Shown: piece after piece, positions 1-64,000 of the stretch
How positions within the stretch are numbered: the stretch's first letter is position 1
How the letters are laid out: each line of letters begins with the position of its first letter
IMG/VR virus record: IMGVR_UViG_3300032330_001692
Location: 29,829 to 93,828 of that record
DNA: 64,000 nt
Origin: a virus
Lineage: Duplodnaviria > Caudoviricetes
Reading direction: 5' to 3' (one strand)
Position numbers and translations under genes: made by a program
Notes under the pieces: generated by a model
Seen by the model: only the letters and a program-made list of their open reading frames with translations
What the model was told of the DNA's origin: nothing
The model's database searches: none

Positions 1-153
1 TGGAAGCGCGCATGGCTGCTGCCGATGCTGCCCTGGTGTACGCTAACCGCTTGAGCGATCCGTGTGCCACTGGTTGGGAAATCGGCGAAGCACTGGACAC
101 CCTGCAAGCGGCGTGTTATCATCTCGTTACCCTGCAACTTAACAAGGATTGAC

Positions 154-330
154 GTGTCGAAATTGAGTGATTTGAGCACCCAGATTCAGGATATGCTGGA
201 ATCTGGCATGGAACCCGAAACTGTAGCGCGCGTGTTGGAAGTGCCTGTGTCATGGGTGTTTGTGGAAATTGAGCAGGATCAAGAAGATTCGGCAAACTGG
301 TATAACCCGAATCCTCGGTTTGATTGGTAA
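154..330 (+). CDS. small HTH-like pre-early protein
   Basis: RBS aagga before GTG at 154; helical PETVARVLEVPVSWV. Confidence 0.55.
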   Translation: MSKLSDLSTQIQDMLESGMEPETVARVLEVPVSWVFVEIEQDQEDSANWYNPNPRFDW

Positions 331-350
331 CAGAAACTAAAGGAGATAAC

Positions 351-509
351 ATGCAGTTCTTTATGCTGGAATGGTGGGACATGAATCAAGGTAAGTATCA
401 TCAAGAGTATTACCAAACCTTTGAGGCTTTGTCTGCCAGGTTTATCATGTTGCGTGATAACGTGCCCGACAGCCGCCCGGAAGTTACCACCTGTCTGATG
501 GGCGACTAA
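351..509 (+). CDS. hypothetical protein
   Basis: aaggag RBS before ATG 351. Confidence 0.6.
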   Translation: MQFFMLEWWDMNQGKYHQEYYQTFEALSARFIMLRDNVPDSRPEVTTCLMGD

Positions 510-535
510 ATAATAAGGGGAAACCCTTATTATTT
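508..535. terminator. repeated hairpin AATAAGGG-N4-CCCTTATT (also ~2040, 4132, 5641, 6715)
   Basis: inverted repeat directly after the last gene of each pre-early unit. Confidence 0.7.
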
Positions 536-573
536 GCGCCGATATTATACCACCTAATATCGGGCCGCGTCAA
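536..573 (-). promoter_or_regulatory. leftward sigma70-like promoter, copy 1
   Basis: minus strand TTGACG-N18-TATAAT-ATCGGCGC. Confidence 0.65.
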
Positions 574-584
574 GAACTTTCTTC

Positions 585-600
585 TAGGTGTTTCCACCTA
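585..600. promoter_or_regulatory. palindrome TAGGTG-N4-CACCTA (also 961, 2225 imperfect, 4299, 5724)
   Basis: same dyad repeated in five intergenic regions. Confidence 0.6.
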
Positions 601-667
601 TGAAATAGTTGGTTGTGGCCTGGTGGCTGGTGTATACTGTGTTCACTCACTCAAACAAGGAAATCAA

Positions 668-880
668 ATGGACTACGCTCTCTACTCCACTGACGAACTG
701 GCAGGCATCTTTTCGGACTACTACAAAGACGTGCATGGCATCCGCCCTCGCTGGATTGACCACACTGATCGTGGGGTTTTGATGGCAGGGTTGACGGCGC
801 TGGACGATTACATGGCACACATGCGCAGTACGCCCGAGGGACGTGAAGAACTGCGCGAGCAGGGCTGGGTGCTGGGCTGA
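668..880 (+). CDS. hypothetical protein
   Basis: aagga RBS; SDYYKDVHGIRPR motif common in phage proteins. Confidence 0.7.
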   Translation: MDYALYSTDELAGIFSDYYKDVHGIRPRWIDHTDRGVLMAGLTALDDYMAHMRSTPEGREELREQGWVLG

Positions 881-910
881 CAAAAGACCCCACCAACTGT
901 GGGTCTTTTT

Positions 911-949
911 GGCGCCAAAATTATATCACTAATTTTGGGGCCGGGTCAA
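911..949 (-). promoter_or_regulatory. leftward sigma70-like promoter, copy 2
   Basis: TTGACC-N18-TATAAT-TTTGGCGCC. Confidence 0.65.
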
Positions 950-1010
950 GAACTTTTTTCTAGGTGTTTTCACCTATGTTAACCTGGCAGGCACTAAGCG
1001 AGAATACCGC

Positions 1011-1391
1011 ATGGATCAAAAAACACTTCTCGCACTGGCTCACAAAACCGTGGCTAAAACCTGGGGCAGCTTGGTCAGGGTTTACCCTGGGTTGACAGAA
1101 CCCTGCCCCATAGTGATGCTTAACTCACGCTTGAAAACTACCGCAGGCCGCAGTTTTTACACTCAGAGAAAAATTGATCTGTCAACACAATTGTTCACAG
1201 AACATCCGTTTCACTTTGTGCAGGACACCATCCCGCATGAAGTTTGCCATCAAGCGGCATGGGATTTATTTTCTGAACCCGGCCACGGCGAGCCGTGGCG
1301 GCGTGTTATGATCTCACTTGGCATCCAGCCTAATCGGTGCCATCAAATGACAAATACCCTATGGGAAGCTCAAAAAGCTAACCGCCGATAA
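1011..1391 (+). CDS. SprT-like zinc metalloprotein
   Basis: RLKTTAGR, HEVCH, HGEPWRRVM. Confidence 0.85.
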   Translation: MDQKTLLALAHKTVAKTWGSLVRVYPGLTEPCPIVMLNSRLKTTAGRSFYTQRKIDLSTQLFTEHPFHFVQDTIPHEVCHQAAWDLFSEPGHGEPWRRVMISLGIQPNRCHQMTNTLWEAQKANRR

Positions 1392-1392
1392 T

Positions 1393-1578
1393 ATGAAAAA
1401 TTTTCCCGGATTCTTGGCAGTGTGCGGCGCGTGGTTTTGTGCCCTGGGTTTTGTGCTGCCTGGCATCATGTGCTTTTTGGCCAGCTCGTTCTGGAGTATA
1501 TTCTGTGATGAGGATTGCAGCGTGTATTCTCTGGCGTTTCTGTGTGCTAACATGGTGGCATTTTTCAGGCTGACGTAA
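1393..1578 (+). CDS. small membrane protein
   Basis: two hydrophobic stretches; packed in operon. Confidence 0.55.
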   Translation: MKNFPGFLAVCGAWFCALGFVLPGIMCFLASSFWSIFCDEDCSVYSLAFLCANMVAFFRLT

Positions 1579-1579
1579 T

Positions 1580-1660
1580 ATGATCTGGAGCATGATTCTG
1601 GTATCTCTGCTGGCCAGCACGCCGCTGGTGCTTGTGTTCATTATGACTGAAAGTAGCTAA
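1580..1660 (+). CDS. 26-aa membrane peptide
   Basis: MIWSMILVSLLASTPLVLVFIMTESS, read by eye; 1 nt after previous stop. Confidence 0.45.
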   Translation: MIWSMILVSLLASTPLVLVFIMTESS

Positions 1661-1661
1661 T

Positions 1662-1805
1662 ATGCTTAACTTGCTTAAAATTCTGTGGGCTATCTGGTGT
1701 ATTATGTGGCTGCCCATTATGTGGTTGCTGGTGGGTGTAACCTACTTTGTGATATTGATTACCACAGGCAAAGCCGATGCCGACAGCTATATCGAGAACC
1801 TGTGA
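1662..1805 (+). CDS. 47-aa membrane peptide
   Basis: MLNLLKILWAIWCIMWLPIMWLLVGV...; stop overlaps next start (TGATG). Confidence 0.55.
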   Translation: MLNLLKILWAIWCIMWLPIMWLLVGVTYFVILITTGKADADSYIENL

Positions 1806-2038
1806 TGAAAAACTCCCGCGTGCGCTTGCGTTATGAAATTCTGGAAACTCCGGGCCTTAAACCCTGCACTGTATCTGCGGAAGAATTCCGCAGAAAGTTT
1901 CAAGGATCTACGGCAAAACTAAATCCAAAACAATATACCGGCACTGAAATGCTGGGCGTGGCCACCATGCACAAATCAAATGCAGTTCCGGTGTTTAACA
2001 CCGACGCGGCCCGAGATATTTCAAACATGCGCAGATAA
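1805..2038 (+). CDS. conserved phage hypothetical protein
   Basis: YTGT-x4-VATMHKSNAVPVF...DISNMRR motif. Confidence 0.7.
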   Translation: MKNSRVRLRYEILETPGLKPCTVSAEEFRRKFQGSTAKLNPKQYTGTEMLGVATMHKSNAVPVFNTDAARDISNMRR

Positions 2039-2059
2039 TAATAAGGGGAAACCCTTATT

Positions 2060-2098
2060 GGCGCCAAAATTATATCACTAATTTTGGGGCCGCGTCAA
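2060..2098 (-). promoter_or_regulatory. leftward sigma70-like promoter, copy 3
   Basis: TTGACG-N18-TATAAT-TTTGGCGCC. Confidence 0.65.
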
Positions 2099-2185
2099 GC
2101 GGGTGTGTGAAAATACCACACTGGTGCTTTCCCCTATACACCTGGTCTGCCAGGTGTGGTAGGCAATCAGTTTGCGCGGTTTTGG

Positions 2186-2224
2186 GGCGCCAAAATTATA
2201 CCCGGTTTCTAAAACACTTGTCAA
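2186..2224 (-). promoter_or_regulatory. leftward sigma70-like promoter, copy 4
   Basis: TTGACA-N18-TATAAT-TTTGGCGCC. Confidence 0.7.
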
Positions 2225-2349
2225 TAGGTGTTTTCCCCTACTAGTGGGCCTGGCCGACCTGTGCTAGCAAAAGACCCTGCCTGGTGTATGGTGTTGCTCG
2301 CCTGGCCGACCTGTGCTATTATCGGTGCTTCACACAAACAAGGTTCAGC

Positions 2350-2823
2350 ATGAAAACAGTTTCTCGGGTTTCAGTTTATGACATGGATGGCACTATCGTT
2401 TGCAGTTTGCATCGTTATCGTACCATTACTGGTCCAGATAATATTGAACGAATTGATTTGCCATACTGGCGCGAAAATGAGTATCGTGCAGGCGACGATT
2501 CTCTTTTGCCACTGGCCATGCAATATAAACAAGATTTGCAGGATGAAAACTGCTATGTGATTATTGCCACTGCGCGAGTATTGAATTCTCCCGACCGTAA
2601 ATTTATCCGGGAGATTTTGGGTCAACCCGATGCCATCGTCTCGCGTGCTGCAAATGATTCACGCTCGGGTGGTTTGCTCAAAGTATTGGGTTTGCGCAAG
2701 TATTATCAAGCATTCCAATCTGCGGATTGGTGCTTTTATGAAGATAATGCAACCTATCTCAAAACGGTTTGCGACTATTTCAATATCCGGGGCGTGTATG
2801 TGCCCAGCAAACAAGGCCACTAA
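2350..2823 (+). CDS. HAD-superfamily phosphatase
   Basis: VYDMDGT, TAR, FYEDN motifs. Confidence 0.8.
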   Translation: MKTVSRVSVYDMDGTIVCSLHRYRTITGPDNIERIDLPYWRENEYRAGDDSLLPLAMQYKQDLQDENCYVIIATARVLNSPDRKFIREILGQPDAIVSRAANDSRSGGLLKVLGLRKYYQAFQSADWCFYEDNATYLKTVCDYFNIRGVYVPSKQGH

Positions 2824-2840
2824 AATAGATTAAAAAGTTC

Positions 2841-2869
2841 TTGACAGCAGTATCTGATTCTGATATACT
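2841..2869 (+). promoter_or_regulatory. sigma70 promoter
   Basis: TTGACA-N17-TATACT. Confidence 0.75.
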
Positions 2870-2934
2870 CTTTTTGTTGGGTTAGTAAACCCAACCCGCG
2901 ATTATCCGGCGGCTCCGGTATAAAGGAAACTAAA

Positions 2935-3633
2935 ATGGCCAAAAAGCAATACTTTGCAATTCTCGACACCGAAACCACGATGGCAAATACCGTGGCTGAT
3001 TTGGGTATTATTATCGTTGACCGTCAAGGCAAGATTTATAATCAAATGGCAGTTTTGATTAACGGTCAATACGGCACGCATGAATTGTTCCATGACAAAC
3101 ATGCCAACGACGTTTGGGGTTATGGTGGACTGGAAAAGCGCAAACTGGCCTATACCAAAATGCTGGATTCAGGTTCGCGTATGCTGGCATCAGTTAATGC
3201 CATCAACCGTTGGATTCAGCAGGCCGTCGGCAAATACAATCCCGAATTGACTGCCTATAATCTGAGTTTCGACCTGGACAAATGTGTGAATACTGAGATT
3301 GATTTGAGTGGATTTAATAGCTCATTCTGTTTGTGGCAAGCTGCCGTGGGTAACGTCTGCAATACCAAACAATATAAACAGTTTGTGCTTGACAATCACG
3401 GTTTCAACGCTCCGACGGGCCACGGCAATATGTCCATGAAAACCACCGCAGAAATGGTTGCCGGGTTTATCTCGGGTGAGTTTAAGGCAGAACCGCATAC
3501 TGCACTGGAAGATGCCCGAGATTTTGAATTGCCCATTCTGGTGGAGATTCTGAAAAAGAAAAAGTGGCGTGAAAAGATTACCCCTTATGTGTGGCGTGAT
3601 TTTCAGGTGAAGAATCATTACTCGGTGAAATAA
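2935..3633 (+). CDS. DEDDh 3'-5' exonuclease
   Basis: LDTET, AYN-x2-FD, HTALEDA. Confidence 0.85.
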   Translation: MAKKQYFAILDTETTMANTVADLGIIIVDRQGKIYNQMAVLINGQYGTHELFHDKHANDVWGYGGLEKRKLAYTKMLDSGSRMLASVNAINRWIQQAVGKYNPELTAYNLSFDLDKCVNTEIDLSGFNSSFCLWQAAVGNVCNTKQYKQFVLDNHGFNAPTGHGNMSMKTTAEMVAGFISGEFKAEPHTALEDARDFELPILVEILKKKKWREKITPYVWRDFQVKNHYSVK

Positions 3634-3634
3634 T

Positions 3635-3967
3635 ATGCACGACCTTATCCGTCAAACGATAGGGTTTCTCCAAATCGAGAAACCCTATAAAATCGTGCTC
3701 AAACCCGCACTAAAAGGTAATGCAGCAGAGTATTATGAAATGCGCAGAAAGGGTAAACTGGTTTCGCATTTAATCCGGGTTTCAATCGACAATCTGCATA
3801 CTGATTCCCGGTGCTTGAATACTTTGATCGTGCATGAGTTTATCCACGCCTGGCAAGCCGAGAATAACATTGTGGAGATTCACGGCCGTGAATTCAGGAA
3901 AATGGCTAAATCTCTGGGCAACATTTTGAATCTGGACAATATCTATATTAAGGGCACAGATGTTTAA
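3635..3967 (+). CDS. SprT-like zinc metalloprotein
   Basis: HEFIH...HGREF. Confidence 0.75.
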   Translation: MHDLIRQTIGFLQIEKPYKIVLKPALKGNAAEYYEMRRKGKLVSHLIRVSIDNLHTDSRCLNTLIVHEFIHAWQAENNIVEIHGREFRKMAKSLGNILNLDNIYIKGTDV

Positions 3968-4127
3968 TATTCTAGAACTTAAACAAATCAAGGAAATTGT
4001 AGATGAAATCCTTGAGATTCATGACGCGCAAAATAATATTCATATACCAGAAAAGGGTTTTGAATATCTCAATACTCAACGTGCCATGCTCGAAGATCGA
4101 TTGCAAAAGATATTCGACGATTATTAA
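3960..4127 (+). CDS. hypothetical protein (55 aa)
   Basis: open frame filling gap before hairpin. Confidence 0.5.
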   Translation: MFNILELKQIKEIVDEILEIHDAQNNIHIPEKGFEYLNTQRAMLEDRLQKIFDDY

Positions 4128-4157
4128 CCAAACCGAATAAGGGTTTACCCTTATTCG

Positions 4158-4196
4158 GGCGCCAAAATTATATCACTAATTTTGGGGCCGCGTCCA
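4158..4196 (-). promoter_or_regulatory. leftward promoter, copy 5 (degenerate -35)
   Basis: TGGACG-N18-TATAAT-TTTGGCGCC. Confidence 0.55.
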
Positions 4197-4259
4197 GCGG
4201 CCTGGTGATTGTTTTTTGCTATGGCCGCCTGGCAGACCATAGGCTGTGCCTATGGGCCG

Positions 4260-4298
4260 GGCGCCAAAATTATACTATGCCTGCGAAAAAGCTGTCAA
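4260..4298 (-). promoter_or_regulatory. leftward sigma70-like promoter, copy 6
   Basis: TTGACA-N18-TATAAT-TTTGGCGCC. Confidence 0.7.
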
Positions 4299-4489
4299 TA
4301 GGTGAAAGCACCTAGTAGACCGCCTGGCGGAACTGTGCTAGCGAAAGACCCCACAAAAAGTAGGTGTTGCCTGGCGCGCTGGAATCGGTTATTATTCTTT
4401 TGTCGGTTGTTCGGACAGTTCTTTAAAAACCAGCGCGATTCAGGCCCTGCCGGGACGGCACTGCCAAAGACCCCTAAAAAAATAGGGGG

Positions 4490-4518
4490 TTGACACAGAA
4501 TCGAAAGTGACTGATAAT
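4490..4518 (+). promoter_or_regulatory. sigma70 promoter for A2-like gene
   Basis: TTGACA-N17-GATAAT. Confidence 0.7.
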
Positions 4519-4590
4519 AGATTCATCGGTTCAGGAAACGCCGAGCAATCGCAAAAGTTTCCAAATTGTTCCCTAAAAGGATACTGAAAA

Positions 4591-4947
4591 ATGGCTCAAG
4601 CTAAAACCGTGGTTGTGAACTACACTGCCGAACAAACTGCCCAGGTGGTTGCCGACTATCAAGCCGGTGTTACCGTGGAAACCATTGCGGAAAACATGGG
4701 CAAAACCGCCCGTTCGATTATCGCGAAACTGTCTCGCGAAGGTGTTTACAAGGCTAAGGTTTACAAAACCAAAACCGGCGAAACCGTGGAAAAGAAGGAT
4801 CAAACCGCCGATGCCATCGGTGCAGTTCTGAAAATGTCGGAGTCGGAGATTGAATCTCTGACCAAGGCGAACAAAACCGCCCTGCGCAAGATTTGGCAGG
4901 CGCTGGCTAATTCGCGGCCGATTACTCCGGAGGATGATTCCGAGTAA
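4591..4947 (+). CDS. T5 A2-like DNA-binding protein
   Basis: YTAEQT...IAENMGKTARSIIAKLSREGVY...SLTKANK; resembles T5 A2/D3/D5 HTH; pre-early position. Confidence 0.7.
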   Translation: MAQAKTVVVNYTAEQTAQVVADYQAGVTVETIAENMGKTARSIIAKLSREGVYKAKVYKTKTGETVEKKDQTADAIGAVLKMSESEIESLTKANKTALRKIWQALANSRPITPEDDSE

Positions 4948-5035
4948 TTCACAAACCCCGAAAGGGGTTTTAATAGTATCTTCACGGTACTATTAAAACC
5001 GTTTTCTCTCAACTGGCCTAGAAAGGGCATCCGTT

Positions 5036-5263
5036 ATGCGCAAAGATTCTGAAACTTTCATGAACTCGGGTTCGGGTTATCTGCGTGCCACCACCGCGGT
5101 GGAAGTCGTTGATATTTGGGGTCAGGTATCCTATCGAAAAGTGGTTATCGGCAAACTGCATGATGTTAGTTTGCACGATGCCCAGGATATTGTGGAAAAG
5201 GCTCGGCAAACTGCTGCCGACCGTGGGCAGAATATTCAGGCTGAATTCAAAATCTCTCTGTAA
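5036..5263 (+). CDS. hypothetical protein
   Basis: ORF with RBS. Confidence 0.55.
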   Translation: MRKDSETFMNSGSGYLRATTAVEVVDIWGQVSYRKVVIGKLHDVSLHDAQDIVEKARQTAADRGQNIQAEFKISL

Positions 5264-5278
5264 ACCGAAAGGATTAAA

Positions 5279-5623
5279 ATGTCGAATACTAAACTCTCTG
5301 TGGCTCAGAAACAAGCCTTGAAAACTCTGCGTCAACTTTATCCCGACGTTGAAATTTTCCATTTTCCCGATAATCGGGTTTGCGTGGGCATTCGGCGCAC
5401 CGGCGAGAAAATGGGGGAATTTTCCGTGGCAATTTGCGCAGATACCGAAACCAAGTATCGCAAAAAGGTCGGCGAACTGCTGGTGCGTGAGCGCATGCAA
5501 TATGGCGTGTGTTTGCCGGTGGAATTGGGCACTATTTACTCCGATGATGATGAAACCGAGTATATGGAAATGGTGGCTGATAGTATCGCCCAGGCAGTAA
5601 CCGGATTATCGCCCAGGCAGTAA
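5279..5623 (+). CDS. hypothetical protein
   Basis: RBS; VAIC...KKVG motif shared with 29136..29546. Confidence 0.65.
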   Translation: MSNTKLSVAQKQALKTLRQLYPDVEIFHFPDNRVCVGIRRTGEKMGEFSVAICADTETKYRKKVGELLVRERMQYGVCLPVELGTIYSDDDETEYMEMVADSIAQAVTGLSPRQ

Positions 5624-5665
5624 CCGGATAATATCCAAAACCGAATAAGGGTAAACCCTTATTCG

Positions 5666-5701
5666 GGCGCCATTTTATCATATAAAATGGGGCTGGGTCA
5701 A
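5666..5701 (-). promoter_or_regulatory. leftward promoter, copy 7
   Basis: TTGACC-N18-TAAAAT-GGCGCC. Confidence 0.6.
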
Positions 5702-5907
5702 GGGCATGTGTGAAAATACAACGTAGGTGTTTTCACCTAGTCTGACGCGCAAAATTTCGTGTAGAATAGGGTAGGCGCCAAAAATGCACCACACTGGTGC
5801 ACGCCTGGTGCACGCCTGGCAAAAGACCACACCGGCTCTAGGGTGTTGACGGCTGACGTGGACCCGGTGTACACTACGTCATCGGATCAAAAAACAAGGT
5901 AATAAAT

Positions 5908-5985
5908 ATGTGGATGCTTATCGGTTACATGGTGTTTATTGTGGCGGGGTTTGTGATTATGTTCACTGTAACTAGGGAATGGTAA
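5908..5985 (+). CDS. 25-aa membrane peptide
   Basis: aaggt RBS; MWMLIGYMVFIVAGFVIMFTVTREW. Confidence 0.5.
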   Translation: MWMLIGYMVFIVAGFVIMFTVTREW

Positions 5986-6164
5986 TGTTTCTGAAAACGT
6001 ATGAACGGGTAGTAAATACCCTGCTGGCAGGTAATACCGGCAACACTCAAATAGTTTGCCGGTTTCGTGGTGGCAAACTGCTGCGCGGTACTGCCAGCAA
6101 ACATAGAACCCACAGCGGGTGTATTTTTCGCAAATTCTTGAGGATGAAACATGCCAGGGTTTGA
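5985..6164 (+). CDS. small basic protein
   Basis: TAATG coupling. Confidence 0.45.
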   Translation: MFLKTYERVVNTLLAGNTGNTQIVCRFRGGKLLRGTASKHRTHSGCIFRKFLRMKHARV

Positions 6165-6360
6165 TCGTGATTACTTGGTGGCGGTTGGCGCTTACGGGCG
6201 TGATGCCACTGAGCAGGATTGGCAGGCCGGAAAAGATTTTCAGGTGAAAGGCGGCCCGTACTTTTCAATCCGTGATTGCGAAACCATCAAGCAGGATGGG
6301 GTTTCGCAAATCATTTTCTATAACCGCCAGGGTTATCTGGCTTTTGTAAAGGATCTATAA
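6151..6360 (+). CDS. hypothetical protein
   Basis: AYGRD...DWQAGKDF motif; RBS. Confidence 0.65.
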   Translation: MPGFDRDYLVAVGAYGRDATEQDWQAGKDFQVKGGPYFSIRDCETIKQDGVSQIIFYNRQGYLAFVKDL

Positions 6361-6578
6361 TGCGGATTACTCGCGACCAGTTGGTGGACTACACCGATAC
6401 TATACTCCATGATGCCAGCAGGCTGGGCTGGGATACTATTCGAGAATTGCAGGATCAGTATACGGTGAATCTGTGTGATGGTAATGACGAAACCTGGTTC
6501 GATTCAGACGAACTGCCCCAGGATCAGAACCTGACCATACTGTCAGAAGCCGAGTTTCTGGAAACCTACGTATTCTAA
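6360..6578 (+). CDS. hypothetical acidic protein
   Basis: coupled ORF. Confidence 0.6.
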   Translation: MRITRDQLVDYTDTILHDASRLGWDTIRELQDQYTVNLCDGNDETWFDSDELPQDQNLTILSEAEFLETYVF

Positions 6579-6588
6579 AGGAAAGATT

Positions 6589-6708
6589 ATGGAAACCGTT
6601 TTGATTTGGCTTGCAGGCGGAGTTATTACCTGGCTGGCCTTGGTGTTTTTGTTTCATGCTATTGTAATTGCGGGTGCATTTTATTTTATTTACAAAATTT
6701 GTAAATAA
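6589..6708 (+). CDS. 39-aa membrane peptide
   Basis: aagga RBS; almost entirely hydrophobic. Confidence 0.55.
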   Translation: METVLIWLAGGVITWLALVFLFHAIVIAGAFYFIYKICK

Positions 6709-6714
6709 CCAATA

Positions 6715-7300
6715 CCAATAAGGGTAAACCCTTATTGGCGCCATTTTACCACGTAAAATGGGAGCGTGTCAAGCACTTTCGGAAAAACCCTGCTGGCTGT
6801 AGGGGTTCTGCGCCGAAACCGGAATCATTCGCATTTGCATTCGTGTTCCGGTGGCTGAAAGCAAATGCGAATGATTCGCATTCAGCGCAGTAAACTGCGT
6901 AAAGTGTGTAAGGCCGGTAAAGCGCATAAAGTTGGTAAACCTCATAAACTGGGTAAACTGAGTAAACCACTCAAACCACTACCCCCCACCCCTATTGGCG
7001 CCAGTGCGAAATCAACAAGTGCAAAATCAACCAGTTTGCCGGCGCCAGTGCAAAAACAACACCAAATTTTCAGAGTCTGCCGGCGCCAAAATTATAAAGT
7101 GCAAAACCAATGCTTGTCAAGTGCAAATTTCAGAGCGTGACCCCAGCCGCGCCAGTGGGAAAACAACGGAAATTTCAAGGGTGGTGGGCGCCAAAATTAT
7201 AAAGTGGAAAACCAATGTGTGTCAAGTGCAAATTTTCACACGGAAACAGTTACCGGAACCCATTACCGCAAAAAGACCACATAAATTTTTAATTTGCTCA
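6715..7300. repeat. putative injection-stop-like region: leftward promoters 6737-6772, 7082-7120, 7187-7225; 17-bp inverted repeat; nine 9-bp repeats; GCGCCAGTG repeats
   Basis: dense direct and inverted repeats at the pre-early/early boundary, as in T5. Confidence 0.6.
6864..6882. promoter_or_regulatory. Fur-box-like palindrome
   Basis: AATGCGAAT-G-ATTCGCATT, 9-1-9 dyad. Confidence 0.5.
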
Positions 7301-7349
7301 AGTTTGCCTTTTGGGGTATAATGTTTTTATTCTAAACTCCGATACCGTT

Positions 7350-7652
7350 ATGGCTCAGCAACCTTATACTCCAGAACAAACCACCCAAGTGCTCCAACTA
7401 TACGCCGCAGGCGTAGACCAGGAGACTATTGCGCTTACTCTAGAGCGCAGCACTCGCAGCATTATTAGCAAACTGGTGCAGCTGGGCGTTTATCAAACTC
7501 CGGAACAGCGTCAGGCCAGACCCAAAAAAGCTGAGCTGATTCAGCAAATTGCAAGGCACCTGGACCTGGATGCAGCTCAGTTGAACTCTCTTGAAAAAGC
7601 CACACACGGCGCACTCACGCTCTTGCACAGCTCCATAACTCAACCCACCTAA
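7350..7652 (+). CDS. A2-like DNA-binding paralogue
   Basis: YTPEQT...RSIISKLVQLGVY...SLEKAT. Confidence 0.75.
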   Translation: MAQQPYTPEQTTQVLQLYAAGVDQETIALTLERSTRSIISKLVQLGVYQTPEQRQARPKKAELIQQIARHLDLDAAQLNSLEKATHGALTLLHSSITQPT

Positions 7653-7692
7653 TTTGGTTGCCGCGAAGGCGGCCAACTCTAGGGTCCAGAAA

Positions 7693-7732
7693 CAAAAAAG
7701 CCCGTAAACTTCACAGTTTACGGGCTTTTTTA
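7693..7732. terminator. bidirectional intrinsic terminator
   Basis: AAAAAAGCCCGTAAAC-loop-GTTTACGGGCTTTTTT between convergent genes. Confidence 0.85.
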
Positions 7733-7746
7733 CGTTTCAACACTTT

Positions 7747-8046
7747 TCACGGCTTTAAAGCCTTTTCCAAGAGCAAAAGCACGTTTTTGTTGGCTTTTTC
7801 AAGCGATTCCAGCAATTCCAAATTGCAATCCAGCAGTTTGGCAATCTTTTCGATCAAAACTTCCTTCTTTTCAGGCGGTTCACCGCGCTTGTTCAAGTAA
7901 GTTTTGCGCTGGTAAACACCCAAACTCGACAATTTTGCGATCACTGAGCGTTCAGGCACACCCAGAGTCCGGGCGAGTTCAGGCACAGGGACTCCGGCCA
8001 GGTGTTGGTTTAAAAGCTGTTGTGTGATTTCAGGAGTGTATTTCAT
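7747..8046 (-). CDS. A2-like DNA-binding paralogue
   Basis: YTPEIT...RSVIAKLSSLGVY...SLEKANK. Confidence 0.75.
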   Translation of the reverse strand: MKYTPEITQQLLNQHLAGVPVPELARTLGVPERSVIAKLSSLGVYQRKTYLNKRGEPPEKKEVLIEKIAKLLDCNLELLESLEKANKNVLLLLEKALKP

Positions 8047-8834
8047 TGCCAGGGTAGTTTCTGCAATTCTGGTTGAGGTTTAGCCTTGCGGCCCAATTTT
8101 TCTGTGGGTACATCAAATACTTCCGCATCCACTAAGGGTGGTGCTGGTTCGTCTAAGTCTTGCAGGTTAGTCCATGCTAAGGGATGACGTGTGGTGGGAT
8201 GGTAAACCCACAGCTGACACAGCATGAGTTTAACCAGTCTGGGTAACTTTTTGAAGTCTGGATCTTTGATGCCATTTACTGAAGTGCACGACGTATAAGG
8301 AGTTTGGCGACCTTCGCGAGTTCCTGACTTGATGGTACGACCCAGTTCTCTGATTTCTAGGAGGTCTAGGTCTGGGAAGTCCTGACCAATGTACTGGATG
8401 ACTTCTTGATTGTCTTTGTCTAAAAGCTGTAAAATTGCTGGGTCTGTGTAGTCCCAGCTCATGTAGCTTACATTTCTGTACTCTTTGAAAGCACTCAAGA
8501 GTAAAGGTACCGAAGCAGCGTACCGCTGGTTTGACCCTAGAATTTGATTACCTGAAACGATTTGACCACGTGGAGAGTAGTTTGCAAATTGAAAGAGTGA
8601 GGTCAACTCTCGGCTGGTTGCTGCCCTGCCCGAGGGAAACTTGACCCTAGACTCCAGCAAATCTGCGTGCAGGGCACGCAAGGTTGCTGAGGCTGAGATC
8701 AGCTCACCTGTTCTACACAGCCGAACATTGTGGTTGAAAAAGGCTAAAACCTGAGGCAAAACCCAGCTGTGATTGTCTTTTAAAAAGGGCTGATCTAGGG
8801 TGTTCCAGTCTAACAGACTAATATCCTTTTTCAA
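8043..8834 (-). CDS. conserved T5-like early protein
   Basis: PR...RYAASVPLLL...Y-x2-WDYTDP and MLCQLW resemble a T5 early protein as I recall it. Confidence 0.6.
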   Translation of the reverse strand: MKKDISLLDWNTLDQPFLKDNHSWVLPQVLAFFNHNVRLCRTGELISASATLRALHADLLESRVKFPSGRAATSRELTSLFQFANYSPRGQIVSGNQILGSNQRYAASVPLLLSAFKEYRNVSYMSWDYTDPAILQLLDKDNQEVIQYIGQDFPDLDLLEIRELGRTIKSGTREGRQTPYTSCTSVNGIKDPDFKKLPRLVKLMLCQLWVYHPTTRHPLAWTNLQDLDEPAPPLVDAEVFDVPTEKLGRKAKPQPELQKLPWQ

Positions 8835-9162
8835 CGATGTGCTCCTAGTGCGGCGGGTAAGGGGTTTTGGGCGGTTGATCCGCTTTTTACTTTGAAATCT
8901 TTTTGCATTTAGAATTTTTTAAATATAGGTTTGGTCGTTTGCATCAGTTGATATCGTGTACAAACTTCCTGTGGCTGCAACAATTTTTCAATCTAGCGTT
9001 GTGGGTGCCATCGGTCGGCTGAGCTCGGTCAGTCACACACAACCCTATCTCTTATCGTTTTGCAACAGGGTTTGTACTCTAAGTTTTGTATCTTAGTATA
9101 ATTATATCACAACTTTTTACAGAAGTCAAGTAGCTGGAGAAATTTATTTTTCTGCTGCCCTT

Positions 9163-9330
9163 TTAAGATGTGGTTTCTTTGTACAACTCGTAGTCGCCAG
9201 GCTCTAGAACTCTGTTAGCTTGAGGGCAGTAGTGGTCTGGATCCAAGTCTAGTGTTTGGTTGAAGAGCTCGTCGTAACGGTGAGTGTAAGAGTTGCGCTG
9301 ATAAAAGGTTTCAGTGAGTTTGATTTTCAT
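9163..9330 (-). CDS. hypothetical protein
   Basis: overlaps upstream stop. Confidence 0.5.
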   Translation of the reverse strand: MKIKLTETFYQRNSYTHRYDELFNQTLDLDPDHYCPQANRVLEPGDYELYKETTS

Positions 9331-10133
9331 ACTTGGTAGACTCTGGGAGTCCAAAAAGGGTTTTGATCTGGGTAACCGCGGGGATTGCACAACACCCTGG
9401 TTTCACCTATGGTGTAGTCTTGGTGTGTGTGCATGTGCCCGTGCAACCAGTATTCAGGTCGGTGGTCTAAGATTAGTGCTTCTAGGTTGCTTGCGTATCC
9501 TCCGTTTAGTTCATGGTCAGTTTTGTATTCAGGCGAAATGCTCTGAAAGCTGGGAGCATGATGAGTTACCACCACAGTTTTAGGGGTGATGTGGTTTTTG
9601 ATGAACTGTTTAGTTTGCACATGCCGTTGCAGGGTATGCACTGGACGCAACTTGGTGTAGCCTGCTTGGTCATTGGTGATGATCCTGTAGTCGTTCATGC
9701 CGTATTGCAGGGCGGTCATGGTTATGGGATCGTGACGGTTGCAGTCAGTCCACAGGGTGCCACCCAAGAATCGGACGTCTTCGACATCAACGTATGAATC
9801 CTCCAAGAAGTGCAGGTTGTTGTAGTGTGCACACTCCTGCTGCAGGGTTTGCAGTGTTTGGTTGAACTTGCCGTGGTAGAACTCGTGGTTGCCTGCAACA
9901 TAAACTACATGTTGGTAGTGTTGAGTCACCTGGTCTAGAAACTCACGATAGCGTTGTGCCGATACACCTCGTGGTTGCTCGTGAGGCAACACCACGTCTT
10001 CACGTGTAAACCGGCGCAGGTCTTCTGCTACTAGCACATCACCGGCCAGCACAAGTACATCGGCATCTGGGAATTGAATTGATTGGTGACCTGCAAATTC
10101 CAAGTGCAAGTCACTCATTAGGGTAAAGCGCAT
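9327..10133 (-). CDS. calcineurin-like metallophosphoesterase
   Basis: SDLH, AGD, GNHE, THHAP, HGHMH. Confidence 0.9.
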   Translation of the reverse strand: MRFTLMSDLHLEFAGHQSIQFPDADVLVLAGDVLVAEDLRRFTREDVVLPHEQPRGVSAQRYREFLDQVTQHYQHVVYVAGNHEFYHGKFNQTLQTLQQECAHYNNLHFLEDSYVDVEDVRFLGGTLWTDCNRHDPITMTALQYGMNDYRIITNDQAGYTKLRPVHTLQRHVQTKQFIKNHITPKTVVVTHHAPSFQSISPEYKTDHELNGGYASNLEALILDHRPEYWLHGHMHTHQDYTIGETRVLCNPRGYPDQNPFWTPRVYQV

Positions 10134-10389
10134 AGTATTGTCCGTTAAAAGATTATTATAACCCAAAACAAAAGGGCACTCAAGCTAAAATTTCTTAGCC
10201 TGAGTGCCCCTTTTCTTCATACTGCTAACACTCCGCGTTGGCGTTGAGACTCTTGATGCTCTTCTTGGGTACGATTCACACACAAGCCTCCGTCGTAGAG
10301 TAAGGGCTGACCAATCCAAGCCAGCCATTCCAAGGCACTGGGCGTGAACTTGGTGCCAGTGGTATTCCAAGCCCTTTTAAATTCTTGGT

Positions 10390-10629
10390 TCAAGGTTCTA
10401 CTCCGAAACTTTCCTTTAGATGTTCAACTGCACTGTCTATGGCATGGTGCCACAGGTGTGGGTAATTTTGATTGTTTAAAGTTTGCCAGCTGTGCATTTC
10501 CGTTAAAGCAGTCACGCATTCCCTGACAATTTGTTCTGCAAAGAACTCTAGTTCCCGCCTGGTAACCTCACGGTTGTCATAGTCAATCCACAGGCCGCAT
10601 TCAATCATTAATTCGTTGATACGATTCAT
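10390..10629 (-). CDS. hypothetical protein
   Basis: MNRINEL...FAEQIVREC family; paralogue of next gene. Confidence 0.65.
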   Translation of the reverse strand: MNRINELMIECGLWIDYDNREVTRRELEFFAEQIVRECVTALTEMHSWQTLNNQNYPHLWHHAIDSAVEHLKESFGVEP

Positions 10630-10841
10630 AGTTCTTTAACTCCAAATTTCTCTTTGATGTTGTCTGCAATTTGCTTTGGCGTGGCATCGTACCAGCATTC
10701 TGCTAAACATTCTTGAACAATCAACTGGGCAAACAGTTCTTGACTGAACTGATAGGTTTCATAAGCCATGCCGTTGTAGTCATTGGTTTCAACAACTGGA
10801 ACTGTGGCTTGTGCAATGAGTTCTTGAATTCGTGCGCTCAT
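10626..10841 (-). CDS. hypothetical protein
   Basis: RIQELIAQA...FAQLIVQEC. Confidence 0.65.
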   Translation of the reverse strand: MSARIQELIAQATVPVVETNDYNGMAYETYQFSQELFAQLIVQECLAECWYDATPKQIADNIKEKFGVKEL

Positions 10842-10984
10842 AGTTTTTACCATACAGATTTTTGTACTCGGCTTGCAGGCTGTTCCAATATTCTAGATCA
10901 ACACTAGGATCAAATTGAGCATCCTGCATCATTTTGTCAAGATACGGTTTACACCATGCTAAAAATTTTTGGGATAAACTCACT

Positions 10985-11239
10985 TTACCACCAGTACAAC
11001 ACTAAGAGTTCAGGTTCTTGAGTTTGTTCGCACAGCCAGTGCAGTACATCTGCTTGGTTTTCGGAGTAGTACTCCGCATAGCTGAAATCATCTGTATCAG
11101 CCCAGTTCCTGTACTCGTCCAAGTCTAGGTAAAAGTACGAGCCGTTGCTTCTGCAGTCGCTGTAAACTGAAAACAGTTTGGTTTTGATGTTGAGGGGCAA
11201 GTCTTGACAGTCCAGTGTGGGAGTTTGTTTGATCAGCAT
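10985..11239 (-). CDS. hypothetical protein
   Basis: packed operon. Confidence 0.6.
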   Translation of the reverse strand: MLIKQTPTLDCQDLPLNIKTKLFSVYSDCRSNGSYFYLDLDEYRNWADTDDFSYAEYYSENQADVLHWLCEQTQEPELLVLYWW

Positions 11240-11240
11240 A

Positions 11241-11432
11241 TTAATAAGGATTTAAGAGTTGCAGGCCGTAGACACGATCACGGTAAAGGTTGATTTCTGA
11301 GTAGTAAATACACACTTCATCGCCTGTGGCTTCGTGTGTTGCGTGAAAGTACTCTGGTTCACAGTAGTTTACACGGTAAACATCACCACAGTGAATTACC
11401 AGGTGTGCTTGTTCAATGAGTAGTCGGTGCAT
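11241..11432 (-). CDS. hypothetical protein
   Basis: packed operon. Confidence 0.55.
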   Translation of the reverse strand: MHRLLIEQAHLVIHCGDVYRVNYCEPEYFHATHEATGDEVCIYYSEINLYRDRVYGLQLLNPY

Positions 11433-12312
11433 AGTTTAACCCGGTTGAAAGGCGAAGTGCCCTTGATTGTGACCAGTGCCGTGCTTGATCCTGGCACGAA
11501 TAATGTTGCCTGGAACCCAACCCAGCTCGTCGAGACTGGCTGTGGGCACCCAGAACGTAAAGTCTGCCTGTGTGCGTGTGTCGTAGGTTTTGTAGCAGTC
11601 TACCCTGGTTAGTGGTGTGCTTGTGGTTTGTTTGATGGTTTTGTACATAAGAAACTTTCACAAGTTGTTCGAGCAGATGAACTGGATTTACTTGCAACCA
11701 AAAATCAGCAGCAGCAGCACGAGCAACAGCATCAGCAGCACGAGCAACAGCATAAACAGCATAAACAGCATAAGCAGCATCAGCACGAGCAACAGCATCA
11801 GCAGCATAAGCAGCAGCATCAGCAGCATAAGCAGCAGCATCAGCAGCATAAGCAGCAGCATCAGCAGCAGAATAAGCAGCAGCATCAGCAGCATCAGCAG
11901 CAGAATAAGCAGCATCAGCAGTCTTTTCTGTGCACATAGTTTGCCAAGACTCGCCAAATCCCTGCGTATTGGCTGTTGACTGTAGCTGCGGCAAGACTTT
12001 ACACCACATCCATTCTAAAATAATCTTAGATCGCTGAGTTTCATGGCTTCGTCCAGTGCCCGCTGCCTGGGGGAGCAAAGATTTCCACTCTCGACTATTA
12101 CGTACAGAATCTGGCATAGAATCCTGAATTCTGATAATCCAATTGCCAATGACCTCACTCATACATTCGGGAATATCATCAGTCAGACGCCCAGATAGAG
12201 CCAAATTGATTGCAGCAATGCTACAGGCACTTTCTTTGGTACCAACCCCTGAGCACAGTGTCATGCTGCTCAAAAGTTCAGAGATCTTGGTTTGTTCAGT
12301 TTGAGTAATCAT
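11413..12312 (-). CDS. Ala-rich (AADAAAY)n repeat protein
   Basis: CSIAAINLALSG domain plus tandem repeats; promoter and RBS before 12312. Confidence 0.65.
   Translation of the reverse strand: MITQTEQTKISELLSSMTLCSGVGTKESACSIAAINLALSGRLTDDIPECMSEVIGNWIIRIQDSMPDSVRNSREWKSLLPQAAGTGRSHETQRSKIILEWMWCKVLPQLQSTANTQGFGESWQTMCTEKTADAAYSAADAADAAAYSAADAAAYAADAAAYAADAAAYAADAVARADAAYAVYAVYAVARAADAVARAAAADFWLQVNPVHLLEQLVKVSYVQNHQTNHKHTTNQGRLLQNLRHTHTGRLYVLGAHSQSRRAGLGSRQHYSCQDQARHWSQSRALRLSTGLNYAPTTH
11436..11648 (-). CDS. hypothetical protein
   Basis: packed operon; overlaps tail of upstream ORF. Confidence 0.5.
   Translation of the reverse strand: MYKTIKQTTSTPLTRVDCYKTYDTRTQADFTFWVPTASLDELGWVPGNIIRARIKHGTGHNQGHFAFQPG
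11706..11920. repeat. tandem coding repeat (AGCAGCATC/AGCAGCATA units)
   Basis: visible degenerate repeats. Confidence 0.9.
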
Positions 12313-12398
12313 GGTGGTTTCCGTGTTTTGATAAATCATTATAACCCAAAACAAAAAGCCATTCAACACAATAATTACTGTGCTGAATGGCCTTGAGT

Positions 12399-12581
12399 TT
12401 AATCGTCCCAGCGATCCCGTTTGTTTTGCCGGCGCTGATCGCGCTGCTTCTTTTCTTGCGGATTGCGCTGTGGTTTGTCTACCAAAACTTCTTCTGTTAA
12501 GAACGTTTGTTCTTGAGTGATTTTGTCCCAATTTTCCAGTGTTTGCTGGTTGATGACGTGTTGATACTTGTTTTTGTTCAT
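12399..12581 (-). CDS. small basic protein
   Basis: overlaps upstream stop. Confidence 0.5.
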   Translation of the reverse strand: MNKNKYQHVINQQTLENWDKITQEQTFLTEEVLVDKPQRNPQEKKQRDQRRQNKRDRWDD

Positions 12582-13021
12582 AGCTTTGTGCTGTAAAATA
12601 CGTGATTGCCGATGTGGGCTACACGCTTGAGTTGCAGTCGCCAACGTGGTTTGACTGCTGTGGTGTGATAGTGAGTGGCCCCGAGCCCACGTAGTTGGTG
12701 ACGGTGTGATAAGGCTACTCTGGCCAAGTACATGCTGCTGGCGTCTGTTGTGGGCCGGTGCCTGCGCTGATTGGTCCAAGAAAACTGATGGGGTTGATAA
12801 ACTACCTCACATACGGTTCTGGGGTAGTCTTGGTGCTGAGTTCGGTTCAAGGTGACTACTGCAACTGCCAATCCTCCTAGATAGCCCTCGCCACGAGCTT
12901 CGTGGTAAATGTTAGTGGCCAAGCATTTGACGTCTTGTTCGGTGTAACGTGGTCGGGGTATTCGTGCATCTGCTGTGGAGATTGACACTAGCAACAGTAG
13001 TATTGCTAGTAGTGCTTTCAT
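12578..13021 (-). CDS. SleB-like cell wall hydrolase
   Basis: CLATNIYHEARGE, VVYQPHQFSW, IGNHVFY. Confidence 0.92.
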   Translation of the reverse strand: MKALLAILLLLVSISTADARIPRPRYTEQDVKCLATNIYHEARGEGYLGGLAVAVVTLNRTQHQDYPRTVCEVVYQPHQFSWTNQRRHRPTTDASSMYLARVALSHRHQLRGLGATHYHTTAVKPRWRLQLKRVAHIGNHVFYSTKL

Positions 13022-13084
13022 GGTTTTTCCAGTGATAAAAAATCATTTTAGCACTAACGCAAAAGAAATTCAAGTGTAAAATTT

Positions 13085-13267
13085 TTAGGAGTATCGTTTC
13101 AGCAAATCCTGTTCGTTTTTGTCAAGCTGGTGCAGATGTTGATCCAGTTTCTCTTGCCACTCCCGAAGTTCCTTGTTGGGCAGCTGTTTCTGTGTGTTCT
13201 GGTACATTTCCAGTGCTTTGCTGTTGGGCATCAGCCAGCAATTTTTGTAGAAGACTGCGTTGCGCAT
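13085..13267 (-). CDS. hypothetical protein
   Basis: ORF. Confidence 0.45.
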   Translation of the reverse strand: MRNAVFYKNCWLMPNSKALEMYQNTQKQLPNKELREWQEKLDQHLHQLDKNEQDLLKRYS

Positions 13268-13617
13268 CTAGTTCCTGTGTGGTTTGATTTAATTGTTGGG
13301 CCAGTGTTTGATTTGCACGTTCCAAGCCCTGACACACTTGTAAGAGCTCTTCCAGTGCACGTGCAGCTTGTAGGTTTAAGTTGGTAGGCGGTCTGGTAAC
13401 GAAACTTTCTGTGTTGTCCGGCTGCACCTGGAAGTGCACAGTGCCGGCCCGCAGTTGTTGTATGATTTGCATAATTTCCCCTTGTAGCCTAAATTATACT
13501 CCAACAACCTGTGCCTTGCAACAGAAAATTTTTAAATGTCTCACACAAACCCTGAAAATTTTTGTGTTGCAACAAAGATGCCCGAGTGTTATAATTGTTG
13601 CAACTGAGGATGATTAT

Positions 13618-13797
13618 ATGAATACAGACCAAGAGTATATTACGCAGCTAGAAGCGCTGATCGTAAACGAGCTGCTTCCAGCACGTGAAAAGTATTACCA
13701 ACTCTTGGGTGTTCAGCCACCAGACTTGGGTTTGAGTTTTGAATTTAAACTGCGACAAAGAACGCCTGCATTGTTCAAGCCCAAACCCAAAAAATAA
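13618..13797 (+). CDS. hypothetical protein
   Basis: promoter plus gagga RBS. Confidence 0.55.
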   Translation: MNTDQEYITQLEALIVNELLPAREKYYQLLGVQPPDLGLSFEFKLRQRTPALFKPKPKK

Positions 13798-14025
13798 AAC
13801 GGGGTTTTCACGTTTACCCTGTACTGCCTCAGGCAAGAAAAAACTAAATCGGTGCACAATCTCATTTACAGATTTGGCCTACAAACCAGATCCTAAACTT
13901 GAGATGAATGTATTGTAAGTCCTGTTGTAGCAGGCTGATACTTATGTTGGGAAACAGACTAGCCTAGAGGGTAATACTGGCACAGCAGGGTGAAAGACCC
14001 TGCTCCCTTAACCTAACCTATTATC

Positions 14026-14715
14026 ATGACAACATTTCCTTCAGAAGACTTCAAACAAGTATTTGGCAAATTCGATGCAGTAAACCTGCCCCCTGCCAGC
14101 GGTCGCACAGTGCACAGTACGCTTCCCAATACCACAGTTGCTCCAGCAAGTACTTATAACACTACTTGCGCTAATTTAGATTCAGGATTTTATGTAAATG
14201 CGGATGCTCACAGCAATGAAAAAGTTTTGGCTAACCTCCCGCTAGGAAGTATAACATACGGACCAACTCACAGCTGGCCAGAAAACATCATCACCACGCT
14301 TCCACTTCCATGCTCGCCTGTGGTAAATTTGACTCCAGCACAACAAAAGCATATAGATCAGCAGCGTGAGAAAGTATTAGAAGATCAGAAAAAATCTACC
14401 ACAGCCATTCGTTATGATTCCGGCAAAGCAGACTGGAGCCTGATGCCTTGGGAAGCTGTAGAAGAAATCAACAAGGTTTTGGAGTTTGGTGCCAAAAAGT
14501 ACGCAAAACACAACTGGCAGCAGGGTGAAGGCTTCAGTTACACACGAGTGTTGAATTCACTGTTACGCCACGTATTCTCCTACATGCGCGGTGAGGATTT
14601 GGACCCTGAGAGCGGACTGTCACACATGGCACACGCAGGTTGCAATGTACTTTTCATACTCTACTACATCAAGAACAAGTCTCGTTACAAGAATGATGAT
14701 CGCTATGTGCAATGA
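14026..14715 (+). CDS. dATP/dGTP diphosphohydrolase (DUF5664) with N-terminal extension
   Basis: RYDSGK, FGAKKY-x2-NW, RH, DPESGLSHMAHA. Confidence 0.85.
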   Translation: MTTFPSEDFKQVFGKFDAVNLPPASGRTVHSTLPNTTVAPASTYNTTCANLDSGFYVNADAHSNEKVLANLPLGSITYGPTHSWPENIITTLPLPCSPVVNLTPAQQKHIDQQREKVLEDQKKSTTAIRYDSGKADWSLMPWEAVEEINKVLEFGAKKYAKHNWQQGEGFSYTRVLNSLLRHVFSYMRGEDLDPESGLSHMAHAGCNVLFILYYIKNKSRYKNDDRYVQ

Positions 14716-14912
14716 ATGAATTAGAACAGGCGCTGTATAAAACGCGCAGTATCCTACCACATGTGTGTTTAGAGTTGGACTTAGACCCCAGCTATCCCAA
14801 CTCATTACAAGAATGCTCAAGTTGCAGTATCTGGCTCAAGCCCACACAGCTGCAGCCGGACTTGGACGGCTTGCCTATTTGCAGAGACTGCTGGCAGTGG
14901 TACGGTGAATAA
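14712..14912 (+). CDS. small Zn-binding protein
   Basis: CxxC...CxxC. Confidence 0.6.
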   Translation: MNELEQALYKTRSILPHVCLELDLDPSYPNSLQECSSCSIWLKPTQLQPDLDGLPICRDCWQWYGE

Positions 14913-15507
14913 AGTCATTCTTAGTTTATTTGATTACTCAGGCAACTGGCCACATGCTTATCGCGCAGCAGGCTATTCGGTATTTCAAGTAGATATTAAA
15001 CATGACGTCAATATACTGGAACTAACGCCAGATGAGTTGCCTTTTGAACAAGTCTATGGCATCTTGGCAGCACCGCCTTGTACGGACTTTGCTAGCTCAG
15101 GGGCGCAGTACTGGAAGGCCAAAGATCAGGACGGGCGCACAGCACACTCACTGGCTTTAGTAGACAAAGTACTAGAGCTAGTAGACTACTTTGAACCAGA
15201 GTTCTGGGCGTTAGAAAATCCAGTAGGCAGGCTGAGCACACTACGCCCACAGCTGGGCAAACCTTGGTACTTCAATCCGCATGAATTTGCAGGTTGGTGT
15301 GATACTGCCGAGCAACAACAACACGAGCGTTACACCAAGAAAACTGGTTTGTGGGGGCGGTTTAACCCACCTGAAAAGCGTGATTTATTGAACAATCCAG
15401 AAAACAACTGGATGATGCGCTTGGGCGGCAAGTCAGAGCGTACCAAAGAACTGCGCTCAATGACACCCCGTGGATTTGCCCAAGCGTTTTACGAAGCCAA
15501 TAAATAA
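14905..15507 (+). CDS. DNA cytosine methyltransferase-like protein
   Basis: ILSLFD-x-SG, APPCT, LENPVG. Confidence 0.85.
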   Translation: MNKVILSLFDYSGNWPHAYRAAGYSVFQVDIKHDVNILELTPDELPFEQVYGILAAPPCTDFASSGAQYWKAKDQDGRTAHSLALVDKVLELVDYFEPEFWALENPVGRLSTLRPQLGKPWYFNPHEFAGWCDTAEQQQHERYTKKTGLWGRFNPPEKRDLLNNPENNWMMRLGGKSERTKELRSMTPRGFAQAFYEANK

Positions 15508-15562
15508 CATACTTGACACTCTTGCCCAGTTTTGATATAATTTGTGCTCACAAAGGATAACT

Positions 15563-16555
15563 ATGTTCGCACAAACACTCAACCGCATTGGTTTTGCCTG
15601 CAAACCCACAGACGTAGGGTTGCCTCAGATTACCTCAACCACCATCAAGTGGCTGAGCTCTCAAACCCGTGATGTGGCAGTCAGCCGACTGCGTTCACTC
15701 ATGCAGCAGAATGTACAGACTCTGGAAAAGCATGTGCGCTGGCTGGGCACACTGCCCAACCACTTGCGCATGTATCGCATTTCAAGCGAACTGTGTACTG
15801 CGTACACGCATCCAGACTGGATGTGGTTCTACTTTGAGCCTGAAACTGTACAGTGGCTGGAAACCAATCTCTCACGTGTGGGTGAACTGGCTCGTACACT
15901 AGACGTGCGATTGAGCTTCCACCCCGGTCAGTTCTGTGTACTGGCCTCAGACAACCCTGAGATTGTAGAACGATCCCTCATGGAGTTTGAGTATCACGTA
16001 GACATGATTCGCTACATGGGTTATGGCCGAGAATTTCAAGACTTCAAGTGCAACGTACACATCGGCGGCAAGCAAGGTCCCGCAGGCATCAAACGTGCTG
16101 TGCGTTCGCTTAGCCGTGAAGCACGCAATGTGTTGTGTATTGAGAATGCAGAGTTTTCCTGGGGCTTAGATGCCTCACTAGAATTGGTAGACACCTGTGC
16201 GCTAACACTGGACGTGCATCACCACTGGATTGCCACCGGTGAATACCTGAAACCCACAGACATTCGTGTTAGGCGGTTATGGGAATCATGGCGTGGTGTG
16301 CGTCCAGTAGTGCACTACTCTCAATCGCGCGAAGATGTAATCGGCGAAGACTGGGATCAAGATACTCTAGTAGACTTGCAACAAGTACTGGCACTAGGTT
16401 ACACTCGTGCTCGTTTGCGTGCGCACTCAGAAATGTACTGGAATACTGCACAGAACACCTGGCTTGCAACCTTCGTTCCACACGCTGATGTAATGTGTGA
16501 GGCAAAACAGAAGAACCTGGCAGCACACACATTCGCAAATTCTGTGTTGCCGTAA
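15563..16555 (+). CDS. uvsE: UV DNA damage endonuclease
   Basis: RIGFACK, RLSFHPGQF, IEN, LDVHHHW, HYSQSRE; TTGACA-N17-TATAAT at 15513. Confidence 0.9.
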   Translation: MFAQTLNRIGFACKPTDVGLPQITSTTIKWLSSQTRDVAVSRLRSLMQQNVQTLEKHVRWLGTLPNHLRMYRISSELCTAYTHPDWMWFYFEPETVQWLETNLSRVGELARTLDVRLSFHPGQFCVLASDNPEIVERSLMEFEYHVDMIRYMGYGREFQDFKCNVHIGGKQGPAGIKRAVRSLSREARNVLCIENAEFSWGLDASLELVDTCALTLDVHHHWIATGEYLKPTDIRVRRLWESWRGVRPVVHYSQSREDVIGEDWDQDTLVDLQQVLALGYTRARLRAHSEMYWNTAQNTWLATFVPHADVMCEAKQKNLAAHTFANSVLP

Positions 16556-16873
16556 CAGCCCGATTTCGATATAATTTGTATAACAAATCGGAGAACACAC
16601 ATGACACAACTTCCACCGCTGCCCCCGCCCAAAGACTACGGTCGCGGCTTGTACACCGCTGCACAGATGTTAGAGTACGCACGCATGGCAGTAGCTCCTC
16701 AGTCACACATCTGCGTGGTACCTGTGGCTGAAGTAGGTGATCTAGTCATTGAAGTACGTGAACGTGTTATGGTTACGGGCTTCAAGAGTCGCGATTCGCT
16801 GTACACATTAGCAAATTCTGTGTTGTAATCGCAACAGTTTTAGTCTATAATTGATTCTTCAATTGGAGAACAC

Positions 16874-17191
16874 ATGACCAAGCAAATGTACCTAATCAAC
16901 TACGACTGCGCACACTGGTGTGGCGGTGACTCCCACTGCGTGGTGTGGGCAGAAGATGCCGTTGAGGCTGAGCTGGAAGCAGGCCTTTTCATGGAAGAGC
17001 ACATGCGCGAACTGTTTCAAGATGAGTACAACGAATACTACGATGATGACAGCGAAACCAGCAACTACGATGACGAGTCGGCCGTAAGCGTAATCTCAGT
17101 GGAACTTTTCAACGAAACTCACGAGCAGTGGCAATTCTTTCAAGACCCTAGTCAAAGTGAGTTTTACCCTGTGATTGGAACCCCAGAATGA
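16874..17191 (+). CDS. acidic hypothetical protein
   Basis: promoter plus ggag RBS. Confidence 0.65.
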   Translation: MTKQMYLINYDCAHWCGGDSHCVVWAEDAVEAELEAGLFMEEHMRELFQDEYNEYYDDDSETSNYDDESAVSVISVELFNETHEQWQFFQDPSQSEFYPVIGTPE

Positions 17192-17362
17192 GTCCAGCTA
17201 CTTTTAACTACTACCAGGAGCTAGTAGCCGAACTGCAAGACTTCAGCACAGAAATCTTGCAAGGTGCCGTAGAAACCGGCAAACCCGCTGACGTGCGAGC
17301 TGTGTTTGACGAGTATCTACTGATTCCCTGGGGCGTTCTAAGCTCTGATTTCGAGTAAACCG

Positions 17363-17437
17363 CTGCCCTTAGTATAATGGACAATACACGAAGCTTCTAC
17401 CTTCATGATGGGAGTTCGATTCTCTCAGGGCGGACCA
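17363..17437 (+). tRNA. tRNA-Arg(UCU)
   Basis: cloverleaf, CT-TCT-AC loop, CCA. Confidence 0.85.
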
Positions 17438-17594
17438 CTATGCAAGAATACCGCATTCAGTACGTAACCACTTACGGTAAGTTTACCACACTTGTACGTG
17501 CTGATTCACCAAACGAAGCACGAGACCGTCTCGTTGCTCAATTCAATCACGAAAACGAACTGCTGGAGATAACATCAGTTCAGAGGACCACCTG

Positions 17595-18044
17595 ATGTTA
17601 GTAGACGACTTAAAAACCCTTTTAGCCACCAGCTTTTCATATTCCTTAAAAGCGGCAAACTACCACTGGAACATTGAAGGCGAAGACTTTATCGCTTTCC
17701 ATCCTTGGCTTGGCGAGCTGTATGCAGACGTATACGGCACAGTAGACCCTCTGGCAGAGTACATTCGTACCTTGCAAGCATACACTCCGGCTTCGCTGAC
17801 CCGCTTTCAAGAACTTTCACGCGTTTCAGATCAGCTGGAAGTGGTGCAGTTTCCCCAAATCTTTGAGCAGCTTTTAACTGATACTCTGTTGCTGATTGAT
17901 TTGCTGAACACAACCTTTGACTCAGCCACAAAAGAACGCCAGCAAGGCATTGCTAACTTCATGGCAGAACGCCTAGACGCAATGCAAAAGTACGCTTGGC
18001 AGATTCGTGCCACACTCAAGGTGATTCCAGGAGACATGTCGTAA
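17595..18044 (+). CDS. dps: Dps/ferritin-like protein
   Basis: YHWNIEG-x2-F-x2-FH, D-x2-AE, KYAW. Confidence 0.9.
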   Translation: MLVDDLKTLLATSFSYSLKAANYHWNIEGEDFIAFHPWLGELYADVYGTVDPLAEYIRTLQAYTPASLTRFQELSRVSDQLEVVQFPQIFEQLLTDTLLLIDLLNTTFDSATKERQQGIANFMAERLDAMQKYAWQIRATLKVIPGDMS

Positions 18045-18241
18045 TGTGGTGGCTTTGCACAGTGTGGGTTGACGGCGGCGAGTATTACCGTTGTGCTGTA
18101 CGAGCAGGCAACGACTACTACGCCACCAAACTGGCCCGAGAGCATTACAAACAAGAAGGCGAGTTTGTAGTAGAAACAGAAGCTGAAATGTTCAACACTT
18201 TTGAGCACGGCGATCCAGAAGATTATGAAATTATCACTTGA
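18044..18241 (+). CDS. hypothetical protein
   Basis: TAATG coupling. Confidence 0.5.
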   Translation: MWWLCTVWVDGGEYYRCAVRAGNDYYATKLAREHYKQEGEFVVETEAEMFNTFEHGDPEDYEIIT

Positions 18242-18287
18242 ACAGTGTGGTATTTTCCATTATAATTGATTCTTCAATGGAGAACAC

Positions 18288-18476
18288 ATGGCTGCTTACT
18301 CACGAGACTTTTTGATTTCAGCTTTTCTTAGCCGTTACGTAACGCTACCTGAAGCACAATTTGAGAGTTTGTGTGAAATGGCGTACCAGTTCTATGATCG
18401 AGCTGGACGAGATAAGTTTCGTGTGTATTGCTGTTTGGATGCTGAGGCCATTAAACTTTACCGTGAACAGCTTTAA
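18288..18476 (+). CDS. hypothetical protein
   Basis: promoter plus RBS. Confidence 0.65.
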   Translation: MAAYSRDFLISAFLSRYVTLPEAQFESLCEMAYQFYDRAGRDKFRVYCCLDAEAIKLYREQL

Positions 18477-18551
18477 AAATCCTGTGTTGCGGTTTAGAGT
18501 GTTTTAGTTTATAATTTGTATTCGGTTGGGAAATCAATCGAATCCATATTT

Positions 18552-18635
18552 TAGCACATTAATTGACACTGGTGCCCCTTTTCTAGAGTGTCAGTAAACG
18601 TCGGCAGGGGAAATGTCGAGCAGGTTAGTGTGCTA
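18552..18635 (+). ncRNA. three-way-junction RNA with possible kissing loops
   Basis: 12-bp closing stem, two hairpins, CCCCT/AGGGG loop complementarity. Confidence 0.55.
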
Positions 18636-18641
18636 TACTAT

Positions 18642-18727
18642 GGAGTTTTATACCGTTAAGGAGACGGTTCCGGCTGTAACCCGGACGCGCTTGCGCTCTG
18701 ATGGATCGTTACCATCAAACTCCACCA
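18642..18727 (+). tRNA. tRNA-Tyr(GUA)
   Basis: class II cloverleaf, CCA. Confidence 0.85.
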
Positions 18728-18779
18728 CATCAAACAAGGAGTATATTATGTTATTTTAGATAAACTAAAGGAGCATGAT

Positions 18780-19133
18780 ATGTCTAGAACATACAAAGAC
18801 AAGCCCTATAAATTCATGAATCCTGAACAGGACTGGGAATATAGGCATACTGGCACTCCACATACCCGCGAGTATCGTGTATACTCCGAGGGTTGCTGGA
18901 AGTGGGTAGAGTACGATAGGGTTTACTGGCTAAAAAAGCCCGGCGTACTAACCAAGAAAAAGAAGCACAAGGACACTGAGCATCACTGGATGACTACTCC
19001 CAGCTGGTGGACACGTATGTATATGCGACGTCCGCAACGTGTTCGTGAGAATCAACAGCTTCGCAATATCCGTGATATTGACGAGTTTGACTTTGTGGAT
19101 ACTGGCCGCAAGCCACACATCTACTACTGGTAG
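18780..19133 (+). CDS. basic Trp-rich protein (MSRT...YYW type)
   Basis: aaggag RBS. Confidence 0.7.
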   Translation: MSRTYKDKPYKFMNPEQDWEYRHTGTPHTREYRVYSEGCWKWVEYDRVYWLKKPGVLTKKKKHKDTEHHWMTTPSWWTRMYMRRPQRVRENQQLRNIRDIDEFDFVDTGRKPHIYYW

Positions 19134-19323
19134 GCTATGAAAACAAATAAAAAGAAATACTGGTGGTATGTGTGGCAAAAGGCCATTGGTGACAAAGCAA
19201 GTGTTAGTGCGCAGGTATCAGACCATGTGTCCATTGTACGTACCTTCTTGGTACTAAGCTACCTGTTCACTAACTTCATAATCATACTAGGTGTGTGGCA
19301 TCATTGGTAAACGAAAGGTAAAA

Positions 19324-19647
19324 ATGTCTGTGTGGCGTGTGGCTCCGGCCAAAGAACATCCTGAAGCTGTGCTGGTTTCTTGGCGAGTATTTGAACTTGA
19401 AAACGGTGATCGACACTTTTGTGGCCGCGAAACTCTATATCGCGAAGGCCGAGTCACCAGCCGTGTAGTAAGCTTTGATCCCAAATCTCGGCAGGGCATC
19501 ACTCGTTCAAGCCGGTGCTATGAGCTGCAAGGCCCTCCAGGCCACAACGCAGATGCACTGTATGTGTGGGACTACTGGTGCCGCGTAAACGGCATTACAC
19601 AGTGCACAGACGTCACAGATCAGGTGTACGAAGAATTTACCCATTAA
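19324..19647 (+). CDS. conserved hypothetical protein
   Basis: RHFCG...GRVTS...GITRSSR-x-YEL-x-GPPG. Confidence 0.7.
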   Translation: MSVWRVAPAKEHPEAVLVSWRVFELENGDRHFCGRETLYREGRVTSRVVSFDPKSRQGITRSSRCYELQGPPGHNADALYVWDYWCRVNGITQCTDVTDQVYEEFTH

Positions 19648-19710
19648 ATTTTACACTTGCCGGCATGTTGCTTTTCAGTTATAATAATTCTTTGAAAATA
19701 CAAACACACC

Positions 19711-19983
19711 ATGAAATTTCGTGAAAAAACGGTTGAGATAGAAGCCATTGAATTTGTTTATACCGGAGGCGGACTTCAAGCTTTGCGCGAATTTTGTGGT
19801 GATGCCCTGGGTTACGTAAACAAGGCCAGGCACATCAATGCCAAAGCAGAAGCTGAGATTAAAAATGTCTACTCAGGCATAACATACGTTGCCGTAGAAG
19901 GTGACTGGATCGTCAAAAATGGCTCCGGTCATTTTCACAACTGTGATCCTCAAACATTTTGGAAAACCTATGAGCCAGTATGA
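19711..19983 (+). CDS. conserved phage protein (VEIEA...GDWIV...C-x-P-x2-F-x2-TYE family)
   Basis: motif; own promoter. Confidence 0.7.
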   Translation: MKFREKTVEIEAIEFVYTGGGLQALREFCGDALGYVNKARHINAKAEAEIKNVYSGITYVAVEGDWIVKNGSGHFHNCDPQTFWKTYEPV

Positions 19984-20182
19984 TCGTTTTGAGCATGAAC
20001 AGCAACTCATGCGTTGTTGGCAAATCACTGATGACCTACAAGTGTTGGCAGAAGGTGTTCTAGAAGGCAGCATGACCACTGATGATGTGGCAAATGTACT
20101 GCAGGGACTGCAACAGCTGTATGCACTAAAGTTTGACTCCCTGTGGAACAGCTTTGAAGCATCAATTCAAATCCGCGACTGA
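19970..20182 (+). CDS. hypothetical protein
   Basis: DRFE-x-EQQLM-x-CW motif. Confidence 0.65.
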   Translation: MSQYDRFEHEQQLMRCWQITDDLQVLAEGVLEGSMTTDDVANVLQGLQQLYALKFDSLWNSFEASIQIRD

Positions 20183-20246
20183 GTGTGATGGAAGCACGCT
20201 AGGCTCATAACCTAGAGGACCTGTTCGATTCAGGAGTTCGCAACCA
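20174..20246 (+). tRNA. tRNA-Met(CAU), initiator-like
   Basis: C1:A72 mismatch, CAT anticodon, CCA. Confidence 0.75.
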
Positions 20247-20252
20247 GTTAAT

Positions 20253-20339
20253 CCGAGTGTAGGCTAGCCTGGTCAAGTCACTCCGTTTGGGGCGGAGAGC
20301 GTAACTGCATCGCAGGTTCGAATCCTGCTACTCGGACCA
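20253..20339 (+). tRNA. tRNA-Pro(UGG), long variable region
   Basis: CTCCG-TT-TGG-GG-CGGAG, CCA. Confidence 0.85.
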
Positions 20340-20431
20340 ATTAAAAAAGCAGCATAAGCAGCCTTAGCATAACAACACAGTCTATCTGCGCATAGTCTAA
20401 GTTCCGCTGTATCTAGGCTGCTTTTTTAATT
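20339..20431 (+). ncRNA. stem-closed inter-tRNA RNA
   Basis: 15-bp terminal inverted repeat. Confidence 0.45.
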
Positions 20432-20439
20432 GTGTTATT

Positions 20440-20513
20440 CTCTCCTAAGTGTTCCGGTAGCACAAGTGACTCCAAACCACTTGGACGCGGTTCGATTCCG
20501 TGAGGAGAGGCCA
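20440..20513 (+). tRNA. tRNA-Trp(CCA)
   Basis: cloverleaf, G73, CCA. Confidence 0.8.
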
Positions 20514-20658
20514 ATAATTAAGTACTATCAAGGTATCGTGTGCAGACGTGTACACTACTCGGGCGCAACTGGCGAGGAAAGCGTCCTGATATAACTGATT
20601 AGTCGCTGTGGGATGAAAGCATCAGACCCCTAAATAGATCAGATAGTATTTAATTATT
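20513..20658 (+). ncRNA. stem-closed inter-tRNA RNA
   Basis: 17-bp terminal stem fills the whole spacer. Confidence 0.55.
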
Positions 20659-20732
20659 GGGCGTGTAGTATAATGGGATTACGGCGGCTTTGCAAGCCGT
20701 TTATGGGAGTTCGATCCTCCCCATGTCCACCA
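20659..20732 (+). tRNA. tRNA-Ala(UGC)
   Basis: G3-U70, TGC, CCA. Confidence 0.9.
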
Positions 20733-20857
20733 CCATTTTCAGTCAGCTTCAGCTCACAAGGCTAAGCTGATTTTTCTGTCTCTAAATTTTAACAACTGCA
20801 TTCAGGCTATTAAACAATGATGTAAAAATCTAGTTAGTACCATACAGGGAGCCGATT

Positions 20858-21079
20858 ATGGCCGAAAATGACATCGCACTTGCAACCGCTGTTACCGTAG
20901 CCGTCTTGCAAGAAAAAATCTCAGCGTTGGAAGACCATCTCCATCGCAGTGACTCTAAAATCAAAGCCCTAGAAAAAGATCGAGACAACGCCATCAAGTG
21001 GGGTCTCATGATCCTAGGAACCGCGGTAGTTTCCATGGCTTCGTGGATATTCAAGTTGATTACAGTGAAAGCACCGTAA
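20858..21079 (+). CDS. coiled-coil plus C-terminal TM protein (XhlA/holin-like)
   Basis: architecture only. Confidence 0.5.
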   Translation: MAENDIALATAVTVAVLQEKISALEDHLHRSDSKIKALEKDRDNAIKWGLMILGTAVVSMASWIFKLITVKAP

Positions 21080-21176
21080 TTTTTCTCTTGAACCTCGACC
21101 CTAAATCACTTACAATAATCTCTTAGAAATCGAAATCAAGCGTGCCCCACAGGGCACGCTACCCTGAGGTACTACT

Positions 21177-21287
21177 ATGAAACCCCGTAATTTTGTAACC
21201 AAGCACATGCAGCGCACTGGCGATGGCTCACATCGCAAAACAAACAAACAGCTGCGTCAAAAACAGAAACGCGAGCTGTTCCAGTAG
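21177..21287 (+). CDS. 36-aa basic peptide
   Basis: gaggt RBS; MKPRNFVTKHMQRTGDGSHRKTNK... Confidence 0.55.
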   Translation: MKPRNFVTKHMQRTGDGSHRKTNKQLRQKQKRELFQ

Positions 21288-21292
21288 ACGCT

Positions 21293-21366
21293 GGGCTCGT
21301 AACTTAAAGGTAAAGTAACTGGCTTTTAACCAGTAAAAGAAGGATCGTTACCTTCCGGGCCTACCA
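21293..21366 (+). tRNA. tRNA-Lys(UUU)
   Basis: cloverleaf, CCA. Confidence 0.85.
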
Positions 21367-21367
21367 A

Positions 21368-21496
21368 TGTATGTATATGTGAATTTCTCCACCACACCGG
21401 CTCACGACCACCGTGGTTCAGCGCAAAAGTTCGTGAGACCGATGCGTGGTATACAAGGGCTTGAAACCCCAAGTGGGATCTTCACATATGCACACA
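21368..21496 (+). ncRNA. stem-closed inter-tRNA RNA
   Basis: ~16-bp terminal stem plus internal stems. Confidence 0.55.
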
Positions 21497-21498
21497 GT

Positions 21499-21572
21499 TG
21501 GGGGTTAGTTAAATGGTATAACCACGGATTTTGATTCCGTTGTCAAAGGTTCGATTCCTTTACCCTCTGCCA
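21499..21572 (+). tRNA. tRNA-Gln(UUG)
   Basis: cloverleaf, G73, CCA. Confidence 0.85.
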
Positions 21573-21632
21573 GAAATATTCACTTGATTCAACCGGTGTT
21601 TTAGTTTATAATCTTTTCCTAACAGGAAAACT

Positions 21633-21752
21633 ATGTATTTCAAAGAACGTGAATCAGATCCACGAGCAAATCAAGAACACAACAAGCGTGAGCGCGAGCT
21701 CAGTGCAGAACGCATGAAGCGGGTTGCTGCACTCCGCAAGTCTAAGCGGTAA
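21633..21752 (+). CDS. 39-aa charged peptide
   Basis: promoter plus agga RBS. Confidence 0.5.
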   Translation: MYFKERESDPRANQEHNKRERELSAERMKRVAALRKSKR

Positions 21753-21757
21753 TCTCC

Positions 21758-21833
21758 ACCCGATTAGCTCAGCTGGTAGAGCACACGCTTGATAAGCGTT
21801 AGGTCGCTGGTTCAAGTCCAGCATCGGGTACCA
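21758..21833 (+). tRNA. tRNA-Ile(GAU)
   Basis: canonical cloverleaf. Confidence 0.92.
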
Positions 21834-21914
21834 ATATGGGTGTTTCAAGGTTGCGCAGATGGGCGCAGATAAAAACTTAATCTAGAGTGAATCGTCTTTT
21901 CTCTAGGCCCACCC

Positions 21915-22052
21915 TCCATTAGAGTACACATAGGCGCACACCTTATATAGTGCGGTCGTGCTAGCACACGGCAACAAACATTGCTAGATGGGGTACTTAT
22001 AGCCTGAATTTATAGTAGGGCATATCGACCCAAGACCTGTGTGTACTCTAAT
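21915..22052 (+). ncRNA. stem-closed inter-tRNA RNA
   Basis: 20-bp stem TCCATTAGAGTACACATAGG/CCTGTGTGTACTCTAATGGA, running 3 nt into the next tRNA. Confidence 0.55.
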
Positions 22053-22154
22053 GGAAGAGTTGCTAATGTTGGCCTTAGGGAGACCCTTATAAAGTCTTTA
22101 AGCCCTCACCAGATAAGTGAGTGTACGTGGGTTCGATTCCCACCTCTTCTACCA
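22053..22154 (+). tRNA. tRNA with UAU anticodon (Ile) and long variable arm
   Basis: CT-TAT-AA loop, CTCAC/GTGAG extra arm, T arm, ACCA. Confidence 0.75.
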
Positions 22155-22162
22155 GATTTAAT

Positions 22163-22246
22163 GCGCGAGTGGTGTAATGGTAGCCACGCTGGTCTTAGAA
22201 GCCAGTGCCGTGAGGCGTGAGAGTTCGAGTCTCTCCTTGCGCACCA
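22163..22246 (+). tRNA. tRNA-Leu(UAG)
   Basis: class II cloverleaf. Confidence 0.92.
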
Positions 22247-22256
22247 CCCTAATAAG

Positions 22257-22331
22257 GGCCTATTCGTCTAGTGGTCAGGACGCCGGGTTTTCATCCCGTA
22301 AAGAAGAGTTCGATTCTCTTATAGGCTACCA
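22257..22331 (+). tRNA. tRNA-Glu(UUC)
   Basis: cloverleaf, CCA. Confidence 0.85.
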
Positions 22332-22398
22332 ACCAAAATATTGATTTGATTTCAGTGTTAAAACACTCTATAATTGTTTTAACAAATCAGGAAATCAG

Positions 22399-22707
22399 TT
22401 GAGTAAAAAGTACACAATCACTGCCGTTATCTACGACAAGCGGGGCAACGTGCTTAGTCTAGGAAAGAATAGTTATCACAAGACTCATCCACTGCAAGCA
22501 CACTACGCAGCGGTGGCCGGAGAACCGCATAAAATGTTTCTTCACGCTGAAATTGATGCCATTATCAAGTGCCAGGATTTAACTCGGGCTCACAAACTTG
22601 TTGTCTTTCGGTATCGTGAAGACGGTTCTCCGGCCTTGGCCCGGCCGTGCAGAGTGTGTCAGGCTGCTATTCAGAAAACTCCCATTAAAATCATCGAGCA
22701 TACTTAA
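22399..22707 (+). CDS. zinc-dependent deaminase-fold protein
   Basis: HAE...PCRVC. Confidence 0.8.
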   Translation: MSKKYTITAVIYDKRGNVLSLGKNSYHKTHPLQAHYAAVAGEPHKMFLHAEIDAIIKCQDLTRAHKLVVFRYREDGSPALARPCRVCQAAIQKTPIKIIEHT

Positions 22708-22943
22708 TGTACGATTCGGCACATCAAACTTACAAAATTGAATTGACCATCTACGACGACTTTCGATTGCCTCCAGCACACGAGCTGGAACGTTGGATCC
22801 GTTACATGGTTGAAAGCGCAGGCAAGATTGGCTGTGACTGTTCGGTGACTGCACAGCCACGAGAAATTAACATGCAGGAACGTGTACAGCGCGCTGGACC
22901 ACGCAAATTTAAACCATACAATTCCGGAGTAGCACAGCGGTAG
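22707..22943 (+). CDS. hypothetical protein (3' end overlaps tRNA-Asn)
   Basis: TAATG coupling. Confidence 0.5.
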   Translation: MYDSAHQTYKIELTIYDDFRLPPAHELERWIRYMVESAGKIGCDCSVTAQPREINMQERVQRAGPRKFKPYNSGVAQR

Positions 22944-22997
22944 TGCAGTTGACTGTTAATCAATTGGTCGTAGGTTCGATCCCTGCCTCCGGAGCCA
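22923..22997 (+). tRNA. tRNA-Asn(GUU)
   Basis: canonical cloverleaf. Confidence 0.92.
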
Positions 22998-23003
22998 CGT
23001 AAC

Positions 23004-23078
23004 GCGTCCCTAGTATAGTGGAAAATATCCAAAGCTACGAACTTTGAGACGGGAGTTCGATTCTCTCGGGACGTACCA
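23004..23078 (+). tRNA. tRNA-Arg(ACG)
   Basis: cloverleaf, CCA. Confidence 0.88.
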
Positions 23079-23092
23079 CACAGAAAGCAACT

Positions 23093-23308
23093 ATGAGTTT
23101 TGATGCCTGGAGTCTAAACTGTCCCCGCTGCGGGCCAGCTCATAAATTGGTTCCTGACTCTACAGCATGTGCTGAGATTGCCGGCGACTGTTACCAGTGG
23201 TGCTGGTATGAGTGCGCAGTTTGCAAGTTTGAAACTGAAAGTGAACAAGCCATAAACGGCGATGCCCAAGTTTGGGAACTGCTTTATAAAAAATACCTGG
23301 TAGAATAG
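23093..23308 (+). CDS. Zn-ribbon protein
   Basis: CPRC...CAVC. Confidence 0.55.
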   Translation: MSFDAWSLNCPRCGPAHKLVPDSTACAEIAGDCYQWCWYECAVCKFETESEQAINGDAQVWELLYKKYLVE

Positions 23309-23373
23309 CACAGCGGTAGTGCACGGCTCTCATACGGCTGGGGTCGTAGGTTCGAATCCTACTTTTACCACCA
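23299..23373 (+). tRNA. tRNA-CAU (elongator Met or Ile2)
   Basis: cloverleaf, CCA. Confidence 0.85.
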
Positions 23374-23385
23374 CACATACTAATC

Positions 23386-23685
23386 ATGCGAAACACACTA
23401 ATCATCAACGGTTGCACTCTGGAGCGTACTTGCTATGCTTGTCCTGAGCAGTACGATGTTTTCTTTCAGGACTTTCAGATCGGTTACCTGCGTTTGCGTC
23501 ACGGTAGATTTACCGCTGATTATCCAGACTACGGAGGTACTACAGCATATCATGGTTACCCCAAAGGTGACGGCATTTTTGAAGACGACGAGCGTTTCTT
23601 CTTTTTGCGTGAAGCGGTAGACTCCTTAATTCAAACGCACAACACACAGCTCATAGAGCGCATGGATGCTCCTGCGTACGATTGA
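23386..23685 (+). CDS. conserved phage hypothetical protein
   Basis: TC-x-ACPEQYD...GYLRLRHG. Confidence 0.75.
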   Translation: MRNTLIINGCTLERTCYACPEQYDVFFQDFQIGYLRLRHGRFTADYPDYGGTTAYHGYPKGDGIFEDDERFFFLREAVDSLIQTHNTQLIERMDAPAYD

Positions 23686-23800
23686 AATTTTTATCTTGAA
23701 TTCTTCGCAAATTCCTGTATAATAATGTAATGGGTTGAGAGATCGATCCAGAGCTTCACTAGCGTAATTAGTGGTAATGACTGTGATACTTAATCAGTCA

Positions 23801-23964
23801 ATTAAGTTAAGCGTCTGCTGTAGCGAGGCGATCAGTTACTTCATACTATAGAGAAAGGTTAATCCTTGTGGTTAACCAAAGCGGTAAAATAATTCGGCGT
23901 GCCGCGATAGACAAAACCCGATAAAACCTGAGAACACACATTCTCAGCGGACGCTTAACTTAAT
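23801..23964 (+). ncRNA. Y-RNA-like element A
   Basis: 20-bp terminal stem, GTTACTTC at 23835, immediately upstream of Ro60 gene. Confidence 0.65.
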
Positions 23965-23989
23965 CTTTTTAACTACGAAAGAAACCAAA

Positions 23990-25312
23990 ATGTCTAGCCT
24001 AAACAAGCGCGTGTATGCTCCTCAAGCCCGTGCTGTAAACCATGCTGGTACTGCTGTGCGCGCTATCACTCCAGAAAAGCAACTGGTGCGCATGACCCTA
24101 GCTAATATGCTTTGGGAAAACCAATTCTACGTCAACGGAGAAAAATCCGCTGACGTGATCGCCAAGTTGGTGCAACAGTGCGATGCCCAGTTTGTTTCAA
24201 ACTTGGCCATCATGGCACGTACGCAATTCAAACTGCGTCACGTTCCACTACTGTTGACCCGAGAACTGGCACGCACTGGCCGCCTTGCGGCACATGTGCT
24301 CAACGCTGTAATCCAGCGTCCGGACGAAATGTCCGAGTTCCTGTCAATCTACTGGCGGGACGGCAAGACCCCTATCGGCAATCAAGTCAAGCGGGGTCTT
24401 GCAACTGCTTTTGCAAAGTTTTCGGAATACGCACTTGCAAAGTGGGATAAGAACAGCAGCGCAGTCCGGATGCGTGATGTAATGTTCTTGGTGCATCCGA
24501 AGCCTGAGAGCCCTGCTCAGGCTGCACTGTTTAAGCGCGTTGCCGATAACGCGCTCAAAACCCCAGATACCTGGGAATCGGAACTCTCAGCTGGAGCCGA
24601 TAAACGTGAAACGTTTACTCGACTGATGCAAGAGAAGAAGCTGGGAGCTTTGGCATTTTTGCGTAATCTGCGCAACATGACCCAAAGCGGCGTTCAGGAC
24701 TCTCAGATTCGTGAGTACGCACAGACTCTAGATGTCACAAAGGTTCTGCCTTTCCGTTACATCGCAGCAGCCCGTATTGTTCCCGAATATGAGGATATGC
24801 TGGAACAGCTGATGTTTCGCAGCCTAGAGTCACACGAAAAGCTGCCTGGTGTAACCAAGTTGTATGTGGATGTATCAGGCTCCATGTTTGGTACTAAGAT
24901 TTCTCAGAAGTCAGACTTGGAGCGTTTCGACGCTGCTGCTGCTTTAGCCGTGCTGTGCAGAGAAATCTGCGAAACGGTTGAAATCTACAGTTTCTCGGAT
25001 CGTGCTGTGCGTGTACCACCTCGCCGTGGTTTTGCCCTAGTTGAAGCAATTCGCCAGTCACAAGCACACAACGGTACCAACTTGGGGCGTTCGCTAAACT
25101 CCACTGGATCGCCTTGCGATCGAGTGATTGTGTTTACCGATGAACAGTCACACGACCGTCCGGGTAAGCCCGGGTTCGGTGCTAAGGGATACATTGTTAA
25201 CGTAGCAGCCTATGAAAATGGTGTAAATCACGACCACTGGCTGACTATTTCAGGATTCTCTGAAGCCATCGTTGACTATATTCAAGCCGTTGAAAAGGAC
25301 GTAAGTCCTTAA
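23990..25312 (+). CDS. Ro60/TROVE-vWA RNA-binding protein (Rsr-like)
   Basis: LRHVP, IQRPDE, EYALAKW, HPKP, TWE, AFLRNLRN, LPFRY, vWA DVSGSM, TDEQ. Confidence 0.93.
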   Translation: MSSLNKRVYAPQARAVNHAGTAVRAITPEKQLVRMTLANMLWENQFYVNGEKSADVIAKLVQQCDAQFVSNLAIMARTQFKLRHVPLLLTRELARTGRLAAHVLNAVIQRPDEMSEFLSIYWRDGKTPIGNQVKRGLATAFAKFSEYALAKWDKNSSAVRMRDVMFLVHPKPESPAQAALFKRVADNALKTPDTWESELSAGADKRETFTRLMQEKKLGALAFLRNLRNMTQSGVQDSQIREYAQTLDVTKVLPFRYIAAARIVPEYEDMLEQLMFRSLESHEKLPGVTKLYVDVSGSMFGTKISQKSDLERFDAAAALAVLCREICETVEIYSFSDRAVRVPPRRGFALVEAIRQSQAHNGTNLGRSLNSTGSPCDRVIVFTDEQSHDRPGKPGFGAKGYIVNVAAYENGVNHDHWLTISGFSEAIVDYIQAVEKDVSP

Positions 25313-25596
25313 CTGGAGCAAGGCGATAAGCAAGAGCTCGTACTAATATTTAGCGGTATACCTTATCATTACTAACGCTAAATTACCTTAGTACTGCCGC
25401 GGTGGCAGTGTCCATCCACCAAGTAGTGCGAAAACTACTAAAAAATCCACGCTAGGAACCGCAAGCAGCCGGTCAGAGCAAGAGAGTGGTCAGGACGAAT
25501 ATGTACAAGAGTAGCATGTAGAGTTGCGTACACAACTCGAGGGCTTGAATTCTCTTGCCGGCGACACCGGCTATGTCCTCTAAACTGCAAGGTTTA
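25296..25596 (+). ncRNA. uncharacterised multi-stem RNA
   Basis: ORF-free, at least five hand-found helices. Confidence 0.5.
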
Positions 25597-25671
25597 GAAA
25601 AGTGTATGTTGTCGGATGCGGTTACTTCTTTAGGCGAAAAAACACCGCATCAATTTGTTACTACACTTTTC
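25597..25671 (+). ncRNA. Y-RNA-like element B (minimal)
   Basis: GAAAAGTGTA/TACACTTTTC and GATGCGGT/ACCGCATC stems, GTTACTTC. Confidence 0.7.
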
Positions 25672-25672
25672 C

Positions 25673-25780
25673 AAGCCTTGACGCTGTTATTGGTTACTTC
25701 ATAGGTTCGATTCCTATATGCGGTTACATACTGCGTATAGCTGCAATGGCGCAGCACACCAATACAAATTTTTCAGGCTT
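25673..25780 (+). ncRNA. YrlA-like Y RNA (element C) with permuted tRNA domain
   Basis: GTTACTTC, T arm, closed acceptor stem, D arm, terminal stem. Confidence 0.8.
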
Positions 25781-25788
25781 CCATTTAC

Positions 25789-25890
25789 GTCTTAGTGTTT
25801 TACACAGTTACTTCTCTTACCATAAAATTCTGGCCTTACAGCTTGAATCAAGAAATGCCGCATAGGCGCTCTGTGTTTTTTGTTCTAGAC
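25789..25890 (+). ncRNA. Y-RNA-like element D
   Basis: ACACAG/CTGTGT stem, GTTACTTC, GTCT/AGAC closure. Confidence 0.6.
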
Positions 25891-25912
25891 TCCTTTAACT
25901 ACCACCATTACC

Positions 25913-26095
25913 ATGACCATACGAGTAATCAAAGCAGCAGTTCGTGAAGTAGCCTGCCAACATTGTGGCTCTCTGTTAGAGTACAGTCCCAGTGACGTGC
26001 AAGAAGCTTGGCATGAAGACTACTTAAACGACGGTACCTGGGTACCGTATATTGAGTGCCCTGAATGTGAAAAACATGTCCGACTCACACACTGA
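25913..26095 (+). CDS. Zn-ribbon protein
   Basis: CQHC...CPEC. Confidence 0.7.
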   Translation: MTIRVIKAAVREVACQHCGSLLEYSPSDVQEAWHEDYLNDGTWVPYIECPECEKHVRLTH

Positions 26096-26261
26096 CCTAG
26101 TTTATCGACTGCAAACTCGTGCAGAAATTCGCCGGCAGATTCCAACCAGAAAGTCTGTTCAGGAAAACAAACCTGACCGTATAGCAGACTTACTGGAAGA
26201 AGCTGCTCAGCGCATTCAACAACTGGAAGCTGCGTTGCAAGGTGCAACAAGGGCTTGCTAA
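26076..26261 (+). CDS. conserved phage hypothetical protein
   Basis: RAEIRRQIPTRKSVQENKPDRIADLLEEAA. Confidence 0.7.
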   Translation: MSDSHTDLVYRLQTRAEIRRQIPTRKSVQENKPDRIADLLEEAAQRIQQLEAALQGATRAC

Positions 26262-26268
26262 GCCACAT

Positions 26269-26365
26269 AGAGTGATGGGTGAGCTGGTTTAAACCACCTT
26301 CCTGCTAAGAAGACGTTTCGGGCACAAACTCGGGGCCGAGGGTTCGAATCCCTCTCACTCTGCCA
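26269..26365 (+). tRNA. tRNA-Ser(GCU)
   Basis: class II, G73. Confidence 0.88.
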
Positions 26366-26388
26366 AAAGGCATCGTTTATATATCAAA

Positions 26389-26481
26389 GGAAAGTTGGCA
26401 GAGTCCGGCTTATTGCACTAGTCTTGAAAACTAGCGGATCAGCGATGGTCCCGATGGGTTCGAATCCCTCACTTTCCGCCA
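26389..26481 (+). tRNA. tRNA-Ser(UGA)
   Basis: class II, G73. Confidence 0.9.
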
Positions 26482-26496
26482 CTAAAAGGAGTTAAC

Positions 26497-26706
26497 ATGC
26501 CTTGCATGAAATGTTCAAATGGCAAATACAAGTATGGTGAACATGGTAAATGTGTGTTTGATACCCTAACAGCCTGCAAACGTGCTGCTGCTGCTGCTAT
26601 TCACGTGCAAGACAAGTCTATAGACAGCGTAGAAGTCGCTACAAAAGATAGTTTTACAAAACTCTCCGGAAGTGTAACCCAACTGGGCCCCTCAAACTTG
26701 GCTTAA
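26497..26706 (+). CDS. hypothetical protein
   Basis: aaggag RBS. Confidence 0.65.
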   Translation: MPCMKCSNGKYKYGEHGKCVFDTLTACKRAAAAAIHVQDKSIDSVEVATKDSFTKLSGSVTQLGPSNLA

Positions 26707-26717
26707 AAAGCGTTAAC

Positions 26718-26975
26718 ATGAGCTATCACCTGTACAAAGAATTCCTGGAAAAGCACTACGAAAGCTTAGGTGAAAACAAAACCTTTGTGGTAGCTTGTTT
26801 CAGTGCACACAGCGGAGAGCTACAACAAGCTGTAGTGTACGCAAAAACAGAGCTACAGGCATTTTGCACATTTCTGAAAACAGACTATGCAAATACAACT
26901 GCATTACAAGAAAGTTTAGCCGGTGCAGATATGTGGATTTCTGCACTAGAAATCAATAACACGTTGACCGAGTGA
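26718..26975 (+). CDS. hypothetical protein
   Basis: ORF. Confidence 0.55.
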   Translation: MSYHLYKEFLEKHYESLGENKTFVVACFSAHSGELQQAVVYAKTELQAFCTFLKTDYANTTALQESLAGADMWISALEINNTLTE

Positions 26976-27031
26976 CTAGGTGGTTGGCTGCAACCCTTCC
27001 CAGACTGGTTGAAATCCAGTACGTGTTTCCA
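26958..27031 (+). tRNA. tRNA-Cys(GCA)
   Basis: U73, GCA loop; weak anticodon stem. Confidence 0.7.
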
Positions 27032-27042
27032 GAAAGACTACT

Positions 27043-27201
27043 ATGAAAACAAACTTGTTTAATGCTCGTCATCGTGGGCGGCACGGCCCAGGCGGCTGGC
27101 GCTGTCACTGTTGTGGCCCTGCTCCCAGTCACCGAGCAAGTTTTGCACGCTTGCACAAGCGTTTCATTTATCGTGTTTTGGATCGCCTGGAACACGAATG
27201 A
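27043..27201 (+). CDS. 52-aa basic Cys-containing peptide
   Basis: GPGGWRCHCCGP, read by eye. Confidence 0.55.
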   Translation: MKTNLFNARHRGRHGPGGWRCHCCGPAPSHRASFARLHKRFIYRVLDRLEHE

Positions 27202-27285
27202 TTGTACTGTTTCCAGAACCCGTACCACACTACTTGGTGTGGTATTTCGACAATCACGGTTTCGTGCATTGTTTTCAACTTTAAT

Positions 27286-27361
27286 GCGTGTGTAGCTCAA
27301 TTGGTAGAGCAGCTCGTTGCCAACGAGCAGGTTGCAGGTTCGAGACCTGTCGCCCGCACCA
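27286..27361 (+). tRNA. tRNA-Gly(GCC)
   Basis: cloverleaf, CCA. Confidence 0.88.
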
Positions 27362-27364
27362 TCT

Positions 27365-27441
27365 GCGTGGTTAGTGTTCAACGGCTAGCATCTTTGGTTT
27401 CCACCCAAAAGGAAAGGGTTCGAATCCCTTACCCCGCACCA
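27365..27441 (+). tRNA. tRNA-Gly(UCC)
   Basis: cloverleaf, CCA. Confidence 0.85.
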
Positions 27442-27449
27442 CTTACGAG

Positions 27450-27524
27450 AGTTCCTTAGCTCAGAGGCAGAGCAACGCTTTTACACGGCGAAGGTCGGGA
27501 TCTCGGAATTCCCAGGAACTACCA
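27450..27524 (+). tRNA. tRNA-Val(UAC)
   Basis: cloverleaf with atypical T loop. Confidence 0.8.
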
Positions 27525-27525
27525 T

Positions 27526-28143
27526 ATGTTAACTGATGACAACTCTGCTTGGCTGACCTTTCCACAACACAGGCTGTGGTTCAACAAACTGTGGCTCAGC
27601 GAAACTCTGGGCTACGATTGCGGGCCAGGCGGCGTTCCAGTAACCAAACCGGGGGTTTATGTTGTGCGGCCTGTGTACAACTTGCGCGGCATGGGCTTAG
27701 GCGCACGGCTAAAGTACCTGACTCCACACGACACTCACACTGTGCCTCCAGGCTATTTTTGGTGTGAGCAGTTTTTGGGTACACAACACAGCATTGACTA
27801 CACATGGGATAAGGGTTGGCAGCAAACGCAAGCCTTTGAGGGCTGCAACGAGCCAGATCAGCTATACCGATTTACCAGCTGGACTCGTTCCAGTCACCAA
27901 ATCGAGTTGCCGGCTGCATTTGATGTGTTGCAAGACTGTGAACACATCAACGTTGAGTTTGTTGGCGGCAAGATCATAGAAGTACACTTGCGTGTATCTC
28001 CTGATCCTCAAGACTACCATCACTTGATACCTGTGTGGAGCGACGAACTTTTGTTGATGCCACCAGGCTACACTTGGATCGCCAGTGAGGACAGTGCAGA
28101 CGGCTTGCTGCCCAGCACACGACTAGGATTTTATGTAAAATGA
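27526..28143 (+). CDS. ATP-grasp-like phage protein
   Basis: NKL-x-LS-x2-LGY-x-CGP, VRP-x2-NL-x-GMG, INVE...IIEVHLR. Confidence 0.65.
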   Translation: MLTDDNSAWLTFPQHRLWFNKLWLSETLGYDCGPGGVPVTKPGVYVVRPVYNLRGMGLGARLKYLTPHDTHTVPPGYFWCEQFLGTQHSIDYTWDKGWQQTQAFEGCNEPDQLYRFTSWTRSSHQIELPAAFDVLQDCEHINVEFVGGKIIEVHLRVSPDPQDYHHLIPVWSDELLLMPPGYTWIASEDSADGLLPSTRLGFYVK

Positions 28144-28424
28144 GCATCAAATTCACCAGAATTAAAAAGTGCCTGGAACTAGATGACAAACTCGCCTTTG
28201 GTGCTCACTCCGGTAAAAGCATCAGCTACATGCTGGAGTTTGAGCCGGAGTACTTGTTTTGGGCAACAAAACAACCAAACTTGATTTTTCTGTGCCACAC
28301 AGCAGCCATAAGACTTGAAGAAAAAGCCACCCGCGCCAAACAGGAAAAAGAAAAGCACAAAGCAAAAGCCTACTATTACGCAGACACTGACCAAGACTCT
28401 TGGTTTGATGACGTGCCGTTTTAA
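28140..28424 (+). CDS. DUF3820/ExoX-C-terminal-like protein
   Basis: FG-x-H-x-GK...PEYL-x-W. Confidence 0.55.
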   Translation: MSIKFTRIKKCLELDDKLAFGAHSGKSISYMLEFEPEYLFWATKQPNLIFLCHTAAIRLEEKATRAKQEKEKHKAKAYYYADTDQDSWFDDVPF

Positions 28425-28483
28425 AGGCTTGAAACTCAACTCAATTTCGGATATAATTTATCTTTAGATAAATAGGAAATCAA

Positions 28484-28804
28484 ATGCGCAAAATGATTGT
28501 TCACCTGAGTGTTGGCTTTGCAGGCATGGATGCCTATGAAGCACTTCTAGTTGAAGACGATGCCACTGAAGACGAGATTGCACAAGAAGCCTGGCACATG
28601 GCCTTAGATCACGCTGAACGTTACGGCTACTATCCCACAGACGATTACAGCGAAGACGGCGAAGACGAAGATGATGGCGGCTGGGACCGGGATCATTACT
28701 CTCACAACATCGAAGGCTGTGCTGAAGACTACGATCCTGATCGTCACGACATGAAGCGTGCAGGCGGCGGCAGTTTCGAACTAGACTTTGCAGGCATGAT
28801 GTAA
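28484..28804 (+). CDS. highly acidic protein
   Basis: promoter plus RBS; D/E-rich. Confidence 0.7.
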   Translation: MRKMIVHLSVGFAGMDAYEALLVEDDATEDEIAQEAWHMALDHAERYGYYPTDDYSEDGEDEDDGGWDRDHYSHNIEGCAEDYDPDRHDMKRAGGGSFELDFAGMM

Positions 28805-28811
28805 TTGTAGT

Positions 28812-28887
28812 CCAACTTTAGCTGATGTGGTCATAGCGCTGGTTTGAAGCTCCAGTGAACTTGGTTCGATTCCAAGAGGTTGGGCCA
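28812..28887 (+). tRNA. tRNA-Phe(GAA)
   Basis: cloverleaf, CCA. Confidence 0.8.
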
Positions 28888-28991
28888 TAAGTTTAGTATA
28901 CGGTATAGCTCAGTTGAATAGAGCGAGTGATAAAATACTAGTTAGCACGTAGCGCGTCGGGTAAGAGCCGACTACCGTTTACTAAACTTAT
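28887..28991 (+). ncRNA. tRNA-like RNA with extended acceptor stem, no CCA
   Basis: ~19-bp stem, canonical D arm, T-arm-like hairpin. Confidence 0.6.
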
Positions 28992-29066
28992 GGTGCGTTC
29001 GTATAGAGGTTATTACTGCGGATTGTCTATCCGCTTACGCGAGTTCGATTCTCGCACGCATCGCCA
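28992..29066 (+). tRNA. tRNA-Asp(GUC)
   Basis: cloverleaf, G73. Confidence 0.88.
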
Positions 29067-29135
29067 AAATTTTGATCTTGAAGTGGAATCAAAATCTGTT
29101 TATAATTGAATCTTACAAACTGAAAAATCAACAAA

Positions 29136-29546
29136 ATGTCAGCACAACACTACGTTAATGCCATGCTTCCCTTTCAACATACAGCAATGTGGCCTTTTGC
29201 AGCAATGAGTGCAATTGCTCAGGACATTCAGCAAGAATGGGCCACGGCCGATGCATTGGACATCGGTGCTCTGGCTCAAGCAGAAAACATTCGCATTTGT
29301 CACAGTTTCGAGCCTGATGTTCCAGGCGGATTTACCCTTGCTTACCGCAAAGCCAATGAGTTCAATAACTGTCGCATGGTAGAAGTTGCTGTTGCCTACT
29401 GCTCACCTCACGATGTGTTCAGCAAGAAAGTAGGTGCTCGGCGTGCACTAGACAACTTCCTGGACGGTGCAACAGTGCTGGTACCTGCACGCACTGAAGG
29501 CGACCACAGCATTGTGTGGAACCTGCGCAGGATGTTTACCATTTAA
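29136..29546 (+). CDS. hypothetical protein
   Basis: VAYCSPHDVFSKKVG motif; own promoter. Confidence 0.7.
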   Translation: MSAQHYVNAMLPFQHTAMWPFAAMSAIAQDIQQEWATADALDIGALAQAENIRICHSFEPDVPGGFTLAYRKANEFNNCRMVEVAVAYCSPHDVFSKKVGARRALDNFLDGATVLVPARTEGDHSIVWNLRRMFTI

Positions 29547-29551
29547 TCACC

Positions 29552-29636
29552 GCCCCGATGGTGGAATAGGTAGTCACAGGAGACTTAAAATCTCCCGCTT
29601 TCGGGTGTGCCGGTTCGAGTCCGGCTCGGGGTACCA
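29552..29636 (+). tRNA. tRNA-Leu(UAA)
   Basis: class II cloverleaf. Confidence 0.92.
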
Positions 29637-29662
29637 ACTAATTTAACTCAATCTAACCTAAA

Positions 29663-30094
29663 ATGAATCGCCTATTTACTGCTGTGACCCTAGCCGCTGC
29701 ACTAACCTTGGCCGCCTGCGGCCCAGATCGTGCTCCACAAGACATTGTGGACACCAACATGACCATTTCGCGTTTGAATGCTCAAAAGAACGCAAACAGC
29801 TACTTTCCTCAAGCCTGGCCAGAAGGCACTGTACACCCTGTGTGGAATGCAAAGCCTACTCGTATTTTAATGCAGTCAGACTCCAGCATTACCCCACAAT
29901 GCCGTTACGGTGACGGCTGGGCCAGTGGCGATCTACAATTTGACAACGGCAAGTCAATCAAGATCAAGTGCCAAACCAATGGTGTTGGCAAAGGCATCAA
30001 CGGCTGCATGCAAGAAGTGGAATTCCAAACCAAGTCGTACAAAGACGAAGACGGCAAGTGTGCCAATCTCAACAAGCTGGAGAAGTTCCAGTGA
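29663..30094 (+). CDS. lipoprotein
   Basis: signal peptide with LAAC lipobox. Confidence 0.8.
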   Translation: MNRLFTAVTLAAALTLAACGPDRAPQDIVDTNMTISRLNAQKNANSYFPQAWPEGTVHPVWNAKPTRILMQSDSSITPQCRYGDGWASGDLQFDNGKSIKIKCQTNGVGKGINGCMQEVEFQTKSYKDEDGKCANLNKLEKFQ

Positions 30095-30196
30095 TGGGTG
30101 ATTTAGCAGCAGCTCTTGTATTCTTATTCGGTATTCTAGTGGGAACAGGCCTGGGCTGGTTTGCACGCTACATCCGCAGCAAGTTCCACTAACAGT

Positions 30197-30270
30197 GGTG
30201 AGGATAGTGTAATGGGAGCACCGTTGTCTGTGAAACAACTAGACTGAGATCGAAACTCAACCTCACACCA
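30197..30270 (+). tRNA. tRNA-His(GUG)
   Basis: GTG loop, encoded G-1, A73. Confidence 0.75.
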
Positions 30271-30370
30271 CACAAGCCACCTCAGGGTGGCTTTTTGTTT
30301 TGAAAATTTTAACTTGAACCCGCGGCCTCTTTAGGCTATAATAGATCTTTCACCCACAACAACCACAACA

Positions 30371-30688
30371 ATGAACGAAACAACCTATCAATTTTACTTT
30401 GGCCCTGTTACACCTGAAAATTCAGAAGACCTTGAAAATTACTTTCAAGACAAAAACGGAAACAGTTTTTACTACAAGATTGTGGTAGAAGAAGACATGT
30501 TTTACATCTACGATACTTGCAGCCGCATGATTCCAATTGACCGTGAGTTTGTGCAGAGCTTTGGCACCGCAATGTTTGGTGTAGAGGGTGTGTACAGTGC
30601 AGCCAGCGAAGCCGAACAGCTTTTCAACAAGCGTATTCGTGAAGTCGAGGCGCTGGTAGACTACTGGAACACCGAGGACGGTGAATGA
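30371..30688 (+). CDS. hypothetical protein
   Basis: promoter upstream. Confidence 0.65.
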   Translation: MNETTYQFYFGPVTPENSEDLENYFQDKNGNSFYYKIVVEEDMFYIYDTCSRMIPIDREFVQSFGTAMFGVEGVYSAASEAEQLFNKRIREVEALVDYWNTEDGE

Positions 30689-31341
30689 GCACAGTTGTTT
30701 TAGTAGGTGTGACTCAACCACGGTTGCCAGGCGTTGAATCTGTGGAAGACTTGGTGGCGTATGCTGCCAGAGTCTCAAATCCAAGCAATCAAATGAATTC
30801 CGAAACAGCTCCAAAGCTGCTCCGTTACCTGATGAAGAATCAACACTGGAGTCCGTTTGAGATGGTTTCCCTAACCATGGAAATCAACACAACCCGAGAC
30901 ATTGCACGTCAAATCTTGCGTCACCGCAGTTTCGCATTTCAGGAGTTTTCTCAGCGGTATGCCAGTGCTGAATCGCTGGGCTTTGAAACTCGTGAGGCAC
31001 GTATGCAAGATTCAAAAAACCGCCAAGCCAGCTTGGAGACTACGGATCATGAGCTGCAGGACATGTGGCAGGAAAAGCAGCTTGAATTGTTGCGCAAAAC
31101 TCGCGAAACATATACTTGGGCGCTCACAAACGGCATTGCAAAAGAACAAGCACGTGCTGTACTGCCTGAAGGCAACACTCAAAGCCGGCTGTACATGGCG
31201 GGTACTCTGCGCAGCTGGCTTCACTATTGTTTGCTGCGTACTGAGCTGGGAACACAAAAAGAGCATCGTGTGGTAGCAGAACAGTGTTTTGAGATCATCA
31301 AGCTGGAGTTTCCCAGTATTGCAGAACTGTTGGCAGCATGA
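30685..31341 (+). CDS. thyX: flavin-dependent thymidylate synthase
   Basis: HWSPFE, RHRSFAFQEFSQRY, EQARAVLP. Confidence 0.95.
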   Translation: MSTVVLVGVTQPRLPGVESVEDLVAYAARVSNPSNQMNSETAPKLLRYLMKNQHWSPFEMVSLTMEINTTRDIARQILRHRSFAFQEFSQRYASAESLGFETREARMQDSKNRQASLETTDHELQDMWQEKQLELLRKTRETYTWALTNGIAKEQARAVLPEGNTQSRLYMAGTLRSWLHYCLLRTELGTQKEHRVVAEQCFEIIKLEFPSIAELLAA

Positions 31342-31616
31342 AATTCACCAAAAGCAGTTACAATCCACTGGCAGAGATACTGGAACTGTTTCCTACATAC
31401 GCTCCTATGTTTGTGACTACTTTTGGCTTTGAGCAATTCAACAAATTGCTTCGGCAAGGAGGCGTTCACTGCCACTCCCAATCAGAAATGCTCCAATGTT
31501 TGGAAGTTTTAGAGTCACTGGGCGTATTAGAAGTAGAACAAGTTACACATAGTGGCAGCAACTACCTTAAAATAGGAAATAAATTAAATGGCAAAGACTC
31601 GCAGCAAAACAGCTGA
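31338..31616 (+). CDS. hypothetical protein
   Basis: ATGA coupling. Confidence 0.55.
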   Translation: MKFTKSSYNPLAEILELFPTYAPMFVTTFGFEQFNKLLRQGGVHCHSQSEMLQCLEVLESLGVLEVEQVTHSGSNYLKIGNKLNGKDSQQNS

Positions 31617-31980
31617 AAATAACGCTCAAGTCTACAAGAGCTCACGTCGCTGGGAAACCAATCGCAAGCGCAGACTTGCTCGCGCACTCAAACGCAATCC
31701 AGAAAACACGCAAATTGAAACAGCCATGAAAAACATGGTTTATCGGCGCAAAACTCCCACAAATCGCGTGTGGTCACATTCCATGCGACGTCAAGCTGAA
31801 CTGTTTCAACGATTTGTAGGCCGAGTGTATTCAGACATGTTTTCTAGCAATGAAAAGCTGAGCGGGCCTGCACTCACCAGACCAGGCACAGCACAAAAAC
31901 AAAAACCTTTTGATCAAAGCCGTATGTTCTCCCTAGGCACGCGTGCTCACAACGGTGCAGGTGTAGCAGTATGGAGTTGA
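31588..31980 (+). CDS. basic hypothetical protein
   Basis: RBS; R/K-rich. Confidence 0.65.
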   Translation: MAKTRSKTAENNAQVYKSSRRWETNRKRRLARALKRNPENTQIETAMKNMVYRRKTPTNRVWSHSMRRQAELFQRFVGRVYSDMFSSNEKLSGPALTRPGTAQKQKPFDQSRMFSLGTRAHNGAGVAVWS

Positions 31981-32228
31981 TTGGGTGGTATGGGGTGTTT
32001 GCAGTTACCACCTGCATAGTTGCAGGCTTTGAACTATTCTGGCCTGTGCTTCGAAGTCTGCGCATAACACATCCAGAGTTGCTGATTGTAGAGAATGTAT
32101 GGCTCAGCATGCTGGTATTCCTGACCATGGCCTTAGTCTTGGCTCCACTAACCATTTTGCCTTGCGTTTGGCCACCCAGCGGTGAACGATTTCGCAAAAA
32201 GCTGTGGGAATCACTCTTAAAAGAGTGA
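31971..32228 (+). CDS. two-TM membrane protein
   Basis: hydrophobic segments. Confidence 0.6.
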   Translation: MELIGWYGVFAVTTCIVAGFELFWPVLRSLRITHPELLIVENVWLSMLVFLTMALVLAPLTILPCVWPPSGERFRKKLWESLLKE

Positions 32229-32292
32229 AATTTTGCAGTTGCAGAGTGTGGGTGTTTCGTTTATAATATTTACTTACTCGGAGATCATTCAA

Positions 32293-32568
32293 ATGAAGTT
32301 CGCAGCGTTTAAATATACTGACACCAAAGGCAAAATCTCTCAGCGTAAACTGCTGGTGCTGGATCAGCCCTCAAACAAACTCACTGGCATCGACGTCACG
32401 GAACTGGAACCAGTTCAAGCACAGCAACTGGCTCGTGAGTACGATCGACTGCTGGATGCATTCCGCCAGTCAGTGCTGGAATTGTACACCGACTTTGATG
32501 TTGAGCACAACTACCGTCAGTTCTTGCAAGCCAAGATTGAAAGCCTGGAAGTCGTTCAGGCTTATTGA
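32293..32568 (+). CDS. hypothetical protein
   Basis: promoter plus ggag RBS. Confidence 0.7.
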   Translation: MKFAAFKYTDTKGKISQRKLLVLDQPSNKLTGIDVTELEPVQAQQLAREYDRLLDAFRQSVLELYTDFDVEHNYRQFLQAKIESLEVVQAY

Positions 32569-32640
32569 AAAACTAGGGTCAGCACGGTGGGACGTGCAGG
32601 TAGACAATACTGCATACAAGGTTCGAATCCAAACTCTAGG

Positions 32641-32940
32641 CACGATGGTTGTAATTCCCCTGAAACGAATGTGAGCAAGACGCGGGTTCGACTCCCGCCA
32701 GGTCCACCAGAAGTACTTTTGTCCATGGAGTTGGGAACGGATAGATAAACCGTGAAAGTATTTCTGATGGGCCTGCCCAGGTTTCGATTGCGCAAGCTAG
32801 TGGATGGAGCAACTCGGTAGGCGATGACCGTAAATCAAGCAAAACACAATAAATGCAAACGATAGCATTTTTGCTGTAGCGGCCTAAAAAACTTGCACAG
32901 CTGAGGTTTTGGCCGGTTCCTTATCAAAGAATACCGGCCC
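32641..32940 (+). ncRNA. ssrA: circularly permuted two-piece tmRNA, tag (A)ANDSIFAVAA
   Basis: acceptor piece ends CAGGTCCACCA (32709); coding piece starts GGGCCTG (32769) with G3-U70; tag ORF 32855-32887. Confidence 0.9.
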
Positions 32941-32941
32941 T

Positions 32942-33060
32942 TTAGAATAACGCTAATGTGAAGGGACTCCGTGCACGGTGAGCCTGGATCTGAGTCAGCG
33001 AGTTGATAGTTGGAGTGGACTGACCCACAAAGAGTAACTATCGAATTGGCGTTATTCTAA
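32942..33060 (+). ncRNA. stem-closed RNA between tmRNA and tRNA-Thr
   Basis: 16-bp terminal stem, internal hairpins. Confidence 0.5.
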
Positions 33061-33064
33061 AGAA

Positions 33065-33140
33065 GCCCACTTAGCTCAGCAGGTAGAGCACCGCCCTTGT
33101 AACGCGGAGGCAGTCCGTTCGAGTCGGACAGTGGGCACCA
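33065..33140 (+). tRNA. tRNA-Thr(UGU)
   Basis: cloverleaf, CCA. Confidence 0.88.
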
Positions 33141-33155
33141 CAACCAAGGAGTAGC

Positions 33156-33743
33156 ATGCAAGAACTAGAACTAAAACCACGATATAACTTTTCCAAAACA
33201 GCTGCTCAAGTTCACGAGTTCTATATTTCAGGGGAAATCAAAGAACCCCTAGAGTATACAGAATGGTTTGACATTATCAGAAACGCAGGCGAAGACGACA
33301 CCGTTAAACTGTACATCAATTCAGGCGGTGGCAGCGTAGACACAGCAGTACAGTTTATGCACTTGCTGCGTACTACCCAAGCATTTGTGGTGTGTGCTGT
33401 AGAAGGTGCCTGCATGAGCGCAGCCACCATGATCTTTCTACAAGGTCATGCTTTGGAAATCTGCGAACACAGCCTATTCATGTTTCACAACTACGCTGGC
33501 GGCGTTTTCGGCAAAGGCGGAGAACTCTACGATCAAATCAGCTTTGAACGTGCTTGGAGCCGTCAGCTCTTAGAAGATGTATATAAGGACTTCTTGACTC
33601 AGGCTGAAATTAACCAGATGCTGGACAACAAAGACATTTGGCTGAGCGGAGACGAAGTAAAAAAGCGGGCTGTAGCCTTAGCTGAGCTGCGCAATCAGCA
33701 AGCAGAGGCCGCCGCAGCGGCAACTGCAGAAATTTCCGCTTGA
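33156..33743 (+). CDS. ClpP-like serine protease
   Basis: LYINS-x-GGSV, G-x-CMSAA, MFH, DIWL. Confidence 0.85.
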   Translation: MQELELKPRYNFSKTAAQVHEFYISGEIKEPLEYTEWFDIIRNAGEDDTVKLYINSGGGSVDTAVQFMHLLRTTQAFVVCAVEGACMSAATMIFLQGHALEICEHSLFMFHNYAGGVFGKGGELYDQISFERAWSRQLLEDVYKDFLTQAEINQMLDNKDIWLSGDEVKKRAVALAELRNQQAEAAAAATAEISA

Positions 33744-33774
33744 ATTTGCTGCTTAATCATGTCATAATACTCTC

Positions 33775-34035
33775 ATGAATTCAAAAAAGCAGCGCAAGTT
33801 CAGAGTCTGGGATAACAGGCTGTTATACGAAACCTTACAAAAAGTCATACAAATAACCAACACAGTAGAAACAAAGTGTGGAGACAAACTCAGTCCAGGC
33901 GACTTGCCTCAAAGCATAGTGCCCACTGATACCTTATATGAAATTTGCTTGTGCTATCAATCGCTGTATGAAAAGCTGGAAACAGAAGAACTGCTGCAAA
34001 GTGGCTATCCAAAGGGTAAGCCCACCACGCATTAA
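33775..34035 (+). CDS. hypothetical protein, probably leaderless
   Basis: -10 box 6 nt before ATG. Confidence 0.6.
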   Translation: MNSKKQRKFRVWDNRLLYETLQKVIQITNTVETKCGDKLSPGDLPQSIVPTDTLYEICLCYQSLYEKLETEELLQSGYPKGKPTTH

Positions 34036-34104
34036 ATTTTGTACTTGAGCTATCAGCTAAAACGCTCTATAATAATATCTTTCAATCACTAAAGGAAACA
34101 CAAC

Positions 34105-34470
34105 ATGGCATGGACCGAAGACCAAAAGACCCAAGTAATCGCTGCCTACGAGGCTGCTGGCCCCACCCCTGAGACCTCAACCGAGATCATCAAGGACATT
34201 GCAGAGGAGTTTGAGCAGTCGCCCAACGGTGTGCGTATGGTGCTTGTGCAGGCTGGTGTTTACGTCAAAAAGGATGCCGGTTCTGGCACTGACAAGCCCA
34301 AAGCAGGTGGCAAAGCCACCGGCGACGCTCCAAAGCGTGTGAGCAAGGAAAGTTCAATCGCTGCTCTCAAGACCCTGATCGAGGCTCGTGGCGCTCAAGT
34401 CGACGACGACATTCTAGACAAGCTCACCGGCAAAGCCGCGATCTACTTCGCGCAAGTTCTTTCAGCTTAA
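34105..34470 (+). CDS. T5 D3-like DNA-binding protein
   Basis: PNGVRM-x-L-x2-AGVYVKK, ILDKLTGKAA. Confidence 0.85.
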   Translation: MAWTEDQKTQVIAAYEAAGPTPETSTEIIKDIAEEFEQSPNGVRMVLVQAGVYVKKDAGSGTDKPKAGGKATGDAPKRVSKESSIAALKTLIEARGAQVDDDILDKLTGKAAIYFAQVLSA

Positions 34471-34509
34471 CACTGGCGGCCCTGTGCCGCCTTTTTTCAT
34501 GGAGACTAC

Positions 34510-35127
34510 ATGGCTGCTCGCAAAACTAAAAACGCCGATCTTGAAAAGCTGGATGCAGCTAACCTAGAAAAAGTAATCTCACTCTTAGAACCAGCTGAAG
34601 GCAAGCCTATTTCTAAAAAGGATGCCTGCGCAATGCTTTGCATTGCGTACAACACCACACGCCTGGGCACTTTGATTGAAAAGTACAAAGAAAAGAAAGC
34701 AGCCACCCAAGCCCGACGTGCTGCTCTGCGCGGCAAGCCTGCTACTCAAGCAGAAATTCAGTTCATTATCTCCAGCTACCTAGAAGGTGAAACTGTGTCA
34801 GGGCTTGCAGAGCGCAGCTATCGCAGTGTGGGTTTCATCAATCAAATCCTAGAGCAGCATGCGGTTCCGCTGCGCGCGAAAGCGCATGACTACTTCCGTC
34901 CTGAGCTAATTCCAGAAGCAGCAATGCAAGATCGTTTTAAGCTAGAAGAAGTAGTGTACTCTGCACGTTACGACTCTGTGGCCAAAATCAAGTCAGAGCT
35001 GTTTCAGAATTCGCAGTGGGTGTACTGCGTGTGGCTTATGAGTGATCGCTGGCAGCAGTTTGCTTATCAGGAAGCTGCTGAACTGGCCAGTCTTGAGCAT
35101 CTACGTAAACTGGGGGTAACAATTTGA
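34510..35127 (+). CDS. T5 D2-like protein
   Basis: KKDAC-x-ML, YL-x-GE, YRSV, ELASL-x-HL-x-KLGV. Confidence 0.85.
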   Translation: MAARKTKNADLEKLDAANLEKVISLLEPAEGKPISKKDACAMLCIAYNTTRLGTLIEKYKEKKAATQARRAALRGKPATQAEIQFIISSYLEGETVSGLAERSYRSVGFINQILEQHAVPLRAKAHDYFRPELIPEAAMQDRFKLEEVVYSARYDSVAKIKSELFQNSQWVYCVWLMSDRWQQFAYQEAAELASLEHLRKLGVTI

Positions 35128-35315
35128 CTAGCACTTGGAAACCAGGCGATCCGCCTTCTGAACTAGAACTGCTGCGTGCAGAAGTAAAGCGGCTTCAGCG
35201 TGTGGTAGAAGGTCTGGAAAAACAGCGCAGTGATGAAGGCTGGCGTACCAACCCAGATCGCCAGGGCGGCGGCGGTTGGACACCAGAAGAACTAGATCAG
35301 TACCGTTGGAAGTAA
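35124..35315 (+). CDS. hypothetical protein
   Basis: coupled ORF. Confidence 0.55.
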   Translation: MTSTWKPGDPPSELELLRAEVKRLQRVVEGLEKQRSDEGWRTNPDRQGGGGWTPEELDQYRWK

Positions 35316-35357
35316 AATTCTAACCTGCGCCAAACTCACAAATAAAAGGAGAACAAA

Positions 35358-36622
<1,265 letters not shown>

Positions 36623-36698
36623 CCACAGGATCAAAAAATTGAACTTGTGCGTACACGTCTTTTAAGCTATAATTTATTCTTAAATTGATAAAGCCATT

Positions 36699-37451
36699 AT
36701 GAAGATCGAAATACCAGTCAACTGTCCGTGCTGTGCCTATACCCTTGAGTTGGTCAACGATCAACTGTTTTGTCGCAATACCGCTTGCAGTGCTCAGCTA
36801 AATAAAAAGCTGGAGCATTTCTGTAAAGTGTTGCAGATCAAGGGTTTCGGGCCCAAGACCATTGCCAAGCTCGATCTTCAAGACTTAACTGAACTGTTCT
36901 ATCTAGAGCATGATCAAGTTGTTCAGGCTTTGGGCAGTGAGAAAACAGCCGTAAAACTACTAGACGAGATTGACCGTGCACGAGGCGCTGACTTGGCAAC
37001 TGTGTTGGCCAGTTTCTCAATTCCCTTAGTAGGCGAAACAGCCAGCAACAAGCTGTGTGCAGTAGTCACACACATCTCAGAAATCACAGAAGAAGCCTGC
37101 AAAACAGCAGGCTTAGGATCCAAAGTAACCAGCAATCTACTCGATTGGCTGGCTACGGAGTACCAGGAAATGAAAGAGTTCTTGCCGTTCTCTTTTAAAT
37201 CCAAAAATAAACCAGTCCAAACAGCAACTGGCCCAACAGTGTGTATCACTGGCAAGCTGGCTTCTTTTAAGACTAAAGCCGAAGCTACAACAAAACTAAC
37301 AACAGCTGGCTTTCTGGTAGTCGACTCAGTAACAAAAACTCTAAAATACCTGGTCGACGAACAGGGCAACAACAGCGCAAAGCGCAAAAAAGCAGACGAA
37401 TACGGCGTAACTATTATTACTAATCTAAACGATTTTTTGAAAGATATTTAA
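36699..37451 (+). CDS. NAD-dependent DNA ligase subunit B (Zn finger, HhH, BRCT)
   Basis: CPCC...C, IKGFG, CITG. Confidence 0.92.
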   Translation: MKIEIPVNCPCCAYTLELVNDQLFCRNTACSAQLNKKLEHFCKVLQIKGFGPKTIAKLDLQDLTELFYLEHDQVVQALGSEKTAVKLLDEIDRARGADLATVLASFSIPLVGETASNKLCAVVTHISEITEEACKTAGLGSKVTSNLLDWLATEYQEMKEFLPFSFKSKNKPVQTATGPTVCITGKLASFKTKAEATTKLTTAGFLVVDSVTKTLKYLVDEQGNNSAKRKKADEYGVTIITNLNDFLKDI

Positions 37452-38201
37452 ATGACTGAAAAAGCAAAGAAGTGGTCCGAAGAAGCTATTAACAAGCTAA
37501 CCTCAATTGTTGGCGACGAGTCTCCTGTAAGTGCTGCAACTGTAGAATCAGCTGCCGCCGCTCTGGAATTTAGCGTTCGTTCAGTAGCATCAAAGCTACG
37601 TCAAATGGACTACGAAGTTGCCTCAATGGCCAAGGAAAAGGTTAGCGCATTTACCCCTGATCAAGGTGCTGCACTAGAAGACTTTGTACTAGCCAACGAA
37701 GGTGCTTTCACTTACAAGGAAATTGCCGAACAATTTGAAAATGGCGCATTCAGTGCCAAGCAAATTCAAGGCAAGCTGCTAGCGTTAGAGCTAACTGGTG
37801 CTGTTAAGCCTGCTGAAAAGGTAGAAGCCGCACGTACTTATACCGAAGCAGAAGAAGCTACTTTTGTGAAGATGGTACAAAAGGGCAGTTTCATCGAAGA
37901 CATTGCAGCTGTACTAGGCAAGACTATTGCCTCTGTACGCGGCAAGGCTCTGAGCCTAACTCGCAACGGGCAGATCGACAAGATTCCAGCTCAAAAGGAA
38001 TCACATGCCAACACCGCAGTTGACGTGGTAACCTCACTAGGCGACAAGCTAGTAACCATGACCGTAGCAGAAATCGCCGCTGCTGCCGACAAGACTGAGC
38101 GCGGTATCAAGACCATGCTTACTCGCCGTGGTATCAAGGTAAGCGACTATGACGGCGCTGCCAAGAAGGCCAAGGCAGAAGCCAAGACCCAAGCAGCTTA
38201 A
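37452..38201 (+). CDS. T5 D5-like DNA-binding protein
   Basis: RSVASKLR, KQIQGKLLALE, ERGIKTMLTRRG...DYDGAAKKAK. Confidence 0.92.
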   Translation: MTEKAKKWSEEAINKLTSIVGDESPVSAATVESAAAALEFSVRSVASKLRQMDYEVASMAKEKVSAFTPDQGAALEDFVLANEGAFTYKEIAEQFENGAFSAKQIQGKLLALELTGAVKPAEKVEAARTYTEAEEATFVKMVQKGSFIEDIAAVLGKTIASVRGKALSLTRNGQIDKIPAQKESHANTAVDVVTSLGDKLVTMTVAEIAAAADKTERGIKTMLTRRGIKVSDYDGAAKKAKAEAKTQAA

Positions 38202-38267
38202 TAAGCTGCCTACCAAGGGCACAGAGATCGTAACGGACTCTGTGCCCTTTTGCGCTGAGGAGCTCGA

Positions 38268-38567
38268 ATGAAAGTAACAATTACCTATCGTGACAACGAT
38301 AGTTTTACCGTAGAAGAAGTTGTGCGTCAAGCTGTTCACAACTACGGTAAGTCTGCGCATATAGAAGTTATGCCAGAGTCAACTCAAGCGTACGACCTGA
38401 TCTATTTTGGGCTACAGCAGTTGATGACACACGAACAGCTTGGTTTGATTTACAACAGCGGCGATTCCTATCAGCAAGACCTAAAACGCTTGCGTAGCGA
38501 CATCTTATATAAACTAGAAGAAATAGTTGATCAAGTAATTATTGATACAGAGTCTAAGGTGGCGTAA
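38268..38567 (+). CDS. hypothetical protein
   Basis: gaggag RBS. Confidence 0.7.
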   Translation: MKVTITYRDNDSFTVEEVVRQAVHNYGKSAHIEVMPESTQAYDLIYFGLQQLMTHEQLGLIYNSGDSYQQDLKRLRSDILYKLEEIVDQVIIDTESKVA

Positions 38568-39955
38568 TGGATACTAGTGCTATTGTACTTAACAAGCTGC
38601 TACAAGAGCGTAATCTTGATCTATGGGCCAAGCTCAAGCTTGTGTTCCTAGACCCAGCTTTTTCAAGTCTATATAGCGCAGTTAGCAAGTATTACGATAC
38701 CTACAGTAATATTCCTTCGTTTGATGAACTAGAGTTGACCCTGCGTGAAGGCCCTGCCTTGCGCACACTGGCAACTCTAAAATTAGCAGATAATGATGAT
38801 ATATCTAGTGAGGTAGCCCTAGCTGCTCTTATAGATCAATATACTCAAAATGAAGCAGTGCGGCTGTTGGATAAGTTTATCGACAAGCTGCCTCTATTCG
38901 ACAGCACAGAAGTAAAAGAAAATTTAGCAAGCATTGTTCTGACTCTAGACGAGAAAACTCTCACCACAGAGGGTGTTTACAACATGGCAGACATTATGTT
39001 GTTTCAGAACGCAGAAGAACTGGCTCGCGAGCGCGTACATCTAGGATTCAACAATACTTTTGACGCCACACTAGCTGGTGTTGCCCGTCAAGAGCTGATC
39101 CTAGTAGGCGGCAAACGTGGTAGTGGAAAGTCAATTGTTTCCAGCAATATTCTGGTAAACCAGTACGAAACCGGCAACACTGCTGCGTACTTTACAATTG
39201 AAATGATTGCACAAGAAACTCTGCAACGTAACATGAGTATCTTGGCCAAAGTACCACATCAAAACATCAAGCAAAATAAGTTGCTGGATGACGAACTGCT
39301 ACGCTTAGTACAATGCAGAGCAGAAATGTTCGTAGATTCCCATGACTTAGTTGAGGAATTTAAGCGTACACGAGACAAGTTCAAGTTTGAGCACCGGTTA
39401 GTCAGGGAAAAGAAACTAAAACCAGACAATCAAATGATCATCATTGATGATCGTGCTCTGACCCTAACTAGCTTGGACTTGCACTTAGGCAAAATCAAAT
39501 CGAAGTTTGGAGATAAGTTCACTGTGGCAGTTGTAGACTACATGAACCAGATTGTTGTAGAAGGTTCGAGTCAGTTTGACTGGCAGCCACAGATCATTAT
39601 TTCTAAAAAGCTAAAAGAACTGGCGCGAAAGTACGACATTGTGATGATCTCTCCGTATCAGATTGATGCCACAGGCGAAGCACGCTTTGCCAAAGGCATC
39701 TTGGATGCTGCTGACATTGCCCTGGTAATGGAAGCGCATGACAAAGAAAAGGGCGCTATGACATTTTCAACCACTAAAATTCGTGGCGGCCGAGAAATGA
39801 CATTTACCAGTCCAATTGACTGGGATTCACTGCGAATCAGTCCACAAAGCATCGAACAACCAGAAGCCAAAGAAACCATCAAAAAGCACAAAAAGTCTAA
39901 ACCAGGTTCTGAGCCTGAACCAGATTCAAGTGCTGACTTACCCTGGAACGCATAA
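38567..39955 (+). CDS. DnaB-like replicative helicase (T5 D6-like)
   Basis: GGKRGSGKS, VVDYMNQ, ARFAKGILDAAD. Confidence 0.92.
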   Translation: MDTSAIVLNKLLQERNLDLWAKLKLVFLDPAFSSLYSAVSKYYDTYSNIPSFDELELTLREGPALRTLATLKLADNDDISSEVALAALIDQYTQNEAVRLLDKFIDKLPLFDSTEVKENLASIVLTLDEKTLTTEGVYNMADIMLFQNAEELARERVHLGFNNTFDATLAGVARQELILVGGKRGSGKSIVSSNILVNQYETGNTAAYFTIEMIAQETLQRNMSILAKVPHQNIKQNKLLDDELLRLVQCRAEMFVDSHDLVEEFKRTRDKFKFEHRLVREKKLKPDNQMIIIDDRALTLTSLDLHLGKIKSKFGDKFTVAVVDYMNQIVVEGSSQFDWQPQIIISKKLKELARKYDIVMISPYQIDATGEARFAKGILDAADIALVMEAHDKEKGAMTFSTTKIRGGREMTFTSPIDWDSLRISPQSIEQPEAKETIKKHKKSKPGSEPEPDSSADLPWNA

Positions 39956-39957
39956 GC

Positions 39958-40173
39958 ATGAGTGATTCTATTCCACTAAGACGACTGCTGGCCAAACAGC
40001 ATTCTCACAGAGATTGGGGTCTTTCGTTTGTAACGCTTTATACAGACGACGGCGAACTGCAGTGTCCTGTGTGTGGCTGTGACTTTTTACGTGACTCAGT
40101 AACCATGTTGGACAGAAAAATCACAGTGTTTAATTTAAAAAAGTTGCAGGAAACAGACAGCAATGCGAATTAA
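39958..40173 (+). CDS. hypothetical protein
   Basis: Y-x-DDGELQC. Confidence 0.55.
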   Translation: MSDSIPLRRLLAKQHSHRDWGLSFVTLYTDDGELQCPVCGCDFLRDSVTMLDRKITVFNLKKLQETDSNAN

Positions 40174-40468
40174 TCTTACAGAATTTTTTACAAGCTATAA
40201 TCCAGCTTGGGATAACTACGAAATACATTCTAGAAAAAATACTGATGGTGTGTTACAGTATGCTTCATCTATTTGTTATATAAACAAAGTAGCAGGAACT
40301 ATAAGTATGCCGCATATGCAGCTAACCTCGGAAGAGGCTCAAAACTTGCTGCAGTCATTATGGGATACAGGTATTCGCCCCAAACAAGAGGGCACTTTGG
40401 GACAGCTAGCTGCGGTAAACTATCACCTAGAAGACATGCGTAAACTGGTATTTAACAAAGACAAATAA
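40163..40468 (+). CDS. hypothetical protein
   Basis: AQNL-x2-SLW-x2-GIRP...HLEDMRKLVF. Confidence 0.65.
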   Translation: MRINLTEFFTSYNPAWDNYEIHSRKNTDGVLQYASSICYINKVAGTISMPHMQLTSEEAQNLLQSLWDTGIRPKQEGTLGQLAAVNYHLEDMRKLVFNKDK

Positions 40469-40470
40469 TT

Positions 40471-41331
40471 GTGACCAATCACGTTCTAGACTTAATTAAC
40501 AAGCAAGGATTACGCTACACAGAATCCAGCAAAGATTACGTAATTCAGTGTTTAAATCCCGAACACAAGGATGCCAATCCTAGTTTTCGGGTAGACAAAT
40601 TGACTGGCATGACCCATTGTTTTTCATGTGGGTACAAAGTCAACATCTTCAAGCACTTTGGAGTTGTGGGCAATCACACTTCAATTCAAGTAGCCAAGCT
40701 AAAGCAAAAACTAAAAGACTTGCACATCAACTTCATGGGTGTTGAGTTTCCGCACGAACAGGTGCCTATTACAAAACCATTTCGCGGAATCTCGTTAAAA
40801 ACACTGCGTGAATTTGGAGCTTTCTACACACACGGCTCAGAAGCCTTGCAGGATAGAATTTTCTTTCCAATACGTGATGTTTCAAACCGTGTCATAGTAT
40901 TTGTGGGCCGGCACATGATGAGTCAAGGTAACCCACGATATTTAAACTATCCTCGTGGCGTTACCATGCCTATTTTTCCAGAAGTGTTTAAACAACGGTA
41001 TACCTCAGCTGTGCTGGTAGAAGGCATCTTTGACATGCTGAACTTGTACGACAAGGGTTTAGAGAATGTGTGTTGCACGTTCGGAACAAATACTCTACAC
41101 AAAGATACGGCCATGAAACTGCTGGCTTTAAAATCACAAGGCGTACACAAAATCTACATATGTTATGACGGTGACGACGCAGGCAAGCAAGCAGCTGACA
41201 AGCTGTTGCCTCTCATAGAAGAATGTGGTTTTTCAGCAGAAAAGATCACACTAGAAGACGGCACAGATCCAGGCGACTTGTCACAGGAATATGTAGACAG
41301 CATAAGAGAGTACATAAATGAACCACGATAA
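40471..41331 (+). CDS. DNA primase
   Basis: CHC2 Zn finger, VEGIFD, YDGDDAG, DPG. Confidence 0.93.
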   Translation: MTNHVLDLINKQGLRYTESSKDYVIQCLNPEHKDANPSFRVDKLTGMTHCFSCGYKVNIFKHFGVVGNHTSIQVAKLKQKLKDLHINFMGVEFPHEQVPITKPFRGISLKTLREFGAFYTHGSEALQDRIFFPIRDVSNRVIVFVGRHMMSQGNPRYLNYPRGVTMPIFPEVFKQRYTSAVLVEGIFDMLNLYDKGLENVCCTFGTNTLHKDTAMKLLALKSQGVHKIYICYDGDDAGKQAADKLLPLIEECGFSAEKITLEDGTDPGDLSQEYVDSIREYINEPR

Positions 41332-41587
41332 ACAGCTGGTAGCAGAATTGGCTAAAGCAGAAATGCTCAGACTTTGGACAGACGTCGAAGTCCTAAACAA
41401 GCGCATTGATTATCAGCGCAGGTTGCTGGACACACATTGCCAACATGTTTCAGAGTCAGTACGCTCAAAATATCACCCTGGTGGATATGACCATGTTTCT
41501 GAGATCCACATAACTCACACTTGCGATTTGTGTGGAAAACTGTTAAAATCATATTCAGATCCACATCATAGAGGAACCTATGCGTAA
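41318..41587 (+). CDS. hypothetical protein
   Basis: ORF. Confidence 0.55.
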   Translation: MNHDKQLVAELAKAEMLRLWTDVEVLNKRIDYQRRLLDTHCQHVSESVRSKYHPGGYDHVSEIHITHTCDLCGKLLKSYSDPHHRGTYA

Positions 41588-43871
41588 GATAGCAATTATC
41601 GACAAACAACCAAGCCGAAACGACTACTCACAGTATTTTGACTTTGAGTTTGAGCAGTTCCACATGAGTTCTGTGCCAGTGCCAAAACTGCTCAAAAAAG
41701 ACGTAGACTTAGACATTGACACAGACTTGTATGACCTAGTAATCCTGGTAGGTTCAGAGGCTGCCAAAGAGTATGCTAAGATTTCGTCTGTGACCAACTA
41801 CGCAGGTTTGTTGGTCCGAGACAAGTTTGTGTGCATTTCTAACCCTGCAATGCTTATCTTCAAGCCTGAAGGCAAGCCAGACTTTCAACGTGCAGTAGAC
41901 AAGATCAAAAAGATTGTAGCAGGCACAACCACTAACTCTGCGCAAATCGGAGATTTTCAGGGCATCACAAACAGTGATGAAGCTCTACAATTTCTGATGG
42001 AAGTCTACAACAGTGGCGCTCCGTGGATTGCCTTAGACACAGAAACTACCGCACTTTATCCACGTGATGGTTATGTGCTGGGGCTGAGTATCAGCTACAA
42101 AAAGAAGCACGGCAGATACATCTTAACCGATGTTCTAGACGAGATTCACCTAGACGTCTTGCAAGAGATCCTGAACATCTACCCTGTGATCTTTCACAAC
42201 ATGAAGTTCGACTACAAGATGATTCACTATCATCTAGGCTTGAAATTCAATCGTGACCAAGTACATGATACCATGGTCATGCACTATGTGCTGGACGAGC
42301 TGGACTCACATGGTTTGAAACCTCTGGCTCTCAAGTACACAGACTACGGTGACTACGACTCAGAGCTGGACGAGTTCAAGAAAGCTTACTGCACACGCAC
42401 TGGTTTGAGCAACGACGATTTTACATACGACCTGATTCCATTTGACATCATGTCTAAGTATGCTTCAATCGACACTGCTGTTACCTTGGAGCTATTCGAG
42501 AAATTTTACCCAATCGTACAAGCCAACAAAAAGCTGAAATGGGTATATGACAATCTCTTAGTACGCGGTACCTTGTTCTTGATGGACATGGAAGAAGTAG
42601 GCATTCCAATCTGTTCACAACGCATGTCGGCAGCAGGCAAGTACTTGGACAAGTGGATCATGGAAGCCAAGGAAGAAGTCTATGCTTTTGATGCAGTTAA
42701 AAAGTACGAAGCAGACTCAGGCAAGATATTTAATCCCAACTCAGTTCAGCAGCTACGTACTGTGCTGTTTGACTATGTGGGACTTACACCTACTGGTAAA
42801 CTAACTAAAACAGGTGCGCTGTCAACAGACGCAGAAGTCTTAGAAGAACTCTCAGAGCAACACCCACTGCCTCAAGCGATCCTAAAAGTACGGCAACTGG
42901 GTAAAATCCAAAATACCTATGTTTCAAAAATCTTACCGGAACTAGACAAAGATGGAAGAATTCGTACAAACTTTAATCTTATTTTTACCACATCAGGGCG
43001 TTTATCTTCAAGCGGCAAGTTTAATGCTCAGCAGATTCCGCGTGATGACCCAATTATCAAAGGATGTATTCGTGCTCCCAGTGGATATAAAGTAGTATCG
43101 CAAGATTTGGCAACCGCAGAAATGTATTACGCTGCGGTATTATCAGGTGACAAGAATCTACAAGCTGTATTCTCCAGTGGCGGTGACTTTCACAGCACAA
43201 TTGCAAAGATGGTGTTTGACCTGCCTTGCGCAGTAGAAGACGTTAAAAAGCTGTTTGGCTCAATGCGCCAAAGTGCAAAAGCAATCAGTTTCGGAATTTT
43301 GTATGGATCAGGCCCACAGAAAGTATCGGACACAGTTACCAAAGCAACTGGAGAGTATTACGGCATTGACCGAGCAAAAGACGACATTAAAGCGTACTTT
43401 ACCAAGTTCAAGCGTCTAAAGCAGTGGCTTGACACACGCAAAACGTTCATTGAAACCAACGGATACACCTACAGTTTCTTTGGACGCAAACGCAGACTGC
43501 CCAACGTGTTTTCAGCAGACAAAGGCATTGCAGCTCACGAAGTACGCTCAGGCATCAACGCAGAAGTGCAGAGCTTGGCTTCAGACGTTAACTTGCTCGC
43601 AGCCATGAACACAGCAGATCAAATCGAGCGAGAAGACTTAGATGCCCGAATCTTCATGCTTGTACATGACTCAATTGTTGCCTTAGTACGCGAAGATCAG
43701 GTTGAGCAATACTGTCGATTATTGAAAGCAAACACTCAACGTGATTGGGGCTGCTCAATCCCTGGCGCTCCAATCGGAGTAGACCAAGACATAGGCGACG
43801 ACTACAGTTTTGGGCACTTTGATGAACGCTACCACATCCAAGATGAAATGTTGGTAAAGCAGAATGGCTGA
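41580..43871 (+). CDS. DNA polymerase family A with 3'-5' exonuclease
   Basis: LDTET, HN-x-KFD, TTSGRLSSS, RQSAKAISFGILYG, VHDS. Confidence 0.96.
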   Translation: MRKIAIIDKQPSRNDYSQYFDFEFEQFHMSSVPVPKLLKKDVDLDIDTDLYDLVILVGSEAAKEYAKISSVTNYAGLLVRDKFVCISNPAMLIFKPEGKPDFQRAVDKIKKIVAGTTTNSAQIGDFQGITNSDEALQFLMEVYNSGAPWIALDTETTALYPRDGYVLGLSISYKKKHGRYILTDVLDEIHLDVLQEILNIYPVIFHNMKFDYKMIHYHLGLKFNRDQVHDTMVMHYVLDELDSHGLKPLALKYTDYGDYDSELDEFKKAYCTRTGLSNDDFTYDLIPFDIMSKYASIDTAVTLELFEKFYPIVQANKKLKWVYDNLLVRGTLFLMDMEEVGIPICSQRMSAAGKYLDKWIMEAKEEVYAFDAVKKYEADSGKIFNPNSVQQLRTVLFDYVGLTPTGKLTKTGALSTDAEVLEELSEQHPLPQAILKVRQLGKIQNTYVSKILPELDKDGRIRTNFNLIFTTSGRLSSSGKFNAQQIPRDDPIIKGCIRAPSGYKVVSQDLATAEMYYAAVLSGDKNLQAVFSSGGDFHSTIAKMVFDLPCAVEDVKKLFGSMRQSAKAISFGILYGSGPQKVSDTVTKATGEYYGIDRAKDDIKAYFTKFKRLKQWLDTRKTFIETNGYTYSFFGRKRRLPNVFSADKGIAAHEVRSGINAEVQSLASDVNLLAAMNTADQIEREDLDARIFMLVHDSIVALVREDQVEQYCRLLKANTQRDWGCSIPGAPIGVDQDIGDDYSFGHFDERYHIQDEMLVKQNG

Positions 43872-44403
43872 GCTTGGTTTTGGAAACATTTCGTTTCCGG
43901 TATTTCGTGTAGGTGTCAAAGAACCTCAGCATGATTCAGGCGTAAGCTTCTACTTGCTGGGAGCCGACACCACAGAAACCACAGCAGAGTACAAACTGCT
44001 GGTCATAGACGATAAAAATCGCCCAGAGCCCAGCTTGCCCTTGCGCAGACTGGCTTTAAAAGCCGAAGGTGTTGAGCTGTACAGCTTAACTAAAAGCATA
44101 TTTTTTATCGGTGACTTGATAAAATTAGCTAAAGCCAACACTTGGTTTGTGGACCGTGAAGGCCAGTTTTTTCAGTACAAAAAGTCACAGCGAGTGCCCT
44201 TAGTATTCCGTCGACTAAAATCAGTAACACGATTGCCCAGCGGTGGTGCTCTCATAGAGGTCACAGGGTTTGCCCAACGATTTAAAACCTTGTTCATGCC
44301 AGAACCAGAACAGACCCACGCAGGCCTATTACTAATACAAAAATCAGTGGTCTTGTACGGACTATACGACCAACACTACGATGACACCATACGAGCCGTA
44401 TGA
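43864..44403 (+). CDS. conserved T5-like protein between pol and D10
   Basis: FPVF...IDDK...RRL-x-L; synteny. Confidence 0.75.
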   Translation: MAELGFGNISFPVFRVGVKEPQHDSGVSFYLLGADTTETTAEYKLLVIDDKNRPEPSLPLRRLALKAEGVELYSLTKSIFFIGDLIKLAKANTWFVDREGQFFQYKKSQRVPLVFRRLKSVTRLPSGGALIEVTGFAQRFKTLFMPEPEQTHAGLLLIQKSVVLYGLYDQHYDDTIRAV

Positions 44404-45698
44404 CAGAACCTCAAAAAGTTATCATCAGCAACCGGATTTACTTTAAACCCCCAGACTTGAAAGAACTAGTTAAGTCATTAACTTACCGTATCGAGTCTAA
44501 GTCGGGTCAAAAAGGAAAATTCAAGAACATCGAGATCATAAAAAACTACAAGATACTACCCCAAGGAGTAGTTTCTGTGCCACAGGGCAGACATGACTTG
44601 ATTCCTGAAGACGCTGTGGTAGTAGACAAACGCGTGCTGAATCCAGTTCCGTTTCCTGTACCCAAACTGCCCCTTAGACCGGGACAGCAAGATGTATATG
44701 ATCAAGTCACAGACAGTTGTTTTATCAACGCTTTAGTAGGCTGGGGAAAATCATACACAGCACTACACATTGCACGCAAGCTGGGTCAAAAAACCTTGGT
44801 AGTCACACACACTGCAATGCTGCGCGATCAATGGTGTGATGATGTGCGGGCCTTATACGGCATGGAACCTGGCATAATAGGCTCGGGTCAATTCGACATT
44901 GAAGATCGTGCCATTGTTGTCGGCAACGTACAAACTGTTACTAAGTTGATGCCGCAGTTGTGCAAAGAGTTTGGCACTGTGATCTTAGACGAAGCACATC
45001 ACGTGCCTGCTAACACCTTTGCCAGTGTGATTGACGGCATGTATTCACGGTACAAGATTGCACTATCAGGAACCATGCTGCGCACAGACGGCAAGCACGT
45101 TATCTTCCGCGACTACTTTGGTGACCAAGTCTACCGTCCACCTCAGTCGCATACACTGGATCCTGTAATCAAGATTGTGCCTACTGGCATTCACCTGCCT
45201 ACAGGAGAAGCTTGGGCTAAAAAGATAAATACCTTGTTGTATGATGAAGACTACCAGCAGTTTGTAGCCTCAATGATTCAAACGCAGATACGTAAAGGGC
45301 ATGTGGTATTGGTGGTGGCTAGCAGAGTAGAGTTTTTAACTAAAATAAAGGAACACATCGGTGAAAGTTGCATACTTATTACAGGGGAAACAGACTACGA
45401 TGAACGCAAAGCGCTCATTGCCAGAGTCGAGGCCGGTGAAGCTTTGTGCGTTGCTGGCAGCAAACAAATCTTCTCAGAAGGTATTTCCATAAACTGTTTG
45501 AGTTGCGTAGTGTTACCTGAACCTAGTTCAAATCCCATAACACTGGAACAAATCATCGGACGTGTAATGCGGCTATCGGAAGGCAAACTCGACCCTGTGG
45601 TCTTAGACATGAACTTCAGTAGTCCTGCAGAACGCAAACAAAATACAGCTAGACTAGCATTTTATGCCTCAAAAGGCTGGAAAGTAGAAAAACTATGA
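44400..45698 (+). CDS. SF2 helicase (T5 D10-like)
   Basis: GWGKS, DEAH, LSGT, QIIGRVMR. Confidence 0.92.
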   Translation: MTEPQKVIISNRIYFKPPDLKELVKSLTYRIESKSGQKGKFKNIEIIKNYKILPQGVVSVPQGRHDLIPEDAVVVDKRVLNPVPFPVPKLPLRPGQQDVYDQVTDSCFINALVGWGKSYTALHIARKLGQKTLVVTHTAMLRDQWCDDVRALYGMEPGIIGSGQFDIEDRAIVVGNVQTVTKLMPQLCKEFGTVILDEAHHVPANTFASVIDGMYSRYKIALSGTMLRTDGKHVIFRDYFGDQVYRPPQSHTLDPVIKIVPTGIHLPTGEAWAKKINTLLYDEDYQQFVASMIQTQIRKGHVVLVVASRVEFLTKIKEHIGESCILITGETDYDERKALIARVEAGEALCVAGSKQIFSEGISINCLSCVVLPEPSSNPITLEQIIGRVMRLSEGKLDPVVLDMNFSSPAERKQNTARLAFYASKGWKVEKL

Positions 45699-46024
45699 TG
45701 GAATATTACAACCTAATTAAAAACTTCGCATTCACAGGTGATGTAGGCGTGTGGACCTACTGGATCCCACTCGTACTATGTGCCGTTGGTTATACCATAC
45801 GCACCATAAAACAAATTCAACACATCAAAGCCTACGAACTAGGTGAAAATGTGCGATATGTGCAGGACTTGACTGTGGGCACAGTATTATGGCGTGTAGT
45901 GTTAACCGTGACTCCCATAGTCAACGTGTTGGCGCTCAGCTTTTCACTTGGCTTTGACATGCTGGGCTGGATGTGGAAGTGGATTGAGAACATCCTAGAT
46001 ATTAAACTTGTATCAAAAAAGTAA
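45695..46024 (+). CDS. membrane protein
   Basis: two hydrophobic segments. Confidence 0.6.
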   Translation: MMEYYNLIKNFAFTGDVGVWTYWIPLVLCAVGYTIRTIKQIQHIKAYELGENVRYVQDLTVGTVLWRVVLTVTPIVNVLALSFSLGFDMLGWMWKWIENILDIKLVSKK

Positions 46025-46185
46025 ACTTGACCTTGATCCTTGATTAGTTTATAATATATATTCAGTCAAGGATCATGTTGCGCAAAACCACGCAACACAG
46101 TCTCAACAGTAAAACGTGGGTTGCTGAAATCCACGCTTGCGCACACAGAGCAACAATGATATAATAGTTGCTCAAAAGGGTTTTT

Positions 46186-46569
46186 ATGGCTTTGTTTTTC
46201 AATTTAGAAAATCTAGAGAAAGAGGCAGGCCGTGATCCTGTGAAATTTGTAGCTTTACTAAACTATCACTACAAAGGTAACTTGCCAAAGAACCGGTACG
46301 CAAAGTACAAACCAAGCAAATTACCCCTAACTGGATATAGTTTTATACTTAATCCTGGACCAGTGTTTCATCTAGACAACTATGATGTGAACTACGTAGT
46401 TCAATACATTAAACTATGCGCACTGCGCGACTATGCTCACTACAAGTTTCACGGCGTACGATACCTAGATACCACATTCTTTCCAGACTTAAATATAGAT
46501 AAAATTAAATCTAATCCACTGCTAACAATAGCAAACAAACAAATCAATTTTAAATACGAGGACTTATAA
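46186..46569 (+). CDS. conserved T5-like protein upstream of D11
   Basis: LFFN...GYSFILNP...I-x2-NPLL...FKYE. Confidence 0.75.
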   Translation: MALFFNLENLEKEAGRDPVKFVALLNYHYKGNLPKNRYAKYKPSKLPLTGYSFILNPGPVFHLDNYDVNYVVQYIKLCALRDYAHYKFHGVRYLDTTFFPDLNIDKIKSNPLLTIANKQINFKYEDL

Positions 46570-46570
46570 T

Positions 46571-47215
46571 ATGGCTTTAGCATTCACCTCAACCAAGGGC
46601 AAGGCAGGCAGCAACAAGGTAGACGCATTCGAGTACAAAGACGGCGAAAACGTCGTGCGTTTATTTGGCGGAGTTCTTCCCCGCTATGTTTACTGGCTAA
46701 AGGGTACCAACGGCAAAGATATTCCTGTTGAGTGTTTGGCCTTTGATCGTGAAAAGGAAAAGTTCAACAACCTTGAACATGACCATGTGCCTGAGTACTT
46801 TCCAGACAAGAAGTGCTCATGGGCTTACTCAATCAATTGCATTGACGTAAAGAACAACAAAGTAGTTGCGCTGAACTTAAAGAAGAAACTGTTTGAACAG
46901 ATTATTTCTCTTGCAGGCGACTTAGAAGCAGATCCAACCGATCCTGATGAAGGTTGGGATGTTGTGTTCAAGCGTCAAAAGACCGGGCCGTTGCCTTTCA
47001 ACGTAGAGTACACTCTTTCACAGATCAAGAGCAAGAAGCGCAAGCTCAGTGCTGAAGAACGCGAAATGATTGCACAGGCCAAGGATATTGATTCAAAGTT
47101 CCCTCGTCCTACCGCTGATGAAGTCAAGGCCAATCTAGACAAGATTCTAGCTGGCGGTGGTTCAGATGAAGAAGAAGCAGGCACTGACGGCGAAGCCGTT
47201 AAGGATCTAGGTTAA
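46571..47215 (+). CDS. ssDNA-binding protein (T5 D11-like)
   Basis: VLPRYVYW, PVECLAFDR, KTGPLPFNVEY, acidic tail. Confidence 0.88.
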   Translation: MALAFTSTKGKAGSNKVDAFEYKDGENVVRLFGGVLPRYVYWLKGTNGKDIPVECLAFDREKEKFNNLEHDHVPEYFPDKKCSWAYSINCIDVKNNKVVALNLKKKLFEQIISLAGDLEADPTDPDEGWDVVFKRQKTGPLPFNVEYTLSQIKSKKRKLSAEEREMIAQAKDIDSKFPRPTADEVKANLDKILAGGGSDEEEAGTDGEAVKDLG

Positions 47216-47216
47216 T

Positions 47217-47254
47217 AAAAAAAGCCCCTAAAGCTTGTAGTTTTAGGGGCTTTT
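47217..47254 (+). terminator. intrinsic terminator
   Basis: AAAAGCCCCTAAAG...TTTTAGGGGCTTTT. Confidence 0.8.
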
Positions 47255-47263
47255 CCAACTTCT

Positions 47264-47482
47264 ATGAAAACAAAAGATTTAATCAAACAACTCCAGGATA
47301 TGGTTGACGCCCATGAAGAACATATTCCTGTAATGGGCGAACATGAGATAATGATTGATGTATGGGAATTGGTAGACCTAGCCGCGCACAGGTTTGAATA
47401 CAGGGGCTTTAGTCCTAATATTCAAATTACATACAGCTCAGACGGAGTATACCCGCTCCTAGCAGCCAAGGAGTCGTGGTAA
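47264..47482 (+). CDS. hypothetical protein
   Basis: ORF. Confidence 0.55.
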   Translation: MKTKDLIKQLQDMVDAHEEHIPVMGEHEIMIDVWELVDLAAHRFEYRGFSPNIQITYSSDGVYPLLAAKESW

Positions 47483-48435
47483 TGCGAATACTAGCCTCAG
47501 CCGACTGGCACATCAAGCTGGGTCAAAAGAATGTGCCTGTGCCGTGGGCTAAAGCACGATTTCGTGAAATGTTCAGCCAACTGCACAATATATCTCCACA
47601 GGCGGATATTCACATCATCATGGGTGATGTATTTGACAAGTTGCCCTCAATGGAAGAACTAGAGCTGTACTTTGAGTTTGTTGCCGAAGCAGAGATCCCA
47701 ACTTATATCTTTGACGGCAATCACGAAGCCTTAAAGAAGGGTAGTACCTTTTTAAGCAACTTAAAGCAGGTTACTCAGCGAATCAATCCCATGGTAACAG
47801 TCATCGACGACTATTACAGCATTCACGGCATTGACTTTATTCCGTATTGCAGACTAAAAGAATTTGCAAATGGCAAGCACCCTGAATTTACAAACCCGAT
47901 TTGCGTCAGCCACTTTCGCGCTGAAATCCCTCCGCATGTTAAGCCTGAAATCGATTTGCAACTATTTGATCGTTGGTCGGTGGTCATGGCGGGTGATCTG
48001 CACAGTTACGATAATTGTCAACGTAATATTTTGTATCCAGGGTCCCCTGTCACCACTAGCTTCCATCGCCAGCGGGTCGATACAGGTGTTATTCTACTGG
48101 ACACTACTACGCTTAGTCATCGGTGGATCAAACTAGAACTGCCACAGCTGATCCGAAAAACCATTCATGCAGGTGAGCCTACTCCTGCCACAATCTACGA
48201 TCACACAATCTACGAGATTGAAGGTGATATGTCGGAGCTGAGTTCGGTAGAAGACAGCGACCTAATCGACAAAAAGGTAGTGCGCAGAGAAACTGACACT
48301 ACCTTGATCCTAGAACCTGACATGACTTTAACACAAGAAGTAGACGAGTACCTCAGGTATGTGTTACAACTCGGTGACGACACCGTGGAACAAGTTTTAA
48401 AGGAATTAAATAATTATGCAAGCCAACTTGAATAG
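47482..48435 (+). CDS. SbcD/Mre11-like nuclease (T5 D12-like)
   Basis: ADWHIKLGQKNVP, GD-x-FD, GNHE, GDLH, YPGSP. Confidence 0.92.
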   Translation: MRILASADWHIKLGQKNVPVPWAKARFREMFSQLHNISPQADIHIIMGDVFDKLPSMEELELYFEFVAEAEIPTYIFDGNHEALKKGSTFLSNLKQVTQRINPMVTVIDDYYSIHGIDFIPYCRLKEFANGKHPEFTNPICVSHFRAEIPPHVKPEIDLQLFDRWSVVMAGDLHSYDNCQRNILYPGSPVTTSFHRQRVDTGVILLDTTTLSHRWIKLELPQLIRKTIHAGEPTPATIYDHTIYEIEGDMSELSSVEDSDLIDKKVVRRETDTTLILEPDMTLTQEVDEYLRYVLQLGDDTVEQVLKELNNYASQLE

Positions 48436-48682
48436 TGCCATTGTGTACAGCCAAGACAATTGCCAAGGGTGCGAAACTGCCAAAGCCTTGCTGCGCCAAT
48501 ATAATTTCAACGTCGAAGAACGCAAACTTGCCCAAACAGGTCCTTGGACTAAAAAGACTCTACAAGAGCACTTGCCTGGTGTGCGGTCAGTTCCACAAAT
48601 CGTAATCGGCGACAAGCACGTTGGTGGTTTAGCAGAGCTGCAAAAAGCCTTGCAAAGTGGTTTGCTGGAAATGGATTGGTAA
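48416..48682 (+). CDS. glutaredoxin
   Basis: CQGC, SVPQI, GG. Confidence 0.88.
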   Translation: MQANLNSAIVYSQDNCQGCETAKALLRQYNFNVEERKLAQTGPWTKKTLQEHLPGVRSVPQIVIGDKHVGGLAELQKALQSGLLEMDW

Positions 48683-48683
48683 C

Positions 48684-50477
48684 ATGATCGTATTAGGAAA
48701 AATGCGATGGGGTAATTTGTTTAGTTATGGTGATGACAATGAGCTAGACTTTTCCAGCAGTCCGCTTACTCAGATTTTGGGTGCTAACGGACATGGTAAG
48801 TCTAGCATAGCCTTAATCCTAGAAGAGTGTTTGTACAACAAAAACTCAAAAGGAATTAAGAAAGCAGACATTTTAAATCGTAACTCCACAGCAAAGAACT
48901 ACTGGATCGAGCTACAATTCAACCGTGATTTAGACAGCTATGTGATTAAAACCACTCGCGGCAGTACACAGACTGTAAAGCTGTTGAAAAATGGTGAAGA
49001 CCAAAGTTCACACACTGCTACTGCTACATACAAAACCATTGAACAAATCATTGGTTACGATCACAAAACTTTTGCACAGATCGTGTATCAAAGCAGTGCT
49101 GCTAGCTTGGAGTTTTTAACTGCCACAGACTCCAATCGCAAGAAGTTTTTGATTGACTTGCTGAATTTGTCGAAGTATGTTGAAGCCTTAGAAATCTTCA
49201 AAGCTGCCTCAAAAGACATTGCAGAGCGTGTTACAATTGTGTCCACTAAAGTTTCCAGCAATGAAACCTGGCTTAAAAAGTACAGCAGCACTGACTTAGA
49301 CTTAGTGGAAATTCAATCTGTTCCAGAAACACCCACACACTTAGTGCAAGAAGTTTCTGATTTAACTGCACAGATCACCAACATTGATCAAGCCAACAAA
49401 AAGATTGTACAAAATAACACGTACAAAGAACTTTTATTAGGCGTAAAGTTAGATACTTCTGTGAAGAAGCCTGATGCAAATCTAGAAGAACTAAAAACTC
49501 ACAAGATCGAGCTGGCACAAACTGCTAAAAATGCAGAGACTTTTGTAAGCCGAATGCGTAAGCTGGGCAGCCGTTGTGTTACTTGTGAACAAAACATTGA
49601 CAAAGAAAAAGTCAACGAAATTGTTGAAACACACACCAGCATCTACAAAACTGCCACACAACAAGTCACAGAACTCACCAAAGCCATCACACAAGCTCAA
49701 GCAGAAAAGAAAGCGTGGGATGACCAAGTAACGGCAAAAGAGCAGTACGAAGAATATCACAGTTTGTATGATCCCAGCTTAAATACTCAGGTACTAGACA
49801 AGCAGGAACTAGAAGCGTTAATCAAACGTAATAATCTGGCCATAGAACAAGTAAACAAGCAGATTAAAACTATTACTGCTGCAAACACGCAAGCAGCAGC
49901 GCACAATGCCAGAGTAGAAGTAATAAAAAGTCAACTTCTAGAAATGAGTGCGGAACTTGAGCTGTACAAAGCAGAGCTAGAAACACACACTCAAAAACTG
50001 GGCGTTATGCAAGTTCTGGTAAAAACTTTCAGCAGCACAGGTTTAGTAGCCTACAAGATCGAGTGTTTAATCAAAGATCTAGAAGAACAAACTAACCGGT
50101 ACTTAAACGAGTTGTCGTCAGGTAGATTTCAGCTCAGCTTTCGCATTGCAGCAAGCGACAAGCTAAATGTTGTGATCACAGACGGCGATCGTGACATTGA
50201 CATTCTGGCTTTGAGCAGCGGTGAACGTGCACGAGTAAATGTGTCTGCGTTACTAGGCATTCGCAGACTAATGCAGAGTTTAAGTAATAGTCGGATCAAT
50301 CTGCTAATCTTAGACGAAACAATTGAAAATCTAGATCGTGAAGGCAAAGAAAAGCTGGTAGAAGTGTTACTAGCAGAAGATCATTTAAACACCTTTGTTA
50401 TCTCGCATGGTTTCGAGCATCCGTTACTTGAAAAGATTCACGTAGTAAAAACAAAGAATATTTCAAGGATTGAATAA
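48684..50477 (+). CDS. SbcC/Rad50-like ATPase (T5 D13-like)
   Basis: GANGHGKSS, coiled coil with CxxC, LSSGE, LDE, SH. Confidence 0.93.
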   Translation: MIVLGKMRWGNLFSYGDDNELDFSSSPLTQILGANGHGKSSIALILEECLYNKNSKGIKKADILNRNSTAKNYWIELQFNRDLDSYVIKTTRGSTQTVKLLKNGEDQSSHTATATYKTIEQIIGYDHKTFAQIVYQSSAASLEFLTATDSNRKKFLIDLLNLSKYVEALEIFKAASKDIAERVTIVSTKVSSNETWLKKYSSTDLDLVEIQSVPETPTHLVQEVSDLTAQITNIDQANKKIVQNNTYKELLLGVKLDTSVKKPDANLEELKTHKIELAQTAKNAETFVSRMRKLGSRCVTCEQNIDKEKVNEIVETHTSIYKTATQQVTELTKAITQAQAEKKAWDDQVTAKEQYEEYHSLYDPSLNTQVLDKQELEALIKRNNLAIEQVNKQIKTITAANTQAAAHNARVEVIKSQLLEMSAELELYKAELETHTQKLGVMQVLVKTFSSTGLVAYKIECLIKDLEEQTNRYLNELSSGRFQLSFRIAASDKLNVVITDGDRDIDILALSSGERARVNVSALLGIRRLMQSLSNSRINLLILDETIENLDREGKEKLVEVLLAEDHLNTFVISHGFEHPLLEKIHVVKTKNISRIE

Positions 50478-51178
50478 TGGTAGATATATGTTACTTATAC
50501 ATAATTAGACATAAAGTCAAGCCTATAGTTTATATAGGCTTGAGTAATAATACTAACACAAGATTTAGAGAACATAAAAATAGTAGTAGCAATAGTTTAT
50601 TAAGATCTTACATAAGTGAATATGGTGCAGACGCATTTACTTATACTGTACTGACATCAGATACACGAAGTAGCATCGAAGAATTAGAAGAATTAGTAAT
50701 TACGGAAGCTAAACTACTAAATAGACTTATTGTATGTAATAAATTAATAGGCAGTGTAAATATAGGGGATAGTTGTCAGAAGGGTTCACAACATTGGAAT
50801 GCAGGTCTGTGTGAACAAGATGTACAAGATATTAGAAGTATATATGCTCAAGGGGGAATAACACAGAAACAAATAGGTGAAATATATAATTTATCTAATA
50901 AAGTTATTTCTAAAATTACATCGGGCGATCGCTGGGCACATGTAGAAGCTCCTATAAGCACTAATTTACGAACTAATAAAGTAGCTAATAGACGTAAAAT
51001 ATCTGATACACAAGTAGAGGAATTACGTAATATAGCGCAAGAGCAGGCCAAATTAGGTATTTTAAACATGGAGACTTTAGCTCAGAAATATAAGGTAGCT
51101 AGAGGTAGTATTCGTTTAATATTGAACGGTACTAGCTATCCTAATTTAAAAGGTCCGATTAGAGGAGTAGACTATTAA
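50477..51178 (+). mobile_element. free-standing GIY-YIG homing endonuclease
   Basis: YLY...VYIG...R-x2-EH plus repeated HTH modules; AT-rich. Confidence 0.8.
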
Positions 51179-51642
51179 TGGGTACTAATCCTAGCAAAGA
51201 TAAAGGCAGTCGTGCTGAAACTTTAGTAAAAGAGGTTTTACGTAAAGCTACTGGATTACCTTTTGAGAGAACCCCGCTATCTGGAGCTTTAGATGCTAAA
51301 CACGGTTTAAAATCTGATGTTTATGTGCCTAAAGAAAAGAATCTATTTTCTATAGAAGTTAAACATTATAGTTCTACCTACTTAGACTATTCAGTACTTA
51401 CTAGTAATAATTCTACTTTACTAACTTGGTGGGAGCAGAGTAAAAGGGAAGCTTTTCAAAATGGTAATAAACCTTTACTCATATATAAGCATGATAGGTC
51501 AAAAATATTTGTTGCGTTTGAAGAAGAACCTAAAAATTTAGACGCATATAGATGGATTTTGATCAATCATGAAAAAGGTATTTTTTATACTTCTTTATTG
51601 GATGATTGGTTAAAACACGAACAACCAAAATTTATTGCTTGA
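51178..51642 (+). CDS. PD-(D/E)xK resolvase-like protein (T5 D14-like)
   Basis: KG-x-RAE, ERTP-x-SGA, IEVK, WWEQ. Confidence 0.88.
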   Translation: MGTNPSKDKGSRAETLVKEVLRKATGLPFERTPLSGALDAKHGLKSDVYVPKEKNLFSIEVKHYSSTYLDYSVLTSNNSTLLTWWEQSKREAFQNGNKPLLIYKHDRSKIFVAFEEEPKNLDAYRWILINHEKGIFYTSLLDDWLKHEQPKFIA

Positions 51643-51690
51643 AATACAGGGCCTACTCTGCTATAATAATCAATTAAACATCATATAAAC

Positions 51691-52545
51691 ATGGCTAAAA
51701 CATTTCAAACAATGAGCGAGCTTGATCCCCAAGTCTTAATGATCGTGGACAGCCTCAACTTGGCATTCCGCTACAAGCACTCAGGTGCCTTAGACTTTGT
51801 AGACGACTATCGCCGCACAGTTGACAGCCTGCGCAAATCGTATAATGCAGGCAAAGTAGTAATGGCTTGTGATTCTGGTGCCAGCAAGTACCGCAAAGAA
51901 TTGTATCCCTTATACAAACAGAATCGCAAAGACAAGCAAGATCTGCAAACCCCCGAAGAAGAAGCTGAATTTCAACTTTTCTTTGAAGAATTTAACAGAA
52001 CCATGGAGACTTATAACACAGGGTCATATCCCTTGTTTAGGTTTCCAGGCGTTGAGGCCGACGACGTGGCCAGTTATATCGTAAAAACTCGTCGACACTA
52101 CCCCATTGATAAAATTATTTTAATTTCCAGCGACCGAGATTATGACCTGCTGGTCTCTGAACACGTAATGCGGTTCAGTTACGTAACACGCAAGGAAACA
52201 ACACTTGATAACTGGAGCACTCACTATGACTGTGATCCAGAGGAATATATTTCTATTAAATGCTTGCAGGGTGACTCAGGCGACAATGTACCAGGAGTAC
52301 CAGGAATTGGACCCAAACGAGCCGCAGAACTGGTCAAAAAGTACGGTAGTACTTATGACATTATTGCCAGTATGCCTATCTCTGGCAAGTATAAGTATAT
52401 TGATAATTTAAACCAGTTTGGTAGTGAAGCACTGATGCTGAACTACAAACTAATGGATTTACTAGAGTTCTGTGATGAAGCCGTTGGCTCACAGAACTGC
52501 AAAAAGATTGATGATGTTTTGAAAGAGTATTTAAATGGTAAATGA
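51691..52545 (+). CDS. flap endonuclease / 5'-3' exonuclease (T5 D15-like)
   Basis: NLAFR, YK-x-NR, GVEADD, GDSGDNVPGVPGIGPKRA. Confidence 0.95.
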   Translation: MAKTFQTMSELDPQVLMIVDSLNLAFRYKHSGALDFVDDYRRTVDSLRKSYNAGKVVMACDSGASKYRKELYPLYKQNRKDKQDLQTPEEEAEFQLFFEEFNRTMETYNTGSYPLFRFPGVEADDVASYIVKTRRHYPIDKIILISSDRDYDLLVSEHVMRFSYVTRKETTLDNWSTHYDCDPEEYISIKCLQGDSGDNVPGVPGIGPKRAAELVKKYGSTYDIIASMPISGKYKYIDNLNQFGSEALMLNYKLMDLLEFCDEAVGSQNCKKIDDVLKEYLNGK

Positions 52546-52981
52546 ATTACAAGTGCGCTTGGAGCGCTCAGAGCTAGAGCCTACACGAGCTAATCCCACA
52601 GATGCAGGGCTAGACTTGCGTAGTAAAAATACAGTACACTTAGAAGTGGGAAAACGTACTCTGGTTGGCACAGGAGTACAAGTTAAGATTCCAACAGGAT
52701 ACGTAGGATTACTGGTACCTCGCAGCTCTTTGAGCAAACGCGACATTGCCATGACTAACAGTGTTGGCATCATTGACTCAGACTACCGTGGTGAAATCAT
52801 GGCTAGTTTAGTGTATTGGGGCACAGAAGCTACAGGTACAATTGAACAAAATGAACGTATTGTTCAGCTAGTTGTTGTACCCATTGCATTGCCAGACGTA
52901 CTGGTACGGCGTCAAGACGATGAAACATGGAACGACACCCAACGCGGTGTTGGTGGATTTGGAAGCACAGGGAAACTATAA
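52535..52981 (+). CDS. dut: dUTPase
   Basis: AGLDL, PRSS, GIIDSDYRGE, RG-x-GGFGSTG. Confidence 0.96.
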   Translation: MVNELQVRLERSELEPTRANPTDAGLDLRSKNTVHLEVGKRTLVGTGVQVKIPTGYVGLLVPRSSLSKRDIAMTNSVGIIDSDYRGEIMASLVYWGTEATGTIEQNERIVQLVVVPIALPDVLVRRQDDETWNDTQRGVGGFGSTGKL

Positions 52982-54837
52982 TGAACGATAAACAAGCACT
53001 ATCAGATATTACCGTATTTAACAAATACGCCAGATTCAATCATGACCACAATCGGCGTGAAAACTGGACTGAGATTGTAACTCGCAACTCAGACATGCAC
53101 AAAGCCAAGTATCCTCACATGGCTCAGCAAATCGACAAGATCTACAACAAGTTTGTGCACACCAAGCGCGTGTTGCCCTCAATGCGCTCGCTGCAGTTTG
53201 GTGGACGTCCGATTTTGATGGCCGAAAATCGCATCTTCAACTGTGCCTACGCGCCTGCAGAGTCAACCAAGTTTTTCAGTGAACTGATGTTCCTGTTACT
53301 AGGCGGCACAGGCATGGGTTATTCTGTACAGCGCAGACACGTAGGCAAACTGCCTAAAGTAAAAACTCCTGAGTCAGACGAAGAATACAAGTATCAGGTA
53401 CAAGATTCAATTGTAGGCTGGAGCGATGCGGTTAAAGTTGTGTGCAAAGCATTCTTTAATGCTGGTACACTGCCCATATTCGACTACCGCGATATTCGTG
53501 AAAAAGGCGCTGAATTAATCACAACAGGCGGTCAAGCTCCAGGACCAGAACCACTGCGCATTTGTATTGAACGTTTAACAGTTATCCTGCGTGCAGCTGT
53601 GGGCCGCAAATTGGAGCCTGTGGAAGTACACGACATGGCCTGCGTGATTGCAGATGCTGTGCTGGCCGGTGGTATTAGACGTGCTGCCATGATTTGCCTT
53701 TTCGATCGTGATGATGAAATGATGCTTACCTGCAAAGCCGGTGAGTGGTGGATCACACATCCTGCTCGTGCTCGTGCAAACAATTCAGCTGTGCTGCCTC
53801 GCGGTGAAGTTTCAGAGCAAGAGTTCGCAGACTTGATGACCAGAATCAAAGAATCTGGCTGTGGTGAGCCTGGTGTGTACTGGACCAACAACAAAGACTG
53901 GGGTACCAATCCTTGTGTGGAAATTGCACTGCGTCCTTATCAGATGTGTAATTTGACCGAAATCAACGCAGATGCAACACGTACACAACGTGACTTAAAT
54001 GAAGCAGCAGCAGCCGCAGCGTTTATTGGCACACTGCAAGCAGGTTACACAGATTTCCATTACCTGAATCCCAAGTGGAAGCTGGCTTGTGAAAAGGACG
54101 CGCTCTTAGGCGTTTCAATGACCGGCATTGCCAGTGGCTTTGTGGAAAAGCTAGACATGACTTGGGCAGCTGAGTGTGTAAAAGAAACTAATCAAGACAT
54201 TGCCCAACAAATTGGCATCAATCCTGCAGCACGTACCACTTGCGTTAAGCCAGCTGGTACTACTAGCCTAGTACTAGGAACCAGTTCAGGTATTCACGCT
54301 TGGCATGCTGATTTTTACATTCGCCGTATGCGTGCAGGTAAGGATGAAGCTCTGGCTCAGTACTTGATGAAGGCTGCTCCTGGACTGGTAGAACAAGATG
54401 TAATGGTTCCACATCAAGTTGTACTCAGCTTCCCTCAGCGTGCTCCCCAAGGTGCTAAAGTACGCACAGAGTCAATGCGGAGTTTACTTGATCGTGTAAA
54501 GAATGTAAGTCAAAACTGGGTTGCTCCAGGACACAACAATGGTGTTAACCAACACAATGTATCGTGTACTATTTCTGTGCTGGACAATGAGTGGCCTGAG
54601 CTAGGCGCATGGATGTGGCAGAATCGTGACCACTACAATGGTATCTCTGTGCTGCCTTACTTTGGTGCTGCTGCTTATCCTCAGCTGCCTTTTGAAGATA
54701 TTACTGAACAGCAATACTTGGAAATGCTTCCACTCTTAGAATCTGTGGACATTTCAAAGGTATTTGAATCGGACGGCAATCAAGTTGACTTGGCTGCTGA
54801 ATTAGCTTGTGCTGGTGGAGCTTGTGAGATCGTATGA
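52981..54837 (+). CDS. nrdJ: class II (B12-dependent) ribonucleotide reductase
   Basis: FNC, GGIRRAA, TNPCVEI, CNL, VKPAGT, C-terminal ACAGGACE. Confidence 0.92.
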   Translation: MNDKQALSDITVFNKYARFNHDHNRRENWTEIVTRNSDMHKAKYPHMAQQIDKIYNKFVHTKRVLPSMRSLQFGGRPILMAENRIFNCAYAPAESTKFFSELMFLLLGGTGMGYSVQRRHVGKLPKVKTPESDEEYKYQVQDSIVGWSDAVKVVCKAFFNAGTLPIFDYRDIREKGAELITTGGQAPGPEPLRICIERLTVILRAAVGRKLEPVEVHDMACVIADAVLAGGIRRAAMICLFDRDDEMMLTCKAGEWWITHPARARANNSAVLPRGEVSEQEFADLMTRIKESGCGEPGVYWTNNKDWGTNPCVEIALRPYQMCNLTEINADATRTQRDLNEAAAAAAFIGTLQAGYTDFHYLNPKWKLACEKDALLGVSMTGIASGFVEKLDMTWAAECVKETNQDIAQQIGINPAARTTCVKPAGTTSLVLGTSSGIHAWHADFYIRRMRAGKDEALAQYLMKAAPGLVEQDVMVPHQVVLSFPQRAPQGAKVRTESMRSLLDRVKNVSQNWVAPGHNNGVNQHNVSCTISVLDNEWPELGAWMWQNRDHYNGISVLPYFGAAAYPQLPFEDITEQQYLEMLPLLESVDISKVFESDGNQVDLAAELACAGGACEIV

Positions 54838-55040
54838 TGCAACCATATCAACAACGCGTAGTTCAAGAACATGACGAACTTTATGTTCGGTGGGTTCGTC
54901 TAGGCAAGTTCTTGGGTGATGCCACGCAAGAACAAGTAGATGAAATGGGTATTGAAGAATACCGACGTTTAAGCATGCAGTACACTATTATGGGACAGTA
55001 TTGTTCCATACTAGCTGAACGTATTGATAATTTCAAGTAA
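54834..55040 (+). CDS. crAss001_48-like helical hairpin protein
   Basis: QQRVV-x-E-x2-EL...Q-x3-M-x2-Y-x2-IL-x-ERI. Confidence 0.6.
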   Translation: MMQPYQQRVVQEHDELYVRWVRLGKFLGDATQEQVDEMGIEEYRRLSMQYTIMGQYCSILAERIDNFK

Positions 55041-55042
55041 AA

Positions 55043-55080
55043 GAAAAGCCCCTTAACTGTACTGGTTAAGGGGCTTTTTA
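55043..55080. terminator. bidirectional terminator between early and late blocks
   Basis: AAAAGCCCCTTAAC...GTTAAGGGGCTTTT. Confidence 0.85.
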
Positions 55081-55084
55081 CTGC

Positions 55085-55345
55085 TTACTTGACGTGTTCT
55101 TTTACATAAGTTACAAATTCTTCAGCTAACATAGACAGTGAAGTCTTTCCTTGTTCGCTACGTAAAAAGTCGTTTACTTTGTTTAAGTTCATAGACAAGC
55201 AAACTTGCTGATCTACAGTTAAGGCTTGCCCAAAAGAAACATACGTATCAAACTTCTGAAGAGCACTTAGCACGGCAACTGGATTGCTGCGAACAGCATG
55301 TACCAGCATTTCGGGAGTGATAACTTTTAATAGATCAGCGAGCAT
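55085..55345 (-). CDS. hypothetical protein
   Basis: packed operon. Confidence 0.65.
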   Translation of the reverse strand: MLADLLKVITPEMLVHAVRSNPVAVLSALQKFDTYVSFGQALTVDQQVCLSMNLNKVNDFLRSEQGKTSLSMLAEEFVTYVKEHVK

Positions 55346-55346
55346 A

Positions 55347-56537
55347 TTACTGGTTTACGCGAGTGTTAGCAGCAGTTTGTGAGTTACCTGACACAGTACC
55401 AGAGCCGATGTTTAGAACACCTTGTTGGATGTGTTGGTTTTGCTGGTACAGAGCTTGTAGATGAGCACCTAGCACAGCAAGTTGCTGAGCTTGTTGCTGA
55501 GCTTGTTGTTGCTGAGCTACGGCTTGAGCAGTGTTTGTGTTGCTGATGGTGATGTTACCTTCAGTGGCACGTAGACGACCTTCGTTGCGTAGTTCGGTTA
55601 CTTCGTTGGCTAGATTGGTGATTAGGCGTGAATCGTTGGTTTTGTCGATTGACTGGATTAAGGCACGAGTCTTGTCACCGTCATTTGTAATAGCTTGATT
55701 TAGCAGCCATGAGCTTTGTAGAGCTTGAGTTGCTGCGTCTTTGGTAGCCAACAGATTGGCTGTACCTTGAGCTACAACTGTTGCTGCAGTGTCAGAGAAT
55801 CCTTTTTGATTCATCTGAGTTTGCATGTTTAGGTTAGCCATTACTTGATCATTGACATTACGTACAATGTTACCAGTTGAAGCTGTGCTTTGTGCAATTG
55901 AATTGTTTAAGTCCATTTGAGCACCAGCTAGTGCTAGCTGAACTTGTGACTCTGCTAGGGGAATAGCTGCTTTAACATCTGCAAGTTGCGACATAATCGC
56001 AGCATTGTTAACAACTGATTCAACACCTTGTAGTGTTGCTGGCGCACCGATATCACCGCCCCCAAAACCGTCTAAGCCTCTGCGGCCTAGTAGAGCGGTG
56101 CCTAAGATACCGCCCACTAAGCCGGCCCCAAGCCCACCACCAAGTGCGCCACCCATCCCCGCGTTCGGGTTTGCAAATAAATTTACTGTTTCCATTGGAT
56201 TCATGATTTTTCCTTGATTGATTTCTGTGCCAGTATAGGCACTTGGTTCACTTGCCGCAACATCCATAACTGCAGGACGTTGTGCTACTTGTAGGGTACT
56301 CGTGCTATCGCCATACTGTATAGTAACAGTAGAATCCGATTCACTAGATCCTTTAATTTCAAAATAAACAACATCGCCTGCTCTTCCATATAGTCGATCC
56401 AAAGGTTTAGCCTCTTGATCGTTGATGTATGCGTGGACTTTTGTTGTGGCAGGTTGCATACTTACCAAGATCATACCATCTGTTGGTATAGTGACCCGGT
56501 TAGTAATGCCGCCCAATGATTCTGTTAATGACCACAT
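55347..56537 (-). CDS. Gly/Ala/Gln-rich protein, second in-frame start at 56204
   Basis: aagga RBS before both ATGs. Confidence 0.65.
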   Translation of the reverse strand: MWSLTESLGGITNRVTIPTDGMILVSMQPATTKVHAYINDQEAKPLDRLYGRAGDVVYFEIKGSSESDSTVTIQYGDSTSTLQVAQRPAVMDVAASEPSAYTGTEINQGKIMNPMETVNLFANPNAGMGGALGGGLGAGLVGGILGTALLGRRGLDGFGGGDIGAPATLQGVESVVNNAAIMSQLADVKAAIPLAESQVQLALAGAQMDLNNSIAQSTASTGNIVRNVNDQVMANLNMQTQMNQKGFSDTAATVVAQGTANLLATKDAATQALQSSWLLNQAITNDGDKTRALIQSIDKTNDSRLITNLANEVTELRNEGRLRATEGNITISNTNTAQAVAQQQQAQQQAQQLAVLGAHLQALYQQNQHIQQGVLNIGSGTVSGNSQTAANTRVNQ

Positions 56538-56556
56538 CGTTGTTCCTTGCTGAGAG

Positions 56557-57156
56557 TTATGCAGCACTCAAGTACTGTACAGTGCCTACTAAACGAGTAT
56601 TGGTCTTTACGTCTGCTTGAGTTAGCTGAGTTAATGATTTTTTTGGCTCTTTTTGGAACCATAAATCACCTTGTGTACTGGTTGATATTACTGAACCAGA
56701 TATATAATTAGTGTTAGTGTTCATTTCCTCAAAGTAACCGATTAACACAACACCAACGTATCCTGTGCTACTTTCAGAACTAAAAGGTAGTCCTGATAGT
56801 TTAAGAGTTGAAGCACCGCTGCCACCTACTATAGTAGTTACAGTAATGTCAAAAGTGCATGTCACCAAGTTGCCGGATTTTACATAACGAGCAGTTTTGG
56901 TGTTTAAAGAAATTACGCCTGGAGTACTAGGCGTTAACACAGGAATCCAGTTACCCACTGTGGTAGTACCACTTGCAGAAATTGTTCCTGAGCCATCCAC
57001 TGAAATTCCACTGCCAACCTTAACCACACCCAGTTGTGTTGCGCTGGCAATTTCTGCGTCTAGTACCACAGGCACTATGGCATTTACAACTGGGGCAGGG
57101 GTTTGTTTTAGAGCTATGCCTGCCAAGGTAGTAGCCGTTGGTTTTGTGTAAGCCAT
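56557..57156 (-). CDS. fibre-like protein
   Basis: ASATQLGVVKVGSG repeat; YVKSGNLVT...GLPF tip domain. Confidence 0.65.
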   Translation of the reverse strand: MAYTKPTATTLAGIALKQTPAPVVNAIVPVVLDAEIASATQLGVVKVGSGISVDGSGTISASGTTTVGNWIPVLTPSTPGVISLNTKTARYVKSGNLVTCTFDITVTTIVGGSGASTLKLSGLPFSSESSTGYVGVVLIGYFEEMNTNTNYISGSVISTSTQGDLWFQKEPKKSLTQLTQADVKTNTRLVGTVQYLSAA

Positions 57157-57698
57157 TACACTACGTTCCAGTTAGTTCCACGGAATACGAAGGTAGCTGA
57201 TGCATTTGAAGCAAAAGCAAGTACAAAACCTGCAGGGCTAGCAATACCTTCTACTGTATCTAATAGGTTGCCTACAACTGTTACATCGGCTAAGTTACCA
57301 AATTCAGATTTTACAACGTAAGAATCACCATTTGTGCCAGCTGGAAGAGTAAGAGTTACCGGAGCAACTGCAATTACACCAACGTAGTAGTCTGTGGTTA
57401 AAATAGGACCTGAAACAGCTACCAAACGTGTGGCTACTGCTGGAGTGGCAACGGCATTAATAGTTAAGGTAGGAGCAACACCAGTAATTGTAATGCCAGT
57501 GCCAGCTGTTAAACCAGTAATTACACGATTACCGGTATCAGTAACAGCACCTGTGCTGGTTACTGTTGCAAATGTTGGGTTAGCTGTTGTGGCTACGCTT
57601 TGGGGCAGGTCAATTACACCAGCCGCAACGTTGATGTTTGTGCCGACTTCTACAACACCAAAACCGGTTTTGGAAGCTAAGGGGGTATTATAAGCCAT
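57156..57698 (-). CDS. fibre/decoration-like protein
   Basis: ASKTGFGVVEVG repeat; TLTLP...GTNWNVV domain. Confidence 0.65.
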   Translation of the reverse strand: MAYNTPLASKTGFGVVEVGTNINVAAGVIDLPQSVATTANPTFATVTSTGAVTDTGNRVITGLTAGTGITITGVAPTLTINAVATPAVATRLVAVSGPILTTDYYVGVIAVAPVTLTLPAGTNGDSYVVKSEFGNLADVTVVGNLLDTVEGIASPAGFVLAFASNASATFVFRGTNWNVV

Positions 57699-57707
57699 GG
57701 TTTTCCT

Positions 57708-58277
57708 TTAAATTACATTCCACTCTGTGCCCGTAAACACAAGAGTGATGCTAGCATAATTGACATTAATCACATAACTTGCAGCTCCATCAATGGTTGT
57801 GCTGGCTGTTACGGTGATGGGATTGGTTTGTGCATCGCCGTCTGAATCTTTTACCACAAACACAGTTCCTAACGGGCTAACAGGTAGTACGATGCTTGCT
57901 GGTGCAGCTACCGAAACTGCCAACACATAGTCTGTTGATAAAGCTGTGTAAGGTGTGGCATTTACTTGAGTAACAGGCACTATGCCTGGAGTGCCAGGCG
58001 AGCCTGTTGGTCCTGTGGGTCCGGTAGGTCCCACTATTCCAGAACCTGTTGGTCCAGTTGGTCCGGTGGGGCCAGTTGGTCCTGCTGGCCCTGTAGGGCC
58101 TTGCGGACCAGGCCCAGAACTTATAACATTTATGGTGTCGTTGCCTGGGCCTAAAAATCCAAATGGTTCAAAGGTGCCAAATCCGCCAAGACTCTGAGAT
58201 TGTTGAAGTGGGCCAAGCATTTGAGTCTGCATGGGTCCTATGAACGGTGTTGGAAAAGGCATTTGAGGTTGAAACAT
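57708..58277 (-). CDS. collagen-repeat protein
   Basis: (GPT)n plus C-terminal domain paralogous to next gene. Confidence 0.75.
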
Positions 58278-58437
58278 AGGGCACCTTTGAATTTAATAAT
58301 TTAGTGTAAAAAGTTTTACTCCAATTTCAATATAAGTATATTATATACTTTGTGCAAAATAAAATCAATACCAAAATTTTATGCTATAAATTTTGGACGA
58401 GAAAAAGCCCTTGTGCGCAAACACAAGGGCTTTTTTG

Positions 58438-58818
58438 TTAGTTGTCAAATAGAGTCAACAGTTGAGCTGCTTGATCCATTTCTTTTGCACTGTCACGGGT
58501 ATTCATAATGTGGTCACGATGCTGGCGGCTCCAAGAAAATCCGCCGTCTCCGCCCCATAAATCCCAAGCTACTCGGCCTTTTGAGGGAAACCCTTCTTCG
58601 CCGGAATTAAAGCCTGTGGCTTGTTTGTCTACTTCATGGCGTGAAAAGAAACTAAACATACGCAGCACTGTTGAAGCTGACAGCGGTTCGCGATCTTTTA
58701 GCTGGTTTGCTCGTGCTAAGCCCACTAAGGTACCACCGGGCTTGCCTTCTTCTTTCCATTTCAAGGCTCTTTTTGCGGCAGTGGCCATGCCTTCGGTTGG
58801 AGTGAATGTCTCTGCCAT
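58438..58818 (-). CDS. conserved phage hypothetical protein
   Basis: GGT-x-VG-x-ARANQL...RMFSFFSRHE...WDLWGGD. Confidence 0.75.
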   Translation of the reverse strand: MAETFTPTEGMATAAKRALKWKEEGKPGGTLVGLARANQLKDREPLSASTVLRMFSFFSRHEVDKQATGFNSGEEGFPSKGRVAWDLWGGDGGFSWSRQHRDHIMNTRDSAKEMDQAAQLLTLFDN

Positions 58819-58828
58819 TTTGATTCCT

Positions 58829-59572
58829 TTATTTACGATAAGCGATGATAATTTGCTTACACATTTTGCTGCGTACAATGTCTTCGTCTATGAATCTTAC
58901 AACTTCAATGCCTGGAAGACCTTCAAGACGTTTTACAGCGTCCATTAAGCCTGAATCAGGAATATCACTTTGGTCTTGGTCGCCTGATAAAATAATCTTG
59001 GTATTCTTGCCGATTCTGCTCAAGAGCATTTGAAACTCTTGCTTTGTCATCTGTTGGCACTCGTCAACTAAAACAATAGCATTGTCAAATGTAGCTCCGC
59101 GCATGAATCCCAGTGGGCGTGGTTCAATGGTTTTTGATTTCAACGCATACTCATAAAAGCCACTACCAAGGCTTTTGTGAAACACAGAATCAAAAGGTTC
59201 TAGATAAGGTGCGTACTTTTCTTCTAGAGTACCAGGCAGAAACCCCAAGCCTCGGCCGGTTTCTACATTGGGTCTGGTTAAGATAATACGATCTACTCGT
59301 TTGTAAAATAGCTCCTGAGCAGCGTAACTTGCTGCAACGTATGTTTTACCTGTACCTGCACTGCCGATGCCAAACACAATGTCATTGTTTTGTATGGCTT
59401 CTAAATAAGTTTCCTGAATGTAGTTTAAGGGTTTAACTTCGCGAAATGTTGTAGCTTGAGAAACTCGTGATTCTTCAACTTCAACACGTTGCTTATTTGC
59501 TCGTTGCTTGCTGGCACCAAGTGAAAATAAATCTTCACCACGACGTGCCTTTTTACCGCTGGATCTTGCCAT
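58829..59572 (-). CDS. phoH: PhoH-family ATPase
   Basis: GSAGTGKT, LGFLPG, FMRGATF, DE-x-Q, GD-x2-QSD. Confidence 0.95.
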   Translation of the reverse strand: MARSSGKKARRGEDLFSLGASKQRANKQRVEVEESRVSQATTFREVKPLNYIQETYLEAIQNNDIVFGIGSAGTGKTYVAASYAAQELFYKRVDRIILTRPNVETGRGLGFLPGTLEEKYAPYLEPFDSVFHKSLGSGFYEYALKSKTIEPRPLGFMRGATFDNAIVLVDECQQMTKQEFQMLLSRIGKNTKIILSGDQDQSDIPDSGLMDAVKRLEGLPGIEVVRFIDEDIVRSKMCKQIIIAYRK

Positions 59573-59594
59573 AAGTATCCTTTTTCTATTTAAC

Positions 59595-60062
59595 TCAGCC
59601 CTGTAAAAGTAGGGCTTCTGCTTGTCGGCGGCGGGTCAAACCTGGTAATACTCTGCCTGCCGCTTTATTCCACTTTAAAATTTCTTGACTTGCGCCAGTC
59701 CAGTCTTGCGCATCAATGCGTTTTTTAAAAGTTGAAATTCTATAGTTACCTAAACCGCAATTATAGGCAAAACTAATTACGGCGGCCACTTTTAAATCAG
59801 GTGCTGAAGCTAAACTGGGGCTTAACCGCAGCAATTCCTGATAAAAGTAATTTAAATGTTTGTTTAGCTCTTGTTGTGCTTTTTCCTGAGTCCATGTAGT
59901 AGTCTTACTAATGTCTGGACCAGTACACCCCCAACCTATGGTCCAAGGCTCGCGGCCTGTGCCAGGGTCAGGGTATGCTGCACAACCACCGTCTGGTAAT
60001 CGCCTGGCGTAACCTTCAAAAGGTTTTACCAGCAAATCACCGGCTAAGTCAACGGCTTTCAT
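59595..60062 (-). CDS. endolysin (GH24 lysozyme)
   Basis: FEG, Y-x-DP, WTIGWG, SFAYN-x-G, GLTRRRQAE. Confidence 0.92.
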   Translation of the reverse strand: MKAVDLAGDLLVKPFEGYARRLPDGGCAAYPDPGTGREPWTIGWGCTGPDISKTTTWTQEKAQQELNKHLNYFYQELLRLSPSLASAPDLKVAAVISFAYNCGLGNYRISTFKKRIDAQDWTGASQEILKWNKAAGRVLPGLTRRRQAEALLLQG

Positions 60063-60541
60063 TTTTGAGGCTTTTCTATGCTTCGTCCAACAAACCAGAA
60101 TGTTAAAATCATGTTCAACATTCCGAAATCTTCTGAAGTCCAGTTCGATTTCAACACTAAAACCCAGTCTGCTCCGGTAGATAAGGCATACAAGATTATA
60201 GCGGTCTTGGTGAGCACATACATGCCGAACAGCACGTACGTAACCACAGGGCGTACTAGAGCACTCAGTGCTGAAACCCACTGGTAGCTTTTTGAGGCGG
60301 TTTCAGATTGCTCACGGAATGCTTCTTGAATTGCTCCCAGTTGTGCTGTGCTGTGGTCAACGTACTTTTGTTCTAAAGCAATTGTGCCGCGCTGCTTTTC
60401 TAGGTCAGTTTGCAAACCGAACATTTTCAGTTCGTGTGAGCGTTCGTTTACTCGGTCAAACTGTTTGATCAACTCAGGTGCCAAACGGAACAATCCGCCC
60501 AAAGCACTGCCTAAAATACCGTGCGTTAAAAGTTCTAACAT
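60059..60541 (-). CDS. holin-like membrane protein
   Basis: LVRPVVTY...FWFVGR; adjacent to endolysin. Confidence 0.7.
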   Translation of the reverse strand: MLELLTHGILGSALGGLFRLAPELIKQFDRVNERSHELKMFGLQTDLEKQRGTIALEQKYVDHSTAQLGAIQEAFREQSETASKSYQWVSALSALVRPVVTYVLFGMYVLTKTAIILYALSTGADWVLVLKSNWTSEDFGMLNMILTFWFVGRSIEKPQK

Positions 60542-61605
60542 AGTTTGCTTTCTGTGATAAACTTGAAGTTAGCTTGTAGGCGAGGATCATTGGGTTCCAG
60601 CTCTAAGGCCTGCTTGGCATATCGTAAAGCTTCTGGAAACAGCTGCAAGTTCCAAGCGGCGATGGCTGCTAAGTCATGTGCTTGAAATCCCCAGACTAAG
60701 GGATCGCAGGTGTACACCAGTTCTCGGTCCACAATTTGCAAGGCACTGGTAGCTGCTGCGTAGCAGGCTTGCCAGTCCCCTTTTTTATACGCCAGCATTG
60801 CCAGCCCACACCAAGGTTCTCGTGTATTTGGAGCTGTTTCACAAGCTTGTTGCATCCAATATTCTGCTGCTGAGGGCTCGCCTAAATTCTCAAAACACTG
60901 AGCCAGCAGCCGTTGTGCGTAGCATCGTTCATTTGCCCAGGTTGCGCTGGGCATGTTCAAGTACCGCTGCAAGGCTTGCACAGCTTCCTGCCATTTAGAG
61001 TAAAAAGTCAACTCACGTGCGTAGTAGAAAGCATTGCGTGGACAGTGAGGATCTTCTGTGACTGCTAAGTGCAGCAAGTCCAAGTACTGACCACGTGACT
61101 TTGTGGGATCTGGGTGGTGAGATACTAAAAGTTCAGTGGTTTCTGCCCAGATTTCAGTGATGCGTGCATCTGCACGTGGATATTCGTGGCAGGGGTGATG
61201 CCAGTGGTATCCATGCCGCGCATGAATCTTTTCGTACTGAAAGCGAATGCCTTGACCCCAGTCAAATCCATAGCGCAAACGTGTGGTGCCGGGCACCCAG
61301 GCTTGTTCTATCTTCTCTCGCCAACCCGGCTCTAAAACCTCGTCTAAGTCTAAGGAAACGCAAACGTCCATGTCTCGCGGTACCAAGCTCAGTGCTGCAT
61401 CTCGTGCTTTGTCAAACCGCCACGGTGTAATGCAAATGCTGTATACTTGGGCACCCCAGTTTTCAGCTAAAAGTTGAGTATTGTCTGTGCTGCCTGTGTC
61501 TGCGATTACCACGCAATCGGCTCCTTCAGCTGAACGCATAAAACGTTCCACAAACTGCTCTTCGTTTTTTGAAATAGCATATACTGCAATCTTTAGTTTA
61601 CTCAC
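60535..61605 (-). CDS. GT2 glycosyltransferase with TPR repeats
   Basis: KNEE, DTGSTD, FDKARD, LDLDE, HE, TPR helices. Confidence 0.9.
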   Translation of the reverse strand: MSKLKIAVYAISKNEEQFVERFMRSAEGADCVVIADTGSTDNTQLLAENWGAQVYSICITPWRFDKARDAALSLVPRDMDVCVSLDLDEVLEPGWREKIEQAWVPGTTRLRYGFDWGQGIRFQYEKIHARHGYHWHHPCHEYPRADARITEIWAETTELLVSHHPDPTKSRGQYLDLLHLAVTEDPHCPRNAFYYARELTFYSKWQEAVQALQRYLNMPSATWANERCYAQRLLAQCFENLGEPSAAEYWMQQACETAPNTREPWCGLAMLAYKKGDWQACYAAATSALQIVDRELVYTCDPLVWGFQAHDLAAIAAWNLQLFPEALRYAKQALELEPNDPRLQANFKFITESKLC

Positions 61606-61614
61606 TGTAATTCC

Positions 61615-62028
61615 TTAAGTGGTTGTTGGATACTGGGCTTTGATTTCAGCTACTTTGGCGAGCCACTGTTCTGTAGTAGCTTCACCGCGTTGTGCTTTGA
61701 AGAATAAGGGATCTGCTTCTTGGCGGTAAGCAGCGGCACGGGCTGCTTTCATTTCCAGATTTTGTGTAGCCTGATATTCAGCTAGTTCTTCTGGGGATTT
61801 ATCTACCACTTGAACTGTAAACACTTGGTTGTCTTCAACCACAGGTTCGGCTGGAACCAGTTTTTGAGTTCTAGGGTCGTGCGGTCTGAAAAGATTTAAG
61901 TGCAGCAAAGAGTTTTCTTGCATGAAACTTTCTGGAATTCCTTGCAGCGGAAACGAAGTAGCAGGAAATAGAGTTTGATGATCTGCAATCTCTAAAACAG
62001 TGGAGTCTTGTACTCGTGCAATTAACAT
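61615..62028 (-). CDS. tail-fibre assembly-like protein
   Basis: RAAAY-x2-EADPLFFK...W-x2-KV-x-EIK-x2-YP; position. Confidence 0.6.
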   Translation of the reverse strand: MLIARVQDSTVLEIADHQTLFPATSFPLQGIPESFMQENSLLHLNLFRPHDPRTQKLVPAEPVVEDNQVFTVQVVDKSPEELAEYQATQNLEMKAARAAAYRQEADPLFFKAQRGEATTEQWLAKVAEIKAQYPTTT

Positions 62029-62039
62029 AATGATTCCAA

Positions 62040-62783
62040 TTAAGAGGTTGCAAAGGGTCCTGTTGGGGGGGTAAAGCTTGTAAGAGTGGTGTATCTGGCA
62101 ATACCTTTGGTAACACGCACATCATCTAAATAACCTGCAAAATATTGTTGGCTATTATCGTAATACGTTCTTCCAAGTACTGCTGTAGTTGTTGGAATAC
62201 TGAAAGTATTTTCAGTTCCTGTCATCAACCTTCCACCATCTGGAACACCGTTTAAATATATTCTTAAGTTATTATCAACAGTGTCTGAAGTTCTTACAAC
62301 TGCTACATGATACCAAGTATTAGCAACTAGAGTAGTATTGCCAGTAACGTTATTTTGAGTAGTTTGTCTATACCATGTTTTAAGTTTACCAGTAGCATTA
62401 ATTAAAATACCCCAGTAATGGTCGGTACCAGTACCATGAAAACCAAATATACCCCTGTCACCGGCAACGTTTGTAGGGTACATCCAAAATTCTACTGTAA
62501 AAGGGCTACTTCCCATTCCAAAATTAGCATTACTATTTATTGCTAAATAACTACTGGAACCATTAAGTGAACCTGAACCAGTCCCATATTTCTTTACAGC
62601 AGTACTAATAGTAACTCCTGTATTAGTAAAAGTAGCCTTAGTAGTTACGTCAGGGCTGATAACTGAGGTCCCATTAGCTATATTATCATAATTTTGTAAA
62701 AATACAGTATTTGTAGCAAAGTACGGATCTGCAACTACGGTTTCACTAGTAGTACTGATTTGAGTTGTATTAGCACTAAACAT
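62040..62783 (-). CDS. LamG/ConA-like domain tail protein
   Basis: FTVEFW, WYHVAVVR, YLNG, GYLDDVRVTKG-x-ARY. Confidence 0.85.
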   Translation of the reverse strand: MFSANTTQISTTSETVVADPYFATNTVFLQNYDNIANGTSVISPDVTTKATFTNTGVTISTAVKKYGTGSGSLNGSSSYLAINSNANFGMGSSPFTVEFWMYPTNVAGDRGIFGFHGTGTDHYWGILINATGKLKTWYRQTTQNNVTGNTTLVANTWYHVAVVRTSDTVDNNLRIYLNGVPDGGRLMTGTENTFSIPTTTAVLGRTYYDNSQQYFAGYLDDVRVTKGIARYTTLTSFTPPTGPFATS

Positions 62784-62784
62784 A

Positions 62785-63759
62785 TTATAAGTAGAGTTGT
62801 CCTGCCACAGAACCGTACCAGTTTGTGCCATCACTGGTAAACACAAACTTGTCTAGCTTACTGGCAGTGGCTGTGATTGTAGGAGCTGTGCTGCTAGGCC
62901 ATTTTACAGGATTAGTTACACTAGGCCAAGTAACAGTGCGAGCTCCGGTGGCATCTTGTTTGAGCAACATCATAAAGCTCTTGCCGGCTACCACTGTGGG
63001 AAATGTAAATGTACAGTTGCCGGTTAGGGTAAGCACAAACAGTGAGCCATTAGCCAAGTCAACAGTATAAGCTGTACTAGTATTAGCCACTGTGGTTTCT
63101 TCTGTGTAACCGTCCGAGAACACGCCTGCAACAATGGTTTTGTTTGACAACGACTGAGTACCCACCAGTGTAACTTCGCCTGCTGCACCTTGTGGGCCTG
63201 TGGGGCCTGTGGCACCGGCGGTTCCTGTGGTTCCTGTGGTGCCTTGAGGACCTGTGGGGCCTGTGGCACCTGTTGCACCTTGCTGAGCCAACACCATCCA
63301 GTAAGCTGTGGCTGTGCTGGGAGTTTGGTTGGTGCTGCTGGCTAGGGCTAGATACGATATGCTGTTATAAACTACCACGTCATTGGCAACATAATTGGCT
63401 GCCGAACTCCAGGTTCCACGTCCAGTAAATCCCACTGACGCAGGAGTTGCTGAGCCCTCATACGCAGAGTATAGGGCTACTAAACCTGTGCTGGAACCCA
63501 CAGCCACCAAGTAGTCGCCTGCATTCAAGTTTATGGGCTTTGACCAAGTGTATGTGTCTGAGGCAGCTATGGACTTGGTTGGCGATATTGTGAGTGTGGT
63601 GCCTAAAGCCTGCTTATACAGTTTCAATGTAACTGAGAGCGCACCGGCTGTGGTGTTTGAAACCACCAAGCCATGCACAGAAGACTCCACAGTAGCTGGG
63701 CAAGTGTATAAGGTGGTGTCTGTGGCTAAAATTTGAACTGCTTGACCTTTTAATGCCAT
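62785..63759 (-). CDS. tail fibre protein with carbohydrate-binding-like module and collagen repeat
   Basis: RGTW-x4-Y-x2-NDVV-x-Y, GxT repeats, QDATGARTVTWP. Confidence 0.8.
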   Translation of the reverse strand: MALKGQAVQILATDTTLYTCPATVESSVHGLVVSNTTAGALSVTLKLYKQALGTTLTISPTKSIAASDTYTWSKPINLNAGDYLVAVGSSTGLVALYSAYEGSATPASVGFTGRGTWSSAANYVANDVVVYNSISYLALASSTNQTPSTATAYWMVLAQQGATGATGPTGPQGTTGTTGTAGATGPTGPQGAAGEVTLVGTQSLSNKTIVAGVFSDGYTEETTVANTSTAYTVDLANGSLFVLTLTGNCTFTFPTVVAGKSFMMLLKQDATGARTVTWPSVTNPVKWPSSTAPTITATASKLDKFVFTSDGTNWYGSVAGQLYL

Positions 63760-63762
63760 GAG

Positions 63763-64000
63763 TTAACTCCCGAAAACTAGTGCCATCGCCACTGGGTTTG
63801 GTATGGCATTGACTGTTGTGATTGTGGCATAAAGGGCATCAGACTCTGTTTTGGTGTAACCAGAACTGCCTGCTGGGCCTGTTGCACCTGTGGGACCCGC
63901 CACAGTACTATCCGCTCCTGTGGCACCTACTGTACCTTGTGGACCCGTAGGACCTGTGGGTCCAGCCACAAAGCTGTCTGCTCCTGGTGTGCCTTGTGGA
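63763..64000 (-). CDS. collagen-repeat fibre protein, 3' part (runs off window)
   Basis: [10 protein letters not shown] repeats. Confidence 0.75.
   Translation of the reverse strand, partial: PQGTPGADSFVAGPTGPTGPQGTVGATGADSTVAGPTGATGPAGSSGYTKTESDALYATITTVNAIPNPVAMALVFGS

Follow-up and report, generated by a model that had tools for sequence, protein, structure and literature searches.

The closest known thing to the locus analysed here is the PeSL cassette of T4-like phages, which combines a sigma70-like promoter and an AT-rich upstream tract with a stem-loop placed mostly between the promoter boxes or over the -10 (Arbiol et al., 2010, PMC2839356; Comeau et al., 2014, PMC4122927). As with PeSL, the cassettes of the present locus recur between the small, variable and mostly unknown genes of one block. 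A strong sigma70-like promoter is preceded, upstream of its -35, by an AT-rich tract, the stem-loop most often covers the -10 or the space between the two boxes, and in both cases recombination between the copies leads to indels of gene modules. The differences are that the promoter here faces against the flanking genes and drives none, that a second hairpin lies just past the start site and the GGCGCC joint is fixed, that the stems are AT-rich perfect palindromes whereas those of PeSL are made of G-runs and C-runs, and that the genome belongs to an uncultured phage of the T5-like rather than the T4-like kind.

Temperate phages, too, make short antisense RNAs that have a promoter and a terminator to themselves, namely oop of lambda and sar of P22. 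They share with the cassettes a promoter located 3' of a gene and pointing back into it, a short hairpin-ended transcript (here a predicted one) and convergent transcription. However, oop and sar are single, sequence-conserved RNAs overlapping coding or leader regions by tens of bases, while the cassettes number 6-11 per genome and their RNA bodies vary, overlapping little beyond the mRNA 3' hairpin.

In T5 itself, the terminal repeat contains untranslated repeat regions and the injection-stop signal (Davison, 2020, bioRxiv 10.1101/866236). The cassettes occupy the same position, at the end of a block with a dmp homologue and adjoining leftward early genes, but the sequences are unrelated, orphan consensus promoters do not form a family in the T5 repeat, a homologue of A1/A2 was not found here, and the contig holds a putative terminal repeat only. 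The temporal promoter classes of T5 are all served by the host sigma70 polymerase and differ mainly in the discriminator, which in the early promoters is ATATT (Klimuk et al., 2020, PMC7472727). The cassettes likewise form one discriminator-marked class, with TTTGGCGCC; the T5 classes, however, drive genes, and an orphan antisense class is not reported there (PMC7472727).

Promoter sites and their genomic setting

A pattern search of the window (the whole 64,000-nt stretch analysed) returned nine exact TTGAC-N18-TAWAAT sites, all on the minus strand (Table 1); 0.12 sites were expected by chance from shuffles, none of which reached nine. The promoter scan added a tenth copy, TGGACG-18-TATAAT at 4196-4167 of the same strand, so that both searches agree with an earlier note on this DNA, which had listed ten minus-strand sites confined to 536-7225, one of them with TGGACG. 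No other 18-bp-spacer copy was present on either strand of the 93.8-kb contig scanned with spacers of 15-20 bp; its remaining consensus promoters have a 17-bp spacer throughout, including the gene-driving ones counted in that note (2841, 4490 and 15513). Four copies (2224, 4298, 7120 and 7225; class II) possess the perfect TTGACA/TATAAT, the number given in that note, and the tail 3' of the -10, described as GGCGC-containing, reads TTTGGCGCC in eight copies, GGCGCC directly in two and the variant ATCGGCGC in one. The contact points of a strong sigma70 promoter are all present (A/T-rich UP-like tract, -35, TGn extended -10, -10), TGn being carried by the TTGACG/C window copies and missing from the perfect ones.

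The plus-strand ORFs are tightly packed, with family matches for 7 of 10 tested, and the cassettes point against all nearby genes. The small-gene block, resembling the T5 pre-early region, has six intergenic regions with one to three cassettes each, and a single hairpin closes each intergenic set. Its placement in the first-injected (first-step) DNA is proposed solely from the dmp homologue and the T5-like layout and synteny, and for the control of two-step injection suggested in the earlier note the sequence speaks neither way. Downstream of the ten window copies no credible minus-strand ORF was found, in line with the earlier claim of promoters without an ORF; a few short minus-strand ORFs 'start' within the promoter itself, e.g., at the TTG of TTTTGG.

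Table 1. Cassette promoters, hairpins and associated repeats in the window.
Feature	Position	Strand	Exact TTGAC-N18-TAWAAT match	Remarks
Cassette 1 promoter, class I	536-573	-	544-573	TTGACG, 18-bp spacer, TGG, TATAAT, ATCGGCGC; inverted repeat over -10 is CGATATTA/TAATATCG, sequence unlike other copies
Hairpin H1, cassette 1	510-533	-		-12.9 kcal/mol, z -5.3; T-rich tail on minus strand; begins 2 nt past stop codon of plus-strand gene ending at 509
Cassette 2 promoter, class I	911-949	-	920-949	TTGACC-18-TGA-TATAAT-TTTGGCGCC; -10 inside inverted repeat
Hairpin H1, cassette 2	882-910	-		Terminator-like on both strands
Cassette 3 promoter, class I	2060-2098	-	2069-2098	-10 inside inverted repeat
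Hairpin H1, cassette 3	2038-2061	-		Directly behind stop codon 2036-2038
Cassette 4 promoter, class II	2186-2224	-	2195-2224	Perfect TTGACA-18-TATAAT; no inverted repeat, no TGn; tandem, 126 bp upstream of cassette 3
Cassette 5 promoter, class I	4158-4196	-		-35 mutated (TGGACG); in relative L125 the orthologous copy reads TTGACG, its inverted repeat being different but compensated
Hairpin H1, cassette 5	4133-4158	-		11 pairs, tail TTTGGTT on minus strand, -17.5 kcal/mol
Cassette 6 promoter, class II	4260-4298	-	4269-4298	Perfect consensus; tandem, 102 bp upstream of cassette 5
Cassette 7 promoter, class I variant	5666-5701	-	5672-5701	TTGACC-18-TGA-TAAAAT, then GGCGCC directly; inverted repeat CCATTTTA/TAAAATGG
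Hairpin H1, cassette 7	5641-5666	-		Tail TTTTGG on minus strand, -17.5 kcal/mol
Decayed cassette remnant	5774-5792	-		GGCGCC then A-run; no -10, no -35
Cassette 8 promoter, class I variant	6737-6772	-	6743-6772	TTGACA-18-TGG-TAAAAT-GGCGCC; -10 inside inverted repeat
Hairpin H1, cassette 8	6714-6739	-		-16.5 kcal/mol
Repeat array with cassettes 9 and 10	6990-7235	none		Promoter-less GGCGCC units at 6997 and 7041; CGCGCC unit at 7148; six TTTYSCACT boxes in the same orientation
Cassette 9 promoter, class II	7082-7120	-	7091-7120	Perfect consensus; DnaA-box-like 9-mer TTTTGCACT in spacer; within 105-bp direct repeat
Cassette 10 promoter, class II	7187-7225	-	7196-7225	Perfect consensus; TTTTCCACT in spacer; second copy of 105-bp repeat
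Dyads H3 (TAGGTG-N4-CACCTA type), upstream of -35	586-601, 961-976, 2225-2240, 4299-4314, 5724-5739			2225-2240 (TAGGTG/CCCCTA type) and 4299-4314 abut the -35 of cassettes 4 and 6

In all six genomes checked the cassettes are co-oriented with the terminase/late operon, and in the contig as well as in five relatives every one of them lies directly upstream of terS, at a distance of 1.45 kb and 0.7-3.5 kb, respectively. This arrangement could mean that the hairpins stop leftward transcripts only early, and that after modification of the polymerase, or action of an antiterminator at the promoter, the transcripts run on, silencing the pre-early-like genes by collision and antisense RNA and feeding the leftward terminase-portal-head-tail operon in a layout like that of lambda PR'-tR' with Q. 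A strong promoter followed by an immediate terminator is the classic layout of antitermination control, and no strong minus-strand terminator was seen between the leftmost cassette and terS. However, terS has a good promoter of its own (TTGCCA-17-TGT-TATAAT, about 25 nt before the start codon), one operon does not need ten promoters over 7 kb, searches turned up neither a factor nor an RNA of the Q, N or put type, and a cassette antisense to the divergent early block is by that very fact co-oriented with terS; late read-through is considered distinctly unlikely.

Copies in related phages and their turnover

More than 360 further copies, antisense to the local genes, occur in 83 related IMG/VR loci, where the GGCGC-tailed copies comprise 304 with N18 and 59 with N17 on one strand and a single one on the gene strand. 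The end of an opposite-strand ORF (at least 80 aa) is faced by 111 of 185 copies, a same-strand ORF by 30. Among 286 distinct copies of the relatives, the informative positions are the A/T-rich UP-like tract, TTGACA, TATAAT and TG at -15/-14 (81-88%), i.e., the promoter contact points remain intact while other cassette sequence drifts and the transcribed hairpin varies freely. Since the conserved positions are those contacted by RNA polymerase, TGn accompanies the weaker -35, and the sense promoter at 2841 has the same upstream module (AAAAAGTTC-TTGAC), sequence makes a strong case for the cassettes being real promoters for the host sigma70 RNA polymerase, which would be expected to fire.

Conservation of the promoter with a freely variable hairpin is also what would be seen if the cassettes were landing pads that bind host RNA polymerase instead of making RNA. 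The six to eleven maximal-strength sites per repeat would concentrate polymerase on the incoming DNA or, once the DNA is replicated, divert it from the host, with the hairpin/terminator serving only to keep the promoters harmless for the sense genes. The number of copies per genome stays at 6-11 although their positions change, as expected for a dosage effect, and an UP-like tract combined with a consensus -35, TGn and a consensus -10 is known to be slow at promoter escape. Nevertheless, with thousands of polymerases in a cell, ten to twenty sites are too few to titrate them early in infection, a unit that terminates quickly recycles polymerase instead of holding it, and the phage itself, as T5, needs the host enzyme for all gene classes (PMC7472727). 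A polymerase sink or roadblock, which the earlier note had also proposed, is judged unlikely.

Anatomy, conservation, orientation and turnover of the cassettes are directly visible in these comparisons. In relative L101 a single cassette takes the place of the two that flank the gene 668-880 in the window, and in L125 cassettes are swapped or lost at orthologous sites with sense-promoter DNA still about 100% identical. The repeated cassettes are also shown to be recombination joints for the gain and loss of gene modules. Individual copies are dispensable between close relatives; this speaks for a collective or selfish role rather than for a need tied to the site at each operon end. A selfish or near-neutral cassette would be a recombination element, a promoter/stem-loop module spreading and being homogenised among intergenic sites by recombination, with an orientation of no adaptive meaning; fast gain, loss and swapping among relatives of 78-93% identity and the presence of decayed remnants agree with this. 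But the orientation is uniform in more than 360 copies and in six genomes, the promoter contact points are kept while the rest drifts, and a useless strong antisense promoter would be costly, so that we regard this as the least probable of the explanations considered.

Inverted repeats, hairpins and the GGCGCC joint

As the earlier note had described, six copies (573, 949, 2098, 4196, 5701 and 6772; class I) have the -10 within a 9-bp inverted repeat, recovered on folding, and each is followed directly by a stable hairpin (-8.6 to -17.5 kcal/mol). The repeat, absent from the four class II copies, covaries and goes with the 18-bp spacer. The near-perfect hairpin of a class I copy begins 0-5 nt past the predicted start, lies just behind the upstream gene's stop codon and in most window copies has a T-rich tail on the promoter strand; four of the six were scored as terminators on the minus strand and two on the plus strand. 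In the relatives, 160 of 201 copies (21 of 201 when shuffled) have a hairpin that begins 5-9 nt past the first G of GGCGC, and of 141 copies, 49 carry a T-rich tail on the promoter strand and 8 carry one on the sense strand; a clear hairpin is missing from about a third of copies, and a good T tail is present in only about a third of hairpins. Tandem promoter-hairpin-promoter-hairpin units in three relatives (L056, L035 and L037) indicate that the hairpin belongs to the promoter. The predicted RNAs would be about 35-45 nt long, given the presumed end point. Of the interpretation offered in the earlier note, promoter-grade sites without a gene to drive stand as far as can be read from the DNA, and the option of tiny RNAs fits the position of the hairpin and its T-rich tail.

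Such RNAs might themselves be the product and act in trans, for example as abundant 5'-hairpin, U-tailed decoys, synthesised within seconds of infection, that would occupy host RNA-binding proteins, nucleases or an immune sensor. The cassettes are self-contained promoter-terminator mini-genes, in tandem too, a hairpin flush with the predicted 5' end would give a very stable RNA, and one hairpin family is common to several copies per genome (five of six here). Yet the hairpins form many unrelated families between and within phages, loops flip orientation from copy to copy, stems are free of RNA-type wobble bias, and there was no Rfam match; a function in trans seems improbable.

With a GC content of 0.40 the stems are AT-rich, they come close to perfect palindromes, and they show no G:T bias (4 vs 6), which fits symmetry at the DNA level no less than RNA. 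The promoter likeness could be secondary to structural signals in DNA, either two cruciform-prone palindromes flanking a GGCGCC joint that is nicked, cut or bound by a phage or host enzyme, or an AT-rich palindrome over the -10 serving as a supercoil-sensing switch, either with a possible part in injection stop, end processing or packaging. The contig has 12 GGCGCC sites, all inside the cassette block, and none in the other 87 kb, where this is the most depleted 6-bp palindrome, and five relatives show the same clustering. Moreover, the hairpin tracks GGCGC rather than the -10, and 189 of 266 inverted repeats are perfect, with compensating variants. The major nick consensus of T5 is R/GCGCRGG (PMC3517423), although the likeness is GCGC only, and the array with DnaA-box-like 9-mers at 6990-7235 recalls, and may be the counterpart of, the T5 injection-stop region. 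On the other hand, the exact sigma70 geometry, TGn and UP-like tract would be left unexplained, class II copies keep the -35 and -10 with no palindrome, and the arms could stay perfect in the absence of selection if quasi-palindromes are corrected during replication. Structural signals are as improbable in our estimate as RNAs acting in trans.

A possible antisense role at operon ends

The best explanation, to which we tentatively assign a probability of about 0.4, is that the cassettes are of the PeSL kind and constitute self-terminating antisense units bracketing the pre-early-like operons. The terminal class I copy would start transcription 0-5 nt before the hairpin behind the upstream gene's stop codon and, because this start abuts a hairpin with a T-rich tail on the promoter strand, would release the 35-45-nt hairpin RNA and free the polymerase before it enters far into the gene. 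Every sense operon would thereby meet, at its 3' end, polymerases loaded there and fired head-on, with a presumably local effect: convergent traffic and pairing with the mRNA 3' hairpin could provide insulation and timing of the sense operons, the presumed regulatory pay-off. At convergent promoters an elongating polymerase usually dislodges a promoter-bound one, and insulation by a 'sitting' polymerase may therefore be weak. The antisense-unit reading does not explain the fixed GGCGCC joint or the absence of GGCGCC elsewhere in the genome.

Compared with PeSL, the same kind of cassette stands here in a T5-like phage, in the reverse orientation and with no gene driven.

Architecture and distribution of the antisense promoter cassettes

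Pattern search, promoter scan and folding of the minus-strand sigma70-type promoters at 536-7225 confirmed each element of the description of ten promoters given in the earlier note. The -35 and -10 hexamers of the copies match at 10-12 of 12 positions and are separated by a spacer of 18 bp. Two classes are distinguished by the hexamers, the TGn extension of the -10 and an inverted repeat (see table). In class I, the -10 and the discriminator pair, through this repeat, with the spacer's upstream half, and a separate hairpin stands immediately 3' of GGCGCC. Class II copies occur in tandem with a class I copy, 100-350 bp upstream of it. The ten copies, spread over 6.7 kb, make up six sets, one set per intergenic region, and each set ends at one hairpin, which follows the stop codon of the plus-strand gene upstream at a distance of 2-18 nt. 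The sense promoter at 2841, which serves a plus-strand gene, has an upstream module in common with the cassettes.

The claim that these promoters drive no gene also stands: the minus-strand micro-ORFs "start" before the predicted first base of the transcript and were rejected. Other readings were discarded as well. A plus-strand promoter formed by the other arm of the palindrome would possess neither a -35 nor a TGn, and this arm is degenerate in the window. Hairpin promoters of the phage N4 type, recognized by a virion polymerase, are disfavored by the lack of a giant polymerase ORF in the window and by the -35/-10 geometry, which is that of sigma70. Reading the CTGGC...TGCT repeats close to the sense promoters as sigma54 sites is made less likely by their spacing, from which one base is missing in most cases.

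Features of the cassette block (window coordinates)
Feature	Position	Strand	Remarks
Class I promoters	573, 949, 2098, 4196, 5701, 6772	minus	imperfect -35, TGn extended -10, 9-bp inverted repeat
Class II promoters	2224, 4298, 7120, 7225	minus	perfect hexamers, no TGn, no inverted repeat
dmp homologue (T5 pre-early gene)	2350-2823	plus	E 1e-9
SprT-like metalloprotease-domain proteins (two)	1011-1391, 3635-3967	plus	in pre-early-like block
Paralogous small HTH proteins (two)	4591-4947, 7350-7652	plus	match PHROG 'transcriptional regulator, D5-like'
TAGGTG-N4-CACCTA-type dyad (TAGGGG/CCCCTA variant)	586-601, 961-976, 2225-2240, 4299-4314, 5724-5739		upstream of antisense -35
AAAGACC boxes	near 882, 2270, 4344, 4467, 5822, 7272		15-20 nt upstream of -35 of most sense promoters

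Scanning of IMG/VR with a 15-base core revealed at least 119 loci, in most of which TTGACA lies upstream at a distance of exactly 18 bp, in some cases 17 bp. Among the matches listed, 83 loci (709 kb) contain 363 GGCGC-tailed copies (304 N18 and 59 N17), confined to a single strand in each locus, while the gene strand holds only one such promoter in all these loci. The profile built from 286 distinct copies among the matches listed carries its information at the polymerase contact points, i.e., an UP-like A/T tract with the consensus aaaaa.ttt..a.aaa (the UP-element pattern), TTGACA, TG at -15/-14 (81-88% of the copies) and TATAAT. Of 185 copies from relatives among the matches listed, 111 point at the end of an ORF of at least 80 aa on the opposite strand and only 30 at a same-strand ORF. 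The cassettes are genuine, cannot be put down to chance and are conserved throughout a large clade of uncultured phages, and at the sequence level there is strong evidence that they have been selected to bind the sigma70 holoenzyme. That they would act as a sink or landing pad for the polymerase seems unlikely.

Among cultured relatives, a megablast search with positions 1-8000 and a sensitive search that used a single cassette as the query against 50,697 phage records returned chance matches only, the terminal repeat of T5 contains no orphan promoter family comparable to the cassettes, and no relevant start-site map for Demerecviridae was retrieved from the literature. The 28-base cassette pattern was found in the GTDB genomes in four short contigs only, belonging to MAGs of unrelated taxa (labelled Saccharibacteria, Crocinitomicaceae, Flectobacillus and Alphaproteobacteria); these phage fragments (L130-L133) are taken to be mis-binned and point to no host.

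Genomic setting of the cassette block

The contig is 93.8 kb long, the window representing its bases 29829-93828, and it encodes a set of T5-like replication genes: NAD ligase, DnaB-type helicase, D10-like helicase, an SbcC-like (SbcCD-like) protein, ribonucleotide reductase and a DNA polymerase sharing 49% identity with its counterpart in the Vibrio phage pVp-1 group. The cassettes are located within an 8-kb block of small plus-strand genes. On its left, the block is adjoined by the entire late operon on the minus strand, comprising the small and large terminase, portal, protease/head, adaptor, major tail protein and tape measure genes; on its right, leftward genes and then rightward early genes follow. 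This layout matches the order of T5, i.e., late operon, terminal repeat and leftward early genes, and by such synteny pre-early, first-entering DNA is a fair reading of the block. A repeat array is present in the block and may correspond to the injection-stop region in which the T5 terminal repeat, holding dmp, A1 and A2, ends. No A1/A2 homologue was found. Homologues of the D5-like HTH proteins are present in most relatives, frequently as two copies, and the dyads and AAAGACC boxes listed in the table are candidates for operators or activator-binding sites, which these two proteins might recognize.

Several further elements were observed in and around the block. At the convergence of plus- and minus-strand genes the block is closed by a textbook bidirectional terminator (7694-7731) with a 17-bp perfect stem flanked by an A-run and a T-run, in comparison with which the cassette hairpins are weaker. 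The gene 5279-5623 carries at its 3' end a perfect 23-bp tandem duplication (5584-5629), by which the C-terminus of the product is generated or lengthened. The divergent region between the small terminase gene (terS) and the first plus-strand gene (L129:13921-14330; contig 28.9-29.3 kb) contains the promoter of terS, several palindromes and two small minus-strand ORFs, and genome ends or a packaging site may be situated there.

The position of terS bears on one possible role of the cassettes. In the contig and in five relatives they are all co-oriented with terS and lie 0.7-3.5 kb upstream of it, which keeps alive a model of conditional antisense transcription or late read-through resembling that from lambda PR'. 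Nevertheless, terS possesses a good promoter of its own (TTGCCA-17-TGT-TATAAT), and co-orientation with terS restates the antisense position of the cassettes relative to a block divergent from terS; we regard this model as quite unlikely.

All 12 GGCGCC sites of the contig fall within 911-7187 and none occurs in the remaining 87 kb, where 9.4 are expected under a first-order and 2.0 under a fourth-order model; outside the block no other 6-bp palindrome is as depleted, and the clustering of GGCGCC is repeated in five relatives. This suggests that GGCGCC is a target of some enzyme, be it from host restriction or a function of the phage. Mainly because of this confinement to the cassette block, a DNA-level signal (a site for nicking, cutting or binding) is retained as an explanation, albeit a very unlikely one; the nick consensus of T5, R/GCGCRGG (PMC3517423), has GCGC alone in common with GGCGCC. 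Additionally, six DnaA-box-like 9-mers TTTYSCACT, out of 12 in the whole contig, are grouped in one orientation within 200 bp (7011-7211, minus strand), two of them in the spacers of the promoters 7120 and 7225, and, among 148 copies of the relatives that were aligned, about 13 retain the '...CACTG-n-TATAAT' spacer. The cluster recalls the DnaA boxes described by Davison for the T5 injection-stop region (bioRxiv 10.1101/866236).

Hairpins, inverted repeats and turnover of the cassettes

The inverted repeat over the -10 was scored per sequence and not by alignment column, since its register shifts between copies. Among the matches listed, 216 of 266 copies scored at least 7, compared with 2 of 266 after the spacer had been shuffled, and TGn was found in 82% of the repeat-bearing copies. 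Variants of the discriminator (TTTTGG, TTGG, TCGG, TTTCGG) and of the -10 (TATAAT/TAAAAT) are compensated in the spacer, three compensated variants occurring within this window alone. Repeat-bearing copies comprise 230 with N18 and 3 with N17 among the matches listed; thus, the repeat and the 18-bp spacer go together, which accounts for the fixed spacer length. Most repeats are perfect, and their mismatches (7 G:T vs 2 A:C) show no usable strand bias and are too few to tell the functional strand.

In 160 of 201 copies among the matches listed, as against 21 of 201 shuffled ones, the hairpin behind the promoter starts 5-9 nt downstream of the first G of GGCGC, its position following GGCGC and not the -10. 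Among the matches listed, the hairpins of the relatives belong to many unrelated sequence families and are near-perfect, rather AT-rich palindromes of 10-15 bp (stem GC 0.40) with loops of 3-4 nt; tails of at least 5 T were registered on the promoter strand in 49 of 141 and on the gene strand in 8 of 141. In the window, four of the six hairpins score as terminators on the minus strand and two of the six on the plus strand. Mismatches in the stems of the post-promoter hairpins (4 G:T vs 6 A:C) are too few to tell the functional strand; the loops display a mild excess of A-rich sequences on the promoter strand and no GNRA bias. No cassette matched Rfam 15, the only hits being sub-threshold ones at the terminator 7694-7731. 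A 21-nt inverted repeat in the window (6822-6877) contains AAATGCGAATGATTCGCATT, and this palindrome family forms the post-promoter hairpin in five cassettes of the related phage locus L024.

Promoter-hairpin-promoter-hairpin tandems exist in the relatives, which makes the hairpin a component of the antisense unit and not just the terminator of a gene. The cassettes are predicted to yield RNAs of 35-45 nt in which the hairpin abuts the 5' end. We favor, with a probability of about 40%, the reading that each unit is a self-terminating antisense unit bracketing a pre-early-like operon; an action of such tiny RNAs in trans is highly doubtful.

Comparison of the closest relatives, 78-93% identical, revealed turnover of the cassettes. 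At one orthologous site of the locus L125, the 18-bp promoter is kept with a different yet fully compensated inverted repeat and an intact -35 (TGGACG in the window), while the neighboring class II copy has lost its -35; at another site both promoters are missing, the sense-promoter DNA being nearly identical. In the locus L101, a single cassette replaces the two that flank the gene 668-880 in the window, and the joint falls inside the 73-nt cassette repeat. Considering these swaps, losses and the joint, the cassettes behave as exchangeable modules and recombination joints. That they are selfish elements is the least probable of the explanations considered.

Such behavior has a counterpart in the promoter-early stem-loop (PeSL) cassettes of T4-like phages (PMC2839356; PMC4122927). 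Like these, the cassettes combine a strong sigma70-like promoter, an upstream tract rich in A and T and a stem-loop that lies in the promoter or overlaps it (PMC2839356), and occur in many copies among small variable genes, where recombination between copies generates indels. The PeSL stem-loop lies mostly between the promoter boxes or over the -10 (PMC2839356), which provides a published precedent for the inverted repeat described here. In contrast, PeSLs are oriented as their flanking genes, terminating the upstream and promoting the downstream one, and reside in hyperplastic regions of T4-like myoviruses, whereas all cassettes are antisense and accompany a T5-like gene set. We therefore file them as PeSL-like promoter/stem-loop units, inverted and for this reason gene-less, in a T5-like phage.

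Possible significance for T5-like infection

A more elaborate and, in our opinion, doubtful reading regards the cassettes as a DNA-encoded timing device, combining loading, dependence on topology or an enzyme, and switching, in a T5-like infection that proceeds without A1/A2. Self-terminating antisense promoters of maximal strength would load the host polymerase on the first-entering DNA; the cruciform-prone, AT-rich palindrome over the -10 and the GGCGCC joint would tie their activity to DNA topology or to a phage enzyme; and the units would then turn off the pre-early-like operons, control late read-through or the entry of further DNA, or do both.

From the practical standpoint, the cassettes represent compact natural promoter-terminator modules and a clade marker in metagenomes. 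More than 360 copies are present in uncultured phages with genomes of about 80-100 kb; if firing as predicted, the cassettes would constitute a widespread and so far undescribed use of the host polymerase against the direction of a virulent phage's earliest genes. The PeSL idea of cassettes serving both regulation and gene shuffling would then reach T5-like phages, working in reverse, and T5 biology would gain a testable handle on two long-standing questions, pre-early shut-off and the role of the repeat-rich non-coding DNA in the first-entering segment.

Follow-up and report, generated by a model that had tools for sequence, protein, structure and literature searches.

What fills the long spacers of a phage tRNA array, and do the contents have functions of their own? 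The question is raised by a 64,000-nt stretch of DNA (the window) from an uncultured phage that is, by its sequence, T5-like. Its DNA polymerase is most similar (49% identity) to those of pVp-1 and related Vibrio phages, themselves taken to be T5-like. Relatives are about 105 kb in length and carry direct terminal repeats; one close relative, L186, is about 90% identical to the window phage (ORFs about 94-96%). The array contains 23 tRNA genes detected by ARAGORN, two more detected by Rfam only and one tmRNA, all on the + strand. An initial annotation described seven spacer intervals, each closed by a terminal stem around a different folded core, as a family of RNA cassettes that tRNA processing would release as stable RNAs. 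These cassettes (C1 to C7; Table 1) are new examples of the unexplained RNAs annotated as "stable RNAs" in T5; they are not Y RNAs and not one family.

Table 1. Features of the tRNA array (positions in the window; z, fold z against dinucleotide shuffles, with the first base of the folded interval in brackets where given)
Feature	Position	Strand	Terminal pairs	z	Context
C1, leader cassette	18543-18641	+	17 Watson-Crick, one wobble	-2.0 (18552)	promoter-like site (about 18482-18510) to tRNA-Tyr (18642)
C2	20338-20432	+	18	-4.5 (20339)	CCA of tRNA-Pro to 8 nt before tRNA-Trp
C3	20511-20660	+	19-20	-3.65 (20513)	CCA of tRNA-Trp to -1 of tRNA-Ala
C4	21366-21498	+	15	-4.3 (21368)	tRNA-Lys/tRNA-Gln junction
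X, small structured element	21834-21914	+		-1.7 (weak)	after tRNA-Ile
C5	21913-22057	+	20-21	-7.0 (21915)	stops at +1 of the tRNA-like gene
Unannotated tRNA-like gene	22052-22157	+			bounds C5; long variable arm, UAU in anticodon loop, CCA end
Y RNAs (different class from cassettes)	23801-23964, 25588-25680, 25673-25780, 25783-25894	+			Ro60-adjacent; module 23801-25894
Ro60/TROVE gene	23990-25312	+			Pfam TROVE and Ro60 vWA
C6	28884-28994	+	21	-4.4 (28887)	CCA of tRNA-Phe to -1 of tRNA-Asp
Stem of permuted two-piece tmRNA	32699-32775	+	20		acceptor stem continued by intervening-segment stem
C7	32940-33062	+	19-21	-4.3 (32942)	end of tmRNA coding piece to tRNA-Thr

A long terminal helix (13-21 pairs) closes the fold of each of the seven intervals, as first described. 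Helices of at least 15 pairs enclosing 35-170 nt occur 13 times in the window and 0-5 times (mean 1.8) in each of 10 first-order Markov simulations, an enrichment of about seven times, and the eight helices with at least 18 pairs all lie within 20338-33062. Across the relatives, 124 cassettes with a helix of at least 16 bp were found in 25 loci, and a 20-kb array holds 8-13 cassettes in G001, G002 and G003. The helices are real, enriched and general to this phage group. Two kinds of element were overlooked in the first reading, namely X and the Ro60-flanking segments 23801-23964 and 25588-25680, which are Y RNAs.

The cassettes are bounded by the tRNAs. The tRNA junctions free of ORFs form a short class (3, 5, 6, 8, 10, 10 and 23 nt) and a long class (100, 104, about 115, 132, 145 and 218 nt), and all six that exceed 25 nt are stem-closed. 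The first base of C2, C3 and C6 is the final A in the CCA of the tRNA upstream, and C4 begins 2 nt past the CCA; C1, C5 and C7 are preceded by a promoter-like site, element X and the tmRNA coding piece, respectively. At the 3' side, the distance from the cassette to +1 of the following tRNA is 0-8 nt in all seven cases; for C5 this tRNA is the tRNA-like gene. This gene was read from the sequence; it gives a weak match to the tmRNA clan, aligns to L186 and probably corresponds, by reading rather than by direct alignment, to a 92-nt tRNA-Ile(tat) called by ARAGORN in L184, L102 and L014. A loose stem consensus, (A)CCATAT..TTAG.A, is found in many cassettes. A stem-closed element also precedes tRNA-Tyr in G002 (L184 5434-5547), and one directly follows the tmRNA in relatives, as C7 does. 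The 3' arm of C2 finishes in a T-run and is also terminator-like.

The tmRNA, identified by ARAGORN and Rfam (RF04321/RF01850), has an intervening segment of the same design, as had been noted (stem 32699-32719/32755-32775), and the layout recurs in relatives (L095 8228-8316; L091 4506-4582). Like a cassette, the segment is a stem-closed loop that runs from a CCA 3' end to +1 of the next piece and needs excision; unlike a cassette, it lies within one functional RNA, as a loop of only about 35-60 nt, and is not a separate multi-helix RNA set between independent tRNAs. The stability of the segment alone is not unusual (z -0.6).

The pairing acts in RNA. Among stems with at least 17 Watson-Crick pairs, G·T mismatches outnumber A·C mismatches by 135 to 35 (p 5e-15), where composition predicts a ratio of 0.99, and over all stems the counts are 168 and 57. 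This excess shows that the helices are selected at the RNA level and on the transcribed (tRNA) strand. Strong promoters are present on the + strand at 19657, 21584, 22346, 23696, 28429, 29078 and 30314, and cassettes and tRNAs share promoter-to-terminator units. The tRNA leaders are favourable to RNase P: of 338 tRNAs, 66% have U at -1 and 61% have A at -2.

We moderately favour the reading that the cassettes are self-folding spacer RNAs that are co-transcribed with the tRNAs and released as stable RNAs with separate jobs. Release is plausible: if RNase P cut at +1 of the downstream tRNA and the upstream tRNA were matured at its 3' end, RNAs of 80-150 nt would result. The helices (15-21 bp, A/U-rich) are long enough for RNase III, which may cleave them, and a staggered cut might contribute to release. 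The paired ends would shield the RNAs from 3' exonucleases, matching RNA III of T5 and its fellow stable RNAs, and a further probable effect of the helix is to keep the tRNAs on either side from misfolding within the long precursor. A duplex that contains the CCA should hinder maturation of the upstream tRNA by RNase E and exonucleases, so the release pathway is uncertain. The cargoes would most likely serve separate jobs; nothing points to the decoy or antitoxin-mimic roles suggested at first.

The alternative taken most seriously, clearly less probable than release as stable RNAs, is that the terminal helix alone has a role, either in insulating folding, in offering an RNase III site at which the tRNAs are parted (as in rRNA operons) or in both, and that the cores are neutral filler degraded after cleavage. 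Under this alternative the loose stem consensus finds a ready explanation, as do the annotated ends of T5 RNA III, which by reading of their coordinates leave a 2-nt 3' overhang within a 20-bp helix, as from RNase III. The cores have no common sequence or fold, and the label of a family was dropped for that reason. Homologues of five of the seven cassettes are absent beyond one close relative, and most of the cores are without homologues. The Lys-Gln junction of L186 holds an unrelated cassette (stem ACCATATTTTAACATA...; 34% identity to C4), and no homologue of C4 was found. The stem of C6 is unchanged in L186 and G001, where short, different cores take the place of its core. Complete replacement of C4 and of the C6 core between phages that are about 90% identical is what dispensable filler would show.

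Against neutral filler stand several signs of selection on the cores. C3 (145 of 145 positions) and X (81 of 81) are identical in L186, conserved like tRNAs, whereas the ORFs differ by 4-6%; as the neighbouring tRNA-Trp, tRNA-Ala and tRNA-Ile match at 100% too, some of this identity could stem from a patch of recent recombination. The window's own cassettes offer only two or three sequences each for covariation. Within that limit, the 18 differences between C5 and its L186 counterpart comprise 11 at unpaired positions, three fully compensatory pairs (in one inner helix) and one one-sided change, with no broken pair in the alifold helices; an A-U pair of the terminal stem, unpaired in alifold, reads A·C in L186. 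C2 is 92.5% identical to its L186 counterpart, and none of the seven differences touches a column that alifold pairs. In related cassette families, 6 of 29 (homologues of C3, at 76% identity in G001 and distant in L090), 10 of 39 and 23 of 55 pairs covary, and families A5, A6 and A7 of the relatives combine compensatory changes in inner helices with conserved single-stranded motifs. The 50-nt core of C6 is 94% identical in L090; for the Ro60 proteins of the two phages the identity is 67%. The T5 equivalents, moreover, are annotated as stable and not as degraded.

These comparisons indicate that at least part of the cargo (C3, X, C5, the C6 core and several families of the relatives) is selected for sequence or structure. 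The initial annotation had reasoned that cores without covariation would leave the stems as processing aids; the cores do covary, in C5 and in related families. Its interpretation is upheld as to RNA-level helices, transcription units shared with tRNAs, selection on cores and the T5 parallel, and is weakened by the heterogeneity of the set and the total turnover of some cores. A cmscan of 17-34 kb with 4227 Rfam covariance models (E <= 5) returned only tRNA, tmRNA and chance-level matches, and none of the relatives' cassettes reached Rfam gathering scores.

A more speculative proposal, to which we give little weight, is that the helix is a portable socket, in which recombination between shared stems swaps structured RNAs as cargo for accessory functions, such as tRNA-like decoys against tRNA-targeting defences of the host. 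Hints of such exchange are the one stem with three cores at C6, the C6 core in another stem and junction in L090 (where the T-arm also differs), and the outright replacement at the Lys-Gln junction. If the proposal were true, tRNA junctions would serve T5-like phages as a platform for expressing and processing non-coding RNAs, comparable to an integron.

It is improbable that the cassettes are DNA-level elements with no RNA role, whether miniature inverted-repeat mobile elements or sites at which recombination reorders the tRNA genes. Terminal inverted repeats with a consensus common to many copies, replacement of cassettes at fixed junctions and a tRNA order that varies among relatives are features expected of such elements, but the mismatches are strongly strand-asymmetric, whereas a signal in a DNA hairpin or duplex would show no strand bias. 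Internal sequence is not common to the copies, unlike that of mobile elements, the cores cluster only into small orthologous groups, and no transposase or integrase was seen within the tRNA array. A miniature inverted-repeat element or DNA palindrome is therefore ruled against.

Still less probable is that the cassettes are decayed tRNA genes with acceptor stems extended by chance. In C6, hairpins resembling a D-arm and a T-arm follow one another as in a tRNA, and ARAGORN reports the L090 homologue as tRNA-Phe(aaa); some T5 stable RNAs are likewise tRNA-like (the record labels RNA1, RNA2 and RNA3 so), and T4 rnaC has a T-arm-like hairpin. The tRNA-like appearance is, however, confined to C6, with no tRNA signal in Rfam or ARAGORN for C2, C3, C4, C5 and C7, and the anticodon-like region of C6 is its best conserved part (94%), unlike decay. 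As a true tRNA, C6 was rejected: the window copy receives no call from ARAGORN or Rfam, its loop UAAAAUA by reading has A at position 33 instead of U33, the anticodon stem has three of five pairs and the acceptor-like stem is not followed by CCA.

The array also encodes a Ro60 protein and Y RNAs. An RNA family adjacent to Ro60 genes was collected with nhmmer (228 matches, all on the Ro strand), in which all 15 predicted pairs covary. The derived covariance model R1 matches only 25597-25669, 25783-25894 and 25673-25780, with scores of 72.6, 11.7 and 26.2 bits on the Ro-adjacent RNAs. Bacterial Y RNAs (YrlA/YrlB; Chen et al. 2014, PMC4201824) are about 100 nt long, have a 5'-3' end helix and may hold a tRNA-like module; in Deinococcus their transcript also includes a tRNA. 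That the cassettes are further Y RNAs, or partners of another kind for this Ro60, is scarcely credible despite the gene inside the array, the shared end helix and a CTGGCGAGG in C3 resembling the UGGCGAAG motif, because the cassettes lack the GNCGAAN0-1G and UUACUUC motifs, have no R1 match at E <= 10 (15-36 kb, filters off) and persist in L186 (C2, C3, X and C5), where window 23378-25909 with Ro60 and the Y RNAs is absent; T5 likewise has such RNAs in a region (24-46 kb of the record) with no Ro60 annotation. The cassettes are independent of the phage Ro60/Y-RNA module.

Among known systems, T4, which belongs to another phage family than the T5-like phages, offers the looser likeness. Its species 1 and 2 (rnaC and rnaD) are small, stable non-tRNA RNAs that lie beside tRNA-Arg where the T4 tRNA cluster ends. 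Neither has the long helix that closes a cassette: rnaC resembles a tRNA, with a T-arm and a short closing stem, and rnaD folds no better than shuffles (z -0.8).

The comparison with T5 made at the outset proved apt. The tRNA region of the T5 record (NC_005859) lists eight stable non-tRNA RNAs as misc_RNA (RNA I, III, IV, 1, 2, 2H, 3 and X), described as "stable RNAs with unknown functions", a stability known here from the GenBank annotation alone. They adjoin tRNAs on the tRNA strand and are 73-172 nt long (RNAX, 719 nt). RNA III has exactly the cassette layout, with its 20-bp helix running from the CCA of RNA I into tRNA-His, and RNA III and RNA IV both have terminal helices (z -2.85 each). 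An unannotated 19-bp stem-closed element lies between promoter P14a and tRNA-Tyr of T5, as C1 does here, although the cores at this position in the window, T5 and G002 are not alignable. A blastn search against T5 24-46 kb (word size 7) showed no sequence similarity for any cassette (best E values 0.09-0.9); the only better matches came from the T-arm of the tRNA-like gene. Like the T5 RNAs, the cassettes lie on the tRNA strand of a T5-like phage, within its tRNA region, and, like RNA III and the element before tRNA-Tyr, they have ends set by tRNAs with a self-paired terminal helix. The T5 RNAs are annotated as stable and those of the window are known from sequence, and, unlike T5, the uncultured clade has more cassettes per array and a loose stem consensus that starts from the CCA.

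The window derives from a 93.8-kb IMG/VR virus record. Its family-A DNA polymerase (41580-43871) shows 49% identity to homologues in Vibrio phage pVp-1 and its relatives, which are T5-like phages, and the complete genomes of two relatives are ~105 kb in length with direct terminal repeats. On these grounds, the window phage is a distant T5-like phage. The stretch from 17.3 to 33.2 kb contains 23 tRNAs (ARAGORN) and a permuted two-piece tmRNA, all on the + strand. Further tRNA-type genes are listed in the table. The gene at 22052-22157 has a probable 92-nt counterpart in relatives, which ARAGORN calls tRNA-Ile(tat); its type-II shape is unusual for Ile. Accessory genes around the array (15542-18044, 30685-31341, 33156-33743) encode a UvdE UV endonuclease, a Dps/ferritin-like protein, ThyX and a ClpP-like protease adjoining the tmRNA. 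No RNase, ligase, transposase or homing endonuclease was detected among the array ORFs by Pfam and PHROGs. Open reading frames overlapping the cassettes (e.g., 21367-21534, which extends into tRNA-Gln) were dismissed as mechanical.

Features of the tRNA array, with identity to the syntenic close relative L186
Feature	Position	Strand	Identity to L186	Remarks
C1, cassette	18543-18641	+		
C2, cassette	20338-20432	+	92.5%	
C3, cassette	20511-20660	+	145/145 identical	
C4, cassette	21366-21498	+	34%	junction occupied by a different cassette in L186
X, structured element after tRNA-Ile	21834-21914		81/81 identical	
C5, cassette	21913-22057	+	87.3%	
C6, cassette	28884-28994	+		core replaced, stem unchanged in L186
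C7, cassette	32940-33062	+		
ORFs			~94-96%	
tRNAs			93-100% for 5/7 in segment	tRNA-Pro 54%
tRNA gene, Rfam only	20175-20242	+	23%	37.9 bits; missed by ARAGORN
tRNA gene, Rfam only	27450-27521	+		43.6 bits; missed by ARAGORN
tRNA-like gene, unannotated	22052-22157			106 nt; long variable arm, UAU in odd 9-nt anticodon loop, good T-arm, CCA
TROVE + Ro60-vWA protein ORF	23990-25312			inside tRNA array
Stem-closed element flanking Ro60 gene	23801-23964			
Stem-closed element flanking Ro60 gene	25588-25680			
Y-RNA model match	25597-25669			72.6 bits; training member
Y-RNA model match	25673-25780			11.7 bits, E 0.22; 52-nt T-arm/hairpin/D-arm insert, YrlA topology
Y-RNA model match	25783-25894			26.2 bits, E 1.5e-5

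The initial annotation described the spacers next to the tRNAs as filled by stem-closed RNA cassettes, and this observation is borne out. A terminal helix of 13-21 pairs was obtained by folding in all seven cassette intervals (C1-C7). Six of the seven are 3.6-7 SD more stable than dinucleotide shuffles, with C1 weaker at -2.0. A scan for helices of at least 15 pairs, with at most one mismatch and two G·U pairs and enclosing 35-170 nt, found 13 in the window versus 0-5 (mean 1.8) across ten Markov simulations. Eight helices have at least 18 pairs, all of them within 20338-33062. The ORF-free junctions between adjacent tRNA-type genes form a short class (seven, 3-23 nt) and a long class (six, 100-218 nt), and every member of the long class is stem-closed. 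C2, C3 and C6 start at the A of the upstream CCA and C4 starts 2 nt past it; the upstream neighbours of C1, C5 and C7 are a promoter-like site, X and the tmRNA, respectively. All seven end 0-8 nt ahead of the next +1. The helix scan recovered this architecture in the intervening segment of the tmRNA as well. The cassette helices are situated inside promoter-driven units.

If the helices were palindromes or mobile-element repeats acting at the DNA level, G·T and A·C would be equally frequent; the counts are asymmetric, which makes this explanation unlikely. When helices were re-detected from Watson-Crick pairs only, with any mismatch permitted, the interior non-Watson-Crick positions comprised 168 G·T versus 57 A·C. 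Stems with at least 17 Watson-Crick pairs gave 135 versus 35 (p 5e-15), the composition-expected ratio being 0.99. The pattern of mismatches indicates that cassette pairing is selected at the RNA level.

The same design has been identified in related phage loci. The arrays of G001, G002 and G003 carry 8-13 stem-closed cassettes per 14-20-kb stretch, with the exception of the second stretch of G001 (14 kb), which carries 3. Across 25 loci, 124 cassettes of at least 16 pairs were counted, 40 of which adjoin an ARAGORN-called tRNA and 45 of which start with CCA and two A/T bases. Many of them have in common the loose stem consensus (A)CCATAT..TTAG.A / ..ATATGG(T). The leaders of tRNAs in this phage group have U at -1 in 66% and A at -2 in 61%; U at -1 and A at -2 are the preference of bacterial RNase P. 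Covariation in families known only from relatives is stronger than in those of the window, with 10/39 pairs in one and 23/55 in another. The latter, a ~185-nt family (L014 3368-3556, L102 2214-2409, L184 6417-6600), has the conserved loops CUUGAGAC, GUCAU.AAC, CCUUAGCGG and GUAGUAAACA, and its L014 copy is located 3' of tRNA-Pro. This family is a strong candidate for a new structured RNA. The window and its relatives thus show the succession of CCA, long helix, cargo and next tRNA to be a general design of tRNA arrays in T5-like phages, selected at the level of RNA.

The enclosed cargo combines constraint and turnover. L186 (IMGVR_UViG_3300027969_004545) is syntenic with window positions 18972-31627 at 80-94% identity by segment. 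Of the 18 differences in C5, 11 are in unpaired columns; the others are accounted for by three fully compensatory pairs, all within a single inner helix, and by a one-sided change, and none of the pairs in its alifold helices is broken in L186. In the C5 terminal stem, a T-to-C change makes one A-U pair A·C in L186 by reading, at a column that alifold leaves unpaired. Homologues of C3 were found in G001 (76%) and, remotely, in L090, with covariation in 6/29 pairs. The 50-nt centre of C6, from a D-arm-like hairpin through the 'variable' region, has 94% identity in L090, where it is combined with another T-arm and another terminal stem at another junction; in G001, the C6 stem encloses yet another core. 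C6 is tRNA-like, yet does not qualify as a tRNA. Exact-pattern scans of IMG/VR found the C3 core in G001 and L186 only and gave no matches for the C6 core. When ~160 related loci were searched by blastn and nhmmer, C3, the C6 core and the Ro-flanking RNAs alone had homologues, and alignment of the elements 5' of tRNA-Tyr (window, G002, T5 and others) revealed no conserved core. L186 also contains a 600-bp insertion (3024-3625) between the tRNA-like gene and tRNA-Leu that is 68% similar to a G001 stretch.

These comparisons show that the cargo is partly under selection, with C3 the best candidate for a conserved RNA that acts in trans. The initial annotation had allowed that the stems might only aid processing if the cores lacked covariation; covarying pairs were found, from a small sample for the window's own cassettes. 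Its interpretation is partly supported, but the cassettes do not form a single family.

The Ro60 gene inside the array raises the question of Y RNAs. A Ro-adjacent RNA family (25588-25894; L002-L163) was collected by iterated nhmmer with 25588-25680 as the seed over ~160 Ro60 loci from IMG/VR and metagenomes. All 228 matches are on the Ro60 strand and adjoin the gene, often in tandem. The consensus is stem - UGG(C/U)GAAG - stem - UUACUUC - loop - stem' - CGCUUGUUCC - stem', and 15/15 predicted pairs covary. It contains the GNCGAAN0-1G and YUAY features of bacterial Y RNAs (Chen et al. 2014, PMC4201824). No Rfam family matched these RNAs at gathering score in six loci. A covariance model built from 73 Ro-adjacent sequences and run over 15-36 kb with filters off matched none of the seven cassettes. 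The GNCGAA motif by itself is no more frequent in the window than chance predicts (84 sites versus 83.8 expected). The cassettes are independent of Ro60, because L186 is without the entire module (23378-25909; the Ro60 gene and four Y-RNA-like elements): there, the equivalent of window position 25910 comes within ~10 bp after tRNA-Met. The module behaves as an accessory indel. Between the Ro60 gene and the Y RNAs lie ~275 nt without an ORF (25313-25587), which include a stem-closed part at ~25469-25570 with GGUCAGGACGAA; positions 25399-25490 are 72-82% conserved in L088, L091, L093 and L008, where they lie immediately 3' of Ro60.

RNase P cutting at the +1 of the following tRNA, combined with 3' maturation of the preceding one, would free the cassette RNAs. 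Since the helix often includes the CCA, a duplex-cutting endonuclease (RNase III) is the most economical putative release route. The paired ends of the freed RNAs would resist exonucleases, by analogy with the T5 annotation, and the helix would also stop the spacer sequence from mispairing with neighbouring tRNAs. A less likely reading, hinted at by the swaps at C4 and C6, is that the helices might serve as sockets for exchangeable RNA cargo. If some cargoes are decoys or regulators, tRNA arrays are accessory-RNA expression platforms in addition to codon-supply or anti-defence tRNA sets. If there are no such cargoes, the result still sets a rule for how long tRNA precursors are processed and insulated, with potential use in synthetic tRNA or guide-RNA arrays.

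Stable non-tRNA RNAs are annotated in the tRNA clusters of both T5 and T4 records. The window and its relatives supply dozens of cassette families with covariation, and the question of these RNAs can therefore be approached by comparative genomics and T5 genetics. None of the cassettes was matched by Rfam, whether at E <= 5 across the array or at gathering scores in six related loci. A megablast comparison with cultured phages returned tRNA genes only, and nothing relevant to T5/T4 stable RNAs or phage tRNA-array spacers was found in the literature searched. The tRNA region of the T5 record (NC_005859) contains eight misc_RNAs labelled 'stable RNA with unknown functions' or 'tRNA-like stable RNA'. 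On folding, RNA III and RNA IV have terminal helices, RNA I and RNA 3 have CCA ends, and RNA 1 and RNA 2 have T-arms. The helix scan placed RNA III in a 20-bp helix, the 5' arm of which runs from the GCCA end of RNA I and the 3' arm into tRNA-His. The annotated ends of RNA III lie inside this helix (T5 30278-30397) and leave 12 bp paired, with a 3' overhang of 2 nt, which would fit staggered cleavage by RNase III. T5 also has an unannotated element closed by a 19-bp stem (35427-35533). It is placed as C1 is, with promoter P14a on one side and tRNA-Tyr on the other, and may add a ninth small RNA to the region. The T5 RNAs are not similar in sequence to any window cassette, and T4 rnaC and rnaD are looser parallels than the T5 RNAs. 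By analogy of design, the cassettes are best classed not as Y RNAs but as stable RNAs of the T5 type, a known but unexplained kind.

What the first reader, a model, noticed from the sequence alone, without database searches (positions are those of the whole stretch)
25673..25780. Circularly permuted tRNA mimic (YrlA-type) in unit C
Seen in order: T arm ATAGG-TTCGATT-CCTAT, acceptor-like hairpin ATGCGGT/ACTGCGT closed by a short loop, D arm GCTGC-AATGGC-GCAGC, with the GTTACTTC helix in place of the anticodon arm. This T-acceptor-D order is the known YrlA architecture and is the strongest evidence that the array encodes Y RNAs.
Basis: partly seen in the sequence, partly recalled or inferred. 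Interest (0 to 1): 0.75.

Follow-up and report, generated by a model that had tools for sequence, protein, structure and literature searches.

The report
Phage Y RNA with tRNA-like domain
This 108-base stretch just downstream of a phage Ro60 (Rsr) gene is a small non-coding RNA of the known YrlA type. It carries a tRNA look-alike written in rotated order on a stem, so it is a real but already described kind of element.

Summary
At 25701-25755 (+) there is a T arm, an abutting 7-bp hairpin with a 5-nt loop, a 3-nt linker and a D arm, closed by a 7-bp helix (25688-25694 with 25758-25764). A strict scan finds this arrangement once in the window and 3 times in 200 shuffles.

It lies 361 nt downstream of a TROVE+vWA Ro60/Rsr gene on the same strand, in a 94-kb IMG/VR phage record with 22 tRNA genes called in the window and a permuted tmRNA.

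The same module, preceded by the same GUUACUUC motif, flanks Rsr genes in:
- Xanthomonas, Caulobacter, Brevundimonas, Rhizobium and Streptomyces phages;
- the nearest metagenomic relatives;
- more than 15 further viral contigs.

A covariance model built from 81 such modules, without the window, ranks this element first in the window (36.9 bits, E 3e-8). Across the family all 16 base pairs covary.

Rfam's YrlA model (RF02553) does not detect it. It detects the cultured-phage examples only below its cut-off.

GUUACUUC is not a helix: it is the end of the anticodon-like helix plus the variable-loop motif (the published YUAY).

This is a new member of a known kind. The scan has noted the same kind of locus in other phage genomes before.

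The parts
23990..25312 (+). Ro60/Rsr orthologue (440 aa, TROVE + vWA), the presumed protein partner
   Evidence: ORF. Pfam TROVE E 9.6e-13, with weak vWA_Ro60 and VWA_2 matches. 25-53% identical to annotated Ro-like/TROVE proteins of many phages.
25673..25780 (+). Whole unit C: the YrlA-type Y RNA candidate as delimited by the outer helix (true ends unknown)
   Evidence: Fold. The same scaffold occurs downstream of rsr in relatives L001 and L002. R2 top hit covers 25693-25756.
25673..25680 (+). Outer helix, 5' strand (pairs with 25774-25780, one bulged U). Less certain, because 25673-25677 is also the 3' end of unit B's stem.
   Evidence: conserved sequence in L001 and L002
25680..25686 (+). 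GACGCUG: degenerate counterpart of the proposed Rsr-contact motif GNCGAAN0-1G
   Evidence: Same position as an exact match to the motif in relative L169's tRNA-like unit. Motif definition from PMC4201824.
25688..25694 (+). Anticodon-stem-like closing helix, 5' strand (pairs with 25758-25764, 7 bp)
   Evidence: Helices at the same position in other units and phages have different sequences.
25693..25700 (+). GUUACUUC motif: the end of the closing helix plus a 6-nt variable-loop equivalent. It contains the YUAY of YrlA and ends in the pyrimidine before the T stem.
   Evidence: the same motif precedes the modules in Tenjo, RHph_TM61, Kela, L001 and 23 viral contigs.
25701..25717 (+). T arm (5 bp, loop UUCGAUU)
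   Evidence: The family's T stem is paired in 99.5% of cells and all 5 pairs covary.
25718..25736 (+). Acceptor-stem-like hairpin (7 bp, 5-nt loop UACAU, no free end, no CCA)
   Evidence: In the family this hairpin has a different sequence in every member yet is 87.7% paired, and all 7 pairs covary.
25737..25739 (+). Linker AUA (the U8-A9 equivalent plus one extra A)
   Evidence: Relatives mostly have UA, UC or UG.
25740..25755 (+). D arm (5 bp, compact loop AAUGGC holding the GG that would meet the T loop)
   Evidence: An identical loop occurs in L149, and similar compact loops in L135, L150 and L153.
25758..25764 (+). Closing helix, 3' strand
25774..25780 (+). Outer helix, 3' strand
25597..25671 (+). 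Neighbouring unit B: a Y-like RNA with the same motif (25621) and an inner helix 25615-25622/25644-25651, but no tRNA-like insert
   Evidence: Long-stem covariation is seen by eye against L001 and L002.
25789..25890 (+). Neighbouring unit D: a Y-like RNA with the same motif (25807) and a helix 25802-25807/25871-25876, but no tRNA-like insert
23801..23964 (+). Unit A upstream of rsr: the same motif (23835) inside a roughly 20-bp terminal stem, read by eye
   Evidence: no short closing helix was found by script

Best explanation
25673-25780 is a phage gene for a YrlA-type Y RNA.

Shown: the sequence can fold as a stem carrying a circularly permuted tRNA body. That body has a T arm, a closed acceptor-like hairpin and a D arm, with the RNA's own stem in place of the anticodon arm. 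It lies beside a Ro60/Rsr gene on the same strand. The same design, with the same GUUACUUC junction motif and covarying helices, recurs beside Rsr genes in many unrelated phages.

Inferred from published work on Salmonella, Mycobacterium and Deinococcus Y RNAs and on Thermus phage phiLo:
- The RNA is cut out of the rsr transcript together with units B and D.
- Its stem region binds the outer face of the phage Rsr ring.
- The L-shaped tRNA-like end, held together by the T-loop/D-loop GG contact, is recognised by host tRNA enzymes (TruB-type pseudouridylation, possibly RNase P, since the hairpin has the 7 bp that RNase P prefers).
- That end tethers Rsr to an effector that reads the tRNA elbow.

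The ribonucleoprotein would then steer the handling or decay of structured RNA during infection, in a phage that also brings its own tRNA set and tmRNA.
For: - Anatomy and chance control.
- Rsr gene.
- The same T-acceptor-D modules beside rsr in Tenjo, CcrColossus, Kabachok, RHph_TM61, Kela and L001.
- Several of those modules are Rfam YrlA matches at E 3e-10 to 8e-3.
- Models built without the window find 25693-25756 at 26.8 bits (E 1e-5) and at 36.9 bits (E 3e-8, best in the window).
- Family covariation: 93.6% of cells paired, 16 of 16 pairs with changes on both sides, 0 of 500 shuffles as high, and slid controls at 34-51% paired.
- A subclass without a V arm and with a compact D loop, to which this element belongs, occurs in 23 viral contigs.
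- Among the 20 metagenomic loci with the most similar Rsr (56-68% identity), 12 carry a module scoring at least 40 bits. One of them (L169) has an exact GNCGAANG motif.
- The closing helix differs in sequence from unit to unit and phage to phage but always ends at the G or GU of the motif.
- No tRNA is called on either side, so this is not a junction between two tRNA genes.
Against: - Rfam RF02553 gives no match here, even at E <= 10.
- The proposed Rsr-contact motif is only partly kept (GACGCUG).
- The D arm is atypical: a 5-bp stem and a 6-nt loop, no A21, and A15 opposite C48, so no standard Levitt pair.
- The linker is one base longer than UA.
- RNAfold's MFE prefers a 10-bp acceptor hairpin that eats three T-stem pairs.
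- Junctions of neighbouring tRNA genes score almost as high with my models (34.4 and 33.4 bits), so the model score alone does not discriminate.
- The outer helix competes with unit B's stem for 25673-25677.
- The two relatives in the viral collection (L001, L002) have a non-tRNA insert in the corresponding unit.
- There are no transcript, binding or modification data.
Confidence: 0.8

Rival explanations
1. An Rsr-independent tRNA decoy. The tRNA-like body works on its own, for example by soaking up a host tRNA-cleaving defence nuclease or a tRNA-modifying enzyme, and the adjacency to rsr is only operon packaging.
For: The phage invests heavily in tRNA supply: 22 tRNA genes plus a tmRNA. The Rsr-contact motif is degenerate in this unit. 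Earlier notes of this scan describe similar tRNA mimics paired with a protein other than Ro60 (unchecked by me).
Against: The module sits inside the same scaffold (closing helix, GUUACUUC) as the sister units. It matches the modules beside rsr in many phages. YrlA RNAs tested so far are Rsr-bound (PMC4201824).
Confidence: 0.1
2. A decaying remnant of two tandem copies of one tRNA gene: the T arm and 3' acceptor strand of the first, and the 5' acceptor strand and D arm of the second, with no present function.
For: The window is a dense tRNA array. Tandem identical tRNAs would give exactly this order with complementary acceptor strands. Some relatives keep a discriminator plus CCA in the hairpin loop. 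There is a weak Rfam tRNA match at 25644-25725 (17.2 bits).
Against: - The outer tRNA halves are absent and are replaced by a precise closing helix with tRNA-like junction spacing.
- The non-tRNA GUUACUUC motif abuts the T stem, as in more than 20 other phage modules.
- Helices are intact, and the element tops a family model.
- Family-wide covariation argues for selection on the fold.
- ARAGORN calls nothing here.
Confidence: 0.07
3. Chance resemblance inside an AT-rich spacer or inside the 87-codon ORF 25602-25865.
For: An open frame spans the site.
Against: About 0.015 such arrangements are expected per shuffled window. The ORF has no Pfam match. The region is an array of covarying RNA units in relatives.
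Confidence: 0.02

Closest known systems
YrlA (Y RNA-like A; Rfam RF02553; Chen et al. 2014 RNA 20:1715, PMC4201824; structure in Wang et al. 2018, 10.1101/312249, PDB 6CU1)
   Same: - Encoded next to rsr on the same strand.
- A stem formed by the two ends.
- YUAY at the start of the variable loop.
- T arm, closed acceptor-like hairpin, UA-containing linker and D arm, in that order.
- GG in the D loop and a canonical T loop for the elbow.
- No anticodon loop and no CCA end.
- YrlA-related sequences were already reported in 22 bacteriophages.
   Different: - Not detected by RF02553.
- No V stem-loop: a 6-nt variable loop only.
- Compact D arm (5 bp with a 6-nt loop).
- No standard 15:48 pair.
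- The 5' GNCGAA-type motif is degenerate.
- It lies in an array with three sister units that share the scaffold but carry other inserts.
Mycobacterium smegmatis YrlA (PMC4201824)
   Same: A 7-bp acceptor-like stem. In M. smegmatis this makes the RNA an RNase P substrate that is then CCA-tailed.
   Different: Cleavage is untested here, and the loop here has no CCA.
Thermus phage phiLo Ro60 with Yrl1/Yrl2 (NAR 2025, PMC12135203)
   Same: A phage-encoded Ro60 with Y-like RNAs encoded next to the gene. In that system binding and a complex with host PNPase were shown in vitro.
   Different: In the passages I read, the phiLo RNAs were picked by a CGAA motif and a stem-bulge-stem shape, with no tRNA-like domain mentioned. 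The Rsr is only about 25% identical.
Circularly permuted two-piece tmRNA (Rfam RF04321 / RF01850), present in this same window at 32617-32978
   Same: A tRNA-like domain written in permuted order in a phage tRNA cluster.
   Different: The tmRNA is cut into two pieces, has a free CCA end and a tag reading frame. The element here has a closed hairpin and no coding part.

Membership tests
YrlA-type Y RNA (Chen 2014 criteria) | Encoded within about 4 kb of a Ro60/Rsr (TROVE) gene, on the same strand | tested here: met
   rsr is at 23990-25312 (+) and the element starts at 25673 (+).
YrlA-type Y RNA (Chen 2014 criteria) | Conserved T stem-loop with a tRNA-type 7-nt loop | tested here: met
   25701-25717, a 5-bp stem with the loop UUCGAUU.
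YrlA-type Y RNA (Chen 2014 criteria) | [quoted passage not shown] | tested here: met
   25718-25736, 7 bp with a 5-nt loop. This helix covaries across the family.
YrlA-type Y RNA (Chen 2014 criteria) | UA dinucleotide between the acceptor-like stem and the D arm | tested here: met
   AUA at 25737-25739, i.e. UA is present with one extra A.
YrlA-type Y RNA (Chen 2014 criteria) | Conserved D stem-loop with tRNA-type loop residues | tested here: inconclusive
   GG is present, but the stem is 5 bp and the loop only 6 nt. A15 faces C48, so the Levitt pair is not standard. The same compact form occurs in L149, L135 and L153.
YrlA-type Y RNA (Chen 2014 criteria) | YUAY at the start of the variable region and a pyrimidine at its last position | tested here: met
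   UUAC at 25694-25697 and C at 25700. The same GUUACUUC is seen in other phage modules.
YrlA-type Y RNA (Chen 2014 criteria) | GNCGAAN0-1G motif near the 5' end (proposed Rsr contact) | tested here: inconclusive
   GACGCUG at 25680-25686 keeps G, C, G and the final G but not AA. Relative L169 has an exact match at the same position.
YrlA-type Y RNA (Chen 2014 criteria) | A stem closing the tRNA-like domain in place of the anticodon arm | tested here: met
   25688-25694 with 25758-25764. An outer helix 25673-25680/25774-25780 also forms, but it overlaps unit B's stem.
YrlA-type Y RNA (Chen 2014 criteria) | Bound by Rsr; carries pseudouridine 55 and dihydrouridine | not testable with these tools
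   Needs co-immunoprecipitation and modification mapping.
Rfam RF02553 (YrlA) | Score at or above the gathering cut-off of 69 bits | tested here: not met
   No match at E <= 10 on 25250-25950. The best match in the whole 94-kb record lies elsewhere, at 15 bits. The modules I compared with in cultured phages also fall below the cut-off, at 30-56 bits.
tRNA (Rfam RF00005 / ARAGORN) | Cloverleaf with an anticodon arm and a free acceptor end | tested here: not met
   ARAGORN calls nothing here. The Rfam tRNA match at 25644-25725 scores 17.2 bits against a cut-off of 29, with the D and anticodon arms unaligned.

The most novel reading that the evidence does not exclude
In this phage clade the Y RNAs form a cassette system. 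A constant handle (outer stem, short closing helix, GUUACUUC) carries interchangeable effector inserts.

The tRNA-like insert sits in a different unit in different relatives:
- the second downstream unit here;
- an upstream unit in L001, L166 and L180;
- the third downstream unit in L169;
- none found in L002, L162 or L163.

In addition, because this copy has a 7-bp acceptor-like stem, host RNase P might open the hairpin, as in M. smegmatis. That would give a two-piece tRNA-like Y RNA with a free 3' end, parallel to the phage's own two-piece tmRNA.
Probability: 0.15. Interest if true: 0.6.

Novelty: new member of a known kind. Interest (0 to 1): 0.3.

Why it matters
The element adds a clear phage example to the YrlA family, and it shows two practical gaps.

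First, the curated Rfam model and its cut-off miss this element entirely, and they miss every phage YrlA module I looked at at the gathering threshold.

Second, a compact subclass is common in viral contigs. It has no V arm, GUUACUUC abuts the T stem, and the D loop is 4-6 nt.

The function of the tRNA-like end of YrlA is still unknown in any organism. Phage loci such as this one hold one Rsr gene, four sister RNAs with one handle, and only one tRNA mimic. That gives a compact genetic system in which to ask what the mimic recruits.

Tried and rejected
- **Rfam, all families, at E <= 10 on 25250-25950.** It returned only a weak tRNA match and a spurious plastid UTR match.
- **RF02553 on the whole record.** Nothing at the site.
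- **Loose pattern (AAGCCTT, gap, GTTACTTC) in viral contigs.** Only L007 showed a T-acceptor-D module, so I dropped these loci.
- **Tighter pattern with the AATGGC D loop in metagenomes.** No match.
- **MAFFT alignment of the modules without a V arm (A5).** It misaligns the 3' half, so I did not use it for a model. I used Infernal-made alignments instead (A4).
- **Nucleotide search of the locus against GenBank phages.** It found only short coding matches and no RNA homologue.
- **L003, Rsr 47% identical.** No similar RNA downstream, but one module upstream.
- **Reading as a tRNA gene or as a tandem-tRNA junction.** Rejected, because no tRNA is called on either side.
- **Reading as coding sequence.** Rejected.
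- **Supplementary alignments of Chen 2014.** Not held in the library.

Full report
**Setting**

The window is the last 64 kb of a 93,828-base IMG/VR virus record, estimated 89% complete. Between about 17.3 and 33.1 kb it holds 22 ARAGORN tRNA genes and a circularly permuted tmRNA, all on the + strand. Inside this cluster the ORF 23990-25312 (+) encodes a 440-aa protein. It has a TROVE domain (E 9.6e-13) and a weak Ro60-type vWA domain. It is 25-53% identical to Ro-like/TROVE proteins annotated in Ralstonia, Xanthomonas, Microcystis, Caulobacter, Brevundimonas, crAss-like, Rhizobium, Streptomyces, Gordonia, Vibrio and Thermus phages. The next plausible ORF starts at 25913. The 600 nt in between hold only spurious-looking frames without Pfam matches, and they fold better than shuffles (z = -3.75).

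**The observation**

- T arm at 25701-25717, a 5-bp stem with a 7-nt tRNA-type loop.
- Acceptor-like hairpin at 25718-25736, 7 bp including two G-U pairs, with a 5-nt loop.
- A 3-nt linker.
- D arm at 25740-25755, a 5-bp stem with a 6-nt loop that contains GG.

RNAfold on 25673-25780 adds a 7-bp closing helix (25688-25694 with 25758-25764) and an outer helix (25673-25680 with 25774-25780, one bulged U). The z-score is -3.2.

The thermodynamic optimum lengthens the acceptor hairpin to 10 bp at the cost of three T-stem pairs. The tRNA-like fold is only 2.3 kcal/mol less stable, and it is the fold supported by comparison with relatives.

A strict scanner for the T / abutting hairpin / linker / D arrangement hits only this site in the real window. 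It hits 3 sites in 200 dinucleotide shuffles of both strands.

GUUACUUC (25693-25700) is not a helix. Its G and U finish the closing helix, and the remaining six bases are the variable-loop equivalent.

**Relatives**

Searching viral contigs with the Rsr protein gave two close loci (L001 at 68% and L002 at 66% identity) and one more distant locus (L003).

Downstream of rsr, L001 and L002 have the same two scaffolds as the window's units B and C: a conserved outer stem, a short helix ending at GUUACUUC, then an insert. The short helix has a different sequence in each phage. Their unit C inserts are not tRNA-like.

L001 does carry a second T / 7-bp hairpin with a 5-nt loop / D module in a unit upstream of rsr. 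Its acceptor and D stems have quite different sequences.

The same scanner then found such modules next to rsr in Xanthomonas phage Tenjo, Caulobacter phage CcrColossus, Brevundimonas phage Kabachok, Rhizobium phage RHph_TM61 and Streptomyces phage Kela. Nearly all are preceded by GUUACUUC or a one-to-two-base variant, and many lie in arrays of several units.

Rfam's YrlA family (RF02553) matches several of these at E 3e-10 to 8e-3. All fall below its 69-bit cut-off. That ties the comparison set to the published family.

**Model tests**

- R1: a covariance model built from ten of those modules, window excluded. It finds 25693-25756 at 26.8 bits, E about 1e-5, second in the window.
- Exact pattern: GUUACUUC followed directly by a T arm occurs in 23 viral contigs. 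Nearly all continue with a closed hairpin and a D arm, many with a compact 4-6-nt D loop. L149 has a D loop identical to the window's. The window's element therefore belongs to a common viral subclass without a V arm.
- Alignment: R1 collected 81 modules from 28 loci. On that alignment 93.6% of cells are paired and all 16 pairs show changes on both sides. No shuffle reaches the observed values, and slid controls drop to 34-51% paired. The alignment was fitted to the model, which favours the structure. The acceptor-like helix has no sequence conservation yet is 87.7% paired.
- R2: built from these 81 modules, again without the window. It ranks the element first in the window (36.9 bits, E 3e-8).
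- Caveat: junctions between neighbouring tRNA genes score nearly as high (34.4 and 33.4 bits), as Chen et al. warned. They differ in having unpaired 'acceptor' positions and no GUUACUUC. No tRNA is called on either side of the finding.

**Closest metagenomic relatives**

Eighty loci were retrieved with the Rsr alignment. The 20 with the most similar Rsr (56-68% identity) carry arrays of GUUACUUC units on both sides of rsr. Twelve of them have at least one module of 40-73 bits.

In L169 the third downstream unit has an exact GNCGAANG motif, a closing helix, GUUACUUC abutting a T arm that differs from the window's by one compensated pair, a hairpin whose loop begins with a discriminator plus CCA, a UA linker, and a canonical D arm. 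The window's GACGCUG at 25680-25686 occupies the same position as that motif and is a degenerate version of it.

**Comparison with the literature**

Chen et al. 2014 (PMC4201824) define YrlA by:
- proximity to rsr on the same strand;
- a 5' GNCGAAN0-1G motif;
- YUAY at the start of the V region;
- nearly invariant T and D stem-loops with a variable acceptor-like stem-loop between them.

They report such RNAs in 254 bacteria and 22 phages.

Wang et al. 2018 (10.1101/312249) solved the tRNA-like domain. They stress the UA linker, the pyrimidine before the T stem, and the closed acceptor stem ('circularly permuted tRNAs').

M. smegmatis YrlA has a 7-bp acceptor-like stem. It is cut by RNase P and CCA-tailed.

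A phage Ro60 (Thermus phage phiLo) binds two phage-encoded Y-like RNAs and host PNPase in vitro (PMC12135203).

The element here meets the architectural criteria. It deviates in the D arm, the missing V arm, the degenerate 5' motif and the failure to score with RF02553.

**Mechanism**

Shown here: the fold potential, the genomic linkage to rsr, family membership by architecture, and covariation.

Inferred by analogy:
- transcription with rsr and processing into separate units;
- binding of the stem to the phage Rsr ring;
- an L-shaped tRNA-like end recognised by host tRNA enzymes and by a still unknown effector;
- a role in handling structured RNAs during infection.

I put this at 0.8. The rivals are an Rsr-independent tRNA decoy (0.10), a decayed tandem-tRNA junction (0.07) and chance (0.02).

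**Verdict**

This is a new member of a known kind, of moderate to low surprise.

Earlier notes of this scan describe the same kind of locus (a phage Ro60-like gene with several handle-sharing RNAs, one carrying a permuted tRNA) in other phage genomes. The same array was also noted on this window.

Noticed in passing
window 25617-25626 and 25718-25727; also 25644-25650: A 10-nt direct repeat links unit B's inner helix and unit C's acceptor-like hairpin. As a result 25644-25650 is perfectly complementary to the 5' strand of the hairpin (25718-25724). In a common precursor that could form a non-permuted acceptor-plus-T-arm minihelix. This is what the weak Rfam tRNA match (17.2 bits) picked up. 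Alternative pairing or chance: not resolved.
   Followed up: partly
window 25673-25677: The last five bases of unit B's long stem are also the first five of unit C's outer helix, so the two helices exclude each other in one transcript. The same overlap appears in L001, L002 and L169. The true ends of the mature RNAs are therefore uncertain.
   Followed up: partly
L153 504-561 (-), L146 2097-2160 (-), L169 2210-2271: In several relatives the loop of the acceptor-like hairpin begins with one base followed by CCA, as if a discriminator and CCA tail were encoded. This fits an origin from tandem or permuted tRNA genes, or processing to a free CCA end.
   Followed up: no
L123, L126, L128 (cultured phages Tenjo, CcrColossus, RHph_TM61): Rfam RF02553 matches the phage YrlA modules at only 30-56 bits, under its 69-bit cut-off. 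Routine annotation therefore misses all of them. These phages carry arrays of up to five such modules upstream of rsr.
   Followed up: partly
L002 (rsr 3001-4332), L162, L163: These close relatives have four or five GUUACUUC units around rsr, but no T-acceptor-D module scoring above about 25 bits within the fetched flanks. If the flanks are complete, this is an exception to 'at least one tRNA-like Y RNA per Rsr locus'.
   Followed up: partly
window 25296-25596: About 300 nt between the rsr stop and unit B are non-coding and strongly structured in the RNAfold prediction. They lack the GUUACUUC motif, and the relatives L001 and L002 have shorter, different sequence here.
   Followed up: no
window 22100-22188 and 28846-28925: The family models also hit T arms that are followed by odd tRNA-like sequence. 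One lies at about 22126-22142, in a stretch upstream of tRNA-Leu (22163) that ARAGORN does not call as a tRNA. The other lies just after tRNA-Phe (28812-28887). These may be further tRNA-like non-coding RNAs or junction artefacts.
   Followed up: no
window 22399-22707 (+): A 102-aa ORF inside the tRNA cluster matches the cytidine/deoxycytidylate deaminase zinc-binding domain (PF00383, E 1.4e-6). It could be a nucleotide or a tRNA-type deaminase.
   Followed up: partly
window 32617-32978 (+): A circularly permuted two-piece tmRNA of the betaproteobacterial type (tag peptide ANDSIFAVAA). It hints at a betaproteobacterial host. The only nucleotide match to a cultured phage near the locus was to a Limnohabitans phage.
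   Followed up: no
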